Source of the DNA: an uncultured Verrucomicrobiae bacterium
GTDB lineage: Bacteria; Verrucomicrobiota; Verrucomicrobiia; Chthoniobacterales; JAFAMB01
Reading direction: 5' to 3'
DNA: 64,000 nucleotides
Assembly: GCA_963762565.1 (NCBI GenBank)
Contig: CAVXLD010000001.1
Coordinates: 1,339,331 to 1,403,330, forward strand
Within the stretch, counting starts at the first letter, position 1. Every line of letters starts with the position of its first letter. A program made the translations under genes and the position numbers. Shown here piece after piece: positions 1 to 64,000 of the stretch. Under the pieces are notes generated by a model. The model searched no databases and was not told where the DNA came from. It was given only the letters and a program-made list of their open reading frames with translations.

Positions 1-225
1 CCCGGGAGCATTATCCTTGATCCCCTCTCCAATCACCACCTCTCCACAAATGTTCATGAGGTCGAACATACCGCGGATCGCATCGCAGGCCGCAGCGTCG
101 GCCTTCTCCTTTTCACCCCGTCCGATCCACGGCAGAGTGTTCAAAGCGGCCGCCTCGGTTGCCCTCAGGAAGTCGATCTCGATGATGCGTTCGTAATCTT
201 CGTACGGTTGCTGGTGGGAGCGCAT
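1..225 (-). CDS. glpX: Class II fructose-1,6-bisphosphatase, N-terminal part (runs off window start)
   Basis: Manual translation from ATG at 225: MRSHQQPYEDYERIIEIDFLRATEAAALNTLPWIGRGEKEKADAAACDAIRGMFDLMNICGEVVIGEGIKDNAPG. It matches the GlpX N-terminal pattern TEAAA..WIGRG.K..AD.AA and VIGEG..D.AP. Not in the ORF track. Confidence 0.9.
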   Translation of the reverse strand, partial: MRSHQQPYEDYERIIEIDFLRATEAAALNTLPWIGRGEKEKADAAACDAIRGMFDLMNICGEVVIGEGIKDNAPG

Positions 226-233
226 GAGACAGA

Positions 234-398
234 ATGACAGATGACAAATGACAGATGACAAATCGAATAGCCAATTGCAAATCGCCACGCGTCGCGAATA
301 GGCGATAGCCACGCTGTCGCGAATAGTCGATAGCCAATCAGGAGATTGCCTTGGCTATTGGCTATTCAATTTGTCATTTGTCATCTGTCATTTGTCAT
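234..398. repeat. Inverted heptamer arrays (ATGACAR)x4 ... (YTGTCAT)x4 enclosing a nested AATAGCC-type inverted element
   Basis: Left arm 234-263 and right arm 369-398. Inner region 265-367 has AATAGCC/GATAGCC units, a ~24-25 bp direct duplication and TTGGCTATTGGCTATT. Confidence 0.95.
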
Positions 399-426
399 TT
401 TTCCGAAACTGTGGTTTTCAGACAGA

Positions 427-1179
427 GTGAATCCCACAGTGAACCCTACCCGCGTTATCTTTTGGAACGAATACATTCACGAAAAAAAGGACCCAGCGGT
501 TGCAGCTGTCTATCCGCAAGGAATCCATGCTCAGTTAGCGACCGCTTTTGCTCATGACTCCGCGTTGATCTGCGAAACGGCGACGCTGGAGGAAAAAGAG
601 CATGGCCTATCGGTCGACCGATTGGACGCTACCGATGTCCTGGTTTGGTGGGGGCATCTAGCGCACAAGCAAGTTGAGGATGAGATCGTGGAACGGGTCC
701 GAAAGCGGGTTCTGGAAGGAATGGGACTAGTGGTGCTGCACTCAGGGCACTATTCGAAGGTCTTTCAAAGATTGCTCGGGACCACCTGTTCGTTGGGTTG
801 GCGTGAAGCCGGTGAAAAAGAGCGGGTCTGGGTCTGCCAGCCAGGGCACCCCATTGCCCGCGATCTACCGGCTTACTTTGAGATCCCACACGAGGAAATG
901 TATTCGGAGCCTTTTGGTATCCCTAATCCGGACGAATTAGTTTTTATTTCCTGGTTCCAAGGTGGAGAAGTCTTTCGATCGGGCTGCTGTTGGCGGCGTG
1001 GCGCTGGAAAGATCTTTTATTTCCGGCCAGGTCACGAAACCTTTCCCACATACCGGCAACCAGAGGTTCTGCAAGTGATCCGAAACGGCATCGGATGGGC
1101 GACTCCGGATAGACCACGCTGGATTGATGCATGCCCGAATATAAAGGTCTCGCCAGAGGGAATTAGGCAGGAACGCTAA
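427..1179 (+). CDS. thuA: Trehalose utilization protein ThuA (class I glutamine amidotransferase-like)
   Basis: [32 protein letters not shown] and [13 protein letters not shown] motifs. Start moved to GTG 427 because the track start (346) lies in the repeat. Confidence 0.88.
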
Positions 1180-1188
1180 CGTTCCTAA

Positions 1189-1258
1189 ATGACAAAGTGA
1201 CAAATGACAGATCGCCGCGAGACTACGGCGCTTGGCGGGAAAATTTGTCATCTGTCAT
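1189..1258. repeat. Inverted heptamer arrays (ATGACAR) ... (YTGTCAT) between convergent genes
   Basis: ATGACAAAGTGACAAATGACAGAT ... ATTTGTCATCTGTCAT. Confidence 0.9.
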
Positions 1259-1260
1259 TC

Positions 1261-1479
1261 TCAACGTCTGAACAGCCAGCTCAATAACGTGAGGACGATG
1301 CTGATTAAAATGCACGTCACCAGCGGGAAATAGAAAGAGAAGTTCCCTTTTTGAACCGAGATATCGCCCGGCAGACGCCCCATCCAGCCAAACCAGCCAG
1401 GGAACTTCCACAAAAGCGCGCCTCCGATCGCAAGAACTATCCCGACGATCATCGCGATTCTGCCGATTTCCTGCATCAT
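1261..1479 (-). CDS. DUF2905-family small membrane protein
   Basis: GRLPGDI...NFSFYFPLVTCILISIVLT signature with two hydrophobic segments. Confidence 0.85.
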   Translation of the reverse strand: MMQEIGRIAMIVGIVLAIGGALLWKFPGWFGWMGRLPGDISVQKGNFSFYFPLVTCILISIVLTLLSWLFRR

Positions 1480-1519
1480 AGGAAATAAAGGGGAAGGAGT
1501 TCAGGAGTTCAAGGAGTTG

Positions 1520-1725
1520 GTAGGGCGAGGCTCCCGAACGGCCCAAGCCTGTTCGCGGGGATACTGATGCCTCATTTCTAAAGGTGCAGTTACGACTGTT
1601 GACCTGCCGAGCCGTGCGCTGCGCGACCCACGGCTCGGCGGGCTGCTTGACGTCGCACCGCGAAATCCGGGACGGAACATCGGGCTCCGCGAACTGTTGA
1701 AGGTCTTTCGGGAGCCTCGCCCTAC
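1520..1725. mobile_element. REPIN/MITE-like element, family A (~206 bp), flanked by inverted GGAGTTC(A/G)A arrays (1496-1519, 1726-1747)
   Basis: Terminal inverted repeats GTAGGGCGAGGCTCCCGAA ... TTCGGGAGCCTCGCCCTAC and internal hairpin CCGAGCCGTG..CACGGCTCGG. Related copies at 44934, 49481 and 51539. Confidence 0.8.
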
Positions 1726-1770
1726 CATCTCCTTGAACTCCTCGAACGTCTCGTTACGTTCGTCCCGCCT

Positions 1771-2718
1771 ATGTGGCTCGCGTTTTACGTTCATCACCTC
1801 GACCCTTTTCTGGTTCGGTTCTATGGAGATATTGGTATCCGTTGGTACGGTACCGCCTATCTGGCGGGATTTGTCGCCGCTTTTTTCCTCCTGAAATGGC
1901 TTGCTCGAAAAGGGTACGGCCCCCTCGCCGAATCCCAGGTAGCCGACTTCATCTTTTTTGCGGCTGTCTTCGGCGTTCTAGTTGGCGGACGTCTTGGCTA
2001 CGTTCTCTTTTATCGGCCTCAGATGATCTTTCATCCTTTGGAGATATTTCAAGTTTGGGACGGAGGAATGGCCAGTCACGGCGGAATTCTGGGACTAGTG
2101 ATCTTTTCGTTTATTTACGCTCGTCGACATCACATTTCCTGGACAGGAATCGGTGACAACCTGGTGGCGGCGGCGCCACTCGGATTAATGTTCGGCCGGC
2201 TAGCCAATTTCATTAACGGTGAGCTTTACGGGCGACCCACAACCGTACCCTGGGCCATGCAATTTCCTTCCGAGCTACTCGATCCCAGCTTCCCAGCCGA
2301 TAAGGTCAATGCTGTCATCGGAAAATGCGAGGCCGTGGACCCGGCCATTGTGCAGGCAGCAGACCCCATCAGGGCAATCATCGCTGCGGCTCGTACGAAT
2401 CCGCAGGTCCGGGACGTACTTGCCCAGTTTCTGACTCCAAGACATCCGAGCCAACTTTACGAGGCGTTCCTTGAAGGCTTGCTGCTTTTTATTTGTCTAA
2501 TCACCGTTCGCCTCCGGTTTCGACAACCCAATGGCATAACCACCGGCTGTTTCTTTCTTCTGTACCCGACGATGCGAATCATCGGGGAGCAATTCCGAGA
2601 ACCCGACGCGCCGTTAACCGGCCCATTCACCCGGGGACAATTTTTGTCTCTATTTATGTTCGTGGTCGGAATTGCGTTTCTGGTTTACGCACTGCGGTCC
2701 CGGAAAGGTGCAGCGTGA
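1771..2718 (+). CDS. lgt: Prolipoprotein diacylglyceryl transferase
   Basis: IRWYG, GGRLGYVLFY, WDGGMASHGG, GRLANFINGELYGR and RHPSQLYE motifs. Confidence 0.97.
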   Translation: MWLAFYVHHLDPFLVRFYGDIGIRWYGTAYLAGFVAAFFLLKWLARKGYGPLAESQVADFIFFAAVFGVLVGGRLGYVLFYRPQMIFHPLEIFQVWDGGMASHGGILGLVIFSFIYARRHHISWTGIGDNLVAAAPLGLMFGRLANFINGELYGRPTTVPWAMQFPSELLDPSFPADKVNAVIGKCEAVDPAIVQAADPIRAIIAAARTNPQVRDVLAQFLTPRHPSQLYEAFLEGLLLFICLITVRLRFRQPNGITTGCFFLLYPTMRIIGEQFREPDAPLTGPFTRGQFLSLFMFVVGIAFLVYALRSRKGAA

Positions 2719-2736
2719 TTCCGGGCGAGAGCTTAT

Positions 2737-3080
2737 CGTACTCGTCTCTCGTCCTTGAAAAGACTACAGCAGCCTGCCAGGTTGATCGTCCGAGCAGCGT
2801 CTGCAGAGCCCCAATCTGGAGGGGAGCCGCTTTGTAAGATTGCAGCTCTATGGGTTTGCAGCAGGCGGCTCCCGGGGATCACCCAGCGTAGCATTTGTGC
2901 CCAACGCTATCCGCGAATCGATACAGACACGCCCAAATCCCTGCAAAACCTGGAGCCGTTCCCGGGAGCCGCTTGCTGCGACGTGATAGAACTAGCGACC
3001 TATAAAGCGGCTCCCCTCCAGTCGCGCTCGGCTTCTCGTTGACCGCACAACCCTCTCTCGAGAACGAGGACGAGAACGAC
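2737..3080. repeat. Inverted hexamer-type arrays (TCGTAC/TCGTCC ... GGACGA/GAACGA) enclosing a REP-like doublet
   Basis: TCGTACTCGTCTCTCGTCCTTGA at ~2737-2758 and TCGAGAACGAGGACGAGAACGA at ~3058-3079. Confidence 0.7.
2817..3020. mobile_element. GGAG-type REPIN/MITE-like element (~204 bp)
   Basis: Terminal inverted repeats TGGAGGGGAGCCGCTTT ... AAAGCGGCTCCCCTCCA and inner inverted repeat GCAGCAGGCGGCTCCCGGG / CCCGGGAGCCGCTTGCTGC. Confidence 0.75.
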
Positions 3081-3124
3081 CTGCCACCACACGCTGGATC
3101 ACCTCCTAGATTCTCGCTCCTGAC

Positions 3125-3148
3125 ACTGCTTACTGCTTACTGATTACT
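3125..3148. repeat. Heptamer array (ACTGCTT)x3; contains the stop codon of ORF 3137-3319
   Basis: ACTGCTT ACTGCTT ACTGATT ACT; minus-strand TAA at 3130, 3137 and 3144. Confidence 0.8.
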
Positions 3149-3319
3149 CGGCCCGACAGCTCCAGCGCGCGCCATCTCAGGAACCACCTGCTCCAGCTCG
3201 CGCCGATGAAAAGCATCGCTAACGACCGCGCAGGTCATCAGGATGAAGCAAATTAAGAAAACGGCGCAGACAACATAGCCGAACCGGTAGCTATAGTCCG
3301 AGGTGTTTTCGGGTGACAT
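3137..3319 (-). CDS. Small hypothetical membrane protein
   Basis: 60-aa ORF with one hydrophobic helix, starting 6 bp after the helicase stop on the same strand. Confidence 0.55.
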   Translation of the reverse strand: MSPENTSDYSYRFGYVVCAVFLICFILMTCAVVSDAFHRRELEQVVPEMARAGAVGPSNQ

Positions 3320-3325
3320 TAGGTC

Positions 3326-5836
3326 TTAGGCTGATCTTGCTAGGCGTGAGATAAATCGCCCGGTGTACCGTTGACTCTGAGCGGGAGCCAATTGAGGCAA
3401 CGGATCACGGGCTGGGCTCCTGGTGGAATGCACATACCTTGAAGCCATCTCCCGCAACTGCAACCAGCGGTCCCAATCGTAAGCGGGCGCTTGTGTGATC
3501 TGCCGCAGCAAACTTCGCCATTCAGTAAGCGCTCGTTCGATATCCCCGTAGCGCACGCTCTCGCTGACCAGCCGATGGCGAGGTACCTGATGTGCCACGA
3601 CTTCCCGCACCACTTCTGAACCTCCTGGCCCATACGCAATGGGCAGCCCCATCTCGAGGTAACCTGAGTACTCACCCCGCTGATAGACCGTTTGGCAAAC
3701 CGCACCTAATCGTCCATGGGAATAGGTTTCATCCAAAGAAAACCGATGCCCGACACGAAGATTGGCTAAATCAAAAACCAAGTCCTCGATTGGATAATCC
3801 GACTCTTCAAGAGCAGCAGCGATCGCCAGGCCCTCTCCCTGATTGAAAAAACTGAAGATAATCCCGCGACGGGTGGGAACCCCTCTCTGATCCACCAGAC
3901 CAAGTTGTCGCCAAGCTAACGCGGGTGAAACCGAAAGCTCCAGAGCCTCACAATCCGCTTTTAGCGCACAAGGCTGGCAAACCGCTGGATAAGTTCGGCG
4001 GGTCTCGGGGTTTTCCAAGATACGGCCGCGGCCGTCTCGATAACCGGTGACCGGTAAGCCGGCAAACCGGAACCGGCCAAAAATCATCCCGTCTCGGACG
4101 CACTGTTCATGGAGCCGCCCACTCATCTCGGCTTCCACAATCGGTAGCACTTGCTTTAAGAATTCTTCTGGTTTCCAACCATTGACGGCAGCCAGCAAAG
4201 GAAACCGTTCACGAAGAAGCTTCCGCAGCCATTTGGCCGCCAACCAACTTCCTCTTTTTTCGGCTGCAAGCGGGATTTCTCTGCCGTATTCAAACGGCTG
4301 CCGGACCTGAGTCTGCCCCGTGGGCCCGTCCTGAGCTTGTCGAACGGGTTCACCAAACCTGATCTTACAAAGGGCGCCGAATCCGTGCTTTTGAGCAATA
4401 GCAGCCACCGTCAAAGCGGGCCGCCAATGTCCGGTCGGCAATCGAACCAACAGCTCGCCCAAGCCAGCCTCGCCAGGGGCGGGCAGCGGCTCCCAAAGTC
4501 CCTCCGGCGTAAGCATTTCCCGATCGTGTCTTCGGACCAGCCGCGCTCGTTCGCCATCGACCGGCAGGCCACAGAGCGGATCGCTTGCCGAATTTTCCTT
4601 AACGGCATAAAAGCTCTCGACGCCAACAGTCAGGGGTCTGGATGAAAAAAGCCCAGCGATTAGCTGCCTGGCTTTCAAAAAAGGGTCCTCGTCGCGTAAG
4701 GCCGCCTGGCGCATCACCCCGATCATAGTCGGCCAGTCCACCGGCTCTGCTCTCCTTAATTTGAGGGGGTGAGCGTCGTGCAGCCGGGGGATATCCGGCG
4801 TGACTAAAACGTAGCCGAACTCGTCCAGTCCGCGGCGGCCAGCCCGGCCAAACATTTGTAATAGTTCATCGGGACGCACTTGCCGTTGAAAATTGCCGGC
4901 CTGGTATTGAGTCCCGGTGACGAGGACTGAACGCATCGAAAAGTTAATGCCCGCCGCCAGCCCCATAGTTGCCACGACCACTCGTAGTTGTCCCCGTTTC
5001 GCCAATGGTTCAACGATGCCCGCCCGTACCGCATAGCTAAGTCCGCTGTGGTGGAATGCGACCCTGTTCCGCAACAATTTCCCTAACCGGTCGCCGGTCA
5101 ACGCCTGCTGTTCCTGGGTTAGGGATAAGGGCTCGTCGAGCGGTAGCGTCGACGAGAGTGCCGTAGCCAGGTCTTCGGCCATTTGCCGCCGTGGCGCGAA
5201 GATCAGCAGTGGCCCGAGATCGGCGAGCAGCGCTCTGCTAATCAGTTTCGGCCAATAGCCACGAACCATTCCTGGCGCCGCAACCGGGAGATCGCTCAGC
5301 ATCACCTCATCCAGCTGGACCGGCCGTTGTTGATGAGAGATCAATTCGGCCGGTCGCCCGATGCGGCGCAGCCATTCCACCACGTCAGCCGGGTTCCCGA
5401 CACTGCCGCTCAAGAGAAGTAGCTGGGTCTCCGGCGGCGCCAGCGAGAGGATAATTTCATAACCGGTTCCGCGAATTGGATCAGCGATGAGTTGATATTC
5501 ATCGACCACCAGCAGCCTCGGACCGTCCCGATGGAGAAAACGTCCCTTTTGAGTCTCCAAGGTTGCTACCACAACCCGCGCATCGAGGTTCTCAGCCAAA
5601 TCACCCGTCGAAATACCCACATCCCACCCTCGAGCCCGCCACTCAGCCAGCTTGTCATTAGCCAATGCTCGAGTCGGGACGGTAAAAACCGCCTGGCCTT
5701 TGAGGGATTCGTACAATAGCTCGAATATGTACGTTTTCCCCGCGCCCGTGGGGGCATGAACCACTACGTCTTTTCCCTCGCGCAACAGCTTGACCGCGTC
5801 CTGTTGCCACTTATCAGGGATGATCAAATTGACCAT
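3326..5836 (-). CDS. Ski2/HelY-like superfamily 2 DEAD/DEAH-box helicase
   Basis: APTGAGKT, VPTRALAN, VVDEYQ, LLSGS, FHHSGL, GINF and QMFGRAGRRG motifs. Confidence 0.9.
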   Translation of the reverse strand: MVNLIIPDKWQQDAVKLLREGKDVVVHAPTGAGKTYIFELLYESLKGQAVFTVPTRALANDKLAEWRARGWDVGISTGDLAENLDARVVVATLETQKGRFLHRDGPRLLVVDEYQLIADPIRGTGYEIILSLAPPETQLLLLSGSVGNPADVVEWLRRIGRPAELISHQQRPVQLDEVMLSDLPVAAPGMVRGYWPKLISRALLADLGPLLIFAPRRQMAEDLATALSSTLPLDEPLSLTQEQQALTGDRLGKLLRNRVAFHHSGLSYAVRAGIVEPLAKRGQLRVVVATMGLAAGINFSMRSVLVTGTQYQAGNFQRQVRPDELLQMFGRAGRRGLDEFGYVLVTPDIPRLHDAHPLKLRRAEPVDWPTMIGVMRQAALRDEDPFLKARQLIAGLFSSRPLTVGVESFYAVKENSASDPLCGLPVDGERARLVRRHDREMLTPEGLWEPLPAPGEAGLGELLVRLPTGHWRPALTVAAIAQKHGFGALCKIRFGEPVRQAQDGPTGQTQVRQPFEYGREIPLAAEKRGSWLAAKWLRKLLRERFPLLAAVNGWKPEEFLKQVLPIVEAEMSGRLHEQCVRDGMIFGRFRFAGLPVTGYRDGRGRILENPETRRTYPAVCQPCALKADCEALELSVSPALAWRQLGLVDQRGVPTRRGIIFSFFNQGEGLAIAAALEESDYPIEDLVFDLANLRVGHRFSLDETYSHGRLGAVCQTVYQRGEYSGYLEMGLPIAYGPGGSEVVREVVAHQVPRHRLVSESVRYGDIERALTEWRSLLRQITQAPAYDWDRWLQLREMASRYVHSTRSPARDPLPQLAPAQSQRYTGRFISRLARSA

Positions 5837-5860
5837 CGGGTTTCTACTTACAGTAGAACC

Positions 5861-5890
5861 ATACCCAATAGCAAATAGCCAATAGCCGAT
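5861..5890 (+). repeat. Heptamer array (ATAGCCA-type)x4, left arm of the four-helix-bundle cassette
   Basis: ATACCCA ATAGCAA ATAGCCA ATAGCCG AT. Confidence 0.9.
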
Positions 5891-5908
5891 GGGGTCTCGG
5901 TCCCAGCG

Positions 5909-6361
5909 TTACTCCGGGCGGGTCGGCTTTCGGAATTCACTGAGCGATTCCTTAATTCCCGCCTGTGAGCGGTAGCGTTTGCCTTTGACCGAAGAATCCT
6001 CGATTGAAGTGATCCAGGCCGTAATCTGGCGCGCACAGGATTTGGCCAATTCGAGAATTAGGACAAATTGCCCGCTCAATTCCGCCAGGCGCCGGCGATT
6101 TTTAACTACTGCTATCATCGAACGGACTTCACCCGCCGAGCCTCGAGCAATTCCCAGGTATCCCACCAACTCTTTGGTTGAGGCGCGTTCAAAGCCTTCC
6201 GCGATATTATTGGAAACAGAAAGCCCCGCTCGATCCAGCTGGTTTCGAAATCCCGAGGTCAATGGGCAGTTGAGGTCCTCCAGCAGATCCAGTACGGCGT
6301 TGTACAATCGAGCGGCTTCTTGCCAGACGGGCAGATCTTCGAAACGCTCATACTTAGCCAT
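5909..6361 (-). CDS. Four helix bundle protein (TIGR02436 / 23S rRNA IVP family)
   Basis: FEDLPVWQEA, QLDRAGLSVSNNIAEGFER and YLGIARGSAGEVRS signature; start at MAKYERF (ATG 6361). Confidence 0.92.
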   Translation of the reverse strand: MAKYERFEDLPVWQEAARLYNAVLDLLEDLNCPLTSGFRNQLDRAGLSVSNNIAEGFERASTKELVGYLGIARGSAGEVRSMIAVVKNRRRLAELSGQFVLILELAKSCARQITAWITSIEDSSVKGKRYRSQAGIKESLSEFRKPTRPE

Positions 6362-6371
6362 ACAACGCAAA

Positions 6372-6399
6372 ATAATAGTGTTTGTTTATGTAAACGCAA
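6372..6399 (-). promoter_or_regulatory. Putative sigma70 promoter of the four-helix-bundle gene (TTGCGT-16 bp-TATTAT)
   Basis: AT-rich patch inside the cassette; -10 box lies 10 nt upstream of the ATG. Confidence 0.5.
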
Positions 6400-6417
6400 C
6401 GCTCTATTTTGCCCCCT

Positions 6418-6445
6418 TTGCTATCGGCTATTGGCTATTGTCTAT
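6418..6445 (-). repeat. Heptamer array (TGGCTAT-type)x4, right arm of the four-helix-bundle cassette; contains the bioB stop
   Basis: TTGCTAT CGGCTAT TGGCTAT TGTCTAT, the reverse complement type of 5861-5890. Confidence 0.9.
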
Positions 6446-7367
6446 TCTGCAGGCCTAACGCCTGCAGCAGCTCCCGATCCTCATCCACCCCCGGATTCGC
6501 AGCGGTCAAGAGCTTGCTTCCGTAGAAAATCGAATTGGCACCAGCAAAAAAGCAGAGCGCTTGTGCTTCCTTGGATAGCCGAGTCCTCCCGGCGGACATG
6601 CGGACCCGCGCTTTTGGCAGAACGATCCTGGTGGTGGCTATCAATCGGACCAGCTCGAATACATCAACCGGCGGTTGCGCTTCCAATGGAGTCCCCGGCA
6701 TCGGGATCAGGCAATTGATCGGCACACTTTCCGGTGTCGGATCAAAGCTAGTCAGTACTTCTAACATTTTCAGACGGTCGGTTTCTGATTCTCCCATCCC
6801 AATGATACCGCCGCAGCAGACAGAGATACCGGCCAACTGAACCGCTTTGATCGTATCCAGCCGATCTTGAAAGGTATGGGTGGAAACTATCTCCCGGTAG
6901 AATTCTTCCGACGTGTCGAGGTTATGATTGTAGGCAGTAACTCCCGCTTCTTTCAGCTTCTTCGCCTCAGACGACCCGAGATGGCCTAACGTGACGCAGA
7001 CCTCCATGCCGAGACGGCTGACGTTTCGGACGATATCTAAGACTTGCTCGAATTTCGCCTCGCCTTCTCGGACGCCCTTCCAGGCAGCACCCATACAGAA
7101 TCGAGTGGAGCCATTTTCCCTGGCTCGTTCCGCTAACTTCAGAACCTCTTCGGTCTTCATTAGGCGGCCGGCTTCCACCCCGGTGGAGTAGCGGGCGCTC
7201 TGTGCACAGTAGGCGCAGTCTTCACTGCATCCGCCGGTCTTAATGCTCAGCAAGGTGCAAAGTTGGACCTCGTCCCGCGACCAATGTTCGAGATACACCG
7301 AGCGCGCCTGTGAGATCAGGTCGAAGAAAGGTTGAGAATAGATTTCTTGTAGTTCAGGGAGTGTCAT
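6435..7367 (-). CDS. bioB: Biotin synthase
   Basis: Radical SAM motif CSEDCAYC, plus YNHNLDTS, CCGGIIGMGE and FFAGANSIFYG. Confidence 0.97.
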   Translation of the reverse strand: MTLPELQEIYSQPFFDLISQARSVYLEHWSRDEVQLCTLLSIKTGGCSEDCAYCAQSARYSTGVEAGRLMKTEEVLKLAERARENGSTRFCMGAAWKGVREGEAKFEQVLDIVRNVSRLGMEVCVTLGHLGSSEAKKLKEAGVTAYNHNLDTSEEFYREIVSTHTFQDRLDTIKAVQLAGISVCCGGIIGMGESETDRLKMLEVLTSFDPTPESVPINCLIPMPGTPLEAQPPVDVFELVRLIATTRIVLPKARVRMSAGRTRLSKEAQALCFFAGANSIFYGSKLLTAANPGVDEDRELLQALGLQNRQ

Positions 7368-7442
7368 GCCGGCGTTGGAAAATCGGGGCGGGGTGTTGGA
7401 GCGATGGAGTTATGGAGTACGGCGCGAAGGAACTGCAAACCA

Positions 7443-8147
7443 TTAATCTCCGGCCGACCATTTGCCGTTACTTGAGACCAGGACAGGAAGTTCGTTCGTC
7501 ATGTATTGGGTTTTGCAGGTTGCCCCAATCATTTTCGCTCCGGTAGCCGCTCTCCATAGACCCGACATGCTTAGTGCCGTGTAACATCCCCAGGACTGAA
7601 CTTGAGCGTTCTTGGCGAATATCCCGCGATGAAGCTTCTCTTTGAGCTCGCTTTCGTGCAACCAGCACTTAGATGCGCTGCCAATCTGGCTGCTGTAGTC
7701 GAACATAAAGCAAGCGCGGTTCGAATGGCCGAAATAATCGAATGAAGCAATCTTGTATAAGGAGCGATCTTCGCCGCGGTTGAGATAATCACAGACATCG
7801 TCCGCGGTCTTAAAATAGATCAGCTTGAGATTATACGTGGTGCGTACAGAATCGATGATACCAAACAAGTTCTCTTTCTCCTGAGCCTGCCGCCGCTTGT
7901 ACCCTGGGCCGTACACCATCCAAGTAATGTAGGCTGAGGGACCGTACTGTTCGCGGAGTTGAGCGATCCGGATCCGGCTGGCTCGGACAAAGTTCATCCA
8001 CCAATTGTCGTGAGGTTCGATCTTATACTTTTCCCATTCCATGAGTGACGGTGCGCCGGTCACGACGATGTGTTCGTCGTAGTTCTGAGCAAGCGCCGCG
8101 GCGGCCGAAAAGCAAAGGACACACAAGATTAAGCTAAGCCGAGCCAT
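7443..8147 (-). CDS. Secreted hypothetical protein, possible clan CD cysteine-peptidase-like fold
   Basis: Signal peptide MARLSLILCVLCFSAAAALA; FDYFGHS and QSWGC motifs. Confidence 0.65.
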   Translation of the reverse strand: MARLSLILCVLCFSAAAALAQNYDEHIVVTGAPSLMEWEKYKIEPHDNWWMNFVRASRIRIAQLREQYGPSAYITWMVYGPGYKRRQAQEKENLFGIIDSVRTTYNLKLIYFKTADDVCDYLNRGEDRSLYKIASFDYFGHSNRACFMFDYSSQIGSASKCWLHESELKEKLHRGIFAKNAQVQSWGCYTALSMSGLWRAATGAKMIGATCKTQYMTNELPVLVSSNGKWSAGD

Positions 8148-8254
8148 AACGGCGTTAAGCTTGGCGCGGACGCTCTGTTCCGTCAACCCGCTGGAAGTCA
8201 TCTGGAGCTAGAATCTAGGAGCTAGAAGAGCGTGTCGTGGCTCTAAGGTAATCA

Positions 8255-8422
8255 TTCTCGTCCTCGTCGTCGTTCTCGTCCTCGGAAAGTGGTGGGTTTG
8301 CTCGCCGAGTTGCATCGGTTGCAGAGCCAATCTCTGGCAAAAATCGAAAGTCCTAGGTCTTACACAATCTTGGGCGAAATTTCGCTTTTCGAGGACGAGG
8401 ACGACGACGAGGACGAGAACGA
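8255..8422. repeat. Inverted hexamer arrays (TCGTCC/TCGTCG/TCGTTC)n ... (GGACGA/CGACGA/GAACGA)n
   Basis: Left 8255-8284 and right 8390-8422; an outer degenerate GCTAGRA heptamer arm lies at 8204-8228. Confidence 0.9.
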
Positions 8423-8475
8423 CTGTCGCTGAGCTGCAGCGCTCCCTCCTAGTTCCGGACGGCAAGCGCAAACCG

Positions 8476-11400
8476 CTAACCCAGCACACACCGAAAGCCG
8501 TAATTATCCCGGCGGCTAGTGGGCGTATCGTCGCGACGATGCGACAATAGCAGATCGTCAGGATGTTCATTGAGCCAGGAAGCGCCTCGGAGCACTCGGC
8601 GAAACCGGCTCGTGTTGTGCCAGTCTTCACACCATTGCCAGACGTTCCCTCCCATATCATGAAGACCGTAACGATTGGGCGAGAACGCGCTGACCGGACT
8701 CGTTCTAGGGTAACCGTCGTTATAGCCCGAAATCACGGGCCAACTGGAACGACCACCCTTCGTTTCTTCACCGCAAAAATTGCCCGACCCGGGCGGCGGC
8801 GGCCAACCCAACCCCCAGGGATACACCTTGATTTTTCCTTTCTTCTGTTCCGGTGTATTTCCGGGCTCTGTGCCCAGGCCAACGGCATTGCTCCATTCCA
8901 AATCGGTCGGCAATCGGTAGCTCATGCTAGCAGGCAACAATCCCAAACCTCGTTCTCGGTTGGTCAACCAATTACAAAAAGCCAGGGCATCGTCCCAACT
9001 CACGTTCACCACCGGATGATCCGGACCCTGCTTAAAACCAGGCTCTCTCCATTTGTCAGAGGTTTGATAATCGCTGTGCTCAACAAATTGTTCGAAGTCT
9101 TGCAAGCGGGTATCCCAGATGCAGAAACAGACTCCGGCTACGGGCACGAATCTCATACCGAGGCTGTTTTCCCACGGTTTTTCTTTCGTTGCGCTTAGGC
9201 TGGGATGACGATCAAGTTTCGGCAGTTCGACCGGCGGTGGCGCCGCAGTCCGAACCGGAGTTGGCGCTGCCGGCTGAACCGGCGGTTGCTCGACCATAGC
9301 CGGTCGACCGGGGACGGGAAGGTTACTGGCTGGCGGCGGCGTTTTCACGCTTCGCGACGGTTGCTCTGGAACTGGGGTCGCCGTTCGCTCTGGATGCGGA
9401 TACGGAGTTGCGGGCATACCCCCGGTTGATTCGATGCTCTCCCGGAGCGCTCGCCAGAAATCCTCACAGTCAACAAATGGGTGATCGGAACGCGTACACG
9501 CTCGATGCAGGACGGCATTGCCCGCCTCGTTTAGGGCGGAGAGAGGGGTGTACTTCGGCGGGATTCCTCCGGTGTCAGCCAGAGGATGGCCGCTGAGCAG
9601 CTCGTAAATGAGGCGACCAAATAAACGGACTGCCTTCACCCCGCGAATCCCGGTTTCGGCCTGAGTTAACGACAAGATTCGGCTCGAAGGGATGAGCGTC
9701 TGGTTACCGCGCGATTGCCGGTTATGGAGGATCAAAGGCCCGAGGCTAAGCGGATTCAATTTCACTTCGCACCGGTCCCAATCCTCGATGTTATTCTGAC
9801 CCAGAGTAGAAAAAGCGCCCGGATCGATATCGCCCGGGCAGTTGACAAATATCTTTCGAGCGCTGACGTCCACGAGACCGAGACCGTGTTCGGCTATGAA
9901 ATCTAAGGTCGCTGCTATCGGTTGCAGCAGCTTCATCACTTCCGCGATTCGACAGGCCCGCCTCCAGCGGAGTAGATCGTAAAGAAGAAATCCATGTACC
10001 CATTCTCTTACCAGGAACGGCGTCGAGACCTCGTTCTCGAAACTGAAATAGCGGAGAACATGCGGATCGATCGCGCCGCGAATAGCGCCGATCTCGTTGT
10101 CGACCCGGTTCATCAGGCTGACGTCCGATGCGATGGTCGGATGCAATAGTTTCAGCGCTACGCCGGCTGGTTGACGGCCAGTCACCTTTTCATCCTTTGC
10201 CAGAAAGAGGCGGCCGCCGATTCCTTCGCGTATCTCCTTTATAACCAAGTAACGCTCCGCTAAGACCGCACCCACACTCACCTTCCGATAGCCGTCGGAT
10301 TGACCTGGACGAACCGCTGCTTCGGGCGATCCAAATTGAACCTGAGGAGAGCCCGCTTGCCCTGAGCCTGCCGAATCGGCCGGGATGAAGGTTAGTTCCG
10401 AAGCGGATTGTATCCTTGAACTTGTCGAAAGTGACCGCCCGATCCTTGTCGCAGCCGGCTGACCGGGAAGAGCGGCAATCACTTTTTCAACGGCTTCTTG
10501 CAGTTCATCCGGCGTTTGTGGACGCTCTATTGGGTCCTTCGCCAGCATCCGCCGCAGAAGGTCTGCAACGGCTACCGGGACACTCTCCAGGTCACTCCAG
10601 GGCGGCGCTTTCACAGCATGCGCAACCAACAACTGGCCAACTGTCCCTGTGAAAGGGAGCTTCCCCAAAAGCAGGTACCAAAGTGTGACGCCGAGCGAAT
10701 AAATGTCCGATCGAGTGTCCAGGGAGCCGTTCATTTCACATTGTTCAGGACTAGCAAAGGCGGGGCTGCCTACGAAGTCCTGGGAGTGAGTAATTTGGCC
10801 CGCATCAGAGTCAGACGGATCGGTTAACCTGGCCAAACCGAAATCAATTAGTTTGACCTCTAGATCGCCTAAACGGTTGGCCCGGGTCATGATGTTCCCC
10901 GGCTTGATATCGCGATGGATCAGTTGATGGGACTGAGCGGCCTCCAAGGCTTGCGCTACCTGATGCGTGACCAGCAACGCGTCCCTTGGACTCATGGGAC
11001 CGCGGCCGCGCACGTAGCGCTCGAGATCTTCTCCCTCTAAAAATTCCATCGCGTAGAAGTAAGCATCTCCCTCTTCCCCAAACTGGAAGACCGTGGCTAC
11101 GTTCGGGTGCACTAGTTTGGCGGCTGCTTTGGCCTCCCGAAGGAATCGCTGCCTCGCTTTGGTGCTTTTTAGTAACTCGGCAGCAATTAGTTTGAGCGCC
11201 ACCGGCCGATCCAAGGTGGTATCGATCGCCTTGTAAGTAACGCCCATACCACCCTGACCCAACCGATACAGGGATCCATCGGGTTTTCGCAAAATGCGGA
11301 AATTGGCAAAAGTCTGGGCCTGCGCTGAGGCCGCCGGATGGGCTTGGCCCGCAGAATCGCCCTCCGCAGCAGGTTCCTCCTCGGATTTCAACAACTCCTT

Positions 11401-11775
11401 GATGTGCCGCAACAGATCAGGAAGATGCGCTTCCAAAGGACTTTCGAATCCGTCAACCAGGCGCTTTTCCCAGAGAAAATAGGAAAGGTCATCGGCGGGC
11501 TGAACCGGCTCAACTCGGAACGCAAGCAATGGGAGCTTAAAATGGGCAGCGGTTTCAAGCTGTTGACGGACCTCTGCCGAGCGGTTCGATTGCTGGCTCA
11601 AAATCAGCAAAAAGACCCGCGCGTCCCGAATCGCTTCACTACCGCGACTGGTCAAGGATTCGACCGGCGCCAAACCAGGATTCGAGAGGAAGCATTTCAG
11701 GCCGTTGTTCTCCAAGCTTGCCCGAACGGCTTCTCCAGCCGCTTCATCTTGAGTCGCGCAACAAACAAAAACCAT
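8476..11775 (-). CDS. TIR domain + Ser/Thr protein kinase + degenerate kinase + FGE-sulfatase (SUMF1) domain protein
   Basis: N-terminal VFVCC...LLILSQQSNRS..V.QLE (TIR-like). Kinase motifs LGQGGMG, HRDIKPGN, DFG and ASPEQ. The second kinase-like domain lacks HRD/DFG. C-terminal HPVVNVSW, RLPTDLEW, DMGGNVWQW and GFRCV. Confidence 0.88.
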   Translation of the reverse strand: MVFVCCATQDEAAGEAVRASLENNGLKCFLSNPGLAPVESLTSRGSEAIRDARVFLLILSQQSNRSAEVRQQLETAAHFKLPLLAFRVEPVQPADDLSYFLWEKRLVDGFESPLEAHLPDLLRHIKELLKSEEEPAAEGDSAGQAHPAASAQAQTFANFRILRKPDGSLYRLGQGGMGVTYKAIDTTLDRPVALKLIAAELLKSTKARQRFLREAKAAAKLVHPNVATVFQFGEEGDAYFYAMEFLEGEDLERYVRGRGPMSPRDALLVTHQVAQALEAAQSHQLIHRDIKPGNIMTRANRLGDLEVKLIDFGLARLTDPSDSDAGQITHSQDFVGSPAFASPEQCEMNGSLDTRSDIYSLGVTLWYLLLGKLPFTGTVGQLLVAHAVKAPPWSDLESVPVAVADLLRRMLAKDPIERPQTPDELQEAVEKVIAALPGQPAATRIGRSLSTSSRIQSASELTFIPADSAGSGQAGSPQVQFGSPEAAVRPGQSDGYRKVSVGAVLAERYLVIKEIREGIGGRLFLAKDEKVTGRQPAGVALKLLHPTIASDVSLMNRVDNEIGAIRGAIDPHVLRYFSFENEVSTPFLVREWVHGFLLYDLLRWRRACRIAEVMKLLQPIAATLDFIAEHGLGLVDVSARKIFVNCPGDIDPGAFSTLGQNNIEDWDRCEVKLNPLSLGPLILHNRQSRGNQTLIPSSRILSLTQAETGIRGVKAVRLFGRLIYELLSGHPLADTGGIPPKYTPLSALNEAGNAVLHRACTRSDHPFVDCEDFWRALRESIESTGGMPATPYPHPERTATPVPEQPSRSVKTPPPASNLPVPGRPAMVEQPPVQPAAPTPVRTAAPPPVELPKLDRHPSLSATKEKPWENSLGMRFVPVAGVCFCIWDTRLQDFEQFVEHSDYQTSDKWREPGFKQGPDHPVVNVSWDDALAFCNWLTNRERGLGLLPASMSYRLPTDLEWSNAVGLGTEPGNTPEQKKGKIKVYPWGLGWPPPPGSGNFCGEETKGGRSSWPVISGYNDGYPRTSPVSAFSPNRYGLHDMGGNVWQWCEDWHNTSRFRRVLRGASWLNEHPDDLLLSHRRDDTPTSRRDNYGFRCVLG

Positions 11776-11865
11776 ACTGTGCCGATTCGACGTCCGGACG
11801 CCTTATACTCGGCTGCCGGCTTCACCTCTGGCTATATACTAGTAGCGGGTATCGTCGCGAAATAC

Positions 11866-12885
11866 TCATTTGTGCAGAAAATCTTCGAGTGCTTGATGAA
11901 ATTGGTCCGTCGCCTCCAGATGCGGGATATGGCCTACGCCGGGAATCTCCACCAATTTCGCACCCGGAATTTGAGTCGCCGCCTTTCTCGCCAGTTCGGC
12001 CACGTTTCCAAGGTTACGCCGCAAGTCGATCGGTGCTCGGTCCTTTCCCACGGCAGTGTGGTCCTCTTGACCGACAATTAAAAGGGTTGGGACTTTTATC
12101 TCGGCGAATTCGTAACAGATGGGTTGTTCATAGATCATCAAATCCGTCAGTGCGGCTACCCGAGCCCAGCGCGGGAAGTCACCGCTCAAAGTCACCCCTA
12201 TACGTGGTTCAACATAAATCTCGGCTTTTTCCGGGGGATAATGCACGAAGTAGCTTTGTACGTACTTGCGATAATCCTCCAAACTGGTGTTCAGCTCTCG
12301 CTGATAAAGCGATTCCAACGGGGCCGGTGGTACGACCAATCGATAGTCCTCCAAGCCAATGGGATCTTCCAAAACCAGCGCCTCAGTTCGCCCCGGATAA
12401 AGGCGCGCAAACCGGATCCCGAGCATCCCACCCATCGAATGGCCCACTACCACCGCTTTCGGTATCCCTAACAGATCGAGGAGACCCGCTGTGTTCTCCG
12501 CCATGAAATCGAAGCTATAGTGAAGGTCGGGTTTCGAGGATTTGCCGAATCCAATTTGGTCCGGAACCACAACCCGGTAGCCGCGATCGGTCAGGAACTT
12601 GATGGTATCGCTCCAGTAAGCGCCCCAGAAATTTTTGCCATGTAATAGCAGAACAGTTCGTCCATTAGGATTTTTGGGCGGCTGTACATCCATGAAACAC
12701 ATCCGCACATCCTGGCCTTCCACATGAAGGTTTAGGAATGCCGTCGGATAAGGATATTTCAGGTCCTCAAAACAGGTCCCAAGGGGGGCGTCGTAATGAT
12801 CCGGCAGCGATTTTTCCTGACCTAAAGCCGGACCCGCGGGTGATAAGAGGACCAAGGAAGCCAGAAATATCCAATTTCTTCTCAC
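11866..12885 (-). CDS. Secreted alpha/beta hydrolase
   Basis: LLHGKNF, PDQIGFGKS, GHSMGG and GHIPH motifs; signal peptide after GTG 12885 (track start lies in a repeat). Confidence 0.88.
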   Translation of the reverse strand: MRRNWIFLASLVLLSPAGPALGQEKSLPDHYDAPLGTCFEDLKYPYPTAFLNLHVEGQDVRMCFMDVQPPKNPNGRTVLLLHGKNFWGAYWSDTIKFLTDRGYRVVVPDQIGFGKSSKPDLHYSFDFMAENTAGLLDLLGIPKAVVVGHSMGGMLGIRFARLYPGRTEALVLEDPIGLEDYRLVVPPAPLESLYQRELNTSLEDYRKYVQSYFVHYPPEKAEIYVEPRIGVTLSGDFPRWARVAALTDLMIYEQPICYEFAEIKVPTLLIVGQEDHTAVGKDRAPIDLRRNLGNVAELARKAATQIPGAKLVEIPGVGHIPHLEATDQFHQALEDFLHK

Positions 12886-12913
12886 GGCCTTATAAGAGGA
12901 CGAACCGAGAGGA

Positions 12914-12992
12914 ATGACAAATGACAAATGACAGATGACAAATTACCGAGGGCGGTGGCTCAATTTGTCATTTGTTATCTGTCATTTGTCAT
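12914..12992. repeat. Inverted heptamer arrays (ATGACAR)x4 ... (YTGTCAT)x4 with 17-bp spacer
   Basis: Directly visible; near-perfect ~31-bp hairpin arms. Confidence 0.95.
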
Positions 12993-13056
12993 ACAATCCT
13001 AGTCCCCCAGTGAGCGGCGCCCATCGCAGGACGCGGAGCCGCCGATGCTCCGGACC

Positions 13057-14475
13057 CTATAACAGCCTCGGTTCTTGATTTTCGTCTTCGAGTTTCAAGC
13101 TGGAGATTTCGGGGAGGGATGTGCTGCCGATAATGCCCTGTAGATCACCGTACATTCCAGAGAGGCCATCAATCACCGTCTCGATCTGTTTCTCTCTTGC
13201 GCCCCAGTGTTTGATGAGGGCACGTTTTTCCCGATCCAATTGTTCCTTCATCCCCACAAATGTCCTCAATATGGCGTTTACCCTCTCTCTGAACTCCGGG
13301 CCGGTTAGATAACGATAAACGACCTCCATTTTTGTATCTCTGCCTTGAGCCGATAACCGAGCGAAGGTTAGGGCTATTAATTGTTGCCGAAGTGTGGACG
13401 CGAGAATCGGCCAAACCGTGAGATCGCAAATCCAAAGACCATCGATTGAGCCAAAATGCTTGACCCCTTCCGGCAAAACTGTCGAAACCAGAACTCCAAA
13501 TTCTGATTTGTTGGCGATCATATCGCTTCGCAGTTTCTCCAGCCATCTCGGATTCCAGTTCTGGGCGTTCTTCGTTTCCCAGGTTATTGAACCGCAGAGC
13601 CGCCCATCCGGCGACAGAACGTGTTGAATCACGTCCGCGCCAAACACCCCTTTTGAGATCGGCTCGATCCGGTCTGATCCGAAGCGGTGGGCTAACTCGC
13701 GTTCCAGGATCAGTTCAAGCACTTCTCCTTGAGTTTGCTGTGAGCCTTGAGTCATTCTTCGGCGAAGGTCCTCCGCCACCTGCTTCGCGTCGTCCCGTTG
13801 CTTCTCCAATTCCCGCTGTTTTAGCCGCAACGATTCCAGTTCTTCCTCAAACCGTTGCTTCATCTCCTGTTCAGCTTTTAGCAGCGCTTCGGCAGCGGCA
13901 GCCTGGCGGGCGTCACTGGAAGCTTTTACTAAGGCTTCCTGATGGCTCAGTTTCAATTCTTCGATCGCTTGTCTCAGATTAATCTCGGCCGCGTTCTTCT
14001 GCGTTAACTGGCTCCGAATCTCCTGTATCAACTGGGTTTGCCCATCCAACTGATCCTTGAGGATTTGTTCGCGAGTTTTTGCCCGCTGCAACTCTTCAGT
14101 GCGAGCTGCTTGGCTGATCGCTTCTCGCTCCGCCTCGATCTGTTTAGCCAGATTGATCGCCTGTTCCGCCCTCTCCTTTTCGAATTTTGCCCGCTCAGCC
14201 AGCAGCGTCCCTTCCCGGTTTCGCCAACTGGTAATCTCCTCGGCTAGTTGGTGAAGTTCCCGTTCCAGCGTTTTTTCTCGCTCCGAAAATTCGCGGCCAA
14301 TCTGATCCCGGGCCCGGGCTAGCTCTCGTTCCTGCTCTTCGGACCACTCGCGTTGCATCCGGTGAATCGTGGATTCGGCTAGGCCTTCGCGTAGAGGAAA
14401 CCGGTGCCCGCTGTCCTCTGGACACACGACCTCCTGTTTCAGGCTTATGCGAATCGGTTCATCTTCAGCGGGCAT
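13057..14475 (-). CDS. DUF2130-family coiled-coil protein
   Basis: Long coiled coil followed by QGSQQTQGEVLE, GADVIQ and GSITWETKN..W..W.KL motifs. Confidence 0.82.
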   Translation of the reverse strand: MPAEDEPIRISLKQEVVCPEDSGHRFPLREGLAESTIHRMQREWSEEQERELARARDQIGREFSEREKTLERELHQLAEEITSWRNREGTLLAERAKFEKERAEQAINLAKQIEAEREAISQAARTEELQRAKTREQILKDQLDGQTQLIQEIRSQLTQKNAAEINLRQAIEELKLSHQEALVKASSDARQAAAAEALLKAEQEMKQRFEEELESLRLKQRELEKQRDDAKQVAEDLRRRMTQGSQQTQGEVLELILERELAHRFGSDRIEPISKGVFGADVIQHVLSPDGRLCGSITWETKNAQNWNPRWLEKLRSDMIANKSEFGVLVSTVLPEGVKHFGSIDGLWICDLTVWPILASTLRQQLIALTFARLSAQGRDTKMEVVYRYLTGPEFRERVNAILRTFVGMKEQLDREKRALIKHWGAREKQIETVIDGLSGMYGDLQGIIGSTSLPEISSLKLEDENQEPRLL

Positions 14476-14575
14476 AGCGTAGGCCTTCGGGAGCGGAAGG
14501 CTGTGGTAAAATACGGCACCTTGAAAATTGTTGCCAACTTTTGCCGCTTTTCCGGTGTAGTGGGAGAAACAAGGA

Positions 14576-15322
14576 ATGATTATGACGAACCGACCTGTTT
14601 TTGCGTTGCTCCTCTTGACCCTGTTCAGTTTTCCATTGGCGATCTGGGCCGGGCAAGTCACTAAAGTCGAGAACTACAACTATCCGCTGGCCAATGGAGG
14701 CAAGTTTACGATCGAGGACGCAAATGGAACGATCGCGATTGGTTCCTCGGACCGGAACAACGTCGAAATAACCGCCACCAAACATGCCGAAAGTCAAACT
14801 GACTTGGACGCAATCCGAATCGATATAAAGCAGGGAAACGACTCGATCGAGGTTCGAACCGTCAATCCTCCTGGACTACACAATGGCGGGGTTTCCTATC
14901 AAGTCGTGTTACCGAAAGATATTGGTCGCCTTCTGGCCAAGACGGCCAATGGGAGCATCTCAGCGGAAGGCATCGATGGTGATGTAACCATGAAATCCGA
15001 AAATGGCGCGATCACCGCGACTAGCCTCAAGGGTTCCTTCTCCCTCGATACCACAAATGGCTCCATCAGCGCCGTCTGTACTGATTTAGCAGGCGACGGC
15101 CATCTTCGCACCACGAACGGATCTATCACCCTGGCTCTCCCAAAGTCTGCCGACGCTTTAATCGAGGCAGGCACCACCGTCGGCCGAATCAGTTCGAACC
15201 TACCCGCTAATAAGGTAAACAAAGGAATCGTAGGAGAGACTCTTGAGGCGAAACTTGGCGCCGGTTCTCATCGTTTAGAGGCGAAAACCACGAACGGGAG
15301 CATTCGGTTAGAGGCCCGTTAA
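14576..15322 (+). CDS. Secreted DUF4097-like beta-strand repeat protein
   Basis: Signal peptide and repeated (T/S)xNGxI motifs. Confidence 0.85.
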   Translation: MIMTNRPVFALLLLTLFSFPLAIWAGQVTKVENYNYPLANGGKFTIEDANGTIAIGSSDRNNVEITATKHAESQTDLDAIRIDIKQGNDSIEVRTVNPPGLHNGGVSYQVVLPKDIGRLLAKTANGSISAEGIDGDVTMKSENGAITATSLKGSFSLDTTNGSISAVCTDLAGDGHLRTTNGSITLALPKSADALIEAGTTVGRISSNLPANKVNKGIVGETLEAKLGAGSHRLEAKTTNGSIRLEAR

Positions 15323-15401
15323 AGAAGAAAATATCGCAAGGGGATGGTGATCTGAGGCGGTTTCCGAGTTAGACTTGAGAACCTCAGGTAACGACCCTGG
15401 C

Positions 15402-17526
15402 ATGTCGCCACGCCCTGCGATCTTCATCTCGGCCGTTAGCTGCGAGCTGAGAAGCGCCCGGCAGCTAGTAGCCAATACCCTAACCTTTTTGGGCTACGAC
15501 TCCGATTGGCAGGAAATCTTCGGCACAGAAGCAGGCGACCTGCGGTCAATGCTGCGTCGCCACATCGACTCCTGCAAAGGCTTGGTACAATTGGTGGGCG
15601 AATGCTACGGCGCTGAACCGCCCACGACGGACGATCAATTCGGCCGGGTCAGTTACACCCAATACGAAGCGCTCTACGCTAGCAGCAGAGGAAAGAGAGT
15701 CTGGTATCTCTTCCTTGACGAAAGTTTTCCTACCGATTCGCATGAAACGGAGGTAGCCGAGAAACAGGAACTACAGAAAGTGTATCGAGATCGGCTGAAA
15801 GCCGATGCCCATCTTTACCATTCACTCAGCACCAAAGAAGGTCTGGAAAACAGCGTGCTCAAGCTGCGAGACGACCTTACTCGTCTGCGACGCGGCGTTA
15901 AACGATGGGCAGCGTCAGTTGCGATACTGCTTTTGGCCAGTGTCGGTCTAAGTCTGTGGCTGTTAGAGAGTCAGCGCCAAGCAAATCAACAACAGGAGCA
16001 GGCGAATCAACGGCTCGATGCCCTCCAGGCACGACTCGATAAGCTGCAAGAAGGCGTCAATTCCTTTGCCGAGGTGCAGAGCAAGGTAAGCCGCGAACAG
16101 CCTGGCCAAAAATCGGAGCAACTGGAGGACCGCACTTACGAAGAGCTCGGCAAGCAGCTGGGACTGGATCCCGTCGCGCTGAGAGAACAACTGCCTCGTT
16201 TCGCCGAACAATTGAGAAAGTCTCCTAACGCCAGCATGTACGAGCGAGCCAACGCAGCGTATGTCGCCAAGGACTACAGCGAAGCGGAAAGACTTGCACT
16301 GGCTGCAGCCGATGAGGCTCAACGTGCCAGTCCGCCTAAGAACTCCGAGGCGATCCGAGCTTTTGAACTGGCTGGTTGGTCTGCGGAGAAGCGCATCGAT
16401 TATGTGGATGCTTTAGCCCGTTTCCAAGACGCCGAGAAGCTAACAGATCGCACCCGCGACCCATTGGAATGGGCTCGAGTGCAGTTCGGCATCGGCATGG
16501 TCCAGTACGATCGAGGGCAAAATAGCGATGCCGAGAGCCTTTGCCGCGAGGTGTTGAAGGAACGTGAACGCGTGCTTGGTCCAGAACATCCCGACAGCTT
16601 GGCGACACGCAGCCAGCTGGAAAACGCATTGTATTACCAAGGTAAATATGCGGAGGACGAAGAGGTGATTCGGGTACTGCTCGCACTCAAAGAAAAGGCG
16701 CTCGGTCCAGAGCACCCTGACACCCTGAAAGCCCGCAACAATCTTGGAGCTTTATTCTTTGCCGAAGGTAAATATGCCGATGCCGAAACCGAGTTCCGCG
16801 CCGTGCTCAAGCTCAAGGAAAAAGTGCTCGGCCCGGAGCATCAAGACACACTTGGTACCCGCAACAATCTAGCCAGCACTCTTGCCGCCGAGGGAAAATA
16901 TATTGAATCGGAGACGCAGTTTCGGGCTCTGGTGAAGTTGGACCAGAAAGCGTTCGGCCCAGAACATCCCAATACGTTGTCCACCCGCGGCAACTTGGCA
17001 GAACTCCTGGATAAAGAAGGCAATCTGCCGAGGCGGAAACCGAAGAACGAGAGGTGCTGAAGCTCGACGAGAAAGTTTTGGGACCCCAACATCCGGATAC
17101 ACTAGATACACGGGCAAATCTGGCTGCCGTGCTCCTCCATCAAGGAAGGTATAGCGAGGCGGAGACGGAGGAACGACAAGTCTTCAGCCTCGAAGAGAAA
17201 TTGCGCGGCCCCGAACATCCTAGCGCGCTGGATACGCGCAATAATCTGGCTAACGCGATCGCGGAGCAAGGCAGGTATCCTGAGGCAGAAACTGAATATC
17301 GAAACGTCCTGACGCTTAGAGAGAAAGTACTCGGCGTCGAACATCCGGACACGCTGGAGACTTGTTTTAATCTTGCGAGTTGTTTGCGAGCTGAAGGCAA
17401 AACATCGGAAGCAAAGGCATTTGCTCAACGCGCAGCGGATGGCGCCCGGAAAACCTTGGGGCCCGAACACCCCGATACGAAGAAAACGAGCAACTGCGAG
17501 AGGAGCTGTTTGCTAAACAAGAATAA
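15402..17526 (+). pseudogene. DUF4062 + TM + TPR-repeat protein with two apparent 1-bp deletions (~17022, ~17486)
   Basis: N-terminal IFISAVS..L..RQ and SYTQYE; many LGPEHPDTL TPR units continue across ORFs 15375-17060 and 17054-17551. Could be sequencing error rather than a true pseudogene. Confidence 0.75.
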
Positions 17527-17612
17527 GCCTAAACAACAAGCAAGAGCTTAACCGCAGATGAACGCAGATTAACGAACCGTGAATGGATGCGAAAGAGGAG
17601 TCGGCCCAGCGC

Positions 17613-18743
17613 CTACACGATTACCAGATCAACATCGGGCAATTCACGCATCAGGATTTCGTGCATCGAGCCACCGACCAAATGAAATTTTCTCGGTTTT
17701 GGCCGGCCTAAAATAACGTGGGTAATCCCGTACTCTTTGGCGAAAGAAACCAAGGCTTGGGCGACGTTATCGTGCTTCAACGAGATAACCAATCCGCCCA
17801 TTTTTTGAGCGGTCTCCAAAGTGTCAGCCACTCGCCGCTGAACAGCCGCGTCGATGCGTACCGCTGATTCTTGAGGGGTCCGAACATAAACCGCATACCA
17901 TTCGGCGTTCAATTGGGCGGCCAGTCGCGCCGTCTTACGCAATAATCGGCCGGGGTCCGGCCCTTGGCTGCTGACCGCCACCATCACTTGCCCCAGAGCA
18001 TTGACATTTGGTCCTTGCTCAGCCGCGATCCGTTCCTTCCGGTCAAGCAAATTGGCGGTTTCGCTCAGCGTCATCTCCCGGAGCCGGGTAAGATTCTTAG
18101 TCGTGAAAAAGTGGTCTAGAGCAGCCGAGATACGCTCATTCGGATAGATCTTTCCTGCTTGTAACCTCTCTTGCAGGTCTTCAGCCGGCAAATCGACGTT
18201 CACGACTTGATCGGCGCGCGCGATAATCTCATCTGGAACCCGTTCCTTCACTCGGACCCCGGTCGCATCTTCCACTACGTTATAGAGCGACTCAAAATGC
18301 TGGATGTTGACCGTGGTAATGACATTGATCCCTTCCCGTAGCAGGTCTTCTACATCCTCGTAGCGTTTCCGGTTCCGGCTTTGAGGAGCATTGGTGTGGG
18401 CAAGTTCATCAACCAGCGCCACGGTCGGTTTCCGCCGGATAACGGCATCAAGATCCATCTCGCTTAAAGTGATGCCGTGATATTGGGCGACCAGCGGCGG
18501 CACGATCTCCAAATCACCTATTTGCGCCTGAGTCTCCGGCCGCTCATGCGGTTCTACATACCCGATGACCACGTCGATGCCACGCCGTTTCAGGCGGTTG
18601 CCTTCGATTAACATCTGGTAGGTTTTGCCGACTCCAGGGCAGGGTCCTAAATAGATCTTCAATTTGCCGGTCTGTTGCTGCCGGATAATCGAAAGAAACT
18701 CGTCTGCGCTAGGCCGCAGCTTATCGTTTTCGACCGTTGCCAT
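17613..18743 (-). CDS. kdpD: KdpD N-terminal sensor domain + Usp domain, without transmembrane or kinase parts
   Basis: GKLKIYLGPCPGVGKTYQML, LVDELAHTN and TTVNIQHFES motifs; C-terminal Usp; 376 aa only. Confidence 0.9.
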   Translation of the reverse strand: MATVENDKLRPSADEFLSIIRQQQTGKLKIYLGPCPGVGKTYQMLIEGNRLKRRGIDVVIGYVEPHERPETQAQIGDLEIVPPLVAQYHGITLSEMDLDAVIRRKPTVALVDELAHTNAPQSRNRKRYEDVEDLLREGINVITTVNIQHFESLYNVVEDATGVRVKERVPDEIIARADQVVNVDLPAEDLQERLQAGKIYPNERISAALDHFFTTKNLTRLREMTLSETANLLDRKERIAAEQGPNVNALGQVMVAVSSQGPDPGRLLRKTARLAAQLNAEWYAVYVRTPQESAVRIDAAVQRRVADTLETAQKMGGLVISLKHDNVAQALVSFAKEYGITHVILGRPKPRKFHLVGGSMHEILMRELPDVDLVIV

Positions 18744-18820
18744 GAGTTAGGTAATAGATACCCGATCAAAACCATAAACTCTAGCCAGAGGTTGGCCGGA
18801 CTTTCCCCCGGAAGAACGAC

Positions 18821-18921
18821 AGTGGACTCGAGTGGACGTAGTAGACAGGAGTGGACACCGACCGCGGGGCGGCAGGGACGGACTCTGTCCACTCAGTCAA
18901 CTGTTGTCCACTAGGTCCACT
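18821..18921. repeat. Inverted 9-10-mer arrays (AGTGGACnn)x4 ... (nnGTCCACT)x4 between kdpC and kdpD
   Basis: Left 18821-18857 and right 18886-18921; same family at 48516-48622. Confidence 0.88.
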
Positions 18922-18959
18922 GGTGTGTGCAAGCGCGGGGTATGTTCGGAGGCCGGGCG

Positions 18960-19559
18960 CTAGCTGCCGGCTGGCGCGGGCAGATTATCCAAAGCCAGAT
19001 TTAATTTCAGAACGTTGACTCCGGGCTCACCGCCGATCCGCAAAAAAGAATGCTCGGTGGCGGCCTGAATCGCCTTCTTAACCACCGCGATGTCGAGGTT
19101 ACGGGCTTTAGCCACCCGAGGCGCCTGTAGCAACGCGTTTTCGGCGCTGATATGTGGGTCCAGGCCGCTTCCGGATGCGGTCACCGCGTCAGCGGGAACC
19201 AGAATACTGTCCGCTAACCCGTTTTCTTTGCGATAGGCTTCAACGTTTTGTTTGATCTGGTCGATCAACTTCTGCGATGTCGGGCCCAAGTTGGAACCGC
19301 CAGACGCCGTCGGGTCATAACCTGTGCCGGCAGAAGACGGGCGCGGCTGGAAATATTTCTCACCGCTAAACCCCTGAGCTAGCAAAGCCGACCCCACGAT
19401 GGTGCCGTCTTTCGCTTCGATTAGGCTGCCGTTAGCTTGATACGGAAAAACCACTTGGCCAATCGCCCAGATTACCAACGGGTAGAGGCCACTGCAGATA
19501 ATCGCCAGGACGATGGTGGCGATAATCGAGGTCTTGAGATCCAAGAGAAAAGTTTTCAT
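18960..19559 (-). CDS. kdpC: K+-transporting ATPase subunit C
   Basis: ANGSL, YFQPRPS, SNLGP, DAVTASGSGLDPHIS and VNVLKLNLALD motifs. Confidence 0.97.
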   Translation of the reverse strand: MKTFLLDLKTSIIATIVLAIICSGLYPLVIWAIGQVVFPYQANGSLIEAKDGTIVGSALLAQGFSGEKYFQPRPSSAGTGYDPTASGGSNLGPTSQKLIDQIKQNVEAYRKENGLADSILVPADAVTASGSGLDPHISAENALLQAPRVAKARNLDIAVVKKAIQAATEHSFLRIGGEPGVNVLKLNLALDNLPAPAGS

Positions 19560-19574
19560 TGTCTTCTGAGAGTG

Positions 19575-21593
19575 TTAAGCGAGGTGAATAAAGGTGATGA
19601 ACATGTCGATCAGCTTAATCCCGATAAACGGCAGGATGATGCCGCCAAGTCCGTAGATCAGTAGATTTCGCTGCAAGATTTTAGCTGCTCCCAAAGGCCG
19701 GAACTTTACGCCCTTCAACGCCAGCGGGATCAACGCCACGATGATCACGGCATTGAAAATAACCGCGCTGAGAATCGCGCTATTAGTCGTCTTTAACCCC
19801 ATGACGTTGAGGGGAGCGATCAAAGGGAATTTCTCCATCAACATGGCCGGAATGATGGCGAAATACTTGGCCACATCGTTCGCAATGCTGAAGGTGGTTA
19901 GCGCACCGCGGGTGATTAAGAGCTGTTTACCGATCTCAACGATTTCAATCAGCTTGGTCGGGTTGGAATCCAGATCGACCATGTTGCCGGCTTCTTTAGC
20001 GGCTTGCGTTCCGGTATTCATAGCCACACCCACATCCGCTTGAGCTAACGCCGGTGCGTCATTGGTGCCGTCTCCCGTCATCGCCACCAGGTGTCCTTGC
20101 GCTTGTTCCTCCCGAATCCGGGCCAGTTTATCTTCCGGCTTCGCTTCGTACAGGAAATCATCAACCCCAGCTTCTTTGGCAATCGCGGCCGCGGTTAACC
20201 GGTTGTCACCGGTAATCATCACGGTCTTAATACCCATTGCCCGGAACCGCTCGAATCGGTCAGCTAAGCCCCCTTTAACGATATCTTTCAGACGGATAGT
20301 TCCGAGCACTTCCGCGTTACGAGCGACCACGAGCGGCGTAGCGCCTTCACTGGAGATCGTGACCACATCTTTCTCGACCGCTTCCGGCAACTTTCCACCG
20401 ACAAATTTGCGAACTGCGTCGGCAGCCCCTTTCCGATAGCTCGAGTGGTCGATATCCACACCGCTCATTCGGGTTTGGGCCGTGAACGGGATAAAATCGG
20501 CGTGTCCTAATTCATGAATCTCACGCCCTCGAATACCAAGACCTTTGGCGAGCACAACGATACTTCTCCCCTCCGGAGTTTCGTCCGCTAACGAAGCGAG
20601 TTGAGCTGCGTCCGCTAGAGTCTGCCGGTCCACATTCGGGGCAGGCAGGAACTCGGTTGCCTGGCGATTGCCCAGGGTGATAGTGCCGGTCTTGTCCAGT
20701 AACAAAACGTCGACATCGCCAGATGCTTCGACCGAACGGCCGCTCATAGCCAAAACATTCTTCTGAACGAGACGATCAATACCGGCGATCCCGATTGCGC
20801 TTAACAGACCGCCGATTGTGGTCGGGATTAAACAAACTAAAAGCGCAACCAGCACCGGGATCGAGAAATCGACACCGGAATAGATCCCGTAAGCCTTCAT
20901 CGACATCATCGCGATCAGGAAAATCAGGGTCAAGGCCGACAACAAAATGGTGAGCGCAATTTCGTTCGGTGTTTTCTGCCTTGCTGCGCCTTCAACCAAA
21001 CTAATCATTCGATCCAGAAAGGTCTCACCCGGATTCGAGGTAATTCGGATCTTGAGAATGTCCGAGAGAACCTTCGTTCCTCCAGTAACCGCGCTGCGGT
21101 CACCACCGGCTTCACGAATCACCGGTGCAGATTCTCCGGTGATAGCCGATTCGTCCACCGTTGCTGCGCCTTCGATCACGTCGCCGTCACCCGGAATTAA
21201 TTCACCGGCCTTGACCAGGACGATGTCCTCTTTGCGCAGCTGTTCCGCTGCCACCTGCTCAGTCTGATCGCTACCGTTTGTCAACCGGTTGGCAAATGTC
21301 TGGGTTCGAGTCGCTCGTAAAGCTTTGGCTTGGGCTTTACCGCGCCCCTCGGCCATTGCCTCAGCGAAGTTGGCGAATAGAACCGTGAACCAAAGCCAGA
21401 GCGCAATCTGGGTCAAAAACAGAAGGTCGCCGCGACCTTCAAATAAGACCACGGTTGTGATCGCCGCGCCAACTTCCGTCACGAACATGACCGGGTTTCT
21501 GGCGAGCGTGACCGGATTGAGTTTCTTGAATGACTCCCCAATCGCCGGCACTACGATCGACGGATCAAAAATAGAATGTTGCTTTGCAGCCAT
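19575..21593 (-). CDS. kdpB: K+-transporting ATPase subunit B
   Basis: P-type ATPase motifs DKTGT, TGES, MITGDN and [15 protein letters not shown]. Confidence 0.98.
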
Positions 21594-21637
21594 AGATAAC
21601 TTTCAGGTCCGTTAACTCGTTCGCTTGGTTTAACCGC

Positions 21638-23455
21638 TTAGTAGGTTTTACCTCCGTACATCAGGAAGTGCTCCAGGATTGGCCCCAGAGACAAGGCCGG
21701 GAAAAATGTGAGAGCACCCACTAACAGAATGGTGCCGATCAGCAAAATAACGAATATGGGACCACTTACTGGGAAGGTTCCCGCTCCAGTCGCGACCAGT
21801 TTCTTGCGAGCTAGCGAGCCGGCCAGAGCCATGACCGGGATAATCATCCCAAATCGCCCAACTAACATCGCGAATCCCAGGGTAATATCGTAATGCGGAT
21901 CTCCGTTGGTGGGAGCAGCGGTTAGTCCGGCAAATGCGCTCCCATTGTTTCCGGTACAGGAAGTAAAAGCATACAAGATCTCGCTCAGGCCGTGTGGCCC
22001 CAGATTATTCCGCCCGGCCTGCCCCCAATCCGTGACCGATGCCCAGCCGGAAAAACCTAAAATAGAGAAAGACATCAACAAAATTCCGAATGCCGCCATC
22101 TTCACGTCATAAGATTCGATCTTCTTTCCCAGATATTCGGGTGTTCGGCCTACCATTAGGCCGGCGATGAAGACCGCTAGTACCACGAAGAGAATCATCC
22201 CATAGAGTCCGGCGCCCACACCGCCGAAAATAATCTCGCCTAGTTGAATATTGAGCATCGGGATTAGTCCGCCGAGCGGAGTGAAGGAATCGTGCATTGA
22301 GTTCACGGCGCCGCAGGAGGCATCAGTCGTAATGGTGGCAAAAAGTGCGGAGTTCGTAATACCGAACCGTACTTCCTTACCCTCCATGTTGCCGTCCGCA
22401 TGATTAACTCCAAGCGCTGTTACCTGCGGGTTACCCGCGGCTTCGCATCCCCAACAAATGACAAAACCGATGACAAACACTAAAGCCATCGTAGTCCAGA
22501 CCGCCCAGCCATGTTTCTGGCTCTTTATCATTCGTCCGAGGTAGTAAGTGAGGGCGCTGGGAATAGCGAAGATAGAGAGCATCTGAATGAAATTGGAGAG
22601 CGGCGTCGGGTTTTCGAACGGATGCGCAGCATTAGCGTTAAGAAATCCGCCACCGTTGGTGCCTAGCATCTTAATCGCCATTTGCGAAGCCATCGGTCCT
22701 TCGGTGATGGTTTGCGAATCGACCGTTTGCTCCTCCATAACCGGATTGCCTTTGGCGTCGTTCACGGGATTGCCATTCGCGTCCTTCTTGGGAACCTGGA
22801 CCTTTTGCGCCTCCACCACCTTAGCCGTTTGATACGGTTTGAAGTTCTGCGGTACTCCCTGCCAGACCAAGAATACGGCGTAGACTATGCAGATCGGTAA
22901 CAGCAGGTAGTAAGTGATCCGAACCAGATCCACCCAGAAATTGCCGAGGGTTTTAGCGGTATGACGAGCAATCCCACGGACGACTGCAGCCGCTACGGCG
23001 ATACCGACGGCTGCGGACATAAAATTGTGCAGAGCCAAACCGACCATTTGAGAGAAATAGCTCATGGTCGATTCCCCGGAATAACTCTGCCAGTTAGTAT
23101 TGGTAGAAAAGCTAATCGCCGTGTTGAACGCGATGTGGTCGGTAACCGCCTGAAATGTTTTCGGATCCTGGTTTAGAGGTAGGAAGCCCTGCAGACGCAG
23201 AATTCCGTAAGTAAACAAAACCGTAACCGCGGTGAACACCAACATCGCGATGGTGTACTGAAGCCAGGATTGCTCTTTTTCCGGATCGACTCCAAAGAGC
23301 CGATAAGTGAGCCTTTCCACGGGTTTAACCACCGGATCCAGGAAGGTCTTGCCCTGGGTGTCCAAGACCTGAACGAGATAGATACCGAGCGGTTTAGTAA
23401 TCGCTAAGAGGACGATCAAATAGATCGCCAATTCCAGCCAGCCTAGGATGTTCAT
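21638..23455 (-). CDS. kdpA: K+-transporting ATPase subunit A
   Basis: TNTNWQSYSGE, KMLGTNGGG, GAVNSMHDS and GNNGSAFAG motifs. Confidence 0.98.
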   Translation of the reverse strand: MNILGWLELAIYLIVLLAITKPLGIYLVQVLDTQGKTFLDPVVKPVERLTYRLFGVDPEKEQSWLQYTIAMLVFTAVTVLFTYGILRLQGFLPLNQDPKTFQAVTDHIAFNTAISFSTNTNWQSYSGESTMSYFSQMVGLALHNFMSAAVGIAVAAAVVRGIARHTAKTLGNFWVDLVRITYYLLLPICIVYAVFLVWQGVPQNFKPYQTAKVVEAQKVQVPKKDANGNPVNDAKGNPVMEEQTVDSQTITEGPMASQMAIKMLGTNGGGFLNANAAHPFENPTPLSNFIQMLSIFAIPSALTYYLGRMIKSQKHGWAVWTTMALVFVIGFVICWGCEAAGNPQVTALGVNHADGNMEGKEVRFGITNSALFATITTDASCGAVNSMHDSFTPLGGLIPMLNIQLGEIIFGGVGAGLYGMILFVVLAVFIAGLMVGRTPEYLGKKIESYDVKMAAFGILLMSFSILGFSGWASVTDWGQAGRNNLGPHGLSEILYAFTSCTGNNGSAFAGLTAAPTNGDPHYDITLGFAMLVGRFGMIIPVMALAGSLARKKLVATGAGTFPVSGPIFVILLIGTILLVGALTFFPALSLGPILEHFLMYGGKTY

Positions 23456-23479
23456 GTTCTATTTAATTTAAAGCGGCGG

Positions 23480-23563
23480 TTAAAACTTCTCCGGCCGAAT
23501 CATGCTGAAGATCAGGTAGACGATAAGTCCGATTGAAACGATACCGACGAGTACATTTTCCAT
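23480..23563 (-). CDS. kdpF: K+-transporting ATPase subunit F
   Basis: Manual translation MENVLVGIVSIGLIVYLIFSMIRPEKF; YL...L/I.PEKF signature immediately upstream of kdpA. Confidence 0.92.
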   Translation of the reverse strand: MENVLVGIVSIGLIVYLIFSMIRPEKF

Positions 23564-23582
23564 AGAGAGTCAGTTTATAAAA

Positions 23583-23666
23583 CTAGACATTTTTACAGCC
23601 CCACGCGAAAAGCGTCAGAACGACGAACGATCCGATAGAGATTCCGATATAAATAATATCAGCCAT
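23583..23666 (-). CDS. Small hydrophobic peptide upstream of kdpF (27 aa)
   Basis: Manual translation MADIIYIGISIGSFVVLTLFAWGCKNV; one TM helix, in operon position. Confidence 0.7.
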   Translation of the reverse strand: MADIIYIGISIGSFVVLTLFAWGCKNV

Positions 23667-23705
23667 AATGATAGGTTAGTTTCTTTGAGTTTCCTTAGGC
23701 GCGGG

Positions 23706-24398
23706 TTAATCAGGATGATTGGCTTGGGTGCGGCGCGGTTCGATCGGCTCGGCGGGATGAAGCGCTTGGAAGACCCGGCGCAGTCCTTCTTTGGCGGCAA
23801 CATTGTTTCCATCCAGTTTTATGGCCGCTTCGAAGAGCTTGCGGGCGCGCTCGATATCGCCGGTTCGTTCCGCCAACTCGCCGGCTAAATTGAAACTATC
23901 GGGTGAGTTAGTATTGAGTTCAATCGCGTGCAGGACGTGTCCTTTAGCAGCTCCCAGATCGCCTGTCTCCATCAGGCGGCGTGCTTCGCTGGCCGAGCGC
24001 TCGAAATCTATCACCTCGGCTTTTTTTCCGGACTGATCGTTGCGAGCGAGAACTTCCTGCACCACCTGGCGCAGATCCTCGGGCGTGAGCGGTTTTTGCA
24101 AGAAGTCGCTCGCCCCAAGTTGGATTGCACGCACCGCGTTAGGCACATCACTGAAGGCGGTAATAATGATCGCCGGTATGTTAATTCTTTGCGCGCGCAT
24201 GGCAGCCAACAGATCGAGGCCGCCCATCCTGGGCATCCGCATATCCAGAATGACCAGGTCAAATTTATCGACTTTCAGCTTCTTGAGTCCTTCGGTGCTT
24301 AGCCCGGTCTCATCAACCTCGTACCCCTCCAGCTCTAAAGTGACCCGGTAGTTCAACCGGACATTGGGTTCGTCATCGACGATAAGAATCCGTTTCAT
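23706..24398 (-). CDS. Response regulator (REC domain + C-terminal TPR-like helices)
   Basis: ILIVDDE, LDMRMPRMGG and FLQKP motifs; overlaps the kinase stop (ATGA). Confidence 0.88.
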   Translation of the reverse strand: MKRILIVDDEPNVRLNYRVTLELEGYEVDETGLSTEGLKKLKVDKFDLVILDMRMPRMGGLDLLAAMRAQRINIPAIIITAFSDVPNAVRAIQLGASDFLQKPLTPEDLRQVVQEVLARNDQSGKKAEVIDFERSASEARRLMETGDLGAAKGHVLHAIELNTNSPDSFNLAGELAERTGDIERARKLFEAAIKLDGNNVAAKEGLRRVFQALHPAEPIEPRRTQANHPD

Positions 24399-26194
24399 GC
24401 CGCCTTTCGTTCTGCCAGAGGGAGATCGAAGTAGAACTCGCTTCCTTCCCCAGACCGGCTTTCCAAACCAATGGTGCCGCCATGGCTTAGCACGATCTCG
24501 CGTGCGATAGCTAATCCCAAGCCAACTCCGCCGCGTTCAGTCCCGGGAATCCGGTAGAACCGTTCGAAAATCTTGGATTGATACTCCAAGGGTATACCGT
24601 TACCGCGGTCGATTACAGAAAATCTAATTCCGTCCCCAATCCGTTTGGCCCGAATTAATATCTCACTCCCCGGCTGCGAATGTTTAGCGGCGTTTGAAAC
24701 CAGGTTAGAGAATACGTGCCGGATCTGTTGAAGGTCGACAGCCACCGGCTCAAGGTCCGGTTCCGCTTCGAATTTCAGGCGGCTACCGTGGGCTTCAACG
24801 GTGGGTTCCAGATCCTGCACCACGCTCGTAATCAACGTCTTGGGATAAACCTTCTGGAACGTGCTCTGAGCGGTATCAGATTCTAGCCGCGCCAGGTCCA
24901 GAAGATCATTAATTATCTTGAGCAACCGCTCCGAATCCTCGCGGGCCGCCAGCATGAGTTCGGTCTGTTTTGTGTTCAGCGATCCGATTCGCTCCTCCAA
25001 GAGCAAATGCAACCCCATGCGGATGCTGGTCAACGGCGTTTTTAACTCGTGGCTAACCGTCGAAACCAAATTGGTCTTCACTTCGTCCATCAGACGAAAA
25101 CGAGTGACATCTTGCAGGATCATGGCGGCGCCGAACAGATTACCCGTCTCGTCCCGCATCCCGATGATACGAGGAAGCAGATGAAGATCGTATCCGTGTA
25201 GCCTAAGGGAGATGGCTTTTTCGAAGCTGGCGGGTAAGAAATCAGGGGCACCTCGCAGGACGTTTTCGACTTCCGGCAGCAACGCATCCGGTAGATGCCC
25301 GTTCAGCTTGGCCAAAAGGCGTTCCGCAGCCGGGTTCGTGAAACTAAATTTTTTGTCTGGGGTATAAGCGAAGATCGGGTCAGGAAACGCAGAGAGCGTG
25401 ATCTCGGTCATTTGCCTGGCCTGAAGGACCTGGTCAGTAGTGACTTGCCGATAGGCGCGCAGCTTCGACGCCAACTTGTTGAACGCAGCAGCCAGCTGGC
25501 TCATTTCGTCATGCCCAGACACCGGCACCAGTTGGTCGAGGTTACCCTCCCCCAGCTCTTTGGCGACTGAGGTCAACCTATGCAGCGATCGAACAATTGA
25601 ACGCTGCAACCAGTACGCGAAAAATAAACTAGCGGCGATCCCGATCGCGACCGCTAACGAAAGGTAGCGGCTGGAATTTGTGCTTAATGAGCGCGCTCCC
25701 TGGTTTTCATTCAACATGTTCTCTTCGTTGATACGAATAACCTGCTGGGCCGTGTCTTTGATCTTGGTTCCCAGAGGCAGAACTGTCGAAAAGTAGAACT
25801 GGCGCTTTTGATCCGTTCCAGGCTCGTCGTTGAAGCGCTGAACGTCGGATTGGTAAGTGGTGAAGTCTTGCCGGAGGGTATCAGCTAATTGCTGCTCGCC
25901 TGGCAGGGTGATGTTGTGTTCCTCAGCTACCAGATTCTTGGCGAAAACCTCTTGGTTCTGCTGATAGACTTTGATCCCCATTTCGGTTTCACCGATCAAG
26001 GTCAAGACGAGCCCTGAATCCATCGCCTGCAGGCTCTCTCTCATCCGGCGCCCGGCCACCACGCTCCGATAGTTCTCTTTTAGCGTGAGGTCGATTTTTC
26101 CGCCCAGGGCTTTGAGCAACACGATGGCGTAGATGCCGATGCCTGCGAGCAGGACCAAAATCGGGGCTAGCCCTAGAAAAATACGCCTTTTCAT
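24395..26194 (-). CDS. Sensor histidine kinase (2 TM, HAMP, PAS-like, HisKA, HATPase; KinB-like architecture)
   Basis: VSHELKTPLTSI, NLVSNA, DRGNGI and GVGLGLAI motifs. Confidence 0.93.
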   Translation of the reverse strand: MKRRIFLGLAPILVLLAGIGIYAIVLLKALGGKIDLTLKENYRSVVAGRRMRESLQAMDSGLVLTLIGETEMGIKVYQQNQEVFAKNLVAEEHNITLPGEQQLADTLRQDFTTYQSDVQRFNDEPGTDQKRQFYFSTVLPLGTKIKDTAQQVIRINEENMLNENQGARSLSTNSSRYLSLAVAIGIAASLFFAYWLQRSIVRSLHRLTSVAKELGEGNLDQLVPVSGHDEMSQLAAAFNKLASKLRAYRQVTTDQVLQARQMTEITLSAFPDPIFAYTPDKKFSFTNPAAERLLAKLNGHLPDALLPEVENVLRGAPDFLPASFEKAISLRLHGYDLHLLPRIIGMRDETGNLFGAAMILQDVTRFRLMDEVKTNLVSTVSHELKTPLTSIRMGLHLLLEERIGSLNTKQTELMLAAREDSERLLKIINDLLDLARLESDTAQSTFQKVYPKTLITSVVQDLEPTVEAHGSRLKFEAEPDLEPVAVDLQQIRHVFSNLVSNAAKHSQPGSEILIRAKRIGDGIRFSVIDRGNGIPLEYQSKIFERFYRIPGTERGGVGLGLAIAREIVLSHGGTIGLESRSGEGSEFYFDLPLAERKAA

Positions 26195-26236
26195 CTCAAA
26201 CCTTAACCCTAACGCGACGCGCGGGCAGTCCTAAGA

Positions 26237-26252
26237 AGCTGGAGCTGTGCCA
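26237..26252 (-). promoter_or_regulatory. Putative sigma54 -24/-12 promoter for the kinase-regulator-kdp operon
   Basis: Minus strand TGGCACAGCTCCAGCT (GG-N10-GC) ~43 bp above the kinase ATG; candidate enhancer palindromes at 26310-26322 and 26333-26345. Confidence 0.6.
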
Positions 26253-26449
26253 CCCTAAGAATCACTGTTCAAAGTTTTGTGTCTCCCCTAGGGACCGGAT
26301 AGTGGTATGCGCCATTTTGGCGAGCTCGCCGGTCGTATCTTGCGAGATTCCGAACCGAAAGGGTCGCAAACTGCGAGTAACTTCGCGGCTGGCGGTTCGA
26401 ACGCGAGGGAAGGGCGCGCGTCCTCCCAATGAACGCGAGCCCATCGCCG

Positions 26450-26571
26450 GGAGGGATCGCGTCCTCGTCCCGCGGCCGCGGATTATCGAAGTCCACGACA
26501 GACCCAATCCAGCGTCAAAGCAGTTCCCAAATTATCGGCCTATTCGCGGCGCGCGGGGACGCGCGCCCTCC
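26450..26571. mobile_element. GGAG-type REP doublet (REPIN), family B
   Basis: GGAGGGATCGCGTCCTCG ... GGCGCGCGGGGACGCGCGCCCTCC; copies at 33375 and 61165. Confidence 0.8.
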
Positions 26572-26593
26572 CATCTCACCCTTTCGCCCCCCC

Positions 26594-27913
26594 TCAGAGG
26601 CGTTTTTTGCGTCGATAAAGGGTAGCTGGGTCGATTTGAAGGATATGCGCAGCCTCATCAATCGTCCGGGAGTTCGCCAGAACTTTCCGGATGTGCTCGT
26701 TCTCGACTTCCTCGAGGCTGACTCTACCTCCGAGACGAAATTCGGCGGTATTCTGAGCGATATCTCCTAGGTCGCCGGCTTCGATTCGATCGGTCTCCGC
26801 GAGAATCACAGCTCTCTCGATAACGTTCCGCAGCTCTCTCAAGTTACCTGGCCAAGAGTATGCCCGCATTGCTTGCATTGCCTCCGGAGAAAAGGTGAGA
26901 CCGAGTTTGCCGGATCGTCTGGAAAAGAATTGGAGTTGTTTCTCTGCGATCCGCTGCACATCAACGCTGCGATCGCGCAAAGGCGGAATATGAATCGAAA
27001 TAACGTTCAACCGATAATAGAGGTCCTCTCGGAAGCGCCCGGCGGTGACAGCCGGACCGAGGTCTTTATTTGTCGCGGAAATGATTCGCACATCGGCGCG
27101 GCGCGATCGGGTGTCGCCGACTCTTTCGTATTCCTTTTCTTGAAGCAGACGTAAGAGCTTAGCTTGAATCTCGGAAGGCAAATCCCCGATCTCATCAAGA
27201 AATAAGGTCCCGCCTTCAGCCACGGTCACCTTACCCACGGTCTCAGTGAGCGCGCCGGTGAAAGCCCCTTTTACATGCCCAAAAAGCTCGCTCTCCAAGA
27301 GGTCCCGGGAAAGACTAGGGCAGCTGACCGTGACAAAGGGGGCTTTCGCCCGGGAGCTTCGTTCATGCATAGCCCGGGCAAGTACGCTTTTCCCAGTGCC
27401 GCTTTCGCCAAGGAGCAAAACATTGGCCTCGCTGACGGCGGCTTTTATCGCGATATTGAGAACCTTCTCCATTGCCGGCGCCTCTGACTCGAGATCGACG
27501 TCCGGCGCTTCGGTTCTCAATCGGGTCTCAAGCTCCAAGACCCGGTTTTGGAGCCGTCGGGTCCGCTCGATCTTTTCCAGGACCTGGCGGACTTGTTCGG
27601 GAGTGCAGGGTTTGGCTAAGAAATCGAAAGCACCACGCCGCATCGCTTCCACAGCGGTTTCTATCGACGCATAGGCGGTAACGATGACCACCGGCGTGCT
27701 CGGCGCCAAGCGCAGAAGTTCGGCCAACAAATCCAGGCCGCTTTCCTCCTGCAGTTTTAGATCCAAGAGGATGGCATGAAACTCTTCGTCATTGACCAGT
27801 TTCAGGGCTTCAGCGCTCGTGCTCGCCGTCGCCACAGCGTGATTAGCGGATTCGATCGCGGTAGCAAACGCTTGCCGGATATTCTTTTGATCGTCAATTA
27901 CGAGTACACGCAT
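26594..27913 (-). CDS. Sigma54-dependent response regulator (NtrC/AlgB family)
   Basis: REC domain; GESGTGKS, ELFGH.KGAFTGA, LFLDEIG and WPGNLRELRN; Fis-type HTH. Confidence 0.95.
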   Translation of the reverse strand: MRVLVIDDQKNIRQAFATAIESANHAVATASTSAEALKLVNDEEFHAILLDLKLQEESGLDLLAELLRLAPSTPVVIVTAYASIETAVEAMRRGAFDFLAKPCTPEQVRQVLEKIERTRRLQNRVLELETRLRTEAPDVDLESEAPAMEKVLNIAIKAAVSEANVLLLGESGTGKSVLARAMHERSSRAKAPFVTVSCPSLSRDLLESELFGHVKGAFTGALTETVGKVTVAEGGTLFLDEIGDLPSEIQAKLLRLLQEKEYERVGDTRSRRADVRIISATNKDLGPAVTAGRFREDLYYRLNVISIHIPPLRDRSVDVQRIAEKQLQFFSRRSGKLGLTFSPEAMQAMRAYSWPGNLRELRNVIERAVILAETDRIEAGDLGDIAQNTAEFRLGGRVSLEEVENEHIRKVLANSRTIDEAAHILQIDPATLYRRKKRL

Positions 27914-28074
27914 GCCACCTAACCGTTAGTCTTTGATTCCCAGACATCATCAAGACCCCACTAGATCGCCATTGGTGGGAAACGCAAACTCTGGCCATTT
28001 TTGCCAACATGCAACCCAAACCGCCCCAAGCTTGTACGGCGCGGACAAAGCGTTGTTGTTATCTGGACCTGAGC

Positions 28075-28103
28075 TTGACACCTCACTTTGACGACTGTTA
28101 ACT
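28075..28103 (+). promoter_or_regulatory. Putative sigma70 promoter (TTGACA-17 bp-TTAACT) of the sugar ABC operon
   Basis: Perfect -35 box, 17-bp spacer, -10 box 35 nt upstream of the ATG. Confidence 0.6.
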
Positions 28104-28138
28104 GAATACAGACTCCATTCTTGTTCTAGAAACCCCCA

Positions 28139-29434
28139 ATGAACAGTAACAAACTCCCCTCATACGGGCGCATTCTGCCCCGTTCTTTCTTGGCCGCAGC
28201 TGCGGCGGTCTTTATGCCTGCCGCCTTATACGCAGGAGTAACGCTCCATTTCGCCGGGCCTCCCGGCGGGGCGGAATTAGACTTCATGAAGAAGGTGTGT
28301 GACCAATGGGCGCAAAAGACCGGAAATACTGTGCAGCTGATCAGCCGGCCGAATGACACGACCCAGGCTCTACAAACATTTGAACAGTACTGGGCGGCTA
28401 GGAGCGGAGATGTTGATATCTACCAGGTAGACGTCATTTGGCAGGGCATTTGCGCGCCCCACGCTGTGGATCTCAAGAAGTATTATAAAGAGGACGATCT
28501 CAGCCAGTATTTTCCGCGCATCATCCAAAACAACACCGTCAAGGGTAAGCTCGTGTCTATTCCGTTATTCACGGATGCAGGCATTCTGTATTACCGCACC
28601 GACCTTCTGCAGAAATACGGGTATTCCGATCCGCCGAAGACCTGGGTAGATTTGACCGAGATGGCCAAGAAGATCATGGACGGCGAACGTAAAGCCGGTC
28701 AAAGCGATTTCTACGGCTTCGTTTTTCAAGGTAAGTCCAGCGAGACCGTGACCTGTGATGCGCTTGAGTGGGTCTACAGCTACGGAGGTGGGACCATCAT
28801 CGAACCGGACAAGAAGGTCAGCATAAATAATCCAAATGCCATCAAGGCACTTGAAGAGGCGCACAGTTGGGTCGGTACGATCGCTCCTGCCGGTGTGGTG
28901 ACTTACGACGAAGAGCCGGCTCGAAACGTTTGGCAGGACGGCAAAGCTGCCTTTATGCGGAACTGGCCCTACGCTTATTCATTAGGCCAGGATCCGAAGA
29001 GCCCAATCTCAGGAAAATTCGACGTATCCGTACTTCCTAAGGGTCCAGGGCCTGACGGCAAAAACGCGGCGTGCCTTGGCGGCTGGCAATTGATGGTTTC
29101 GACTTATTCCAAAAACGCGGATGTCGCAGCGGACCTGGTTAAATACCTAAGCTCAGCTGAGATTCAGAAGCAACGTGCGATTGAGATCAGCGAGTTGCCG
29201 ACCCGGCCGGCGCTCTACAGCGATCCTGATATCTTAGCGAAGAACCCCTGGTTCAAGAATATTCCCGAGGTTTTGTCGAATGCGGTCGCCCGGCCGTCCA
29301 CGGTAACCGGGGCTGATTACAACCAGATCTCAACTGCTTTCTTTCAGAATGTGAACCAGGTTCTCAGTGGTACTGAAAGCGCGGCGGACGCGGTTAAGAA
29401 GGTCGAGCAAGTAGGAAAACGACTGGTGCGATAG
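28139..29434 (+). CDS. Sugar (trehalose/maltose-type) ABC transporter substrate-binding protein
   Basis: Signal peptide; DVIW, FTDAGILYYRTDLL, FMRNWPYAY and LGGWQL motifs. Confidence 0.9.
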   Translation: MNSNKLPSYGRILPRSFLAAAAAVFMPAALYAGVTLHFAGPPGGAELDFMKKVCDQWAQKTGNTVQLISRPNDTTQALQTFEQYWAARSGDVDIYQVDVIWQGICAPHAVDLKKYYKEDDLSQYFPRIIQNNTVKGKLVSIPLFTDAGILYYRTDLLQKYGYSDPPKTWVDLTEMAKKIMDGERKAGQSDFYGFVFQGKSSETVTCDALEWVYSYGGGTIIEPDKKVSINNPNAIKALEEAHSWVGTIAPAGVVTYDEEPARNVWQDGKAAFMRNWPYAYSLGQDPKSPISGKFDVSVLPKGPGPDGKNAACLGGWQLMVSTYSKNADVAADLVKYLSSAEIQKQRAIEISELPTRPALYSDPDILAKNPWFKNIPEVLSNAVARPSTVTGADYNQISTAFFQNVNQVLSGTESAADAVKKVEQVGKRLVR

Positions 29435-29456
29435 CCCTACAACTGGACACCGAGCA

Positions 29457-30344
29457 GTGATCAAAGAAATCGATCTCTACGCCCGTCAGAAACGGCTAGC
29501 GTGGTGGCTGATCACGCCATCCGTTCTGGTTGTCCTGGTAATCATCGCGTACCCGACGATCCAGGTTTTCGTGTACTCGTTTATGAAGTACAAGCTTGAC
29601 GGGGTCACCCCGCCAAGCTTCGTCGGGTGGGACAACTACTCTTACGTTTTGAGCGACCCGGATTGGTGGAGTGCGGTCAGCAACACACTCATCTTTACTG
29701 TAGTCTCGGTTATTCTGGAGTGTGTCTTGGGTCTGACCGTCGCCATGGTGGCGAACTCGAAATTTAAAGGGCGAACCATATTGCGAGTTGCGATTTTAGT
29801 TCCTTGGGCAATTCCGACCGTGGTTTCGTCAAAGGTTTGGAGCTGGATGGTCAACGATATCTATGGGGTCGTAAATATCGTCCTTACCGATCTGCATATT
29901 CTGCCCCAGAAAATAGCCTGGCTGGCAACTCCGGCGACCGCGTTGCCGGTGATCATCGCGGTCGATGTATGGAAAGCAACGCCTTTCATGGCATTGCTAT
30001 TATTAGCTGGGCTCCAGTTAATTCCTAAAGACCTCTACGAGGCAGGATCGATCGACGGCGCCAACAAGGTGCGCCAATTCTGGGCGATCACGCTCCCCTT
30101 AGTTACGCCAACTCTATTGGTGGCCCTGGTATTTCGAACCCTCGACGCCCTCCGGGTGTTCGACATTTTTTATGTAATGGTCGGAGGTCAGGGAAATCTC
30201 GAGACGATGGCAGTTTATAACCAGCAACAGCTGGTCTCGTTTCTGGATGCGGGTGTGGGTTCGGCCACGTCGGTGATCATCCTCATCGTGATCATGTTGT
30301 TTGTCATCCTGTACACTCGTTTCAGCCGGACAAGTTTCGAATGA
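29457..30344 (+). CDS. Carbohydrate ABC transporter permease (MalF/ThuF-like)
   Basis: EAA loop LYEAGSIDGA; multiple TM helices. Confidence 0.92.
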   Translation: MIKEIDLYARQKRLAWWLITPSVLVVLVIIAYPTIQVFVYSFMKYKLDGVTPPSFVGWDNYSYVLSDPDWWSAVSNTLIFTVVSVILECVLGLTVAMVANSKFKGRTILRVAILVPWAIPTVVSSKVWSWMVNDIYGVVNIVLTDLHILPQKIAWLATPATALPVIIAVDVWKATPFMALLLLAGLQLIPKDLYEAGSIDGANKVRQFWAITLPLVTPTLLVALVFRTLDALRVFDIFYVMVGGQGNLETMAVYNQQQLVSFLDAGVGSATSVIILIVIMLFVILYTRFSRTSFE

Positions 30345-31237
30345 GCACTACTAAAACTGTCGCCACGTTAGAGGCCCCGACCACCCAAGGCGCCACCAAG
30401 AAAGCCGATACCAAAGCCACGGTCTTGCGCATTTTGTTTTACGTACTCGTGGTTGTGATCATTGTATTCAATTTGTTCCCGTTTTTCTGGGCGCTGCTTT
30501 CATCGTTCCGGCCAAGCAATGAATTGTTCTCAACCAAGCTCATTCCGAACGCGCTGACGCTGGACCACTACATAGAAGTGTTCAAGGAGCAAAGGTTTGT
30601 CCAGAGCTTGGTCAACTCGGTAATCGTAGCCGGCTTAACAGTTTTGATCGCACTGGGTCTCGGTAGTGTTTGTGCGTATGCATTGGGGCGGCTTCCGTTT
30701 CGGTTCAAAGGGCCGGTACTTTACCTGGTCCTCACGATGACGATGTTCCCCCAGATCGCGATTCTTTCCGGCCTATTTGTAATGCTCAGAACGCTGGACA
30801 TGTTTAACAGCCGGCAGGGACTGGTGCTGACTTATCTGATCTTCACCATGCCGTTCACCATCTGGGTCATGACCCAATATTTTCGTAGTCTGCCTAAGGA
30901 GCTCGAAGAGGCAGCCTATGTAGATGGTGCGTCGCCGCTCAAAGTGTTCTGGGAAATCTTGCTTCCTCTCACGATGCCGGGACTGGTTTCGACTGGGCTA
31001 CTGGCATTCATTGCCGCTTGGAACGAATTCTTGTTCGCGTTGACCTTCACGATCACGGACAACATGAAAACGGTCCCAGTCGTAATCTCTCAATTCACGG
31101 GCGCAAGCTCCTTTGAGCAGCCGTGGGGCTCCATCATGGCCGCCTCAATGGTGGTTACGATTCCGTTGGTGATCCTGGTTATGATATTCCAGTACCGGAT
31201 CGTTGAAGGTCTGACCGCTGGCGCAGTCAAAGGCTAA
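30341..31237 (+). CDS. Carbohydrate ABC transporter permease (MalG/ThuG-like)
   Basis: ELEEAAYVDGA, AWNEFLFA and GLTAGAVKG motifs. Confidence 0.92.
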   Translation: MSTTKTVATLEAPTTQGATKKADTKATVLRILFYVLVVVIIVFNLFPFFWALLSSFRPSNELFSTKLIPNALTLDHYIEVFKEQRFVQSLVNSVIVAGLTVLIALGLGSVCAYALGRLPFRFKGPVLYLVLTMTMFPQIAILSGLFVMLRTLDMFNSRQGLVLTYLIFTMPFTIWVMTQYFRSLPKELEEAAYVDGASPLKVFWEILLPLTMPGLVSTGLLAFIAAWNEFLFALTFTITDNMKTVPVVISQFTGASSFEQPWGSIMAASMVVTIPLVILVMIFQYRIVEGLTAGAVKG

Positions 31238-31300
31238 ATCTCGGCTAGTCCAGTAAAACAGCATTGCTTTTGCTCGGGCGAGTCGCTTAAAAAGAGCGGC

Positions 31301-31645
31301 TTGCATAAGACAGTCACAAAGGTCTTTCTTGCTCCAGCTTTGGCCCTGCTCCTATGGCCTCTCGCGGCGCGGGTTCAGGCAGATGAATTGCCCAAGTTCA
31401 GCGATGCCAAAGTGAACGAATTCGTCAGTCAGTATGCCGATTTTGTAAAAAAGTATATTGAAGCCTATAACGCCGCGAAGACTGGTAATCCAGCCGCGTT
31501 CAACCAGTTAAAGACCCAGGTGAAAAAGTTGCAAGATGAGATCGCAGAAGTGGCAGAAAAACTACAATCTAAGCCGGAGGAAGTTCAAAGATACGAACTA
31601 TTTATTACGACTTACACGGAGAAAATGATTGACGGTACCAAGTAG
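31301..31645 (+). CDS. Secreted small helical hypothetical protein (paralog 1)
   Basis: Signal peptide; P.FSD..VN.FV..YA.FV..Y..AY motif shared with the next ORF. Confidence 0.72.
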   Translation: MHKTVTKVFLAPALALLLWPLAARVQADELPKFSDAKVNEFVSQYADFVKKYIEAYNAAKTGNPAAFNQLKTQVKKLQDEIAEVAEKLQSKPEEVQRYELFITTYTEKMIDGTK

Positions 31646-31680
31646 AAAAAGCTAGTCAATCAAGTCCCCGCCAAACTCAA

Positions 31681-32028
31681 ATGAAAAAACTCTACTACAC
31701 CCTTCGAAATCTCTGTTTGGTTATCGCCTGTATGGCGGTGGGCAGCTTCATTGCCAGCCGTGCTCTTGGTGACGATGTTCCGACGTTTAGCGATCCGGCA
31801 GTAAACACCTTCGTGAAAACGTACGCCCAGTTTGTGAGCGACTACCTTGACGCGTACAAAGCCATGAAAACAGGCGACAACAGCAAAATCACGGCGCTGC
31901 AGACAAAACTGCCCGAACTGCAATCTGAAGCGAGTCAGGTGGCCGGCAAAGTGAAGCCTGATGAAGCGACCAAATTTCAAACATTCGTAACCGGTTGCGC
32001 CCAGAAGGTCGTGGACGCGACGAAATAG
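31681..32028 (+). CDS. Secreted small helical hypothetical protein (paralog 2)
   Basis: Signal peptide; clear similarity to 31301-31645. Confidence 0.75.
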   Translation: MKKLYYTLRNLCLVIACMAVGSFIASRALGDDVPTFSDPAVNTFVKTYAQFVSDYLDAYKAMKTGDNSKITALQTKLPELQSEASQVAGKVKPDEATKFQTFVTGCAQKVVDATK

Positions 32029-32282
32029 CTGCGTTACGCAGCCCGCCGGCTTGATCTGCGTCGTTTACCCGACTGAGCCGGCGCAGCGATTATTGATCGA
32101 CCCAGGGCCGAACGTATTCGATCCTGGGTCTTATCGTTTAAACTATCCTGCTGAAAAGCCCTGGATGTCCCCGCCCTCGGTAGCAGTCCGACAGCAGCCG
32201 GATCCCTACCGTTTTCCTGGACGCCTCGAAATGCTTGCGCATTTTAGCAGAATAAAGGCTACTCTTTGGCCTTTGGTCCACT

Positions 32283-33341
32283 ATGGCTTTTCGATTTGAA
32301 AATCACGAAACGCCGATTGACGGGTTAAAACGCGTCGCAAGTGAACGGCTGGAGCAAGCGATCATGGCCGCCGGGATTAAGCCGCGGCCAAGCGCTGAAG
32401 ATGTACATGAGATTAGAAAAGATCTGAAGAGCTTGCGCGCTCTTCTTCAGTTGGCTCGTGGGCATTTGGCCAAGGCCACCCGAGGCCAGGAGAACCTGGT
32501 CTTGCGTGACGCTGGCCGGACGCTCTCAAGCAGCCGCGACGCCGAGGCTTTACTAGAGTCTCTAGAGAAACTTTTCGGCACTCACGAACAACCGAAAGGA
32601 GAAGCGTTGCATCCCGCCGGTCGACAAATTATCGACCGAATCAGACAGCAACTCCAAACTGAATCCGCTCGTTCTTTAACCCATCGCGAACTCAAGACGG
32701 TTACAGAGATGTTGTCGAGTATGCGCGCTCGGATTCCCGAATGGGTATTTGCCACTGGCGTTATACAGCGCGGGAGTATGCTGTTGGCAACTGGCTTGGA
32801 ACGGACTTACCGGCGAGGGCGCCAGCACTATCGGATCGTCGAGACGATTGGGATGGAGAATGCCACGGATGAGCTTTGGCACGAGATTCGTAAGCAAGCC
32901 AAAGCGCTGGGTTACCAGCTGAGACTACTCAGAAAGATTTGGCCGTCCGCTCTTCACGCCTGGATCGATGCGCTAGACGAGATTTCTGACGGCTTAGGCG
33001 ACGATCACGACTTTGCCCTGATCCAGCAAAAGCTCATAGAGTTGCCTTTCGAGCCGGCTGATACCGAAGGACACGTTAACGCACGGCAGGCGCTCCTGCG
33101 CACGATCGATCGGCGACGGCAGCGGCTTAAGCTGTTTTCCCTCAATCGCGCTCGGATGATCTATGTGGAGAAGCCGGCTCGATTTGTGGAGCGTCTAAGC
33201 GTGTACTGGGAACTATGGAGAGACGGAGGTAAAGCAGTTGCGCCCAGGAAACGGACTGGCGACGAGCACAAGCCTGGTGAGCCTGGTCACAAACAAAACG
33301 TGACCGCAAACGGGCCCGCCTTAGCCAAACGACTCCACTAA
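32283..33341 (+). CDS. CHAD domain protein
   Basis: VHEIRKDLKSLRA, RDAE, WHEIRKQAKALGYQ and LGDDHD motifs. Confidence 0.85.
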   Translation: MAFRFENHETPIDGLKRVASERLEQAIMAAGIKPRPSAEDVHEIRKDLKSLRALLQLARGHLAKATRGQENLVLRDAGRTLSSSRDAEALLESLEKLFGTHEQPKGEALHPAGRQIIDRIRQQLQTESARSLTHRELKTVTEMLSSMRARIPEWVFATGVIQRGSMLLATGLERTYRRGRQHYRIVETIGMENATDELWHEIRKQAKALGYQLRLLRKIWPSALHAWIDALDEISDGLGDDHDFALIQQKLIELPFEPADTEGHVNARQALLRTIDRRRQRLKLFSLNRARMIYVEKPARFVERLSVYWELWRDGGKAVAPRKRTGDEHKPGEPGHKQNVTANGPALAKRLH

Positions 33342-33374
33342 CCTCGACGAATCCGAGCAGGGTTGCAAATCTGG

Positions 33375-33490
33375 GGAGGGCGCGCGTCCTCGCGCGCCGC
33401 GGACAGGTATCGGTCGTGAAGCAGGCTAAGCGCTGGATCTGGTCTATCCTGGGCTTCGCGAACAACGGATCGCGAGGACGCGATCCCTCC
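33375..33490. mobile_element. GGAG-type REP doublet (REPIN), family B
   Basis: GGAG-GGCGCGCG-TCCT-CGCGCGCC ... GGATCGCG-AGGA-CGCGATCC-CTCC. Confidence 0.85.
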
Positions 33491-33588
33491 CGGACGCCGT
33501 GACCCGCGACCATTAACAGACAAGAACGAAGCATCTTGTGCGGTTGGAGATGCTGAAGGGCCAGCCCGGCTTTGGCACACAGTACCGT

Positions 33589-33813
33589 TCACTGGGTTCC
33601 GGTTGCTGATGGCGAGGGGGAGGGAGAAGAGTTCCCCGGTTTGGGCAGCGAAAGAGTCTTAAGCTGGTCGCCAAACTGATGGAGTTCCGCTTGCAAAGCA
33701 TCTGTCTGCGTCCGGACCTCAGCGTTGAGCTCATTTCTCCTCGGATCCGGGAGAAACAAGACCGCTGCTCCTCCAATTATCAATCCCAACAGGAAGGCCA
33801 CGAGAGTTCTCAT
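33589..33813 (-). CDS. Small membrane-anchored hypothetical protein (YtxH-like N-terminus)
   Basis: FLLGLIIGGAAVLFLP followed by a coiled segment and a Ser/Pro tail. Confidence 0.6.
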   Translation of the reverse strand: MRTLVAFLLGLIIGGAAVLFLPDPRRNELNAEVRTQTDALQAELHQFGDQLKTLSLPKPGNSSPSPSPSATGTQ

Positions 33814-33834
33814 GTCTCCCTTGTTCGCAATTAG

Positions 33835-34392
33835 TCATTCGGCCGGCTGTTTCGCGACTGATTCCTTTACCTTGGTCCAAACCGCTGTCCGACCGAGTAG
33901 GGAGATCCCGATATAGCCCCTCAGCTTTAGCGTGTCGCCGCCGCTATACTCCAGAAAAGAAGAGTAGGTGTTTCCCGACTTAGGATCGTAAACAGTTCCG
34001 TGGTCCCATTTTCCTGATCCTTCCGGGGTGAAGCCGGTCATGAAAACCAACCCGATAAGGGGCCGGTTCCTTTTCGCCGGATCCGGATTCGAGATGTCGG
34101 TTTTTTCAATCCCGTCCGACGTGTATTCTTTGTTCAACGCGGCGATCTTTCCACTCAGCGTTCCATCCACTTCAAAAATTTCGATCTCTGCATCTTGGGT
34201 TTTCCAGAGTCCCACTGGAGCCGTTCCTTCGTCCGCTCTACTCGCGCTCGGTGAGATTGCGGAGGCTAGGAGTAACGTTAAAACGGCGATTTTCCTGAAC
34301 CCCGTGTATAAGCCGATCAACCCTGGATCTGGCGTTGGATTTGACTTTGATTGCATAGCCGGCGTCCCATCTGTCTCTCCTGAGGCTCTCAA
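33835..34392 (-). CDS. DUF2147 family protein
   Basis: GLWKT, NPDP..R.RP.IG, G.VYDPKSGNTY and LRGYIG.SLLGRT.VW motifs; start uncertain. Confidence 0.85.
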   Translation of the reverse strand: MRASGETDGTPAMQSKSNPTPDPGLIGLYTGFRKIAVLTLLLASAISPSASRADEGTAPVGLWKTQDAEIEIFEVDGTLSGKIAALNKEYTSDGIEKTDISNPDPAKRNRPLIGLVFMTGFTPEGSGKWDHGTVYDPKSGNTYSSFLEYSGGDTLKLRGYIGISLLGRTAVWTKVKESVAKQPAE

Positions 34393-34676
34393 GTAGTAAA
34401 CGCCTCACCCCATAATTTATTCCCACGGGTGTTTCCGGGTTCAAGTTCAGCTGCGTTGCGTCTAGCTTGGTTTCAGCCTGAACGGCATCAACCATCGCGC
34501 AGCGTCGCACCTCGCTTCATCGCCCTGAGAAATGTTGATCGGGTGGCTCTTTTCCGCTTACTAAGGCTTCACTACCATGCTTTTGTAGAATTCGCGCGCC
34601 GATAAACCGATGGCCGGGCTTGTGTTACAGACGACCATCTGGTAATAGCAAAGCGATCTTAAGGTAGGAAAGATCT

Positions 34677-34847
34677 ATGGAAAACTTGACCTGGTTAGCG
34701 GCAGTGACTCTTTCGTTTTCTTTAGGGCCAGTCGTGGCTTTGATAGCGGGCGTTCTGATTCTAATCATGCCGCGGCTGTTAAACTTCATCGTGGCGCTTT
34801 ACCTGATAATCGTCGGCTTGAGCGGCCTTTTGCATTGGCCTCTATAG
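34677..34847 (+). CDS. DUF3096 family small membrane protein
   Basis: Manual translation MENLTWLAAVTLSFSLGPVVALIAGVLILIMPRLLNFIVALYLIIVGLSGLLHWPL; not in the ORF track. Confidence 0.85.
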   Translation: MENLTWLAAVTLSFSLGPVVALIAGVLILIMPRLLNFIVALYLIIVGLSGLLHWPL

Positions 34848-34920
34848 TTAGGGCCGCGAAAGACGCGCCAACGACCTGAGCAGCCCCGATATCGCTTTCC
34901 AGGCTGGCAAAGAGAGTCGT

Positions 34921-35688
34921 CTATTCCCGCTTGGGCAAGGTTCCTTTTTCGATCAGGAGCCGCAGAGCATCATCGAATCCTCGCCAAGCCGCGGCCGCTA
35001 AACCGCCGCCGGTGCTCACCCGCCTCACACCAATGTCTGCCAAGCTGGCAACGCGCATCTCGGGTCCCATCAGCAGCGCATTTACTGGCTTCGGCGCCAC
35101 GGCCGAAACCAATTCAGCCATCGCCGAAAGATCTCTGATACCAGGAGCATACAAACAATCGGCTCCGGCATTTGCGTAAGCCACAAGTCGCTCGATAGTC
35201 GCCGCAAGATCCGTCTGTCCAATGAGAAACCCTTCCGACCGGGCAACCAAAATAACGTCGTGGCCCGATTTCGTGATCGCCTCTCGCGCTGCTTTGATTC
35301 GATTTACTGCCAGCCGTAATTCGTAAAGAGAACGGCCGGTTCGATCCTCGATCGAGAGGCCAGCCACACCTGTGTCGAGGGCAAGAGTGACGTTCGCCGC
35401 GACATCCTCCGGCTCATCGGCAAAACCGGCTTCGAAATCGGCGTTAATCGGTAGATCCGTGGCGGCAGAGAGGAAACGTAAATGCGTCAGCACCTCGTCG
35501 AGCGACAGTTCGCCGTCATTTCGTCCAATAGCCCAGGCAGCGCCGGCGCTGGTCGAAGCCAGCGCCTTGAACCCGGCCTTCTCGAGCCGTCTGATTCCGC
35601 CTAGGTCCCAAGGGTTCGGTAAGACAAAGCATCCCTCCTGATGGAGAGCCCGAAAAGAGGCACGTTTTGCGCGCAGATCCGTATCCAT
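34921..35688 (-). CDS. Isocitrate lyase/PEP mutase family protein
   Basis: LPNPWD, ALASTSAG, ADFEAG, SIED and AGADCLYAPG motifs. Confidence 0.9.
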   Translation of the reverse strand: MDTDLRAKRASFRALHQEGCFVLPNPWDLGGIRRLEKAGFKALASTSAGAAWAIGRNDGELSLDEVLTHLRFLSAATDLPINADFEAGFADEPEDVAANVTLALDTGVAGLSIEDRTGRSLYELRLAVNRIKAAREAITKSGHDVILVARSEGFLIGQTDLAATIERLVAYANAGADCLYAPGIRDLSAMAELVSAVAPKPVNALLMGPEMRVASLADIGVRRVSTGGGLAAAAWRGFDDALRLLIEKGTLPKRE

Positions 35689-35740
35689 ATCCTCCGTTCG
35701 TTTAATCCACGAAAAAGAGATTTCAATCTGAATAGGCTGG

Positions 35741-36175
35741 TTAAGCCGAGACTGAGGCGCAGAGCAGGAGAAACCCGAGGAGAAAGAAGACCGCCGAGAT
35801 AATGCGGACAATTCGCAAGGTTTGTTCACCGGAGACCGGGAAAGGGATACCGCTCAAATCCTGTTCCGGCGGTAGATCTCGGAATGGAATCACCCACCAG
35901 ATGGCGATCACTAGACAGACACTGAGACAAAAGACCGCTCCCCAAGCAGTGGCATTAGCAACGCCACCGGAACCGAAGCGCAATGCGTAGATCACCGTCG
36001 CCAAAAGGTCTCCCCCCAACAACAGAACATACACGATGGTATCGAGGTTCGAAGGCTCATGCTGGCTAGGCAAATCCGGGGAATGATGGCTAACCAGATC
36101 ATGCCTCACCATCGCATATTGATAGACTGCGAAGACGCCCGAAAGAACTAGGACGAAAAACTTGAGCCAGTCCAT
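35741..36175 (-). CDS. Hypothetical membrane protein (about 4 TM)
   Basis: Four hydrophobic segments from MDWLKFF. Confidence 0.55.
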   Translation of the reverse strand: MDWLKFFVLVLSGVFAVYQYAMVRHDLVSHHSPDLPSQHEPSNLDTIVYVLLLGGDLLATVIYALRFGSGGVANATAWGAVFCLSVCLVIAIWWVIPFRDLPPEQDLSGIPFPVSGEQTLRIVRIISAVFFLLGFLLLCASVSA

Positions 36176-36438
36176 AGGAGTTAGCGCTCCCTTGCTGCCT
36201 CTATCGATCGATTCACCGGTCGCAAAAATCCTTTCCTTAGCCGGTTTGGCTTCCAAATTATCTGCATTTGGTAGCGATACCAGCTGTGAGTAGAATACTC
36301 CGTTTACGCCGGAGCATTCTACTGCTTTTTTCTTGAGACGCCCTCGGAAGCCAGATACAGAGCGCAGACGACGGAAAGACGTGCGTACGTACGCTCTCTC
36401 CTTGCTTACCACGGCCTCGCACGCGAGGCGCGCTCCAC

Positions 36439-36477
36439 AAAAGAAAACCCGCCCAACCTTACGGCGGGACGGGTTTT
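36439..36477 (-). terminator. Intrinsic terminator after groEL
   Basis: AAAACCCG...CGGGTTTT stem followed on the minus strand by a T-rich tract. Confidence 0.7.
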
Positions 36478-36502
36478 CGAAGTGCTTAGCTGGACTGCTC
36501 TC

Positions 36503-38161
<1,659 letters not shown>

Positions 38162-38174
38162 TTAATGTTCGTTG

Positions 38175-38468
38175 TTATCCAAGGATGCCAAGGATGTCGT
38201 CCTCGCGCATAATTAGATAGTTATCGCCGTCGATCTTGATTTCGGTGCCGCCATACTTGGAGATCAGCACCTTGTCGCCGACTTTGACGTTGAATTCGAC
38301 TTTCTTCCCGTTGTCGTCGAGTTTCCCCGTTCCGAGAGCGACCACTGTTCCTTCCTGCGGCTTCTCTTTTGCCGTGTCAGGAATAATGATGCCTCCTTTT
38401 TTTAATTCCTTCTCTTCGAGCGGCTGCACTAACACCCGATCGCCGAGCGGTTTTACGTTAATTGCCAT
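38175..38468 (-). CDS. groS: Co-chaperonin GroES
   Basis: [25 protein letters not shown]. Confidence 0.99.
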
Positions 38469-38571
38469 AAACTAATTTATCCTTCTTTTGCTTTGCGGTT
38501 TATGATGCACCGGTTGAGCTGCAGCGAAGGATGGGATGCAGGCTCAACCGGAAACACTTCAAAAGTTAGCG

Positions 38572-40602
<2,031 letters not shown>

Positions 40603-40829
40603 TTACATTTAATTACGTTTAATCCGAGCGCCTGATTCTGCGTCATCTTGGCGCGCGTGGCACACTGGGGTGCGCCAAAAATGCTTTACACAGCAAGGCC
40701 GCAAAGGCCGCAAAGAAATGATTATGGAGAATTTAAAACCGACCGTCCTGGTTTGCGGCGAAATTCCAGCGGTCGCTTGATTTACCCCACTTCAGGCGGC
40801 ACTCTCGTCAAAACGGAACACTGGCGCCG

Positions 40830-41366
40830 ATGACCGACCCTGCACCACGAGACACTCCTAATCCGCTTGAAAACCCAGGACAAATCGAGCGTGAAGGGTT
40901 GGAAATAACAGAACGAGACATTGTTTTTGAATGTCCGCACTGTCAGGGAGAGCTGGTTGTCGACTTGGAAGGGGCCGGGTTGTCCTTCCCCTGCGTGCAT
41001 TGCGGGCAAACGGTCACGGTGCCGGAATATCACGGGCCATCGCTGCACTTTTTGGAAGCAGCTACGTCGAAATTGACCGAGGCATTACGGAACGCCCGGA
41101 AAGGATCGCCTAGAAAATTCGATCTCAATAATCGGGCGCCAGCCGAGTTGGCCGCCCGTCAGACCGAGCTTGAACAGCAGAGCCAGGAAATTCAGGCGCA
41201 ATCGGCGGAACTGAGAGGTCAGGTGAACCACGCCTTAATCCAGCTCCATCGTTATCAACTGAAGCTGGAAATGCTAACCGAAAGCCAATCCGAGCTGGAG
41301 ACGGAACTCAAGGCGATCGCAGAGCAACTCTCGCCCGAGGCTCCGCAGGTGAGAAGTGAGAAGTGA
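40830..41366 (+). CDS. Hypothetical protein with zinc ribbon (CPHC...CVHC) and coiled coil
   Basis: Two CxxC motifs and a heptad-rich C-terminus; stop codon lies in a GTGAGAA array. Confidence 0.75.
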   Translation: MTDPAPRDTPNPLENPGQIEREGLEITERDIVFECPHCQGELVVDLEGAGLSFPCVHCGQTVTVPEYHGPSLHFLEAATSKLTEALRNARKGSPRKFDLNNRAPAELAARQTELEQQSQEIQAQSAELRGQVNHALIQLHRYQLKLEMLTESQSELETELKAIAEQLSPEAPQVRSEK

Positions 41367-41558
41367 TTGGCGAGAAATGAGAGGCTCACAAGGCGCTTCG
41401 TTCTCGTCCTCGTCGTCGTCCTCGTCCTCGAATCCGGCCACGCGGAGTGATGGAGTGATGGAGTGATGGAGTGATGCGAGCTACAGAGCGGAATGCGACG
41501 TCCCTGCTCAGGTCCACGGGACGCCGCTCTACCTTTCACTTTTCACCCTCAGCCTCTC
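41349..41558. repeat. Nested repeat cluster: GTGAGAA heptamers, hexamer arm, (GGAGTGAT)x4, GTAG-REP-like hairpin, inverted TTTCACY heptamers
   Basis: Approximate blocks at 41349-41384, 41398-41431, 41443-41475, 41485-41532 and 41533-41558. Confidence 0.8.
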
Positions 41559-41739
41559 CAACCGGCTACGCGGGTGCTTTTCGGACTTGGCGAGTGCCTA
41601 TCGGCGCTTTAAATGGTCCGCACGTATTGCGATTGGATAGATGCGACGCCCGGGGACCTCCTGGCGAACATGGCTCCTGACAGCGCTTATTTCAGGTTGC
41701 AAGAGCGACTAATCGATACCAAACTCGTAGGCTCGTTTC

Positions 41740-41827
41740 GGATGGGTGCCAGAGCGGTCGATTGGGCACGCCTGGAAAGCGTGTGTACCGCAAGGTACCG
41801 AGGGTTCGAATCCCTCCCCATCCGCCA
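41740..41827 (+). tRNA. tRNA-Ser (anticodon GGA)
   Basis: Acceptor stem GGATGGG/CCCATCC, anticodon loop CTGGAAA, long variable arm GTACC-GCAA-GGTAC, T-loop GGTTCGAATCC and encoded CCA. Confidence 0.97.
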
Positions 41828-41905
41828 GATCCGGTGGTAATCGTTCTCGTCGTCGGCCTCGTACTCGACTTCAAAGAGCTACCCAACTCGCGGGGAGTCG
41901 TCCTC

Positions 41906-43141
41906 TCAACCGGACTCCGCTATCCGCTCCATCAGATACTGCCGAAGCGCGGGGTCTTCGGTCAAGCCGATGGCTCGCTGCCAAGCATTGCGCGCCTCGG
42001 CGTCGTTTCCCAGCGAATGCAGGAGAAAAGCGCGTGCGGCCCAGTAAGGCTGATAACTGCCTATACGATCCGGTGAGATTTCAGCGAGGGCAGTAAGACC
42101 CGCTCCAGGATCACCCGCCTGCGCTAGGGCGACCGCTCTACCGACTAGTGAACCGATTCCGGGGGCGACTCGGACTAATCCTTCGTAAAGCAATGCGATC
42201 GCTTGCCAGTCGGTTTCGCCGGTCACTGCCCGCTGGGCGTGCACCGACTGTATGGCAGCCTCCAGTTGAAACCGTCCCATCCGGCTAAAGCCAGCAGCAA
42301 CGCTCAAATGCTCTTCTGCTTCCGAAATGAGAGGTCGCGACCACTTATCTGTGTCCTGCTTATCGAGCGGAATAAAGTGGCCCTCCTCGCCACGCCTGGC
42401 GTGTCGGTGCGCCTGGCAATGCAACATCAAGGCGAGTAGGCCATGCGGTTCTGGTTCGGATGGCATCAAGCTCACCATCACTCGTCCTAAAACGATCGCT
42501 TCTTCCGCCAGAGCTCCGTCGCTAGATATTGCGTCGGATGGGTTTTCCCAACCCGTAGTGTAGGCGGCATAGATCGCATCCAGGACAAACGTGAGCCTTT
42601 CACCCCATTCTTGCGGTTCCGGAACCCGAAAAGGAATGGCGGCGTCGCGTATTTTAGTTTTGGCACGGACTAGCCGCTGACTCATTGCCTTCGGCGAGAC
42701 TAGAAACGCGGAGGCAATCCGGGCCGCATCGATACCAAGGACGGTCTGTAACATCAAAGGAGTCCGCGCAACGACGTCAATGGACGGGTGGGCGCAGACG
42801 AACATCAGCTTGAGGCGTTCATCTGGGAAAGAATCATGGTTTATGGCCATCGTTTGAGCCTCCTCGGCGATTTGTTGGAGCGGTTCGGCCGAACGTAACC
42901 GAACTTTTTCATGGCGAGCGTTATCGATGATCCGGTTCCGCGCAGCTCGGAGAAGCCACGCCTCGGGTTTATCCGGGACTCCATCCACCGGCCAGCGCTG
43001 CAAGGCGGCCACAAAAGCGTCGCTCAAAGCGTCTTCCGCGCCGGCTACGTCACCAGAGCGCGCCGCCAGATAAGCGATGATCTGACCGTACGACTGCCGG
43101 AGGACGTTTTCGATAGCGGAGTGCGTAGTGGCTGCGTTCAT
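41906..43141 (-). CDS. ECF sigma factor with C-terminal TPR extension (ECF42-like)
   Basis: AEDALSDAF..AL..WP..GVP..P.AWL, DERLKLMFVCAHP, QRLVRAK and FQLEAAIQSVH; adjacent to a YCII gene. Confidence 0.88.
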   Translation of the reverse strand: MNAATTHSAIENVLRQSYGQIIAYLAARSGDVAGAEDALSDAFVAALQRWPVDGVPDKPEAWLLRAARNRIIDNARHEKVRLRSAEPLQQIAEEAQTMAINHDSFPDERLKLMFVCAHPSIDVVARTPLMLQTVLGIDAARIASAFLVSPKAMSQRLVRAKTKIRDAAIPFRVPEPQEWGERLTFVLDAIYAAYTTGWENPSDAISSDGALAEEAIVLGRVMVSLMPSEPEPHGLLALMLHCQAHRHARRGEEGHFIPLDKQDTDKWSRPLISEAEEHLSVAAGFSRMGRFQLEAAIQSVHAQRAVTGETDWQAIALLYEGLVRVAPGIGSLVGRAVALAQAGDPGAGLTALAEISPDRIGSYQPYWAARAFLLHSLGNDAEARNAWQRAIGLTEDPALRQYLMERIAESG

Positions 43142-43233
43142 CGCGAGAAGCCTGCCGACCGGCCAATGTCCTACGGCCCTGGGGGTTTGGAGACACAACG
43201 TACATCAGCACTGGGCAAGGCGAAAAGAGCGCC

Positions 43234-43594
43234 CTATCTGCCGCCTGGTGCTAAAACCCCCCGCACTTCGACCGTGCCGTGCATCGCCCACGGGCAACGC
43301 CCCGCCCCAATCTACCGCTGTCTCCATGTTCGGCACTTCAACTAGAAAGAAGCCGGCCAGCGATTCTTTGGCCTCGGCGTAAGGGCCATCTTCTACCTGG
43401 TTTTTACCTTCCCGGATACGGACAATTTTGCCATTCTCCGGAACTTCCAGGCCGGCACCAGAGACCATGATACCGGAGTCTTGAATTGCCTTTACATAGG
43501 CCATGAACTCGCCCCAGAAAACCGGCCCCTTTACCGGATCGGTGCGCAGATCAAAATCAGCTTTAGAGCCGTGGAATATCAGCATGTATTTCAT
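43234..43594 (-). CDS. YCII/DGPF-domain protein, apparent +1 frameshift near 43300-43308
   Basis: MKYML and DGPYAEAKE.LAGFF; removing one G restores DWAGRCPWAMHGTVEVRGV and a stop at 43234. Confidence 0.8.
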
Positions 43595-43773
43595 AGCAAG
43601 AAGATCAGTTTCGAACCGGCCAACAGAACCAGCTCCACAATGCTGACGTCTTACGGGTAACCGATTTCGACACGGTACCTCGAAAAATTCAGCGCCTTTT
43701 CTTGCTATGCCCAGGATCTCCGCTCTCTAGTGAGCCCTTTCCGCTCCCAGGCTCCCAGCTCCTTTGCGTTTCC

Positions 43774-44862
43774 TCAGATCGCATTTCCCGCCGAATCGAA
43801 CAGATGCACGTTTCCTAAGTCGAAATCGAAACCAACCGAGTCAGCGTGGCGAAGGTCGTTAAATCCTCGTAAGGCAATAGTCAGCCGGTTATTGGCCGGG
43901 GTGAGACCGTGGACGTAGGTTGATTCTCCCAGCGCTTCGACGACTTCGATTGTCAGCAGGCCTTTTCCTGAGGCCTGCGGCACCACCTTTAGATGTTCCG
44001 GCCGAATACCCAAGGTAGCCTCAGATCCTGGTGCAACCTGAACCTCACCGCTCAATGGCACCGATAAAGTGCCCCCGAGGAAATCGTCGCTTTCCAAAGT
44101 GATTTCACCTAACCGGTTCTCCACGACCTTCACCTTAAGAAAATTCATTCTGGGCGCTCCGATAAAGCCGGCTACAAAAAGGTTGACCGGACGCGAGTAA
44201 AGATCCCGTGGTGATCCGATCTGTTCGACACTGCCGTCATTTAAGACGACAATTTTCTCCGCTAAGGTCATGGCTTCGACCTGATCATGGGTAACGTAAA
44301 TCATGGTGGTTTGCAGACCACTATGCAGCTTCGAAAGCTCGATTCGCATCTGGACGCGCAACTCGGCGTCTAAGTTGGATAACGGTTCGTCGAACAGGAA
44401 AATCTCCGGTTCCCTCACAATCGCCCTCCCGATTGCGACGCGCTGCTTTTGCCCGCCGGAGAGTTCTTTAGGTCGTCGTTTCAGATAAGGTGTCAACTGA
44501 AGGATGTCTGCAGCCCTGGCGACCCGCTCTCGAATTTCTTGCTTTGGGCGACCGGCCATTCGTAAACCGAAGCCCATATTGTCTGCGACCGACATATGGG
44601 GGTACAGCGCGTAGGACTGGAAGACCATGGCGACGCCTCGCTTTGCCGGGTCGACTTCGTTCATCAGCTGGCCGCCAATGTAAACCTCGCCCTCGTTTAC
44701 CTCCTCGAGACCAGCGATGATCCTCAACAGGGTCGATTTACCACAACCGGAAGGACCTACCAAAACGACGAATTCGCCGTCGGCGACTTCCAGATCGACA
44801 CTGTGGATAACCTCCGTCTTACCGTAACACTTGATGATTTTCGAGAGGGTGAGACTGGCCAT
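43774..44862 (-). CDS. Sugar ABC transporter ATP-binding protein (MalK/UgpC family)
   Basis: GPSGCGKST, LSGGQKQRVAIGR, DEPLSNLDA and VTHDQVEAM motifs. Confidence 0.95.
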   Translation of the reverse strand: MASLTLSKIIKCYGKTEVIHSVDLEVADGEFVVLVGPSGCGKSTLLRIIAGLEEVNEGEVYIGGQLMNEVDPAKRGVAMVFQSYALYPHMSVADNMGFGLRMAGRPKQEIRERVARAADILQLTPYLKRRPKELSGGQKQRVAIGRAIVREPEIFLFDEPLSNLDAELRVQMRIELSKLHSGLQTTMIYVTHDQVEAMTLAEKIVVLNDGSVEQIGSPRDLYSRPVNLFVAGFIGAPRMNFLKVKVVENRLGEITLESDDFLGGTLSVPLSGEVQVAPGSEATLGIRPEHLKVVPQASGKGLLTIEVVEALGESTYVHGLTPANNRLTIALRGFNDLRHADSVGFDFDLGNVHLFDSAGNAI

Positions 44863-44933
44863 GAGCTTTTAAGTAAAATCCTGAAAAAGTGCAATTTCAG
44901 GTAACAGAGAGGTTCGAGGAGTTCAAGGAGCTG

Positions 44934-45018
44934 GTAGGGCGAGGCTCCCGAAATACCGAACGGTGTCAACAAGGTGCCCCATTTTTGTTGAATTGACCCG
45001 TCCGGAGCCTCGCCCTAT
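44934..45018. mobile_element. Short family A REP doublet flanked by inverted GGAGTTC(A/G)A arrays
   Basis: GTAGGGCGAGGCTCCCG ... TCCGGAGCCTCGCCCTAT; flanks GTTCGAGGAGTTCAAGGAG and CGAACTCCTCGAA. Confidence 0.78.
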
Positions 45019-45298
45019 CGAACTCCTCGAAAACTATTTTCGAAACTTCCGTACGTTTCTTGGGTTACGTCGTGTGAAGTAACGTGTGTGAGAGCGACTG
45101 CGAATTCGCCCGGGAGCGGCGAGTGAAGTGATCGCTGGGAACGCGAACGACTTCGACACAATCTGCTTCGCCCGAACCTGGGTTTTTGGCGGCCGCAGGT
45201 TATCTCTGGTTGGTTGATTGGGTGCAATATCACCTCTTGTCGACCGATCGGAGAAAAAGCAAACGTGGGAAAAACCTTAACAACTGTTTATCAACATC

Positions 45299-45490
45299 AT
45301 GAACAAAGTTATTCTTCTGCTCACGGCGGTGTTGGGCCTCAGCGTTGCAGCATTTGCAGCCGATCCTACACCAGCCCCTTCTGCTAGCGCTGAAGCTTCT
45401 GCTACTGCCAAGAAGCATCACGCCACGCATCACCACACCCATCACGCGAAAGCTTCTGCTAGCGCCAGCGCCAGCGCTACCCCGCAGTAG
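45299..45490 (+). CDS. Small secreted His/Ala/Ser-rich protein (compositionally Asr-like)
   Basis: Signal peptide then ...AKKHHATHHHTHHAKASASASAS; followed by a terminator. Confidence 0.72.
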   Translation: MNKVILLLTAVLGLSVAAFAADPTPAPSASAEASATAKKHHATHHHTHHAKASASASASATPQ

Positions 45491-45520
45491 TTTTCCGGCT
45501 GGGAAAACGGTCTAACTTTA

Positions 45521-45553
45521 AAGACCCGCAGTAACCTGCGGGTCTTATTTTTT
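45521..45553 (+). terminator. Intrinsic terminator
   Basis: AAGACCCGCAG-TAAC-CTGCGGGTCTT followed by ATTTTTT. Confidence 0.85.
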
Positions 45554-45590
45554 GGGAGGGGCGGGGCCGCCAGGCCGAATCGTCCTCGTC

Positions 45591-46553
45591 CTACCCCCCA
45601 GCTGCGAGCTCAGAGAAATACAGTTTCTGGTTGCCGACGTCGATAATGCCGTGGTGTTGGAAAAAGAAATCGGCGCCGAGTAAACCGCCAAACTGGTATC
45701 GAAGATCTTCTGGTCCAGGCGGCAACGCCGTAATTCCGACCACAGTCGTTCCAAGGCTATATTTACCGATACTCATCTGAGGAGCGATTCCTGCCCAGAC
45801 CGCTCTCGTTTTGGAATGGATCCCCTTAGCGTTGACGCCGGTATGAATGATCGGGATGCCGGCTGCCGTAGCGACTTCAACAGGCAGCAGGGTGGTAAAA
45901 CCACCCGTATCAACCACAAAACTGTAACGCTTTCCGTTTAAGCTTCCTTCGATCTCAAGCGCTCCTGAGCGAGCGATGCGCATGGGAATCGATTTGAGAT
46001 GGCGTTTCCGGATATCCAACTGCACACCGGCTAATTCAGACGGGGACGAGCCCATCTGCATGTAGATGCGTTGCTGGGCACAGTCGATAATCGCTTTGTA
46101 GCGTTCCAGGATGTCCAGTCCCAGGATGCCATCCATTGGTACGGCCGTACCATCCGTACGAAGCCTGGCGCGGAAAGACGTTAGATCGATCAGCGCAACC
46201 GGCCCCGAACCAAGGCTTTGCGTACCCAGCCTCAAATTTTGCAGATTTGCAACCGGTACGACCCGGTCGTTGACCTCGATCTGGTTCGGCAGCTCAACGG
46301 TTTTGCCCAGGGCAGCCAGACCGAGCTGCTGTGCTTTCTTCTTGTCGACAATGGTCAGTGCCGCGCCAGTATCTACGGCAAACCAGGCCGGCTTTCGGTT
46401 GACAAGTACCGGCGCAAAAAGATGATTCCCGGTAGTGCGACTCAACACGACTCCGTCCGTTGACTCGTTGGCCTTTGCGCACGGAAGTGCTATAAGGGAA
46501 AAATATAGGACCCCGAAAACCGGTGTGCGGAGTGAAGAAAAGGTTCGCTGCAT
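45591..46553 (-). CDS. Secreted two-domain retropepsin-like aspartyl protease
   Basis: FAVDTGA...GILGLD and FVVDTGG...GLLGAD. Confidence 0.85.
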   Translation of the reverse strand: MQRTFSSLRTPVFGVLYFSLIALPCAKANESTDGVVLSRTTGNHLFAPVLVNRKPAWFAVDTGAALTIVDKKKAQQLGLAALGKTVELPNQIEVNDRVVPVANLQNLRLGTQSLGSGPVALIDLTSFRARLRTDGTAVPMDGILGLDILERYKAIIDCAQQRIYMQMGSSPSELAGVQLDIRKRHLKSIPMRIARSGALEIEGSLNGKRYSFVVDTGGFTTLLPVEVATAAGIPIIHTGVNAKGIHSKTRAVWAGIAPQMSIGKYSLGTTVVGITALPPGPEDLRYQFGGLLGADFFFQHHGIIDVGNQKLYFSELAAGG

Positions 46554-46564
46554 GGCGGAAAATT

Positions 46565-47326
46565 ATGAAGCATACACGATCCGGTACGTTTTGGTGGCGA
46601 ATTTTTATTCTGGCGGCTCTCTGCTTGTTCTCGAGTAAGCCTTTGCGAGGCCAGACGGCTAACGGCTGGGGCGAGATATGGCAACAGCGAATGAGCATCG
46701 GCCAAGCTCGCTTAGACGAGGCATTCAAGCTCGCTGAATCCGGCAAACCAAATGAGGCGCTCGCTCGGATCGACTCGATTATTGCCTCAAATCCTGACAA
46801 CTGGCGGGCTCATTTTTTGAAGGCTGCCGTTTTAGTTTTGGTGAAGCGTCAGGATGATGCTCTTCAGCAAATCGATGAGAGCATAAAACTGGCTCGCAAG
46901 AGCAATGTGAACCAAGCCTTGCTCGGGCAGCTTTACAGTAGCAAAGCTCGCACGTGTATCGACGCTCATCGGTACGAGGACGCGAGGCGAGCTTTGGAAA
47001 CTGCGATTCACATTGATCCAAGTGATACCACCAGTTTGAATGACCTGGCTTGGCTGTTGGCGACAGCTCCGGAACCTCGTGTCCGCAATCCTCACAGGGC
47101 GGTGTCGCTAGCCCAGAAATGTTGCGGCTTAAACCATTGGACCAATGCTTACTCGATCGATACCCTGGCTGCCGCCTACGCGGCCGCCGGGAATTTCGGA
47201 CAAGCGGTTCGCTACCAGCAGCTAGCCATGCAGGCTTTGGACAAGTCGGAACGAGCCGAACAGATAGGAGGCATGCAGGATCGGCTAAAATTGTATTCCA
47301 ATCACCAGACTTACCAAGGTGATTGA
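46565..47326 (+). CDS. Secreted TPR protein
   Basis: Signal peptide; TPR units; NDLAWLLAT and DTLAAAYAAAG.F..A motifs. Confidence 0.82.
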   Translation: MKHTRSGTFWWRIFILAALCLFSSKPLRGQTANGWGEIWQQRMSIGQARLDEAFKLAESGKPNEALARIDSIIASNPDNWRAHFLKAAVLVLVKRQDDALQQIDESIKLARKSNVNQALLGQLYSSKARTCIDAHRYEDARRALETAIHIDPSDTTSLNDLAWLLATAPEPRVRNPHRAVSLAQKCCGLNHWTNAYSIDTLAAAYAAAGNFGQAVRYQQLAMQALDKSERAEQIGGMQDRLKLYSNHQTYQGD

Positions 47327-47331
47327 GACAC

Positions 47332-47475
47332 AAGCTCTAAGTTCCAAGTTCCAAGTTCTAAGTTTTAAGTTTAAGGTTGCTGGTTTTATGTTTCACCGGG
47401 CATCTCGCCGGAGCGCCTCCCCCGCGTCAGGCCAACAACTTAAAACTTGAAACCTATAGCTTAAAACTTAGAACC
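47332..47475. repeat. Inverted heptamer arrays (AAGTTYY)x6 ... (RRAACTT)x5
   Basis: Left 47332-47373 and right 47436-47475. Confidence 0.85.
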
Positions 47476-47484
47476 CTCTCTCTT

Positions 47485-48465
47485 ATGAGCAATGTTCTCC
47501 CCGTTCTCGTCGGCGGCGAAGCCTTGTACGATTTGATTTCGGCGGATCCCGGCGCCGGGCTCGGCGGGACGAAAACTTTTCAGAAGAGGCCGGGCGGCTC
47601 CCCGTTTAACATCGCGGTTGGAATTCGTCGTTTAGACACGCCAGCGGCGTTCGTAGGAAAGGTCGGCGACGATCAATTTGGCGAGGCGTTGGTCGATTTC
47701 TTGAAGAATGAAGGGATCGAAGTTGACCTGATCGTCCGGGAACCGGGTACAAAGACCACGTTGGCATTTGTGGCCGTGGATGCGGCCGGCAAGGTCGATT
47801 TTCGGTTTTACCGTGACAATGCTGCGGATCCATCTCTTCGGACGGCCGAGCTCAAACCAATCGATCCGAAGCGTTACTCGTTTTATCATTGCGGCGGTAT
47901 CGTGCTCGCCCAGGAACCTACCGCGTCAGCCTATCTATCGGTGGTCGATCGGTTCACCGCGCAGGGAGTTCCGGTATCGCTTGATCCGACGATTCGTAAG
48001 TCGCTGATTTCAGATGAGGCCACCTACCTCACCCGGTTGTTGCGCCTGGCCGAAAAGGTCGCCGTGCTGAAGGTCAGCGATGAAGAACTCGCTTTTTTAA
48101 CTCGGGTCGACGATCCGGATGAAGCTGTGCCGTTGCTCCGGGTACCGGTCGGCTCTCTGGTCATCGTCACACGCGGTGCAGACGGGGCTGCTATTTATCG
48201 CGATGGCGAGAAATTGGTCGGTGTGCCCAGCTTCCCGGTTAAAGTGGTCGAGACCACCGGCTGCGGAGACTGTTTCATGGCGGCAATCCTGGCTCAACTG
48301 GCAGGCAAGACCGCAAAGGAGATCGCGAGTATGACCGCGGAGCAACTACAGCCGATCGCCCGATTTGCTAACGCCGCAGCTGCCATCGTCGCTACGCGTT
48401 ATGGAGCCGCCGATGCGAACCCGACCAGGGCCGAGGTGGAGTCGTTCCTAGCGGAGGCGAGATAG
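47485..48465 (+). CDS. PfkB-family carbohydrate kinase (fructokinase-like)
   Basis: GGSPFNIA, GKVGDDQFG and ETTGCGDCF motifs; start moved out of the repeat. Confidence 0.9.
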   Translation: MSNVLPVLVGGEALYDLISADPGAGLGGTKTFQKRPGGSPFNIAVGIRRLDTPAAFVGKVGDDQFGEALVDFLKNEGIEVDLIVREPGTKTTLAFVAVDAAGKVDFRFYRDNAADPSLRTAELKPIDPKRYSFYHCGGIVLAQEPTASAYLSVVDRFTAQGVPVSLDPTIRKSLISDEATYLTRLLRLAEKVAVLKVSDEELAFLTRVDDPDEAVPLLRVPVGSLVIVTRGADGAAIYRDGEKLVGVPSFPVKVVETTGCGDCFMAAILAQLAGKTAKEIASMTAEQLQPIARFANAAAAIVATRYGAADANPTRAEVESFLAEAR

Positions 48466-48515
48466 TTTCCCGAAGAAAAGCCACCAGACATGGTACCGCG
48501 CGGGCCTGCGGTGAA

Positions 48516-48622
48516 AGTGGACGCAGTGGACAAAGTGGACCGAGTGAACTCGTCGACGTCAAAGTTCGGGAAAGCGTTGTCTACTCCGTCTACTTGGTCC
48601 ACTACGTCCACTTTTGTCTACT
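48516..48622. repeat. Inverted nonamer arrays (AGTGGACnn)x4 ... (nGTCYACTn)x5
   Basis: Between convergent genes; same family as 18821-18921. Confidence 0.88.
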
Positions 48623-48639
48623 TGTGGTGCACCCCCAAC

Positions 48640-49398
48640 TCAGATCCTCAGCATCTTTCGCCGGTATTCTTCATCCTGGCGATTCTCGATCCGTTCGATC
48701 TCTGTGGCCGGTAGATGCCGGAGACCGCCCAGTAAATGGGCGCCGCTGAAAATCTCGGCCGCTTTTACCGTCATTAACATTGCGGCTCGCACCGCTTGGG
48801 CGGACGAACCTATGGTGATGACTCCATGATTCCGTAGCAAGATCACCCGAGGCAATCTGCCGTGCGTTCGGCGGAATTCCTCCACATCTTTGCGGATCCG
48901 CTTAGCTAAAGCCAGACCCGGATCAACGTAGGGAATCAGCAACGATATTGGTCCACAACAGACGATTTCATCCGGGCATTGCCGATTTTCGCTGAAGGTT
49001 CTGGCCAATCCGGAGCAAAGAATTCGATTAACTTGGATCGGGTGAGCGTGACCGACGAAATTAATTTCCGGCAGACTCAGCAAGTAAGCATGGAAAAATG
49101 TCTCCACCGAGGGTTTGAAAGCGGCCGAATGGCTACGGCACTCTAGCAAACAGGTCTCGACCTCAGTATCCGACACGTCATCCCGGTCCATCAATGCGAG
49201 CAACCGCTCAAACCGGCAAAGAGTTAACTGGTTGGCAGTCAAGGTTTGCAGACTACTACCGCTGGATTTGACGAAGAACGTCTGCTCATCGACGCGACAG
49301 GATGTATTCCCTTCGCCCAGGATAACGAGACCGCTCTCCCCAAACTCGTGAGAAAGGGCTAACAGCTCTGGCAGAACTGCCGATTGATCAAATGACAT
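48640..49398 (-). CDS. Class II aldolase/adducin family protein
   Basis: GEGNTS, KPSVETFFH, GHAHP and LRNHG motifs. Confidence 0.88.
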   Translation of the reverse strand: MSFDQSAVLPELLALSHEFGESGLVILGEGNTSCRVDEQTFFVKSSGSSLQTLTANQLTLCRFERLLALMDRDDVSDTEVETCLLECRSHSAAFKPSVETFFHAYLLSLPEINFVGHAHPIQVNRILCSGLARTFSENRQCPDEIVCCGPISLLIPYVDPGLALAKRIRKDVEEFRRTHGRLPRVILLRNHGVITIGSSAQAVRAAMLMTVKAAEIFSGAHLLGGLRHLPATEIERIENRQDEEYRRKMLRI

Positions 49399-49448
49399 CT
49401 GGTGTACCGTGTCGCCCAGGAGTTCGAGGAGTTCAAGGGACAGGAGTG

Positions 49449-49717
49449 GTAGGGCGGGGCTCAGGAAAAGGTCTCTTTTGGTGGGGCGAGGCTCCCGAAA
49501 TGCCAATCAATTCTCCCAGAGCAGAGCGCATAGACGCTAACCTTTGGATCAGCAACGCCCAGAGGTGCGCCGAGCCGTGGCCCACGATAGACCACGGCTC
49601 GGCGCGTTTAATGGTGTGACCACGCTGTCCAGCGGGAAGCACCACAGACTTCGTCTTAACTATGGGTTTTTCGGGAGCCTCGCCCCACCAAAATCCTATT
49701 CCGGAGCCTCGCCCTAC
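49449..49717. mobile_element. Nested family A elements: a 208-bp copy (49481-49688) inside a short copy
   Basis: Outer GTAGGGCGGGGCTCAGGAA / TTCCGGAGCCTCGCCCTAC; inner GTGGGGCGAGGCTCCCGAA / TTCGGGAGCCTCGCCCCAC. Confidence 0.82.
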
Positions 49718-49720
49718 CAG

Positions 49721-51319
49721 CTAGAATTCTCCGCAGAAGTGCACTTTCAGACCTAGCTCAGACATAACAGCAGCCTTGGCAAACATGGCCGTGCGAGCAC
49801 TGCCTCGATCATTGGCGTAGGCTACCTGGATATGATTGGATTTGTGCCGAGCCATCATTTGATCTCGCGTTATTCCGTGGAGCACGGCATGCATAATAGG
49901 CCATTGCGGGGTGGTTAACGCCCAGCGTTCCTGAGTTTCTTTTTCTGGCAATTTCACCACCTCACCAATCCCGGTATCAAAGCAAAGATCGCCGTCATCG
50001 ATAAAAATCCGGCTCCAAACGGTCCAGCCTGGCTTACTGACGCCTTTGCAAGTTCCACCGCCCAAACGGAAATACATGGGAGGCTGCCGTTCGCTGGAGG
50101 TACCCCCGTAACCATTAATGAAGTGATTAGGTGGTGCACCGCCACTGATCAAGAACACCCATACGTAGGCGTCCAATTTATCATCTTGATATTGCCGGCC
50201 CCAGCGCAGGTCGTGCAACGTGGTCTCCGGCGGCAGTTTCAACTCGTTCCATACTTCTTTCGTAATTAAGGCGTCGAGTCCGGCGCATTCATCCACCTCG
50301 TTGAAATGAGGCAACGGTTGCCCGGCATAAAGCTCTTGGCCGGTGACTTCATCGTAAACCGGTGGCCGGTCGCTGTTATTCAAAAGCCCTTCCACCAGGT
50401 CGGACGCCGGAGTCAGATCCTTCAGTCCCTGTTGGTATTGGATGCCGATAGCCGCGCAGCCGAACTCGGACGCTATCCGGGTCGCGGCCACATACATCTT
50501 ACACTGTTGCAATACCTGAGATTCAGTCAGGTCAGTTTCCTCGTTGGGGCCGTAGTTAAACTTGACTCCTTTTTTAACCAACCAGTCGTACACTCGGTGC
50601 GCTTCTTCATCCGGGATAGTTAACATCCTGGCGTAGAGCGTCGATTGGCTAAGTCGCTCTTTGAAAATTCCCAGCGGGCTCAGCAGTTCATCAGGAATAA
50701 TGGCGTTGTACATCCCCATGCAGCCTTCATCGAACACACCCAAGATGTACTGTTGTTCGCGGATGGAAGTGGCTAACCGTTCTCCCAGTCTTCTGGGCTC
50801 ACCCGGGATCTTCACTTCCTTGAATTTCATTACGTGGGAAGTGTCATGATTGACCTTATCTGAGGCTAACCATTGCCTTAGCTTTTTGACGAAAAATTTA
50901 TCTCGAAATTCTTCACTCCATAGGCTGCTGTACTTGATCCCAGCCTTGGTCAGCCCACCGTTGAGATTTAGCAGGCCAACTAAGCCAGGCCAAGTACCGC
51001 TCCAGTTGGCTACGGTCAGCTTTGTTCCCTGGTGCGCAAAAAGGCCCGGCAAAATGTGTTGGCTATATTGCCAGACAGACTCCGCCACGACGACCGGCGC
51101 ATCTTTCGGAATAGTCCGAAACACCTGCATCCCCATTTTCTGGCTATCGATAAAGCCGTGACCCTTCTTCTGATCGAAGGGGTGGGCGCGCTTGACTGAG
51201 AACCCCTCTTTTTGGATGGCCTCTACGAGCGCTTTTTCCATCGCCGCTTGGGCCGGTTCGCACTTCTGATTTGCCGAAAGGCGAAGGTCGCCGTTGGCGA
51301 CTAGATACACTGTATTCAT
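49721..51319 (-). CDS. L-fucose/L-arabinose isomerase-related protein
   Basis: ANWSGTWPGLVG, GIQYQQGL, HFNEVDECAG and TTPQWP..HA motifs. Confidence 0.75.
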   Translation of the reverse strand: MNTVYLVANGDLRLSANQKCEPAQAAMEKALVEAIQKEGFSVKRAHPFDQKKGHGFIDSQKMGMQVFRTIPKDAPVVVAESVWQYSQHILPGLFAHQGTKLTVANWSGTWPGLVGLLNLNGGLTKAGIKYSSLWSEEFRDKFFVKKLRQWLASDKVNHDTSHVMKFKEVKIPGEPRRLGERLATSIREQQYILGVFDEGCMGMYNAIIPDELLSPLGIFKERLSQSTLYARMLTIPDEEAHRVYDWLVKKGVKFNYGPNEETDLTESQVLQQCKMYVAATRIASEFGCAAIGIQYQQGLKDLTPASDLVEGLLNNSDRPPVYDEVTGQELYAGQPLPHFNEVDECAGLDALITKEVWNELKLPPETTLHDLRWGRQYQDDKLDAYVWVFLISGGAPPNHFINGYGGTSSERQPPMYFRLGGGTCKGVSKPGWTVWSRIFIDDGDLCFDTGIGEVVKLPEKETQERWALTTPQWPIMHAVLHGITRDQMMARHKSNHIQVAYANDRGSARTAMFAKAAVMSELGLKVHFCGEF

Positions 51320-51538
51320 AAATGCTGATACACGCTCACACGCATCTGGTTGAGACTAGGCATGTCTGAATGGCACGACCGGGAGACGACCATGTGCCGA
51401 CCTTGGCTGCATAGGGGGACTGACCTCCACGGTGAGTAACTCGCCCCTTAGTAAACACATTGCAGGGAGATTCGTCCAGTGAGCGGAACTAATTTTTTAA
51501 TGAACCCGCTGGAACAAGGCTCTCGATGATCTCTATTG

Positions 51539-51747
51539 GTGGGGCGAGGCTCCCGAAATGCCAAACGACTCTCCCAGAGCAGCTTGCGGGGACACCAACC
51601 CATCGATCCACAAGGCCGATACGTGCGGCGAGCCGTGGCCCACGATAGACCACGGCTCGGCGCGTTTAATGGTGTAATTAACCTAGTCGGCCGCAAGGAG
51701 CACGAACTTTCGACCTAACCATGGATTGTTCGGGAGCCTCGCCCCAC
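51539..51747. mobile_element. Family A REPIN/MITE-like element (209 bp)
   Basis: Same terminal repeats; internal CGAGCCGTGGCCCACGATAGACCACGGCTCGGCGCGTTTAATGGTGT identical to the 49481 copy. Confidence 0.85.
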
Positions 51748-51772
51748 CAAAACAATCGCCTCTACCAGGCCC

Positions 51773-52303
51773 TTACCATGTCCTAAACTGGCTAACGACC
51801 GCGTACACCAAAAGAGACGAGAGCAGGATTGCCAGTGCGAAACTGCCGCCGATGATTCCGAAAACGAATATCCAATCTCCTCGGGTGACGGGGTTACCTT
51901 GACCCGCATATTTCTGGAGCAACCGGTAATTTTGCTGATTCGCTTTGAAAATAAAAGTCACGAAATCTCCGATGACGGGGATTCCTTGAAAAAGAGCATT
52001 CAACAATACGTTCAGACCCATCCGGGCCAAAACGATCTTGGGTAGACGGTGCTTTACACTACGTAAAAGAACCGAAGCGGAGATTACCGCATCGATCTGG
52101 TCGCCGACCACCGGGATAAAGCCGATGAGCGGGTTAGCGCCAAACCGGAATTTCGTCCCTGGCACCCGGAACAGAGAATCCATGACATGAGCGACCCCGC
52201 CGATGGCGGCGTCAATCTCGGTGGTGCCGTGATGCTTACGATCAGCCGGCAAAACTTCGCATTCGACTTCTTCTACGTCCGTTTTTTGGTGCGGCGCTTT
52301 CAC
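51773..52303 (-). CDS. DUF4112 family protein
   Basis: MDSLFRVPGT.FRFG..PLIGFIPVVGD and IPVIGD..F.FKAN..N motifs. Confidence 0.82.
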   Translation of the reverse strand: MKAPHQKTDVEEVECEVLPADRKHHGTTEIDAAIGGVAHVMDSLFRVPGTKFRFGANPLIGFIPVVGDQIDAVISASVLLRSVKHRLPKIVLARMGLNVLLNALFQGIPVIGDFVTFIFKANQQNYRLLQKYAGQGNPVTRGDWIFVFGIIGGSFALAILLSSLLVYAVVSQFRTW

Positions 52304-52369
52304 GGCCTACGCGAAACTACACCGGAATGGAGCTTCGCGGTAAGGAGAAAAATTCGTTCGGCTTTCGCC

Positions 52370-53854
52370 CTACCCCGGAATCTCCCGCAGCATCTGGGCG
52401 TTAGTCGGGAATTTCTTCAAAAACGAAAGCAGGCGTTCGATGGCTTCGACTGGCCGATGGCCGGCCAAGCCTCGCCGGATCGTATTGATCTTCTCCAGGT
52501 CGTTAGCCGGGATCAATAATTCTTCTCGCCGAGTACCAGACTTGAAAATATCTATGGCTGGGTACACCCGCTGATCGCTGACCTGGCGGTCCAAAACCAT
52601 CTCCATATTTCCAGTACCTTTGAACTCCTGGAAGATGAGCTCATCCATCTTGGAACCGGTCTCAATCAACGCCGTGGCCATAATGGTAAGCGAACCCGCT
52701 TCTTCGGTGTTTCGAGCTGCAGCGAATAGTTTCCGTGGGATTTCCATGGCTCTTGCATCCATACCGCCGCTCATGGTGCGTCCGCTGTTCGACATCGCGT
52801 TGTTAAAGGCGCGACCGATTCGGGTCAACGAATCCATCAACACGAACGCATCTTTGCCGGCTTCCACCAAACGCTTGGCCCGCTCGATGGCCAGCTGTGC
52901 GATCCGGGTATGGCTTTTGATATCGCTATCATTCGAGCTGGCCATGATATCCGCTTGCGGGACTGTTCGCCGGATCTCGGTCACTTCCTCTGGGCGCTCG
53001 TCGACCAGCAAAATAATCAGATAAACTTCCGGATGATTCCGCACAACCGCGTCCGCGATATGCTGAAGGAGCGTGGTTTTTCCTGTGCGGGGCGGCGCCA
53101 CGATGAGTCCGCGCTGGCCTTTACCCACCGGGGTCATCAGGTCCATTACTCGGGTGGTATAACGATCCGGAACCGTTTCTAACCGAATCCGGCTCTTCGG
53201 ATTCAGCGAGGTTAGCTCTTCAAATACCGGCAAATTCCGGTATCGGTCCGGGTGTTCTTCGTTGATTTCGGTTAGCCTAAAAAGCTGCGACCCACGGCTA
53301 CCGCGCCGAATCTCACCTTTTATCCACAAGCCATCTCGTAAGGCATGTTTTCTAACCACTTCCGGGGTTACAAAAATGTCTTGGGGAGATTGAACATAAT
53401 TTCTCTTAGGATCACGCAAGAACCCGAATCCTTTGCCAGAGACTTCGATTAAGCCCTCGCCATAGACCGGTTCCGGTCGCGTCGGTTCGGTAATCGTCGC
53501 CGCCTCTGGCTGAACATTTTCTCTACCATTGTCACCGCTGATGGATGCCGGTTCCGCACTCCGTTCAATTATCGGGGTAGGATCGGATTTAGCTTCGGTA
53601 ACCACTGTATCCACTCGCGGAGCGGTTTGATGGTTACGGGGAGATTCCGGGGAGGCTTCTACCGGGGCCAGATTCAACTCGGCCTCCTGATTCTTGGCTA
53701 CCGGTTTCTTGACCCGCCTAGCACCAGTCTTGCCGCTGGTTGTCTTCTTGTTAGTCGCCGCGGCCGCTGCTCGAGCCCGTTTCACCTTTTTCTCGGGTGT
53801 AACTTCCTCACTAACGACTGCCGACTGCTCATCTAAGTCTGCCATAACATCCAA
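52370..53854 (-). CDS. rho: Transcription termination factor Rho with long N-terminal extension
   Basis: GFGFLR, GKGQRGLIVAPPRTGKT, DERPEEVT, EFKGTGNME and SGTRREELL motifs. Confidence 0.98.
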   Translation of the reverse strand: MDVMADLDEQSAVVSEEVTPEKKVKRARAAAAATNKKTTSGKTGARRVKKPVAKNQEAELNLAPVEASPESPRNHQTAPRVDTVVTEAKSDPTPIIERSAEPASISGDNGRENVQPEAATITEPTRPEPVYGEGLIEVSGKGFGFLRDPKRNYVQSPQDIFVTPEVVRKHALRDGLWIKGEIRRGSRGSQLFRLTEINEEHPDRYRNLPVFEELTSLNPKSRIRLETVPDRYTTRVMDLMTPVGKGQRGLIVAPPRTGKTTLLQHIADAVVRNHPEVYLIILLVDERPEEVTEIRRTVPQADIMASSNDSDIKSHTRIAQLAIERAKRLVEAGKDAFVLMDSLTRIGRAFNNAMSNSGRTMSGGMDARAMEIPRKLFAAARNTEEAGSLTIMATALIETGSKMDELIFQEFKGTGNMEMVLDRQVSDQRVYPAIDIFKSGTRREELLIPANDLEKINTIRRGLAGHRPVEAIERLLSFLKKFPTNAQMLREIPG

Positions 53855-53894
53855 CGAAATTTTCCTTAATTCAGTTCTAAATCGAGTCTAACTC

Positions 53895-54644
53895 TTAGTC
53901 CGCCAGCTTGGTTGCTAACTCCTCGGAGATATCGAAATTGCCGTGTACATTTTGAACATCATCATTCTCTTCTAGCGTTTCACAGAGACGAATAATTTGT
54001 TCGGCCAGAGCCTGCTCATGAATGGTGACGGTAGTTTCAGGAACGAAAGTTAGTTTTTGTGAATCGATCGGTATAGCGTTTTGCCGGATCGCTTCTCCGA
54101 CCGTATAAAGGTGATCTGGTGAAGTCGTGACGATATGAAATTCATCGTCTGAGGCCAAATCTTCTGCGCCGGCCTCAAGCACAATTTCCAACAAACGATC
54201 TTCTTCGGCCGACTCCTTTGGCACAGTGAGTTGACCTTTCCTTTTGAACAAATAAGCGACGGCTCCGGAGGCTGCCAGGTTTCCGTGATTCTTACTAAAA
54301 ATACTGCGAATATCCTGTGCTGTCCGATTTTTATTATCGGTTGCCGCCTCTACTAGGAGAGCCAGACCGCCGGGGCCGTAACCTTCATAGACCAGTTCCT
54401 CGACCATTCCGCCGCCAATTTCGCCGGTTCCCTTCTTGATCGCTCGTTCTATCGTGTCATTAGGCATGTTTTGGGCGCGAGCGGCTAGCACCGCCGATCT
54501 CAGGCGCGGATTCAAATCGATACCGCCGCCCGTTCGAGCAGCTACCATGATTTCTTTTGAGAGTTTGCTAAAAAGTTTGCCGCGTTTCGCGTCGAGAGCG
54601 CCCTTAAAGCGCTTAACTTTAGACCACTTGCTATGACCCGCCAT
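53895..54644 (-). CDS. yebC: YebC/PmpR family protein
   Basis: MAGHSKW, NPRLR, YEGYGPGG and TDNKNRT motifs. Confidence 0.95.
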   Translation of the reverse strand: MAGHSKWSKVKRFKGALDAKRGKLFSKLSKEIMVAARTGGGIDLNPRLRSAVLAARAQNMPNDTIERAIKKGTGEIGGGMVEELVYEGYGPGGLALLVEAATDNKNRTAQDIRSIFSKNHGNLAASGAVAYLFKRKGQLTVPKESAEEDRLLEIVLEAGAEDLASDDEFHIVTTSPDHLYTVGEAIRQNAIPIDSQKLTFVPETTVTIHEQALAEQIIRLCETLEENDDVQNVHGNFDISEELATKLAD

Positions 54645-54816
54645 AGATTCGGGCAAAAATAGATTGAGGACAGGGTTAAAAAGGTTCAGCAATTCCGCGC
54701 CTCTGACCGATGAGGAGACAACAGCCTGGTGAAAAAACGCCGGCTGGCGCGTTAATCTGCGATGCGACATACAACCCTATGCCCGCGGCTTTGTCAAGAG
54801 CGCTGGCTTCGCCACC

Positions 54817-54984
54817 AAATCGTACTCGTCCATTCGTCGTCGTCCTCGAGGCCCGAGGCCGAGGGACGCTCCAGCACAAGTCAACCACGCCGAATTCAAT
54901 CTTTCCGCCGTCGAACGAGAGGCCTCTGTAGAGCCAAGCCAAGCCTTCGAGGACGAGGACGACGACGAAGGACGAGTACGATTT
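54817..54984. repeat. Inverted hexamer arrays between typA and yebC
   Basis: AAATCGTACTCGTCCATTCGTCGTCGTCCTCGA ... TCGAGGACGAGGACGACGACGAAGGACGAGTACGATTT. Confidence 0.88.
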
Positions 54985-54995
54985 ATCGCGGCCGG

Positions 54996-56816
54996 CTAGA
55001 CTGCTACTTTCTGGGGGCTAGCAGCCCGTTTCCGGGCGATCGACTGCAAAATCTTCTTTCGTAACCGAAGATTTCTCGGGGTTACTTCCACGAACTCGTC
55101 CTGGGTAATGTACTCGAGAGCGCGCTCTAAGCTCATCTTTAAAGGCGGCGCCAGCTGAATGCCTTTTCCGTCCCCTTGGCTTCGCATATTGGTGAGATGC
55201 TTTGCTTTACAAGGATTAACGGTCAAATCGTCGGGTCGAGCGTTTTCCCCTACGATCATTCCCTCGTACACTTCTTCTTGTGGACCGATAAAGAGCCTGC
55301 CTCGCTCCTGAACGTTATTGAGGGCGTAGGCGGTCGATCCCCCTCCTTCCATTGCCACCAATACACCGTTTGACCGGCTGGAGATTTCTCCCTTGTATGA
55401 CCCGTATTCCTTGAAGATATGGCTCATTGAGCCGAGACCGCGTGTAATATTCACCAGGTCTGTCTCGAAACCGATCAACCCCCGCGTCGGAATCACGACC
55501 TCGACCAGAACGCTGTGCGGGTGATGGCTCATATTGACGATTTCAGCTTTCCTGCCCGCCAACGACTGGAGAATGTCGCCTAAGTTGTCATTTGGTACGT
55601 CGACGTACAGCGTCTCCAAAGGCTCAAGGAGCTCGCCTTGAGCGTTCCGGTGGTAGATGACTTCCGGACGCGACACCAGCAATTCAAAGCCTTCGCGGCG
55701 CATTTGCTCAACCAGGATCGCGATCTGCATCTCGCCTCGCGCGCTCACGGTGAAAACTCCGGCCACCTCAGTTTCCTCAAATTGCAAAGACACATTGGTC
55801 CGGCACTCGCGCACCAAGCGCTCTTTGATGTGGCGAGCCGTCAGGAATTTTCCCTCTCTACCGGCTAACGGCGAATCGTTAACCACGAAATTCATTTGGA
55901 TCGTAGGAGGATCGATGTCCATAAACTCGACGGCTGGGCGTTCTTCCTTATCGGTAATGGTTTCACCGATCGCTACCTCTTCAAAGCCAGCCAACCCGAT
56001 AATATCGCCGGCGCCCGCATGTTTTATCTCAACCCGTTCCAAGCCTTCATGGCCGAACAACGCGGTCACAGTAGCGCGCTCCCGGCGGCCGTCCTTGTGG
56101 ATCAGAACCGAGGAATCGCCAACCGAGATCCGGCCGCTAATAATCCGGCCAAAGGCAAGACGGCCCAGGTAATCGCTGTAATCCAGATTCGAGACCGGCA
56201 TTTGGAAATAGGTCTCTTTCGCCACTGGTGGAGGCGGGATCTGTTTGATGATCGCCTCGAACAGAGGCTCCATATCCTTATGGGGCTCTTCAATATCGCG
56301 AATGGCGTATCCCTCCTTCGCGCTGGCGTAAATCACCGGGAAATCAAGCTGCTCATCGGTGGCGTTTAGCTCGACGAAAAGATCGAAGACCATGTCCAAC
56401 ACTTTGTGTGGGCGCGCGTTTTCTCGATCGATCTTATTGATCACCACGATGGGCTGGGCATGGTTCTGCAGTGCCTTACGCAACACAAATTTTGTTTGTG
56501 CTTGCGGTCCATCATGAGAATCGACCACTAAAAGCACGCCATCAACCATCTTCATGATGCGTTCGACCTCGCCCCCAAAATCCGCGTGGCCGGGCGTATC
56601 CACAATATTGACGTGATAGCCGTGGTACCTGAACGCCGCGTTCTTGGCCTTGATGGTGATGCCTTTTTCGCGCTCGAGATCCATCGAGTCCATGACTCGT
56701 TCCTCGACCTTTTGGTTGGCGCGAAAGGTGCCCGATTGCCGAAGCAATTGATCAACTAAAGTGGTTTTACCGTGATCAACGTGCGCAATAATTGCGATGT
56801 TCCGAATCTTATCCAT
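54996..56816 (-). CDS. typA: Translational GTPase TypA/BipA
   Basis: IAHVDHGKTT, DTPGHADFGGEVER, EQMRREGFE and K.LTNMRS motifs. Confidence 0.98.
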   Translation of the reverse strand: MDKIRNIAIIAHVDHGKTTLVDQLLRQSGTFRANQKVEERVMDSMDLEREKGITIKAKNAAFRYHGYHVNIVDTPGHADFGGEVERIMKMVDGVLLVVDSHDGPQAQTKFVLRKALQNHAQPIVVINKIDRENARPHKVLDMVFDLFVELNATDEQLDFPVIYASAKEGYAIRDIEEPHKDMEPLFEAIIKQIPPPPVAKETYFQMPVSNLDYSDYLGRLAFGRIISGRISVGDSSVLIHKDGRRERATVTALFGHEGLERVEIKHAGAGDIIGLAGFEEVAIGETITDKEERPAVEFMDIDPPTIQMNFVVNDSPLAGREGKFLTARHIKERLVRECRTNVSLQFEETEVAGVFTVSARGEMQIAILVEQMRREGFELLVSRPEVIYHRNAQGELLEPLETLYVDVPNDNLGDILQSLAGRKAEIVNMSHHPHSVLVEVVIPTRGLIGFETDLVNITRGLGSMSHIFKEYGSYKGEISSRSNGVLVAMEGGGSTAYALNNVQERGRLFIGPQEEVYEGMIVGENARPDDLTVNPCKAKHLTNMRSQGDGKGIQLAPPLKMSLERALEYITQDEFVEVTPRNLRLRKKILQSIARKRAASPQKVAV

Positions 56817-56899
56817 AGTCCCCCCCGGGAGTGGGGAAGATGATCGTAGAGGAGGCTCTCGTCAATGGGCTTCATCAGCGCCCTCCTTAAGATGACACA

Positions 56900-57793
56900 T
56901 CATACCATGAGTTCAGTGATTGAGCGCATCCCCAGTGACGGTTCTTCGGTATCAACCACCAAGCCGCGAGGCGCGCCGTAATCAGACCCGACGTTGACTC
57001 CAGCAAAGCCGCTCAAATCGAGAGGTCCTGCCGCCCGATGGGTGTGCCCGCACACTAAACCAGCGATTCGGGTCGAATAAGGTCGCAACATTTCGCCCAT
57101 CGCCCGGTTGCCCAAATACGCTCGGAAAAAGGCGCGAATCGGCGGGTTTTCCGGGTCAAGCATCGAGGAATCCGGAATCCCCAAAAGCTCTTCAAACGGG
57201 GGAGTATGCAGCGTTATAAAAATCCGGGCAGAATCCGTTGCCAAGATCCTGGCTTGGACAGCTTCCACCTGCGCATGAGCAACTGTGAGAACATCCGCTG
57301 ACCTTGGCATCCAATCGAAGTCGCGCCAACGAAGTGTCGTATCGATCGGCGGCCGGCCACGTAAATAATGGTCGCGGGTGACAATTTTCCCCTCGTAGCG
57401 TAGCTCGGGAACGGCGAAACCGAGATCGTAATGGCCGTAGCCTCCCACGAATACTAGTTCCTCAAAGCAGAAATTCTCTTGGTCCAGCAGCGTCACGTCG
57501 TATCGCTGGGCTGGAGTTTGCCAGAACTGTTCCAAGGTCGCTCCCAAGGTTCTACACCCAGCAGCGGCGCCACCCCAGAAATCATGGTTACCAAGCACAA
57601 CGATGATGGGCCCATGAGGAAAAAGGCGGCGAAGTTCGCACAGGGCCGTATCCGCCTCAGCCGCCACCGCTAGATCTCCTGCGATCAGCAGTGCGTCAGG
57701 GCCCGCCTCCCGCACCCATCGGGCGAGCGTGGCAAGCACGATCGGGCGCCAGACCCGGACGAGGTGGAGATCAGCGGTAACCAGCAGCTTCAT
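56900..57793 (-). CDS. Calcineurin-like metallophosphoesterase
   Basis: ADLH, AGD, GNHD and GHTH motifs. Confidence 0.88.
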   Translation of the reverse strand: MKLLVTADLHLVRVWRPIVLATLARWVREAGPDALLIAGDLAVAAEADTALCELRRLFPHGPIIVVLGNHDFWGGAAAGCRTLGATLEQFWQTPAQRYDVTLLDQENFCFEELVFVGGYGHYDLGFAVPELRYEGKIVTRDHYLRGRPPIDTTLRWRDFDWMPRSADVLTVAHAQVEAVQARILATDSARIFITLHTPPFEELLGIPDSSMLDPENPPIRAFFRAYLGNRAMGEMLRPYSTRIAGLVCGHTHRAAGPLDLSGFAGVNVGSDYGAPRGLVVDTEEPSLGMRSITELMV

Positions 57794-57800
57794 TGTGAAT

Positions 57801-57934
57801 AATAGCCGATCGCCAATAGCCGATCGCCAATAAAACTATTCCCCGAGCAACTTCTACCCATCGAATTCATTTCGTGGCGCAGGCCGAGCGCCATTTTTCT
57901 CGCTTTGCGCATTGGCTATCGGCTATTGGCTATT
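57801..57934. repeat. Empty AATAGCC-type inverted heptamer element; right arm contains the rdgB stop
   Basis: AATAGCC GATCGCC AATAGCC GATCGCC AATA ... ATTGGCTATCGGCTATTGGCTATT. Confidence 0.9.
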
Positions 57935-58517
57935 CGTTCTGTAAGAACGCCACCGCTTGCGCGAGTGCCCGGGCGCGATGGCTGAGAGTGTTTTTTATTT
58001 CACTCGGCAATTCCGCGAAGGTCTGATTGTAGCCGGCCGGGATGAACATCGAATCGTAGCCGAATCCCTGGTCGCCACGCTCGAAAGCGACCACGATTCC
58101 CTCCACCGTACCCGAAAACGAGCCCAGTATCTCGCCGTTGCTGGCCAGAACCATCTCACATTGAAAACGAGCCGGGAATTCTTGAGCTGGTAGCGTCTTC
58201 AACCGCCCGATGAGCTTTTGGCGGTTCTGCGCGTCTGTGGCTCCTTCGCCCGCGAATCGCGCGGAATACGCCCCTGGCTCTCCATTCAACGCATCGACGG
58301 TCAAACCGGAATCATCAGCTAAAACCAGGTCTGAAAACGCCTCAGAGATAGCGACCGCCTTCAGAGCCGCGTTCTCAGCGAAAGTTGAACCGGTTTCATC
58401 TACTTTGGGCGCGTTTGCCATGGCGGTGAGATCGCGAACCTCCCACGCGGGACCCAACATTTGACCGATTTCCTTTGTCTTATGTGTGTTCCAGGTTGCA
58501 ACTAAAAGTGTTTGCAT
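57930..58517 (-). CDS. rdgB: Non-canonical purine NTP pyrophosphatase (RdgB/HAM1)
   Basis: AT.N.HK..E, ADDSGL.VDALNG.PG.YSAR, GFGYD and SHR motifs. Confidence 0.95.
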   Translation of the reverse strand: MQTLLVATWNTHKTKEIGQMLGPAWEVRDLTAMANAPKVDETGSTFAENAALKAVAISEAFSDLVLADDSGLTVDALNGEPGAYSARFAGEGATDAQNRQKLIGRLKTLPAQEFPARFQCEMVLASNGEILGSFSGTVEGIVVAFERGDQGFGYDSMFIPAGYNQTFAELPSEIKNTLSHRARALAQAVAFLQNE

Positions 58518-58563
58518 CGTGACATGACACCCCGAAAGTTGCTCCTCCCGGGTCACAAAACAA

Positions 58564-61158
58564 ATGAGTGAGAGACGAAAACAGTATCCATTCTCCGATT
58601 TCGAGCCGAAGTGGCAACACCTTTGGGAAGAGCAAAAGACTTTCCAGGTCGCTAACCCAGGTGAACCGGGCTTCGATCCGGCGAGACCGAAGTTTTACGT
58701 GCTGGATATGTTCCCTTATCCCAGTGGGGAGGGGCTTCACGTTGGACATCCGGAGGGCTATTCAGCAACTGATATTCTCTCTCGCTACAAACGGATGCGA
58801 GGGTTCAATGTTCTGCATCCAATGGGTTGGGACGCGTTTGGGCTCCCAGCCGAACAGTTTGCGATCAAGACCGGCCAACACCCTTCCGTAGCGACCGCAC
58901 AAAACGTCGCCCGGTTTAAGCAACAGCTGACCCGGATCGGCCTCAGTTTCGATTGGAGCCGGGAGATCAATACAACTGATCCCGGCTATTTTCGTTGGAC
59001 CCAGTGGATTTTCCTGCAGCTATATAACTCCTGGTTCGATCCCATCAAAAAGAAGGCACGACCAATCGCTGACTTGGAAGCGGAACGAAAAGCGACTCAT
59101 TCGGAAGAATCCGCTGAGGCCCGGCGAGAGTATCTGGATCAACACCGTCTAGCCTATGTTGCCGAGGCGCCGGTCAATTGGTGTCCTCAGTTAGGTACGG
59201 TCCTAGCCAATGAAGAGGTGGTCGACGGTAAAAGCGAGGTCGGCGGGTTTCCGGTGATTCGCCGCCCGATGCGCCAATGGATGTTGCGCATCACAGCATA
59301 TGCGGATCGTCTGGTGGACGAGCTCGCCGGACTAGATTGGCCCGAATCAATCAAATTGCTGCAACGAAACTGGATTGGACGAAGTGAAGGCGCAGAGGTT
59401 GATTTCCGGATCCCGCGACGAAAGGCGAAGATCACCGTTTTCACTACTCGCCCAGATACCCTGTTTGGCGCCACCTACATGGTGTTAGCGCCGGAGCACG
59501 AGTTGGTGGATAAAATTACCACGGCTCCTCAGCGTGCTGCCGTTGACGCCTACCGAGCCGAGGTCGCGCAAAAGTCAGACTTGGAAAGGACAAACCTAGC
59601 CAAGGAAAAGACGGGAGTTTTTACCGGCGGGTTCGCGATTAATCCTGTCAACGACCAAAAGATTCCGATCTGGATCGCGGATTACGTTCTTTCCAGCTAC
59701 GGCACGGGGGCCATCATGGCCGTTCCCGCACATGACGAGCGCGATTTCGAGTTTGCGCAAAAGTTCGGCCTCGAGATCCGTCAAGTGATCGAGCCGCCAA
59801 GCCCCGTTGAAGGGTGTTTCGCCGGTTCCGGAACTGCCATTAACTCTGATTTCTTAAATGGACTGCCCACCGACGAAGCTAAGGCTAAGGTTATCGATTG
59901 GCTGCAAGAGCGCGAGTTAGGGAAGAGGTCGGTAAACTACAAACTGCGGGACTGGCTGTTTTCCAGGCAACGTTACTGGGGCGAACCGTTCCCCATCGTT
60001 TGGCGAAACAGCCGTCATGAGGCGCTTACTGAGGCCGATCTTCCGGTAATTCCTCCGCCACTGGAGGATTATCGACCAACGGGCACGATCGAGCCGCCGC
60101 TTTCGAAAGCGAAGGACTGGGTCGAGCTCTCGGACGGTGCCCGGCGAGAACTGAACACGATGCCGCAGTGGGCCGGGTCCTGCTGGTATTATCTGCGTTA
60201 CATTTCGCCTGGCGATCAACAGCGATTCGTAGACGCAGAGGCTGAACGCTATTGGATGGGCGGCGGGAAGCCCGGTGGAGTCGATCTTTACGTAGGTGGA
60301 ACCGAGCATGCCGTTTTGCATCTGTTGTACGCGCGATTTTGGCATAAAGCCCTGTTTGATCTGGGGTATGTATCCACCGTTGAACCCTTTCAACGGTTAG
60401 TTAACCAGGGAATGATCCTCGGCGAAGATAACCAGAAGATGTCCAAAAGCCGGGGTAACGTGATCAGCCCGGATGAAATCATCGGCGAGTACGGCGCGGA
60501 CTCACTGCGTCTGTACGAGATGTTCATGGGACCGCTCGAAGCGACGAAACCGTGGAGCATGGCCGGCGTCGAAGGAGTCTACCGATTCCTGGCCAGGGTG
60601 TGGCGCCTCGCCATGATCGAGAACCAGGAAGGAACCTGGGAAATGTCGCCGAATTTGAGCGAGGTTGAGCCGGATCCACAACAAAACAAGGTCATTCATG
60701 TCACCATCAAGAAGGTCACCGAAGACATCGAATCTTTGGCCTTCAACACGGCGATCTCCCAGATGATGATCTATGTTAACACCTTCACCACCGCCGACCG
60801 GCGGCCGGTAACGGCGTTGCGCACGTTGTTGATTTTGCTGAATCCGTTCGCTCCTCATTTGTCCGAGGAGCTCTGGCAACGGCTAGGCCAACGGTTCTCA
60901 ATTTTCTCCGGGCAAATTTCTCAACAACCTTGGCCGGTCTGGGATGCCGCTTATTTGATCGAGGACGAGGTAGAAATTATCGTCCAAGTGAACGGGAAGC
61001 TTCGGGACAAGATCGCCGTTCGCAAGGATCTCGATAACAAGACTCTGGAAGAGTTGGCCTTGGCTGCCCCGAAAGTCAAAGAGAGTACGGCCGGTAAAAC
61101 CGTTCGAAAAATTGTGATTGTACCGAACCGGGTAGTGAACGTGGTGGTAAGCCAGTAG
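58564..61158 (+). CDS. leuS: Leucine--tRNA ligase
   Basis: MFPYPSG.GLHVGH, FTTRPDT editing domain, KMSKS and C-terminal QVNGKLR. Confidence 0.99.
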
Positions 61159-61164
61159 CGCCCG

Positions 61165-61281
61165 GGAGGGATCGCGTCCTCGCGATCCGCCGTCTCGACG
61201 ACCAGCGTGTTCCGAACCCAGGGTTACTCGACGCTAATTGCGCTGCTCCGTCTTCCCGGCGCGCGGGGACGCGCGCCCTCC
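61165..61281. mobile_element. GGAG-type REP doublet (REPIN), family B
   Basis: GGAG-GGATCGCG-TCCT-CGCGATCC ... GGCGCGCG-GGGA-CGCGCGCC-CTCC. Confidence 0.85.
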
Positions 61282-61340
61282 CAGGGTGGGCCACGCCGCA
61301 GCTTGCCCCTTGTTCTTTCCTACGCGAAGTAGACGTCTCT

Positions 61341-62132
61341 ATGGGACCGTTAACTGACTACCACGTGCACACGCCTCTGTGCCGGCACGCGGAGGGAACC
61401 CCGGCAGAGTTTATCGAAGCAGCGAAACGGGCGGGCCTGGTTGAGATCGGTTTCGCTGATCACAACCCCATGCCCGAACCTTTCGATGACTGGCGCATGA
61501 CTTATGAGGAGCTTCCGCGCTACTTCGATTTTGTGGCGAAAGCGCGCGCATCCGGATTCCCCGTCCGGCTCGGCCTGGAATGCGATTTTATTCCGGGGCG
61601 CGAAAGCTGGATTGAGACACTGGCCGGATTAGCGCAATGGGATTACCTGATCGGTAGCGTCCATTATCTTAGTTCTGGCTGGGACGTGGACAATCCCAAG
61701 CACCTATTTCGGTTCACTGAAGATTCGGTGGAATCGATCTGGGACCGGTACTGGGAGCTTTTTGTTCAGTGTGTCCGCAGTGGACTCTTCGATTTTGTTG
61801 CCCATCCGGATTTACCTAAGAAATTCGGCCACCGGCCGAAAGGCGACCTAGGTCGTTATTACGAGCCGGCAATTCAAGCGCTGCATGAGGCCAATGTCGC
61901 TTTTGAGATCAACACCGCCGGACTGCGTAAGCCAGCAAACGAGGTTTATCCGGCCCAACAGTTTCTGGAACTGGCTGCTAAAGCCGGTATCCCGCTGGTC
62001 ATTAATTCGGATTCGCATTCACCTGCTGAAATTGGGGCCGGGTTCGACGTAGCGGCCGCTCGTGCCAGGGAAGCCGGTTACCGCGAAGTGGTTCGGTGGG
62101 TGGGGCGAAGACGTTCCGCGGTGGAACTTTGA
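61341..62132 (+). CDS. PHP-family histidinol-phosphatase (HisJ-like)
   Basis: DYHVHT, DHNP, GSVHY, HPDL, EINTAG and NSDSH motifs. Confidence 0.88.
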   Translation: MGPLTDYHVHTPLCRHAEGTPAEFIEAAKRAGLVEIGFADHNPMPEPFDDWRMTYEELPRYFDFVAKARASGFPVRLGLECDFIPGRESWIETLAGLAQWDYLIGSVHYLSSGWDVDNPKHLFRFTEDSVESIWDRYWELFVQCVRSGLFDFVAHPDLPKKFGHRPKGDLGRYYEPAIQALHEANVAFEINTAGLRKPANEVYPAQQFLELAAKAGIPLVINSDSHSPAEIGAGFDVAAARAREAGYREVVRWVGRRRSAVEL

Positions 62133-62183
62133 GGGGCGGGTGTCAGGCGCGCCAAGTCCTCCGGTCACGGCTGGGACTAGAAT

Positions 62184-62267
62184 ATGACAGATGACAGATG
62201 ACAGATGACAGATCGACCAACCGGGGTGGCTGCTGGAATTTGTCATTTGTCATTTGTCATCTGTCAT
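62184..62267. repeat. Inverted heptamer arrays (ATGACAG)x4 ... (YTGTCAT)x4
   Basis: Directly visible; 24-bp spacer. Confidence 0.95.
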
Positions 62268-62323
62268 TCTCGATAGGCTCTATGTGACTTATGTAACGTA
62301 GTGGCGTACAACGACCCGCTAAG

Positions 62324-63202
62324 ATGCTCCTTAAAACATTGCGTCATGAGGTATCGTTCCCGCGCCGGCCTTTAGTGATGGGCATTGTGAACATCAATGA
62401 TGATTCGTTTTCTGGGGACGGCAGTTTGGACGTAGGCCAGGCAATCGCTCAGGCCCGATGCTTAGTCAGCGACGGCGCCGACATCATTGATGTTGGCGGC
62501 GAAAGCGCCCGTACAAATCGCGGCCCGATCTCTGTCGCGGAGGAAATCTCGCGCGTAACACCGTTTGTGACCAGATTCGCGGAGTGCCACGCGGCCGTTA
62601 CTCCGGTTGATAGCGAACAGATTTTTCCTCCCATGCTCTCTTTGAATACGTGGCGACCAGGTGTGCTTCGCGCTTTGCTCCCGCTCGGAATCGACATCAT
62701 CAATGATATTGGCGCGCTAGCCGGCAATGAGAACGCGGCGGCGGCGGCAGAATACGGAGCAGCTCTAGTAATTATGCATTCGGTGGGCGAACCAAAGGTG
62801 CCTCACTTCCACGTCCAGTACGCCGATATCATGGAAACGTTGGACGATTTCTTTGCGCGCAAAATCGCAGAGGCAACTAAAGCCGGCTTATCCCGAGAAG
62901 CGATCATTCTTGACCCAGGGATCGACTTTGCCAAACAGCGCCCCGACAATCTCCGGATTTTCCGGGAGCTAGGCCGCTTGACTCGGTTTGAGCGATTGAT
63001 TCTTTTACCGGTATCACGTAAGACCGTCATCGGAGAGGTTCTCGATCTGCCGGACCCTAAAGACCGTGATGCTGGAACCATGGCCTGCGTGGTGGCCGGC
63101 ATTCAGCATGGAGCAGGCATTTTCCGGGTTCATAATGTCAACGCAACCAGTCTAGCTGTTCGAACCATCTGGTCGGTGTTAGAAGGGACGACGCTTCCAT
63201 AG
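62324..63202 (+). CDS. folP: Dihydropteroate synthase
   Basis: MGIVNIN.DSFSGDG, DVGGESAR, IND, LDPGIDF.K, SRK and RVHNV motifs. Confidence 0.95.
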   Translation: MLLKTLRHEVSFPRRPLVMGIVNINDDSFSGDGSLDVGQAIAQARCLVSDGADIIDVGGESARTNRGPISVAEEISRVTPFVTRFAECHAAVTPVDSEQIFPPMLSLNTWRPGVLRALLPLGIDIINDIGALAGNENAAAAAEYGAALVIMHSVGEPKVPHFHVQYADIMETLDDFFARKIAEATKAGLSREAIILDPGIDFAKQRPDNLRIFRELGRLTRFERLILLPVSRKTVIGEVLDLPDPKDRDAGTMACVVAGIQHGAGIFRVHNVNATSLAVRTIWSVLEGTTLP

Positions 63203-63219
63203 AGAAGGCGAAGCCGATC

Positions 63220-63254
63220 CCACCAATCACTAATCACCAATCACCTCTCACACC
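63220..63254. repeat. Heptamer array (TCACCAA-type); contains the UDG stop codon
   Basis: CCACCAA TCACTAA TCACCAA TCACCTC TCACACC. Confidence 0.75.
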
Positions 63255-63861
63255 GCCTCCCCCACGCCGGGTGATCACGAATCATCTCCAGCGCCCGTTG
63301 CGTCAGACTCTTCCCCGGCTCGATCCGGTGCCACGGTGAGGCGCCGGACGGGTGTGGAAGCGGCACGATATCGAACCGATGTCCGAATTTTTCTAGGGTC
63401 CATTTGGTTCCAATTAAGTCGGTCAATGGCGGCACCGGTTGGATAAACTGGCCGATCGCTAATTTGCCGACTGGAATGATGAGTTCCGGAGACAGGATTT
63501 TTATTTCTGCAGCCAACCATTCGCTGCAATTCGCCACCTCTTCTTTGGATGGTACGCGATCACCCCCCACCGCGGTTTTACCGGGGAAACAGCGGCAAAC
63601 TGCCGCCATATATACCGTCGATCGGAAACAATCCTCATCGATACTTAAAGTGTCAGCGAACCATTTGAACATGGTCTTACCCGCTGTCCACGCGAACGGC
63701 CTTCCCAAGATTGGTTCTTTTACCCCGGGCGCTTGCCCCACCAAAATAACTCGACTGATAACGGCTCCACCGCTGACTGGTCCGGAAACCATGTTCGGAC
63801 ATTTGCGACATGCCCGCAGTGCGGTCACATGCCGGTTCAGACGAATGGTTAGGGCTTTCAT
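63241..63861 (-). CDS. Uracil-DNA glycosylase family protein
   Basis: CRKC, VGQAPG, RCFPG and LPHPSG motifs. Confidence 0.88.
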   Translation of the reverse strand: MKALTIRLNRHVTALRACRKCPNMVSGPVSGGAVISRVILVGQAPGVKEPILGRPFAWTAGKTMFKWFADTLSIDEDCFRSTVYMAAVCRCFPGKTAVGGDRVPSKEEVANCSEWLAAEIKILSPELIIPVGKLAIGQFIQPVPPLTDLIGTKWTLEKFGHRFDIVPLPHPSGASPWHRIEPGKSLTQRALEMIRDHPAWGRRCER

Positions 63862-64000
63862 TAATCCAGATTTGCGGCGGTATTCAAACAGTGTGACGAT
63901 ATGCGCCGGAATTGCAAAGCTGCTTGCGCAATCTTATGACCGGTGCGTAAGCTTGTCGCCGCGATAGCGGAGCGAAGGCGGAACCCCTGTCGCGTCGTAG

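What the first reader, a model, noticed from the sequence alone, without database searches (positions are those of the whole stretch)
234..63254. Unrelated heptamer array families share one design: inward-facing stop codons in all three frames, and five genes end inside them
Seen: the units differ in sequence (ATGACAR, ATAGCCA, AGTAAGC, GTGAGAA, GTGATTG, GCTAGRA, some AAGTTYY units, and the octamer GGAGTGAT). Each carries TGA, TAG or TAA on the strand reading into the element. Periods of 7 or 8 are not multiples of 3, so three units stop every frame (e.g. TAG at 5869/5876/5883; minus-strand TAG at 6421/6428/6435/6442). ORF 3137-3319, bioB (6435), ORF 40830-41366 (41364), rdgB (57930) and the UDG gene (63241) all use a stop inside an array. 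Established: TTTGTCA matches the STRR2 heptamer consensus of filamentous cyanobacteria. Inference: the arrays either grow from or target stop codons, or act as translation insulators that keep the hairpin or cargo free of ribosomes.
Basis: partly seen in the sequence, partly recalled or inferred. Interest (0 to 1): 0.72.

Follow-up and report, generated by a model that had tools for sequence, protein, structure and literature searches.

The report
Repeat hairpins that borrow gene stops
Mirror-image runs of 7-base repeats sit tight against gene ends throughout this soil bacterium's genome, and runs that happen to contain a stop codon end about 150 genes, while stop-free runs halt just outside; this is likely a side effect of spreading repeats being tolerated at gene ends, not a shared stop-codon design.

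Summary
The coordinates are right: all five genes are real and end inside an array. The arrays are the arms of inverted-repeat hairpins, about 15 word families genome-wide; one hairpin here encloses a four-helix-bundle (TIGR02436) gene.

The claimed shared design fails. 286 of 797 paired arms have no inward stop. By family, 6 of 7 heptamers carry one (3.6 expected, P=0.04), but only 8 of 15 families overall (P=0.25). Across phyla, 47 of 102 such arms have inward stops (41 expected) and 41 have outward ones (22 expected). What recurs is a pyrimidine-AG word: CAG is as enriched as TAG.

A boundary rule is real. 77 of 221 genes facing stop-bearing arms end inside them, against 3 of 54 facing stop-free arms, which pile up within 10 nt of the stop. 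Stops fall about evenly in units 1, 2 and 3 (61/49/43), as passive capture predicts. Arms read by ribosomes keep their stops no better than unread arms.

Stop-donating heptamer arrays, inverted heptamer pairs and stop-donating REPs are published. This scan has noted these cassettes before (69 notes on other genomes) and this stop pattern elsewhere in this genome.

The parts
234..261 (+). ATGACAR arm (4 units), outer left arm of a nested hairpin between divergent genes; no gene reads into it
352..365 (-). ATAGCCA arm (2 units) nested inside the 234-398 hairpin
371..398 (-). ATGACAR partner arm
1187..1258 (.). ATGACAR hairpin between convergent genes; both genes keep their own stops (1179 and 1261)
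   Evidence: fold z=-2.7
1496..1511 (+). GGAGTTCA octamer arm: counter-example, 0 inward frames closed, 2 outward
3127..3147 (-). GTAAGCA/GTAATCA arm, no partner found; supplies the TAA of ORF 3137-3319 in unit 2
3137..3319 (-). Conserved 60-aa ORF; relatives end with their own stop and lack this arm
5861..5888 (+). ATAGCMR arm on the helicase side of the four-helix-bundle cassette; faces a gene start
5909..6361 (-). Four-helix-bundle gene (150 aa), cargo of the cassette
   Evidence: TIGR02436 69.6 bits, cut-off 24; PDB 2gsc XCC0516 E=2e-7
6418..6445 (-). ATAGCMR arm that supplies the bioB TAG (unit 2); predicted to pair with 5861-5888
6435..7367 (-). bioB; last residues NRQ are arm-derived
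8204..8227 (+). GGAGCTA arm; CTAG gives TAG on both strands
8252..8422 (.). TCGTCC hexamer hairpin, no inward stop
12914..12992 (.). ATGACAR hairpin; upstream gene has its own stop 64 nt away
   Evidence: fold z=-7.3
40830..41366 (+). Conserved 178-aa ORF ending in unit 3 of a GTGA arm (VRSEK); 3 relatives also end in this arm
41349..41383 (+). GTGAGAA/GTGATTG arm; weak partner at 41533-41546
41444..41475 (+). GGAGTGAT octamer array nested in the same element, no partner found
47332..47474 (.). AAGTTYY hairpin; stops on both strands; upstream gene stops 5 nt outside
48517..48611 (.). GTGGACnnA nonamer hairpin between convergent genes, essentially stop-free
   Evidence: fold z=-5.8
57801..57933 (.). 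ATAGCC hairpin; the arm at 57913-57933 supplies the rdgB TAG in unit 1
   Evidence: fold z=-4.7
57930..58517 (-). rdgB; one residue longer than the FLRS-stop end common in other genera
62184..62267 (.). ATGACAR hairpin; upstream gene has its own stop 51 nt away
   Evidence: fold z=-8.9
63217..63251 (-). GTGA arm, no partner found; supplies the TGA of the glycosylase gene in unit 2
63241..63861 (-). Uracil-DNA glycosylase family gene; a relative uses unit 1 of the same arm

Best explanation
These arrays are the mirror-image arms of a genome-wide set of repeat hairpins, some enclosing a four-helix-bundle gene, and the stop codons in them are likely a by-product of word composition that then decides how far an arm is tolerated at a gene's 3' end. 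Shown: arms of both kinds lie tight against gene ends; arms without an inward stop almost never cross the coding boundary; arms with one often do, and the gene then ends at whichever of the first three units is in frame. Inferred: insertion, unit slippage and deletion keep moving the arm-gene junction; a stop-free arm that crosses would add a long tail and is mostly purged, while a stop-bearing arm adds at most about six residues and is nearly neutral, so it replaces the native stop. Inferred: the recurring feature of the words is a purine-rich inward strand with a (C/T)AG or RG step every 7 nt, of which TAG is one spelling. Speculative: that lattice is what the four-helix-bundle oligomer or a host factor recognises.
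For: Boundary rule: 77 of 221 genes facing paired stop-bearing arms end inside, against 3 of 54 for stop-free 7/8-mers (Fisher P=4e-6); 31 of 51 of the latter stop within 10 nt of the arm. Same trend at four-helix-bundle loci of other phyla: 27 of 67 neighbours end in stop-bearing arms; 36 of 61 own stops lie within 10 nt of stop-free arms. Unit use 61/49/43, chi-square P=0.19. Against outgroup orthologs, array-ended proteins are shorter 12 times, equal 5, longer 16; controls 143/294/147 (equal length 5 of 33 vs 294 of 584, P=5e-5). A stop-free GGAGTTCA arm behind rdgB adds 9-13 residues in three relatives. No inward excess across phyla. AG in 71 of 82 distinct inward words (48.5 expected); CAG 28 vs 9.3, TAG 29 vs 14.1, TGA 10 vs 14.1, TAA 1 vs 6; the G is the least variable base within arms, 1.2%. 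No stronger stop retention where ribosomes arrive.
Against: In this genome 6 of 7 heptamer families have an inward stop against 3.6 expected from letter shuffles (P=0.04) and P=0.001 against intergenic heptamers; several of them use TGA or TAA, which the (C/T)AG motif does not explain, and AG is only weakly enriched in this genome's words (13 of 17 vs 10.5). The fetched parts of two relatives show the same bias (shared families, so not independent). Unit 1 is somewhat over-used and 5 of 9 unit-1 cases keep the native length. Across phyla 14 of 81 neighbours of stop-free arms appear to read through the arm and 6 end in it; my ORF rule there is crude. How the elements move was not shown.
Confidence: 0.68

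Rival explanations
1. Selection among element families: in this lineage, words with an inward stop spread better because they can also occupy the last codons of genes and become hard to lose once a gene depends on them.
For: 6 of 7 heptamer families carry an inward stop. The largest family (GTGAnnn, 491 arms) also has the highest take-over rate, 55 of 112. ATGACAA and ATAGCAA replace each other at one site and both keep a stop.
Against: Stop-free families are also abundant (TCGTCC 391 arms, GGCGAnnG 156, CGCAGATTW 142, GGCGTTY 116). Across phyla stop-bearing words are no more frequent per locus (47 of 102) than per distinct word (39 of 82).
Confidence: 0.15
2. The arms are seeded at, or targeted to, stop codons: the native stop becomes the first unit or is the insertion target.
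For: Unit-1 stops often sit at the orthologous codon (5 of 9 vs 0 of 24, P=0.0005). At one locus a relative's TAA and this genome's TGA lie in the same place and in register with the array. rdgB ends within one codon of the conserved stop.
Against: Most arm-supplied stops are in units 2-4 (94 of 155). Words are family-wide, not locus-specific. Mirror arms facing gene starts carry the same stops. Stop-free arms are placed as tightly.
Confidence: 0.1
3. Translation insulator: all-frame stops are kept to hold ribosomes off the hairpin or its cargo.
For: 418 of 797 paired arms close all three inward frames, 25 close all three outward.
Against: Stop retention per unit, read vs unread arms: 145/161 vs 173/184, 140/144 vs 107/111, 119/130 vs 43/44, 529/554 vs 282/296 (all P>0.2). 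Share of arms facing a gene end 305/548 vs 231/447 (P=0.22). About half of four-helix-bundle cassettes lack inward stops. A ribosome stopping in unit 2 or 3 would have to melt most of a 21-28 nt arm (inference), the opposite of keeping it free.
Confidence: 0.07

Closest known systems
TAACTGA heptamer arrays of Beggiatoaceae, Cyanobacteria and Bacteroidetes (MacGregor 2015, PMC4679880; abstract and passages)
   Same: Intergenic heptamer arrays; the paper states that forward repeats give stops in all three frames and so lie at ORF ends, with 13 genes ending in them.
   Different: One word, described as direct repeats near start codons and read as regulatory; here about 15 words, arranged as inverted pairs with fixed polarity, and a stop-free comparison group.
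Inverted GGGAATC heptamer pairs of Xanthomonas (Rehm et al. 2015, PMC4692102; passages and section 10)
   Same: Convergent pairs of about 4 units (70 and 75 cases), intergenic, close to or overlapping stop codons on the coding strand.
   Different: GGGAATC itself holds no stop on the inward strand (sequence), which supports placement at gene ends without stops; interpreted as G-quadruplexes; no cargo gene seen in the passages read.
GTAG-family REPs with RAYT transposases (Di Nocera et al. 2013, PMC3733652; one passage)
   Same: Multi-copy intergenic hairpin repeats whose termini 'often provide' the TAG stop of flanking ORFs.
   Different: REPs are 20-40 bp palindromes with a terminal tetranucleotide; here the arms are tandem words and the enclosed genes are four-helix-bundle or GxxExxY genes.
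Cyanobacterial STRR heptamer repeats (PMC2670836, one passage; the STRR2 consensus is recalled from Mazel et al. 1990, not seen)
   Same: 7-bp tandem repeats able to form hairpins between genes; the ATGACAA family reads TTTGTCA on the other strand.
   Different: Different host group; function unknown there too; common descent not tested.
Four-helix-bundle / 23S rRNA intervening-sequence protein family (TIGR02436; XCC0516, PDB 2gsc)
   Same: The cargo gene at 5909-6361 is a member.
   Different: It lies between protein genes in heptamer arms. Searches found no paper on this packaging; this scan's notes describe it many times.

Membership tests
Paired heptamer SSR arrays (Xanthomonas GGGAATC type) | Tandem 7-nt units, mostly intergenic | tested here: met
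   820 period-7 arrays, the commonest period; few arms deep in genes, e.g. 7 of 439 GTGA arms
Paired heptamer SSR arrays (Xanthomonas GGGAATC type) | Convergent inverted pairs with fixed strand polarity, able to fold | tested here: met
   e.g. 197 inward-paired vs 11 outward-paired GTGA arms; predicted folds z -2.7 to -8.9
Paired heptamer SSR arrays (Xanthomonas GGGAATC type) | G-tracts able to form quadruplexes | tested here: not met
   The dominant heptamer words lack GGG runs
Stop-bearing heptamer arrays (TAACTGA type) | Stop in all three frames on one strand; genes end within the first units | tested here: met
   for 6 of 7 heptamer families
Cyanobacterial STRR2 | Consensus word match | tested here: inconclusive
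   TTTGTCA is in the sequence; the consensus is recalled and was not found
REP/REPIN-RAYT system | 20-40 bp palindrome with GTAG/CGTC terminal tetranucleotide | tested here: not met
   Arms are tandem words with unrelated loops
REP/REPIN-RAYT system | Cognate Y1 transposase flanked by the repeats | not tested
   12 PF01797 matches exist in the genome; their flanks were not examined
TIGR02436 four-helix-bundle protein | HMM score over the curated cut-off | tested here: met
   69.6 bits vs 24
ORF-bearing 23S rRNA intervening sequence | Lies in an rRNA gene and is excised from the RNA | tested here: not met
   It lies between a helicase gene and bioB; excision from mRNA could not be tested, the one RNA run holds 5% of the words
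MITE | Target-site duplication and conserved internal sequence | tested here: inconclusive
   Loops look unrelated between copies; no clean empty site among the bioB junctions read

The most novel reading that the evidence does not exclude
The arms are 7-nt-period (C/T)AG or RG lattices read by the four-helix-bundle ring protein of a transposase-free mobile cassette. In this lineage the element has entrenched itself by taking over the stop codons of about 3.6% of genes, so that it cannot be lost cleanly and its hairpin folds only when ribosomes are not terminating in it, a translation-coupled switch for mRNA stability.
Probability: 0.12. Interest if true: 0.7.

Novelty: new member of a known kind. 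Interest (0 to 1): 0.27.

Why it matters
The headline claim, a convergent all-frame stop design, would have been striking, but it does not hold. What remains is a clean natural experiment: stop-bearing and stop-free repeat families in one genome show how purifying selection on protein ends sets the limit of repeat spread, and how 155 of 4,295 proteins came to end in repeat-coded residues such as GEK, SEK and NSK. It also points work on the unexplained bacterial heptamer repeats away from stop codons and towards a periodic AG/G word and the four-helix-bundle cargo gene.

Tried and rejected
Network of one-change bridges between word families: 50 of 51 words join up, but 13 cross-family bridges is close to the roughly 9 I estimate by chance, so I do not use it to claim common descent. 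Gene-less hairpins as four-helix-bundle remnants: shown for one relative's bioB hairpin, but in this genome only 10 of 421 loops hit (7 cassette loci, some counted twice, plus one 15-residue remnant; reversed control 0), so it is not shown as the general origin. Joints that skip the cassette in metagenome contigs have under 30 letters on one side and other letters between; I read them as other copies of the repeat. DUF559 as cargo: one match in the genome, flanks not followed. Paper searches (four-helix bundle or GxxExxY with repeats; STRR and heptamers; REPs and stops) found no paper that states or tests an inward-stop rule across families. PMC3184786 (passages) had nothing on stops. No supplements were read; the tables of PMC4679880 and PMC3733652 may list more stop overlaps.
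Full report
Observation. The arrays are not free-standing: most are one arm of an inverted pair, predicted to fold into long hairpins. The pair at 5861-5888 and 6418-6445 encloses a four-helix-bundle gene (TIGR02436; nearest solved structure XCC0516, PDB 2gsc, five chains). Contigs of four soil runs from four studies cover this cassette in pieces, and one lacks 7 bases at the inner edge of the bioB arm (the best run may be the window's own source). 'Inward' therefore has a meaning. But the list of families was selective: the same window holds arms with no inward stop or with stops on both strands.

Genome census. The window lies in a 6.1-Mb, 15-contig genome found in soil metagenomes; earlier scan notes call it a verrucomicrobium, which I did not check. 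Period 7 dominates (820 of 1,470 arrays). From 211 automatically found inverted pairs I defined 17 word patterns in 15 families by hand. Polarity is fixed in every family. Eight loci match the four-helix-bundle family over its cut-off, and GxxExxY matches fall at 12 loci; most of those read have inverted arms of their own word. Genes were called with a self-trained model, so 3' ends are more reliable than starts.

Is there a shared stop design? Counted by arm the bias looks large: 418 of 797 paired arms close all three inward frames, 25 all three outward, and 286 have no inward stop. Arms of one family are copies, so the family is the unit. Six of 7 heptamer families have an inward stop, against 3.6 expected when each word's letters are shuffled (P=0.04); 7 of 11 for 7- and 8-mers (4.95, P=0.12); 8 of 15 overall (6.4, P=0.25). 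Against plain intergenic heptamers the 6 of 7 gives P=0.001, so much of the effect is the purine-rich inward strand. For independent words I took 190 four-helix-bundle loci (30 from this phylum; the best 80 of 601 from genomes; the best 80 of 589 from metagenomes). Twelve had flanks too short, 68 showed no pair, 110 did, 102 of them heptamers. Inward stops: 47 of 102 (41 expected, P=0.10); outward: 41 (22 expected). Among 82 distinct words 39 and 30 (33 and 16.7 expected); inward-only 20, outward-only 11 (P=0.15). What these words share is AG on the inward strand (71 of 82, 48.5 expected), with CAG (28 vs 9.3) as enriched as TAG (29 vs 14.1) and TGA and TAA not enriched; the G is the least variable base within arms. 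TCAG, TTAG and CTAG also explain the outward stops.

Why do genes end in arms? Of genes facing a paired arm of 3 or more units, 77 of 221 end inside stop-bearing arms; only 3 of 54 cross stop-free 7/8-mer arms, and 31 of the other 51 stop within 10 nt of the arm. Counting unpaired arms too, 155 of 4,295 genes end in a stop-bearing arm, in units 1, 2, 3 and 4 at 61, 49, 43 and 2. A near-even split is what arbitrary junctions give; my one-mismatch arm extension inflates unit 1. In 2.0 of the 5.6 Mb of an outgroup genome, 33 array-ended genes have array-free orthologs: 12 are shorter here, 5 equal, 16 longer, against 143/294/147 for controls. All 5 equal cases are unit-1 stops (5 of 9 vs 0 of 24). 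So a minority are native stops fused with the first unit, and most are displaced stops, moved either way. The close relative G002 (0.42 Mb examined) gives too few cases to test (8).

The five genes. rdgB ends FLRS-stop in most other genera and FLQNE-stop here; in three relatives a stop-free GGAGTTCA arm at the same place adds 9-13 residues. bioB ends in ATAGC-, ATGACA- or ATGACC-type arms in 9 of 30 loci read by eye, and here has one of the shortest tails. The glycosylase uses unit 2 here and unit 1 of the same arm in G003, a small frame shift caught by the next unit. ORF 40830 ends in the arm in all three relatives found. ORF 3137's relatives lack the arm and use their own stops.

Insulator test. 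If the stops were kept to halt ribosomes, arms that a gene reads into should keep them better than mirror arms facing a gene start. They do not (four families, all P>0.2), and stop-bearing families are no more often downstream of genes (305/548 vs 231/447, P=0.22). A second-hand passage reports that E. coli REP hairpins within 15 nt of a stop stall ribosomes and trigger decay (PMC5082802), so a regulatory side effect is possible but untested here.

Dynamics at one site. Between bioB and the helicase gene, relatives carry the four-helix-bundle gene in either orientation, with ATAGC or ATGACA arms, a decayed copy with one arm of each word, a gene-less hairpin, or a 65-nt spacer with no arms. The gene-less hairpin of G003 matches the G002 cassette for about 150 nt, then jumps to the far arm; its loop still encodes a piece of the four-helix-bundle C-terminal part (E=2e-10). 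Because the arms mirror each other, an inversion leaves the neighbour's stop intact (inference). The mechanism of movement is unknown.

Mechanism. Shown: tight abutment of all arm types, crossing of the boundary almost only by stop-bearing arms, near-even unit use, two-way length changes, no extra stop retention. Inferred: junction drift filtered by selection on protein tails. Speculative: recognition of the periodic AG/G lattice by the four-helix-bundle oligomer; its pentameric, Avd-like nature and the analogy to TRAP binding of (G/U)AG repeats are recalled, not tested.

Prior knowledge. All-frame stops in heptamer arrays with genes ending in them (PMC4679880), inverted heptamer pairs at gene ends (PMC4692102) and REP-donated stops (PMC3733652) are in print.

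Verdict. Real features, cherry-picked generalisation. New member of a known kind; interest 0.27.

Noticed in passing
L001, L003, L008, L012, L024, L002 (bioB-helicase junction in G000, G002, G012, G023, G007, G003): The four-helix-bundle cassette occurs in both orientations at the same junction, swaps its arm word (one copy has one arm of each), and in G003 is reduced to a gene-less hairpin whose loop is a remnant of the gene.
   Followed up: partly
G000 C1, C7, C10, C11, C15: GxxExxY genes at 12 loci mostly sit between inverted arms of 8-9-nt words (for example CGCAGATTA, ACAGAGACAC, AAAGGTCAC), a parallel cassette class without all-frame stops.
   Followed up: partly
genome-wide: Arm-derived C-termini recur: GEK 15, SEK 11, NSK 8, SER 6 of 155; several tails also carry SPEAR/SPEAP read from the GGGCGAGGCTC palindrome family.
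   Followed up: no
window 1494-1760, 44912-45030, 49418-49720: Composite palindromes with GGAGTTCA(A) arms around GGTAGGGCGAGGCTCCCG...GGAGCCTCGCCCTACC cores, resembling REP-type repeats; the genome has 12 Y1 transposase matches.
   Followed up: no
window 57801-57832: A 14-nt period arm (ATAGCCG alternating with ATCGCCA) pairs with a plain ATAGCC arm, a two-word higher-order repeat.
   Followed up: no
G000:C5:382149-382625: A four-helix-bundle gene with stop-free TCGTCC arms reads through its own downstream arm and overlaps the next gene's start.
   Followed up: no
window 6413-6420 (run X5): One contig lacks 7 bases at the inner edge of the bioB arm, a one-period length difference within the species or a close relative.
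   Followed up: no
window 41740-41827: tRNA-Ser(GGA) followed by an ECF sigma gene region that has no DNA match in three relatives (query positions about 2330-4290), a likely insertion at the tRNA.
   Followed up: no
L073, L074 (G009, G017): Hexamer arrays (AGTGTC/AGTGCC)n begin on the last two letters of the glycosylase TAG stop.
   Followed up: no
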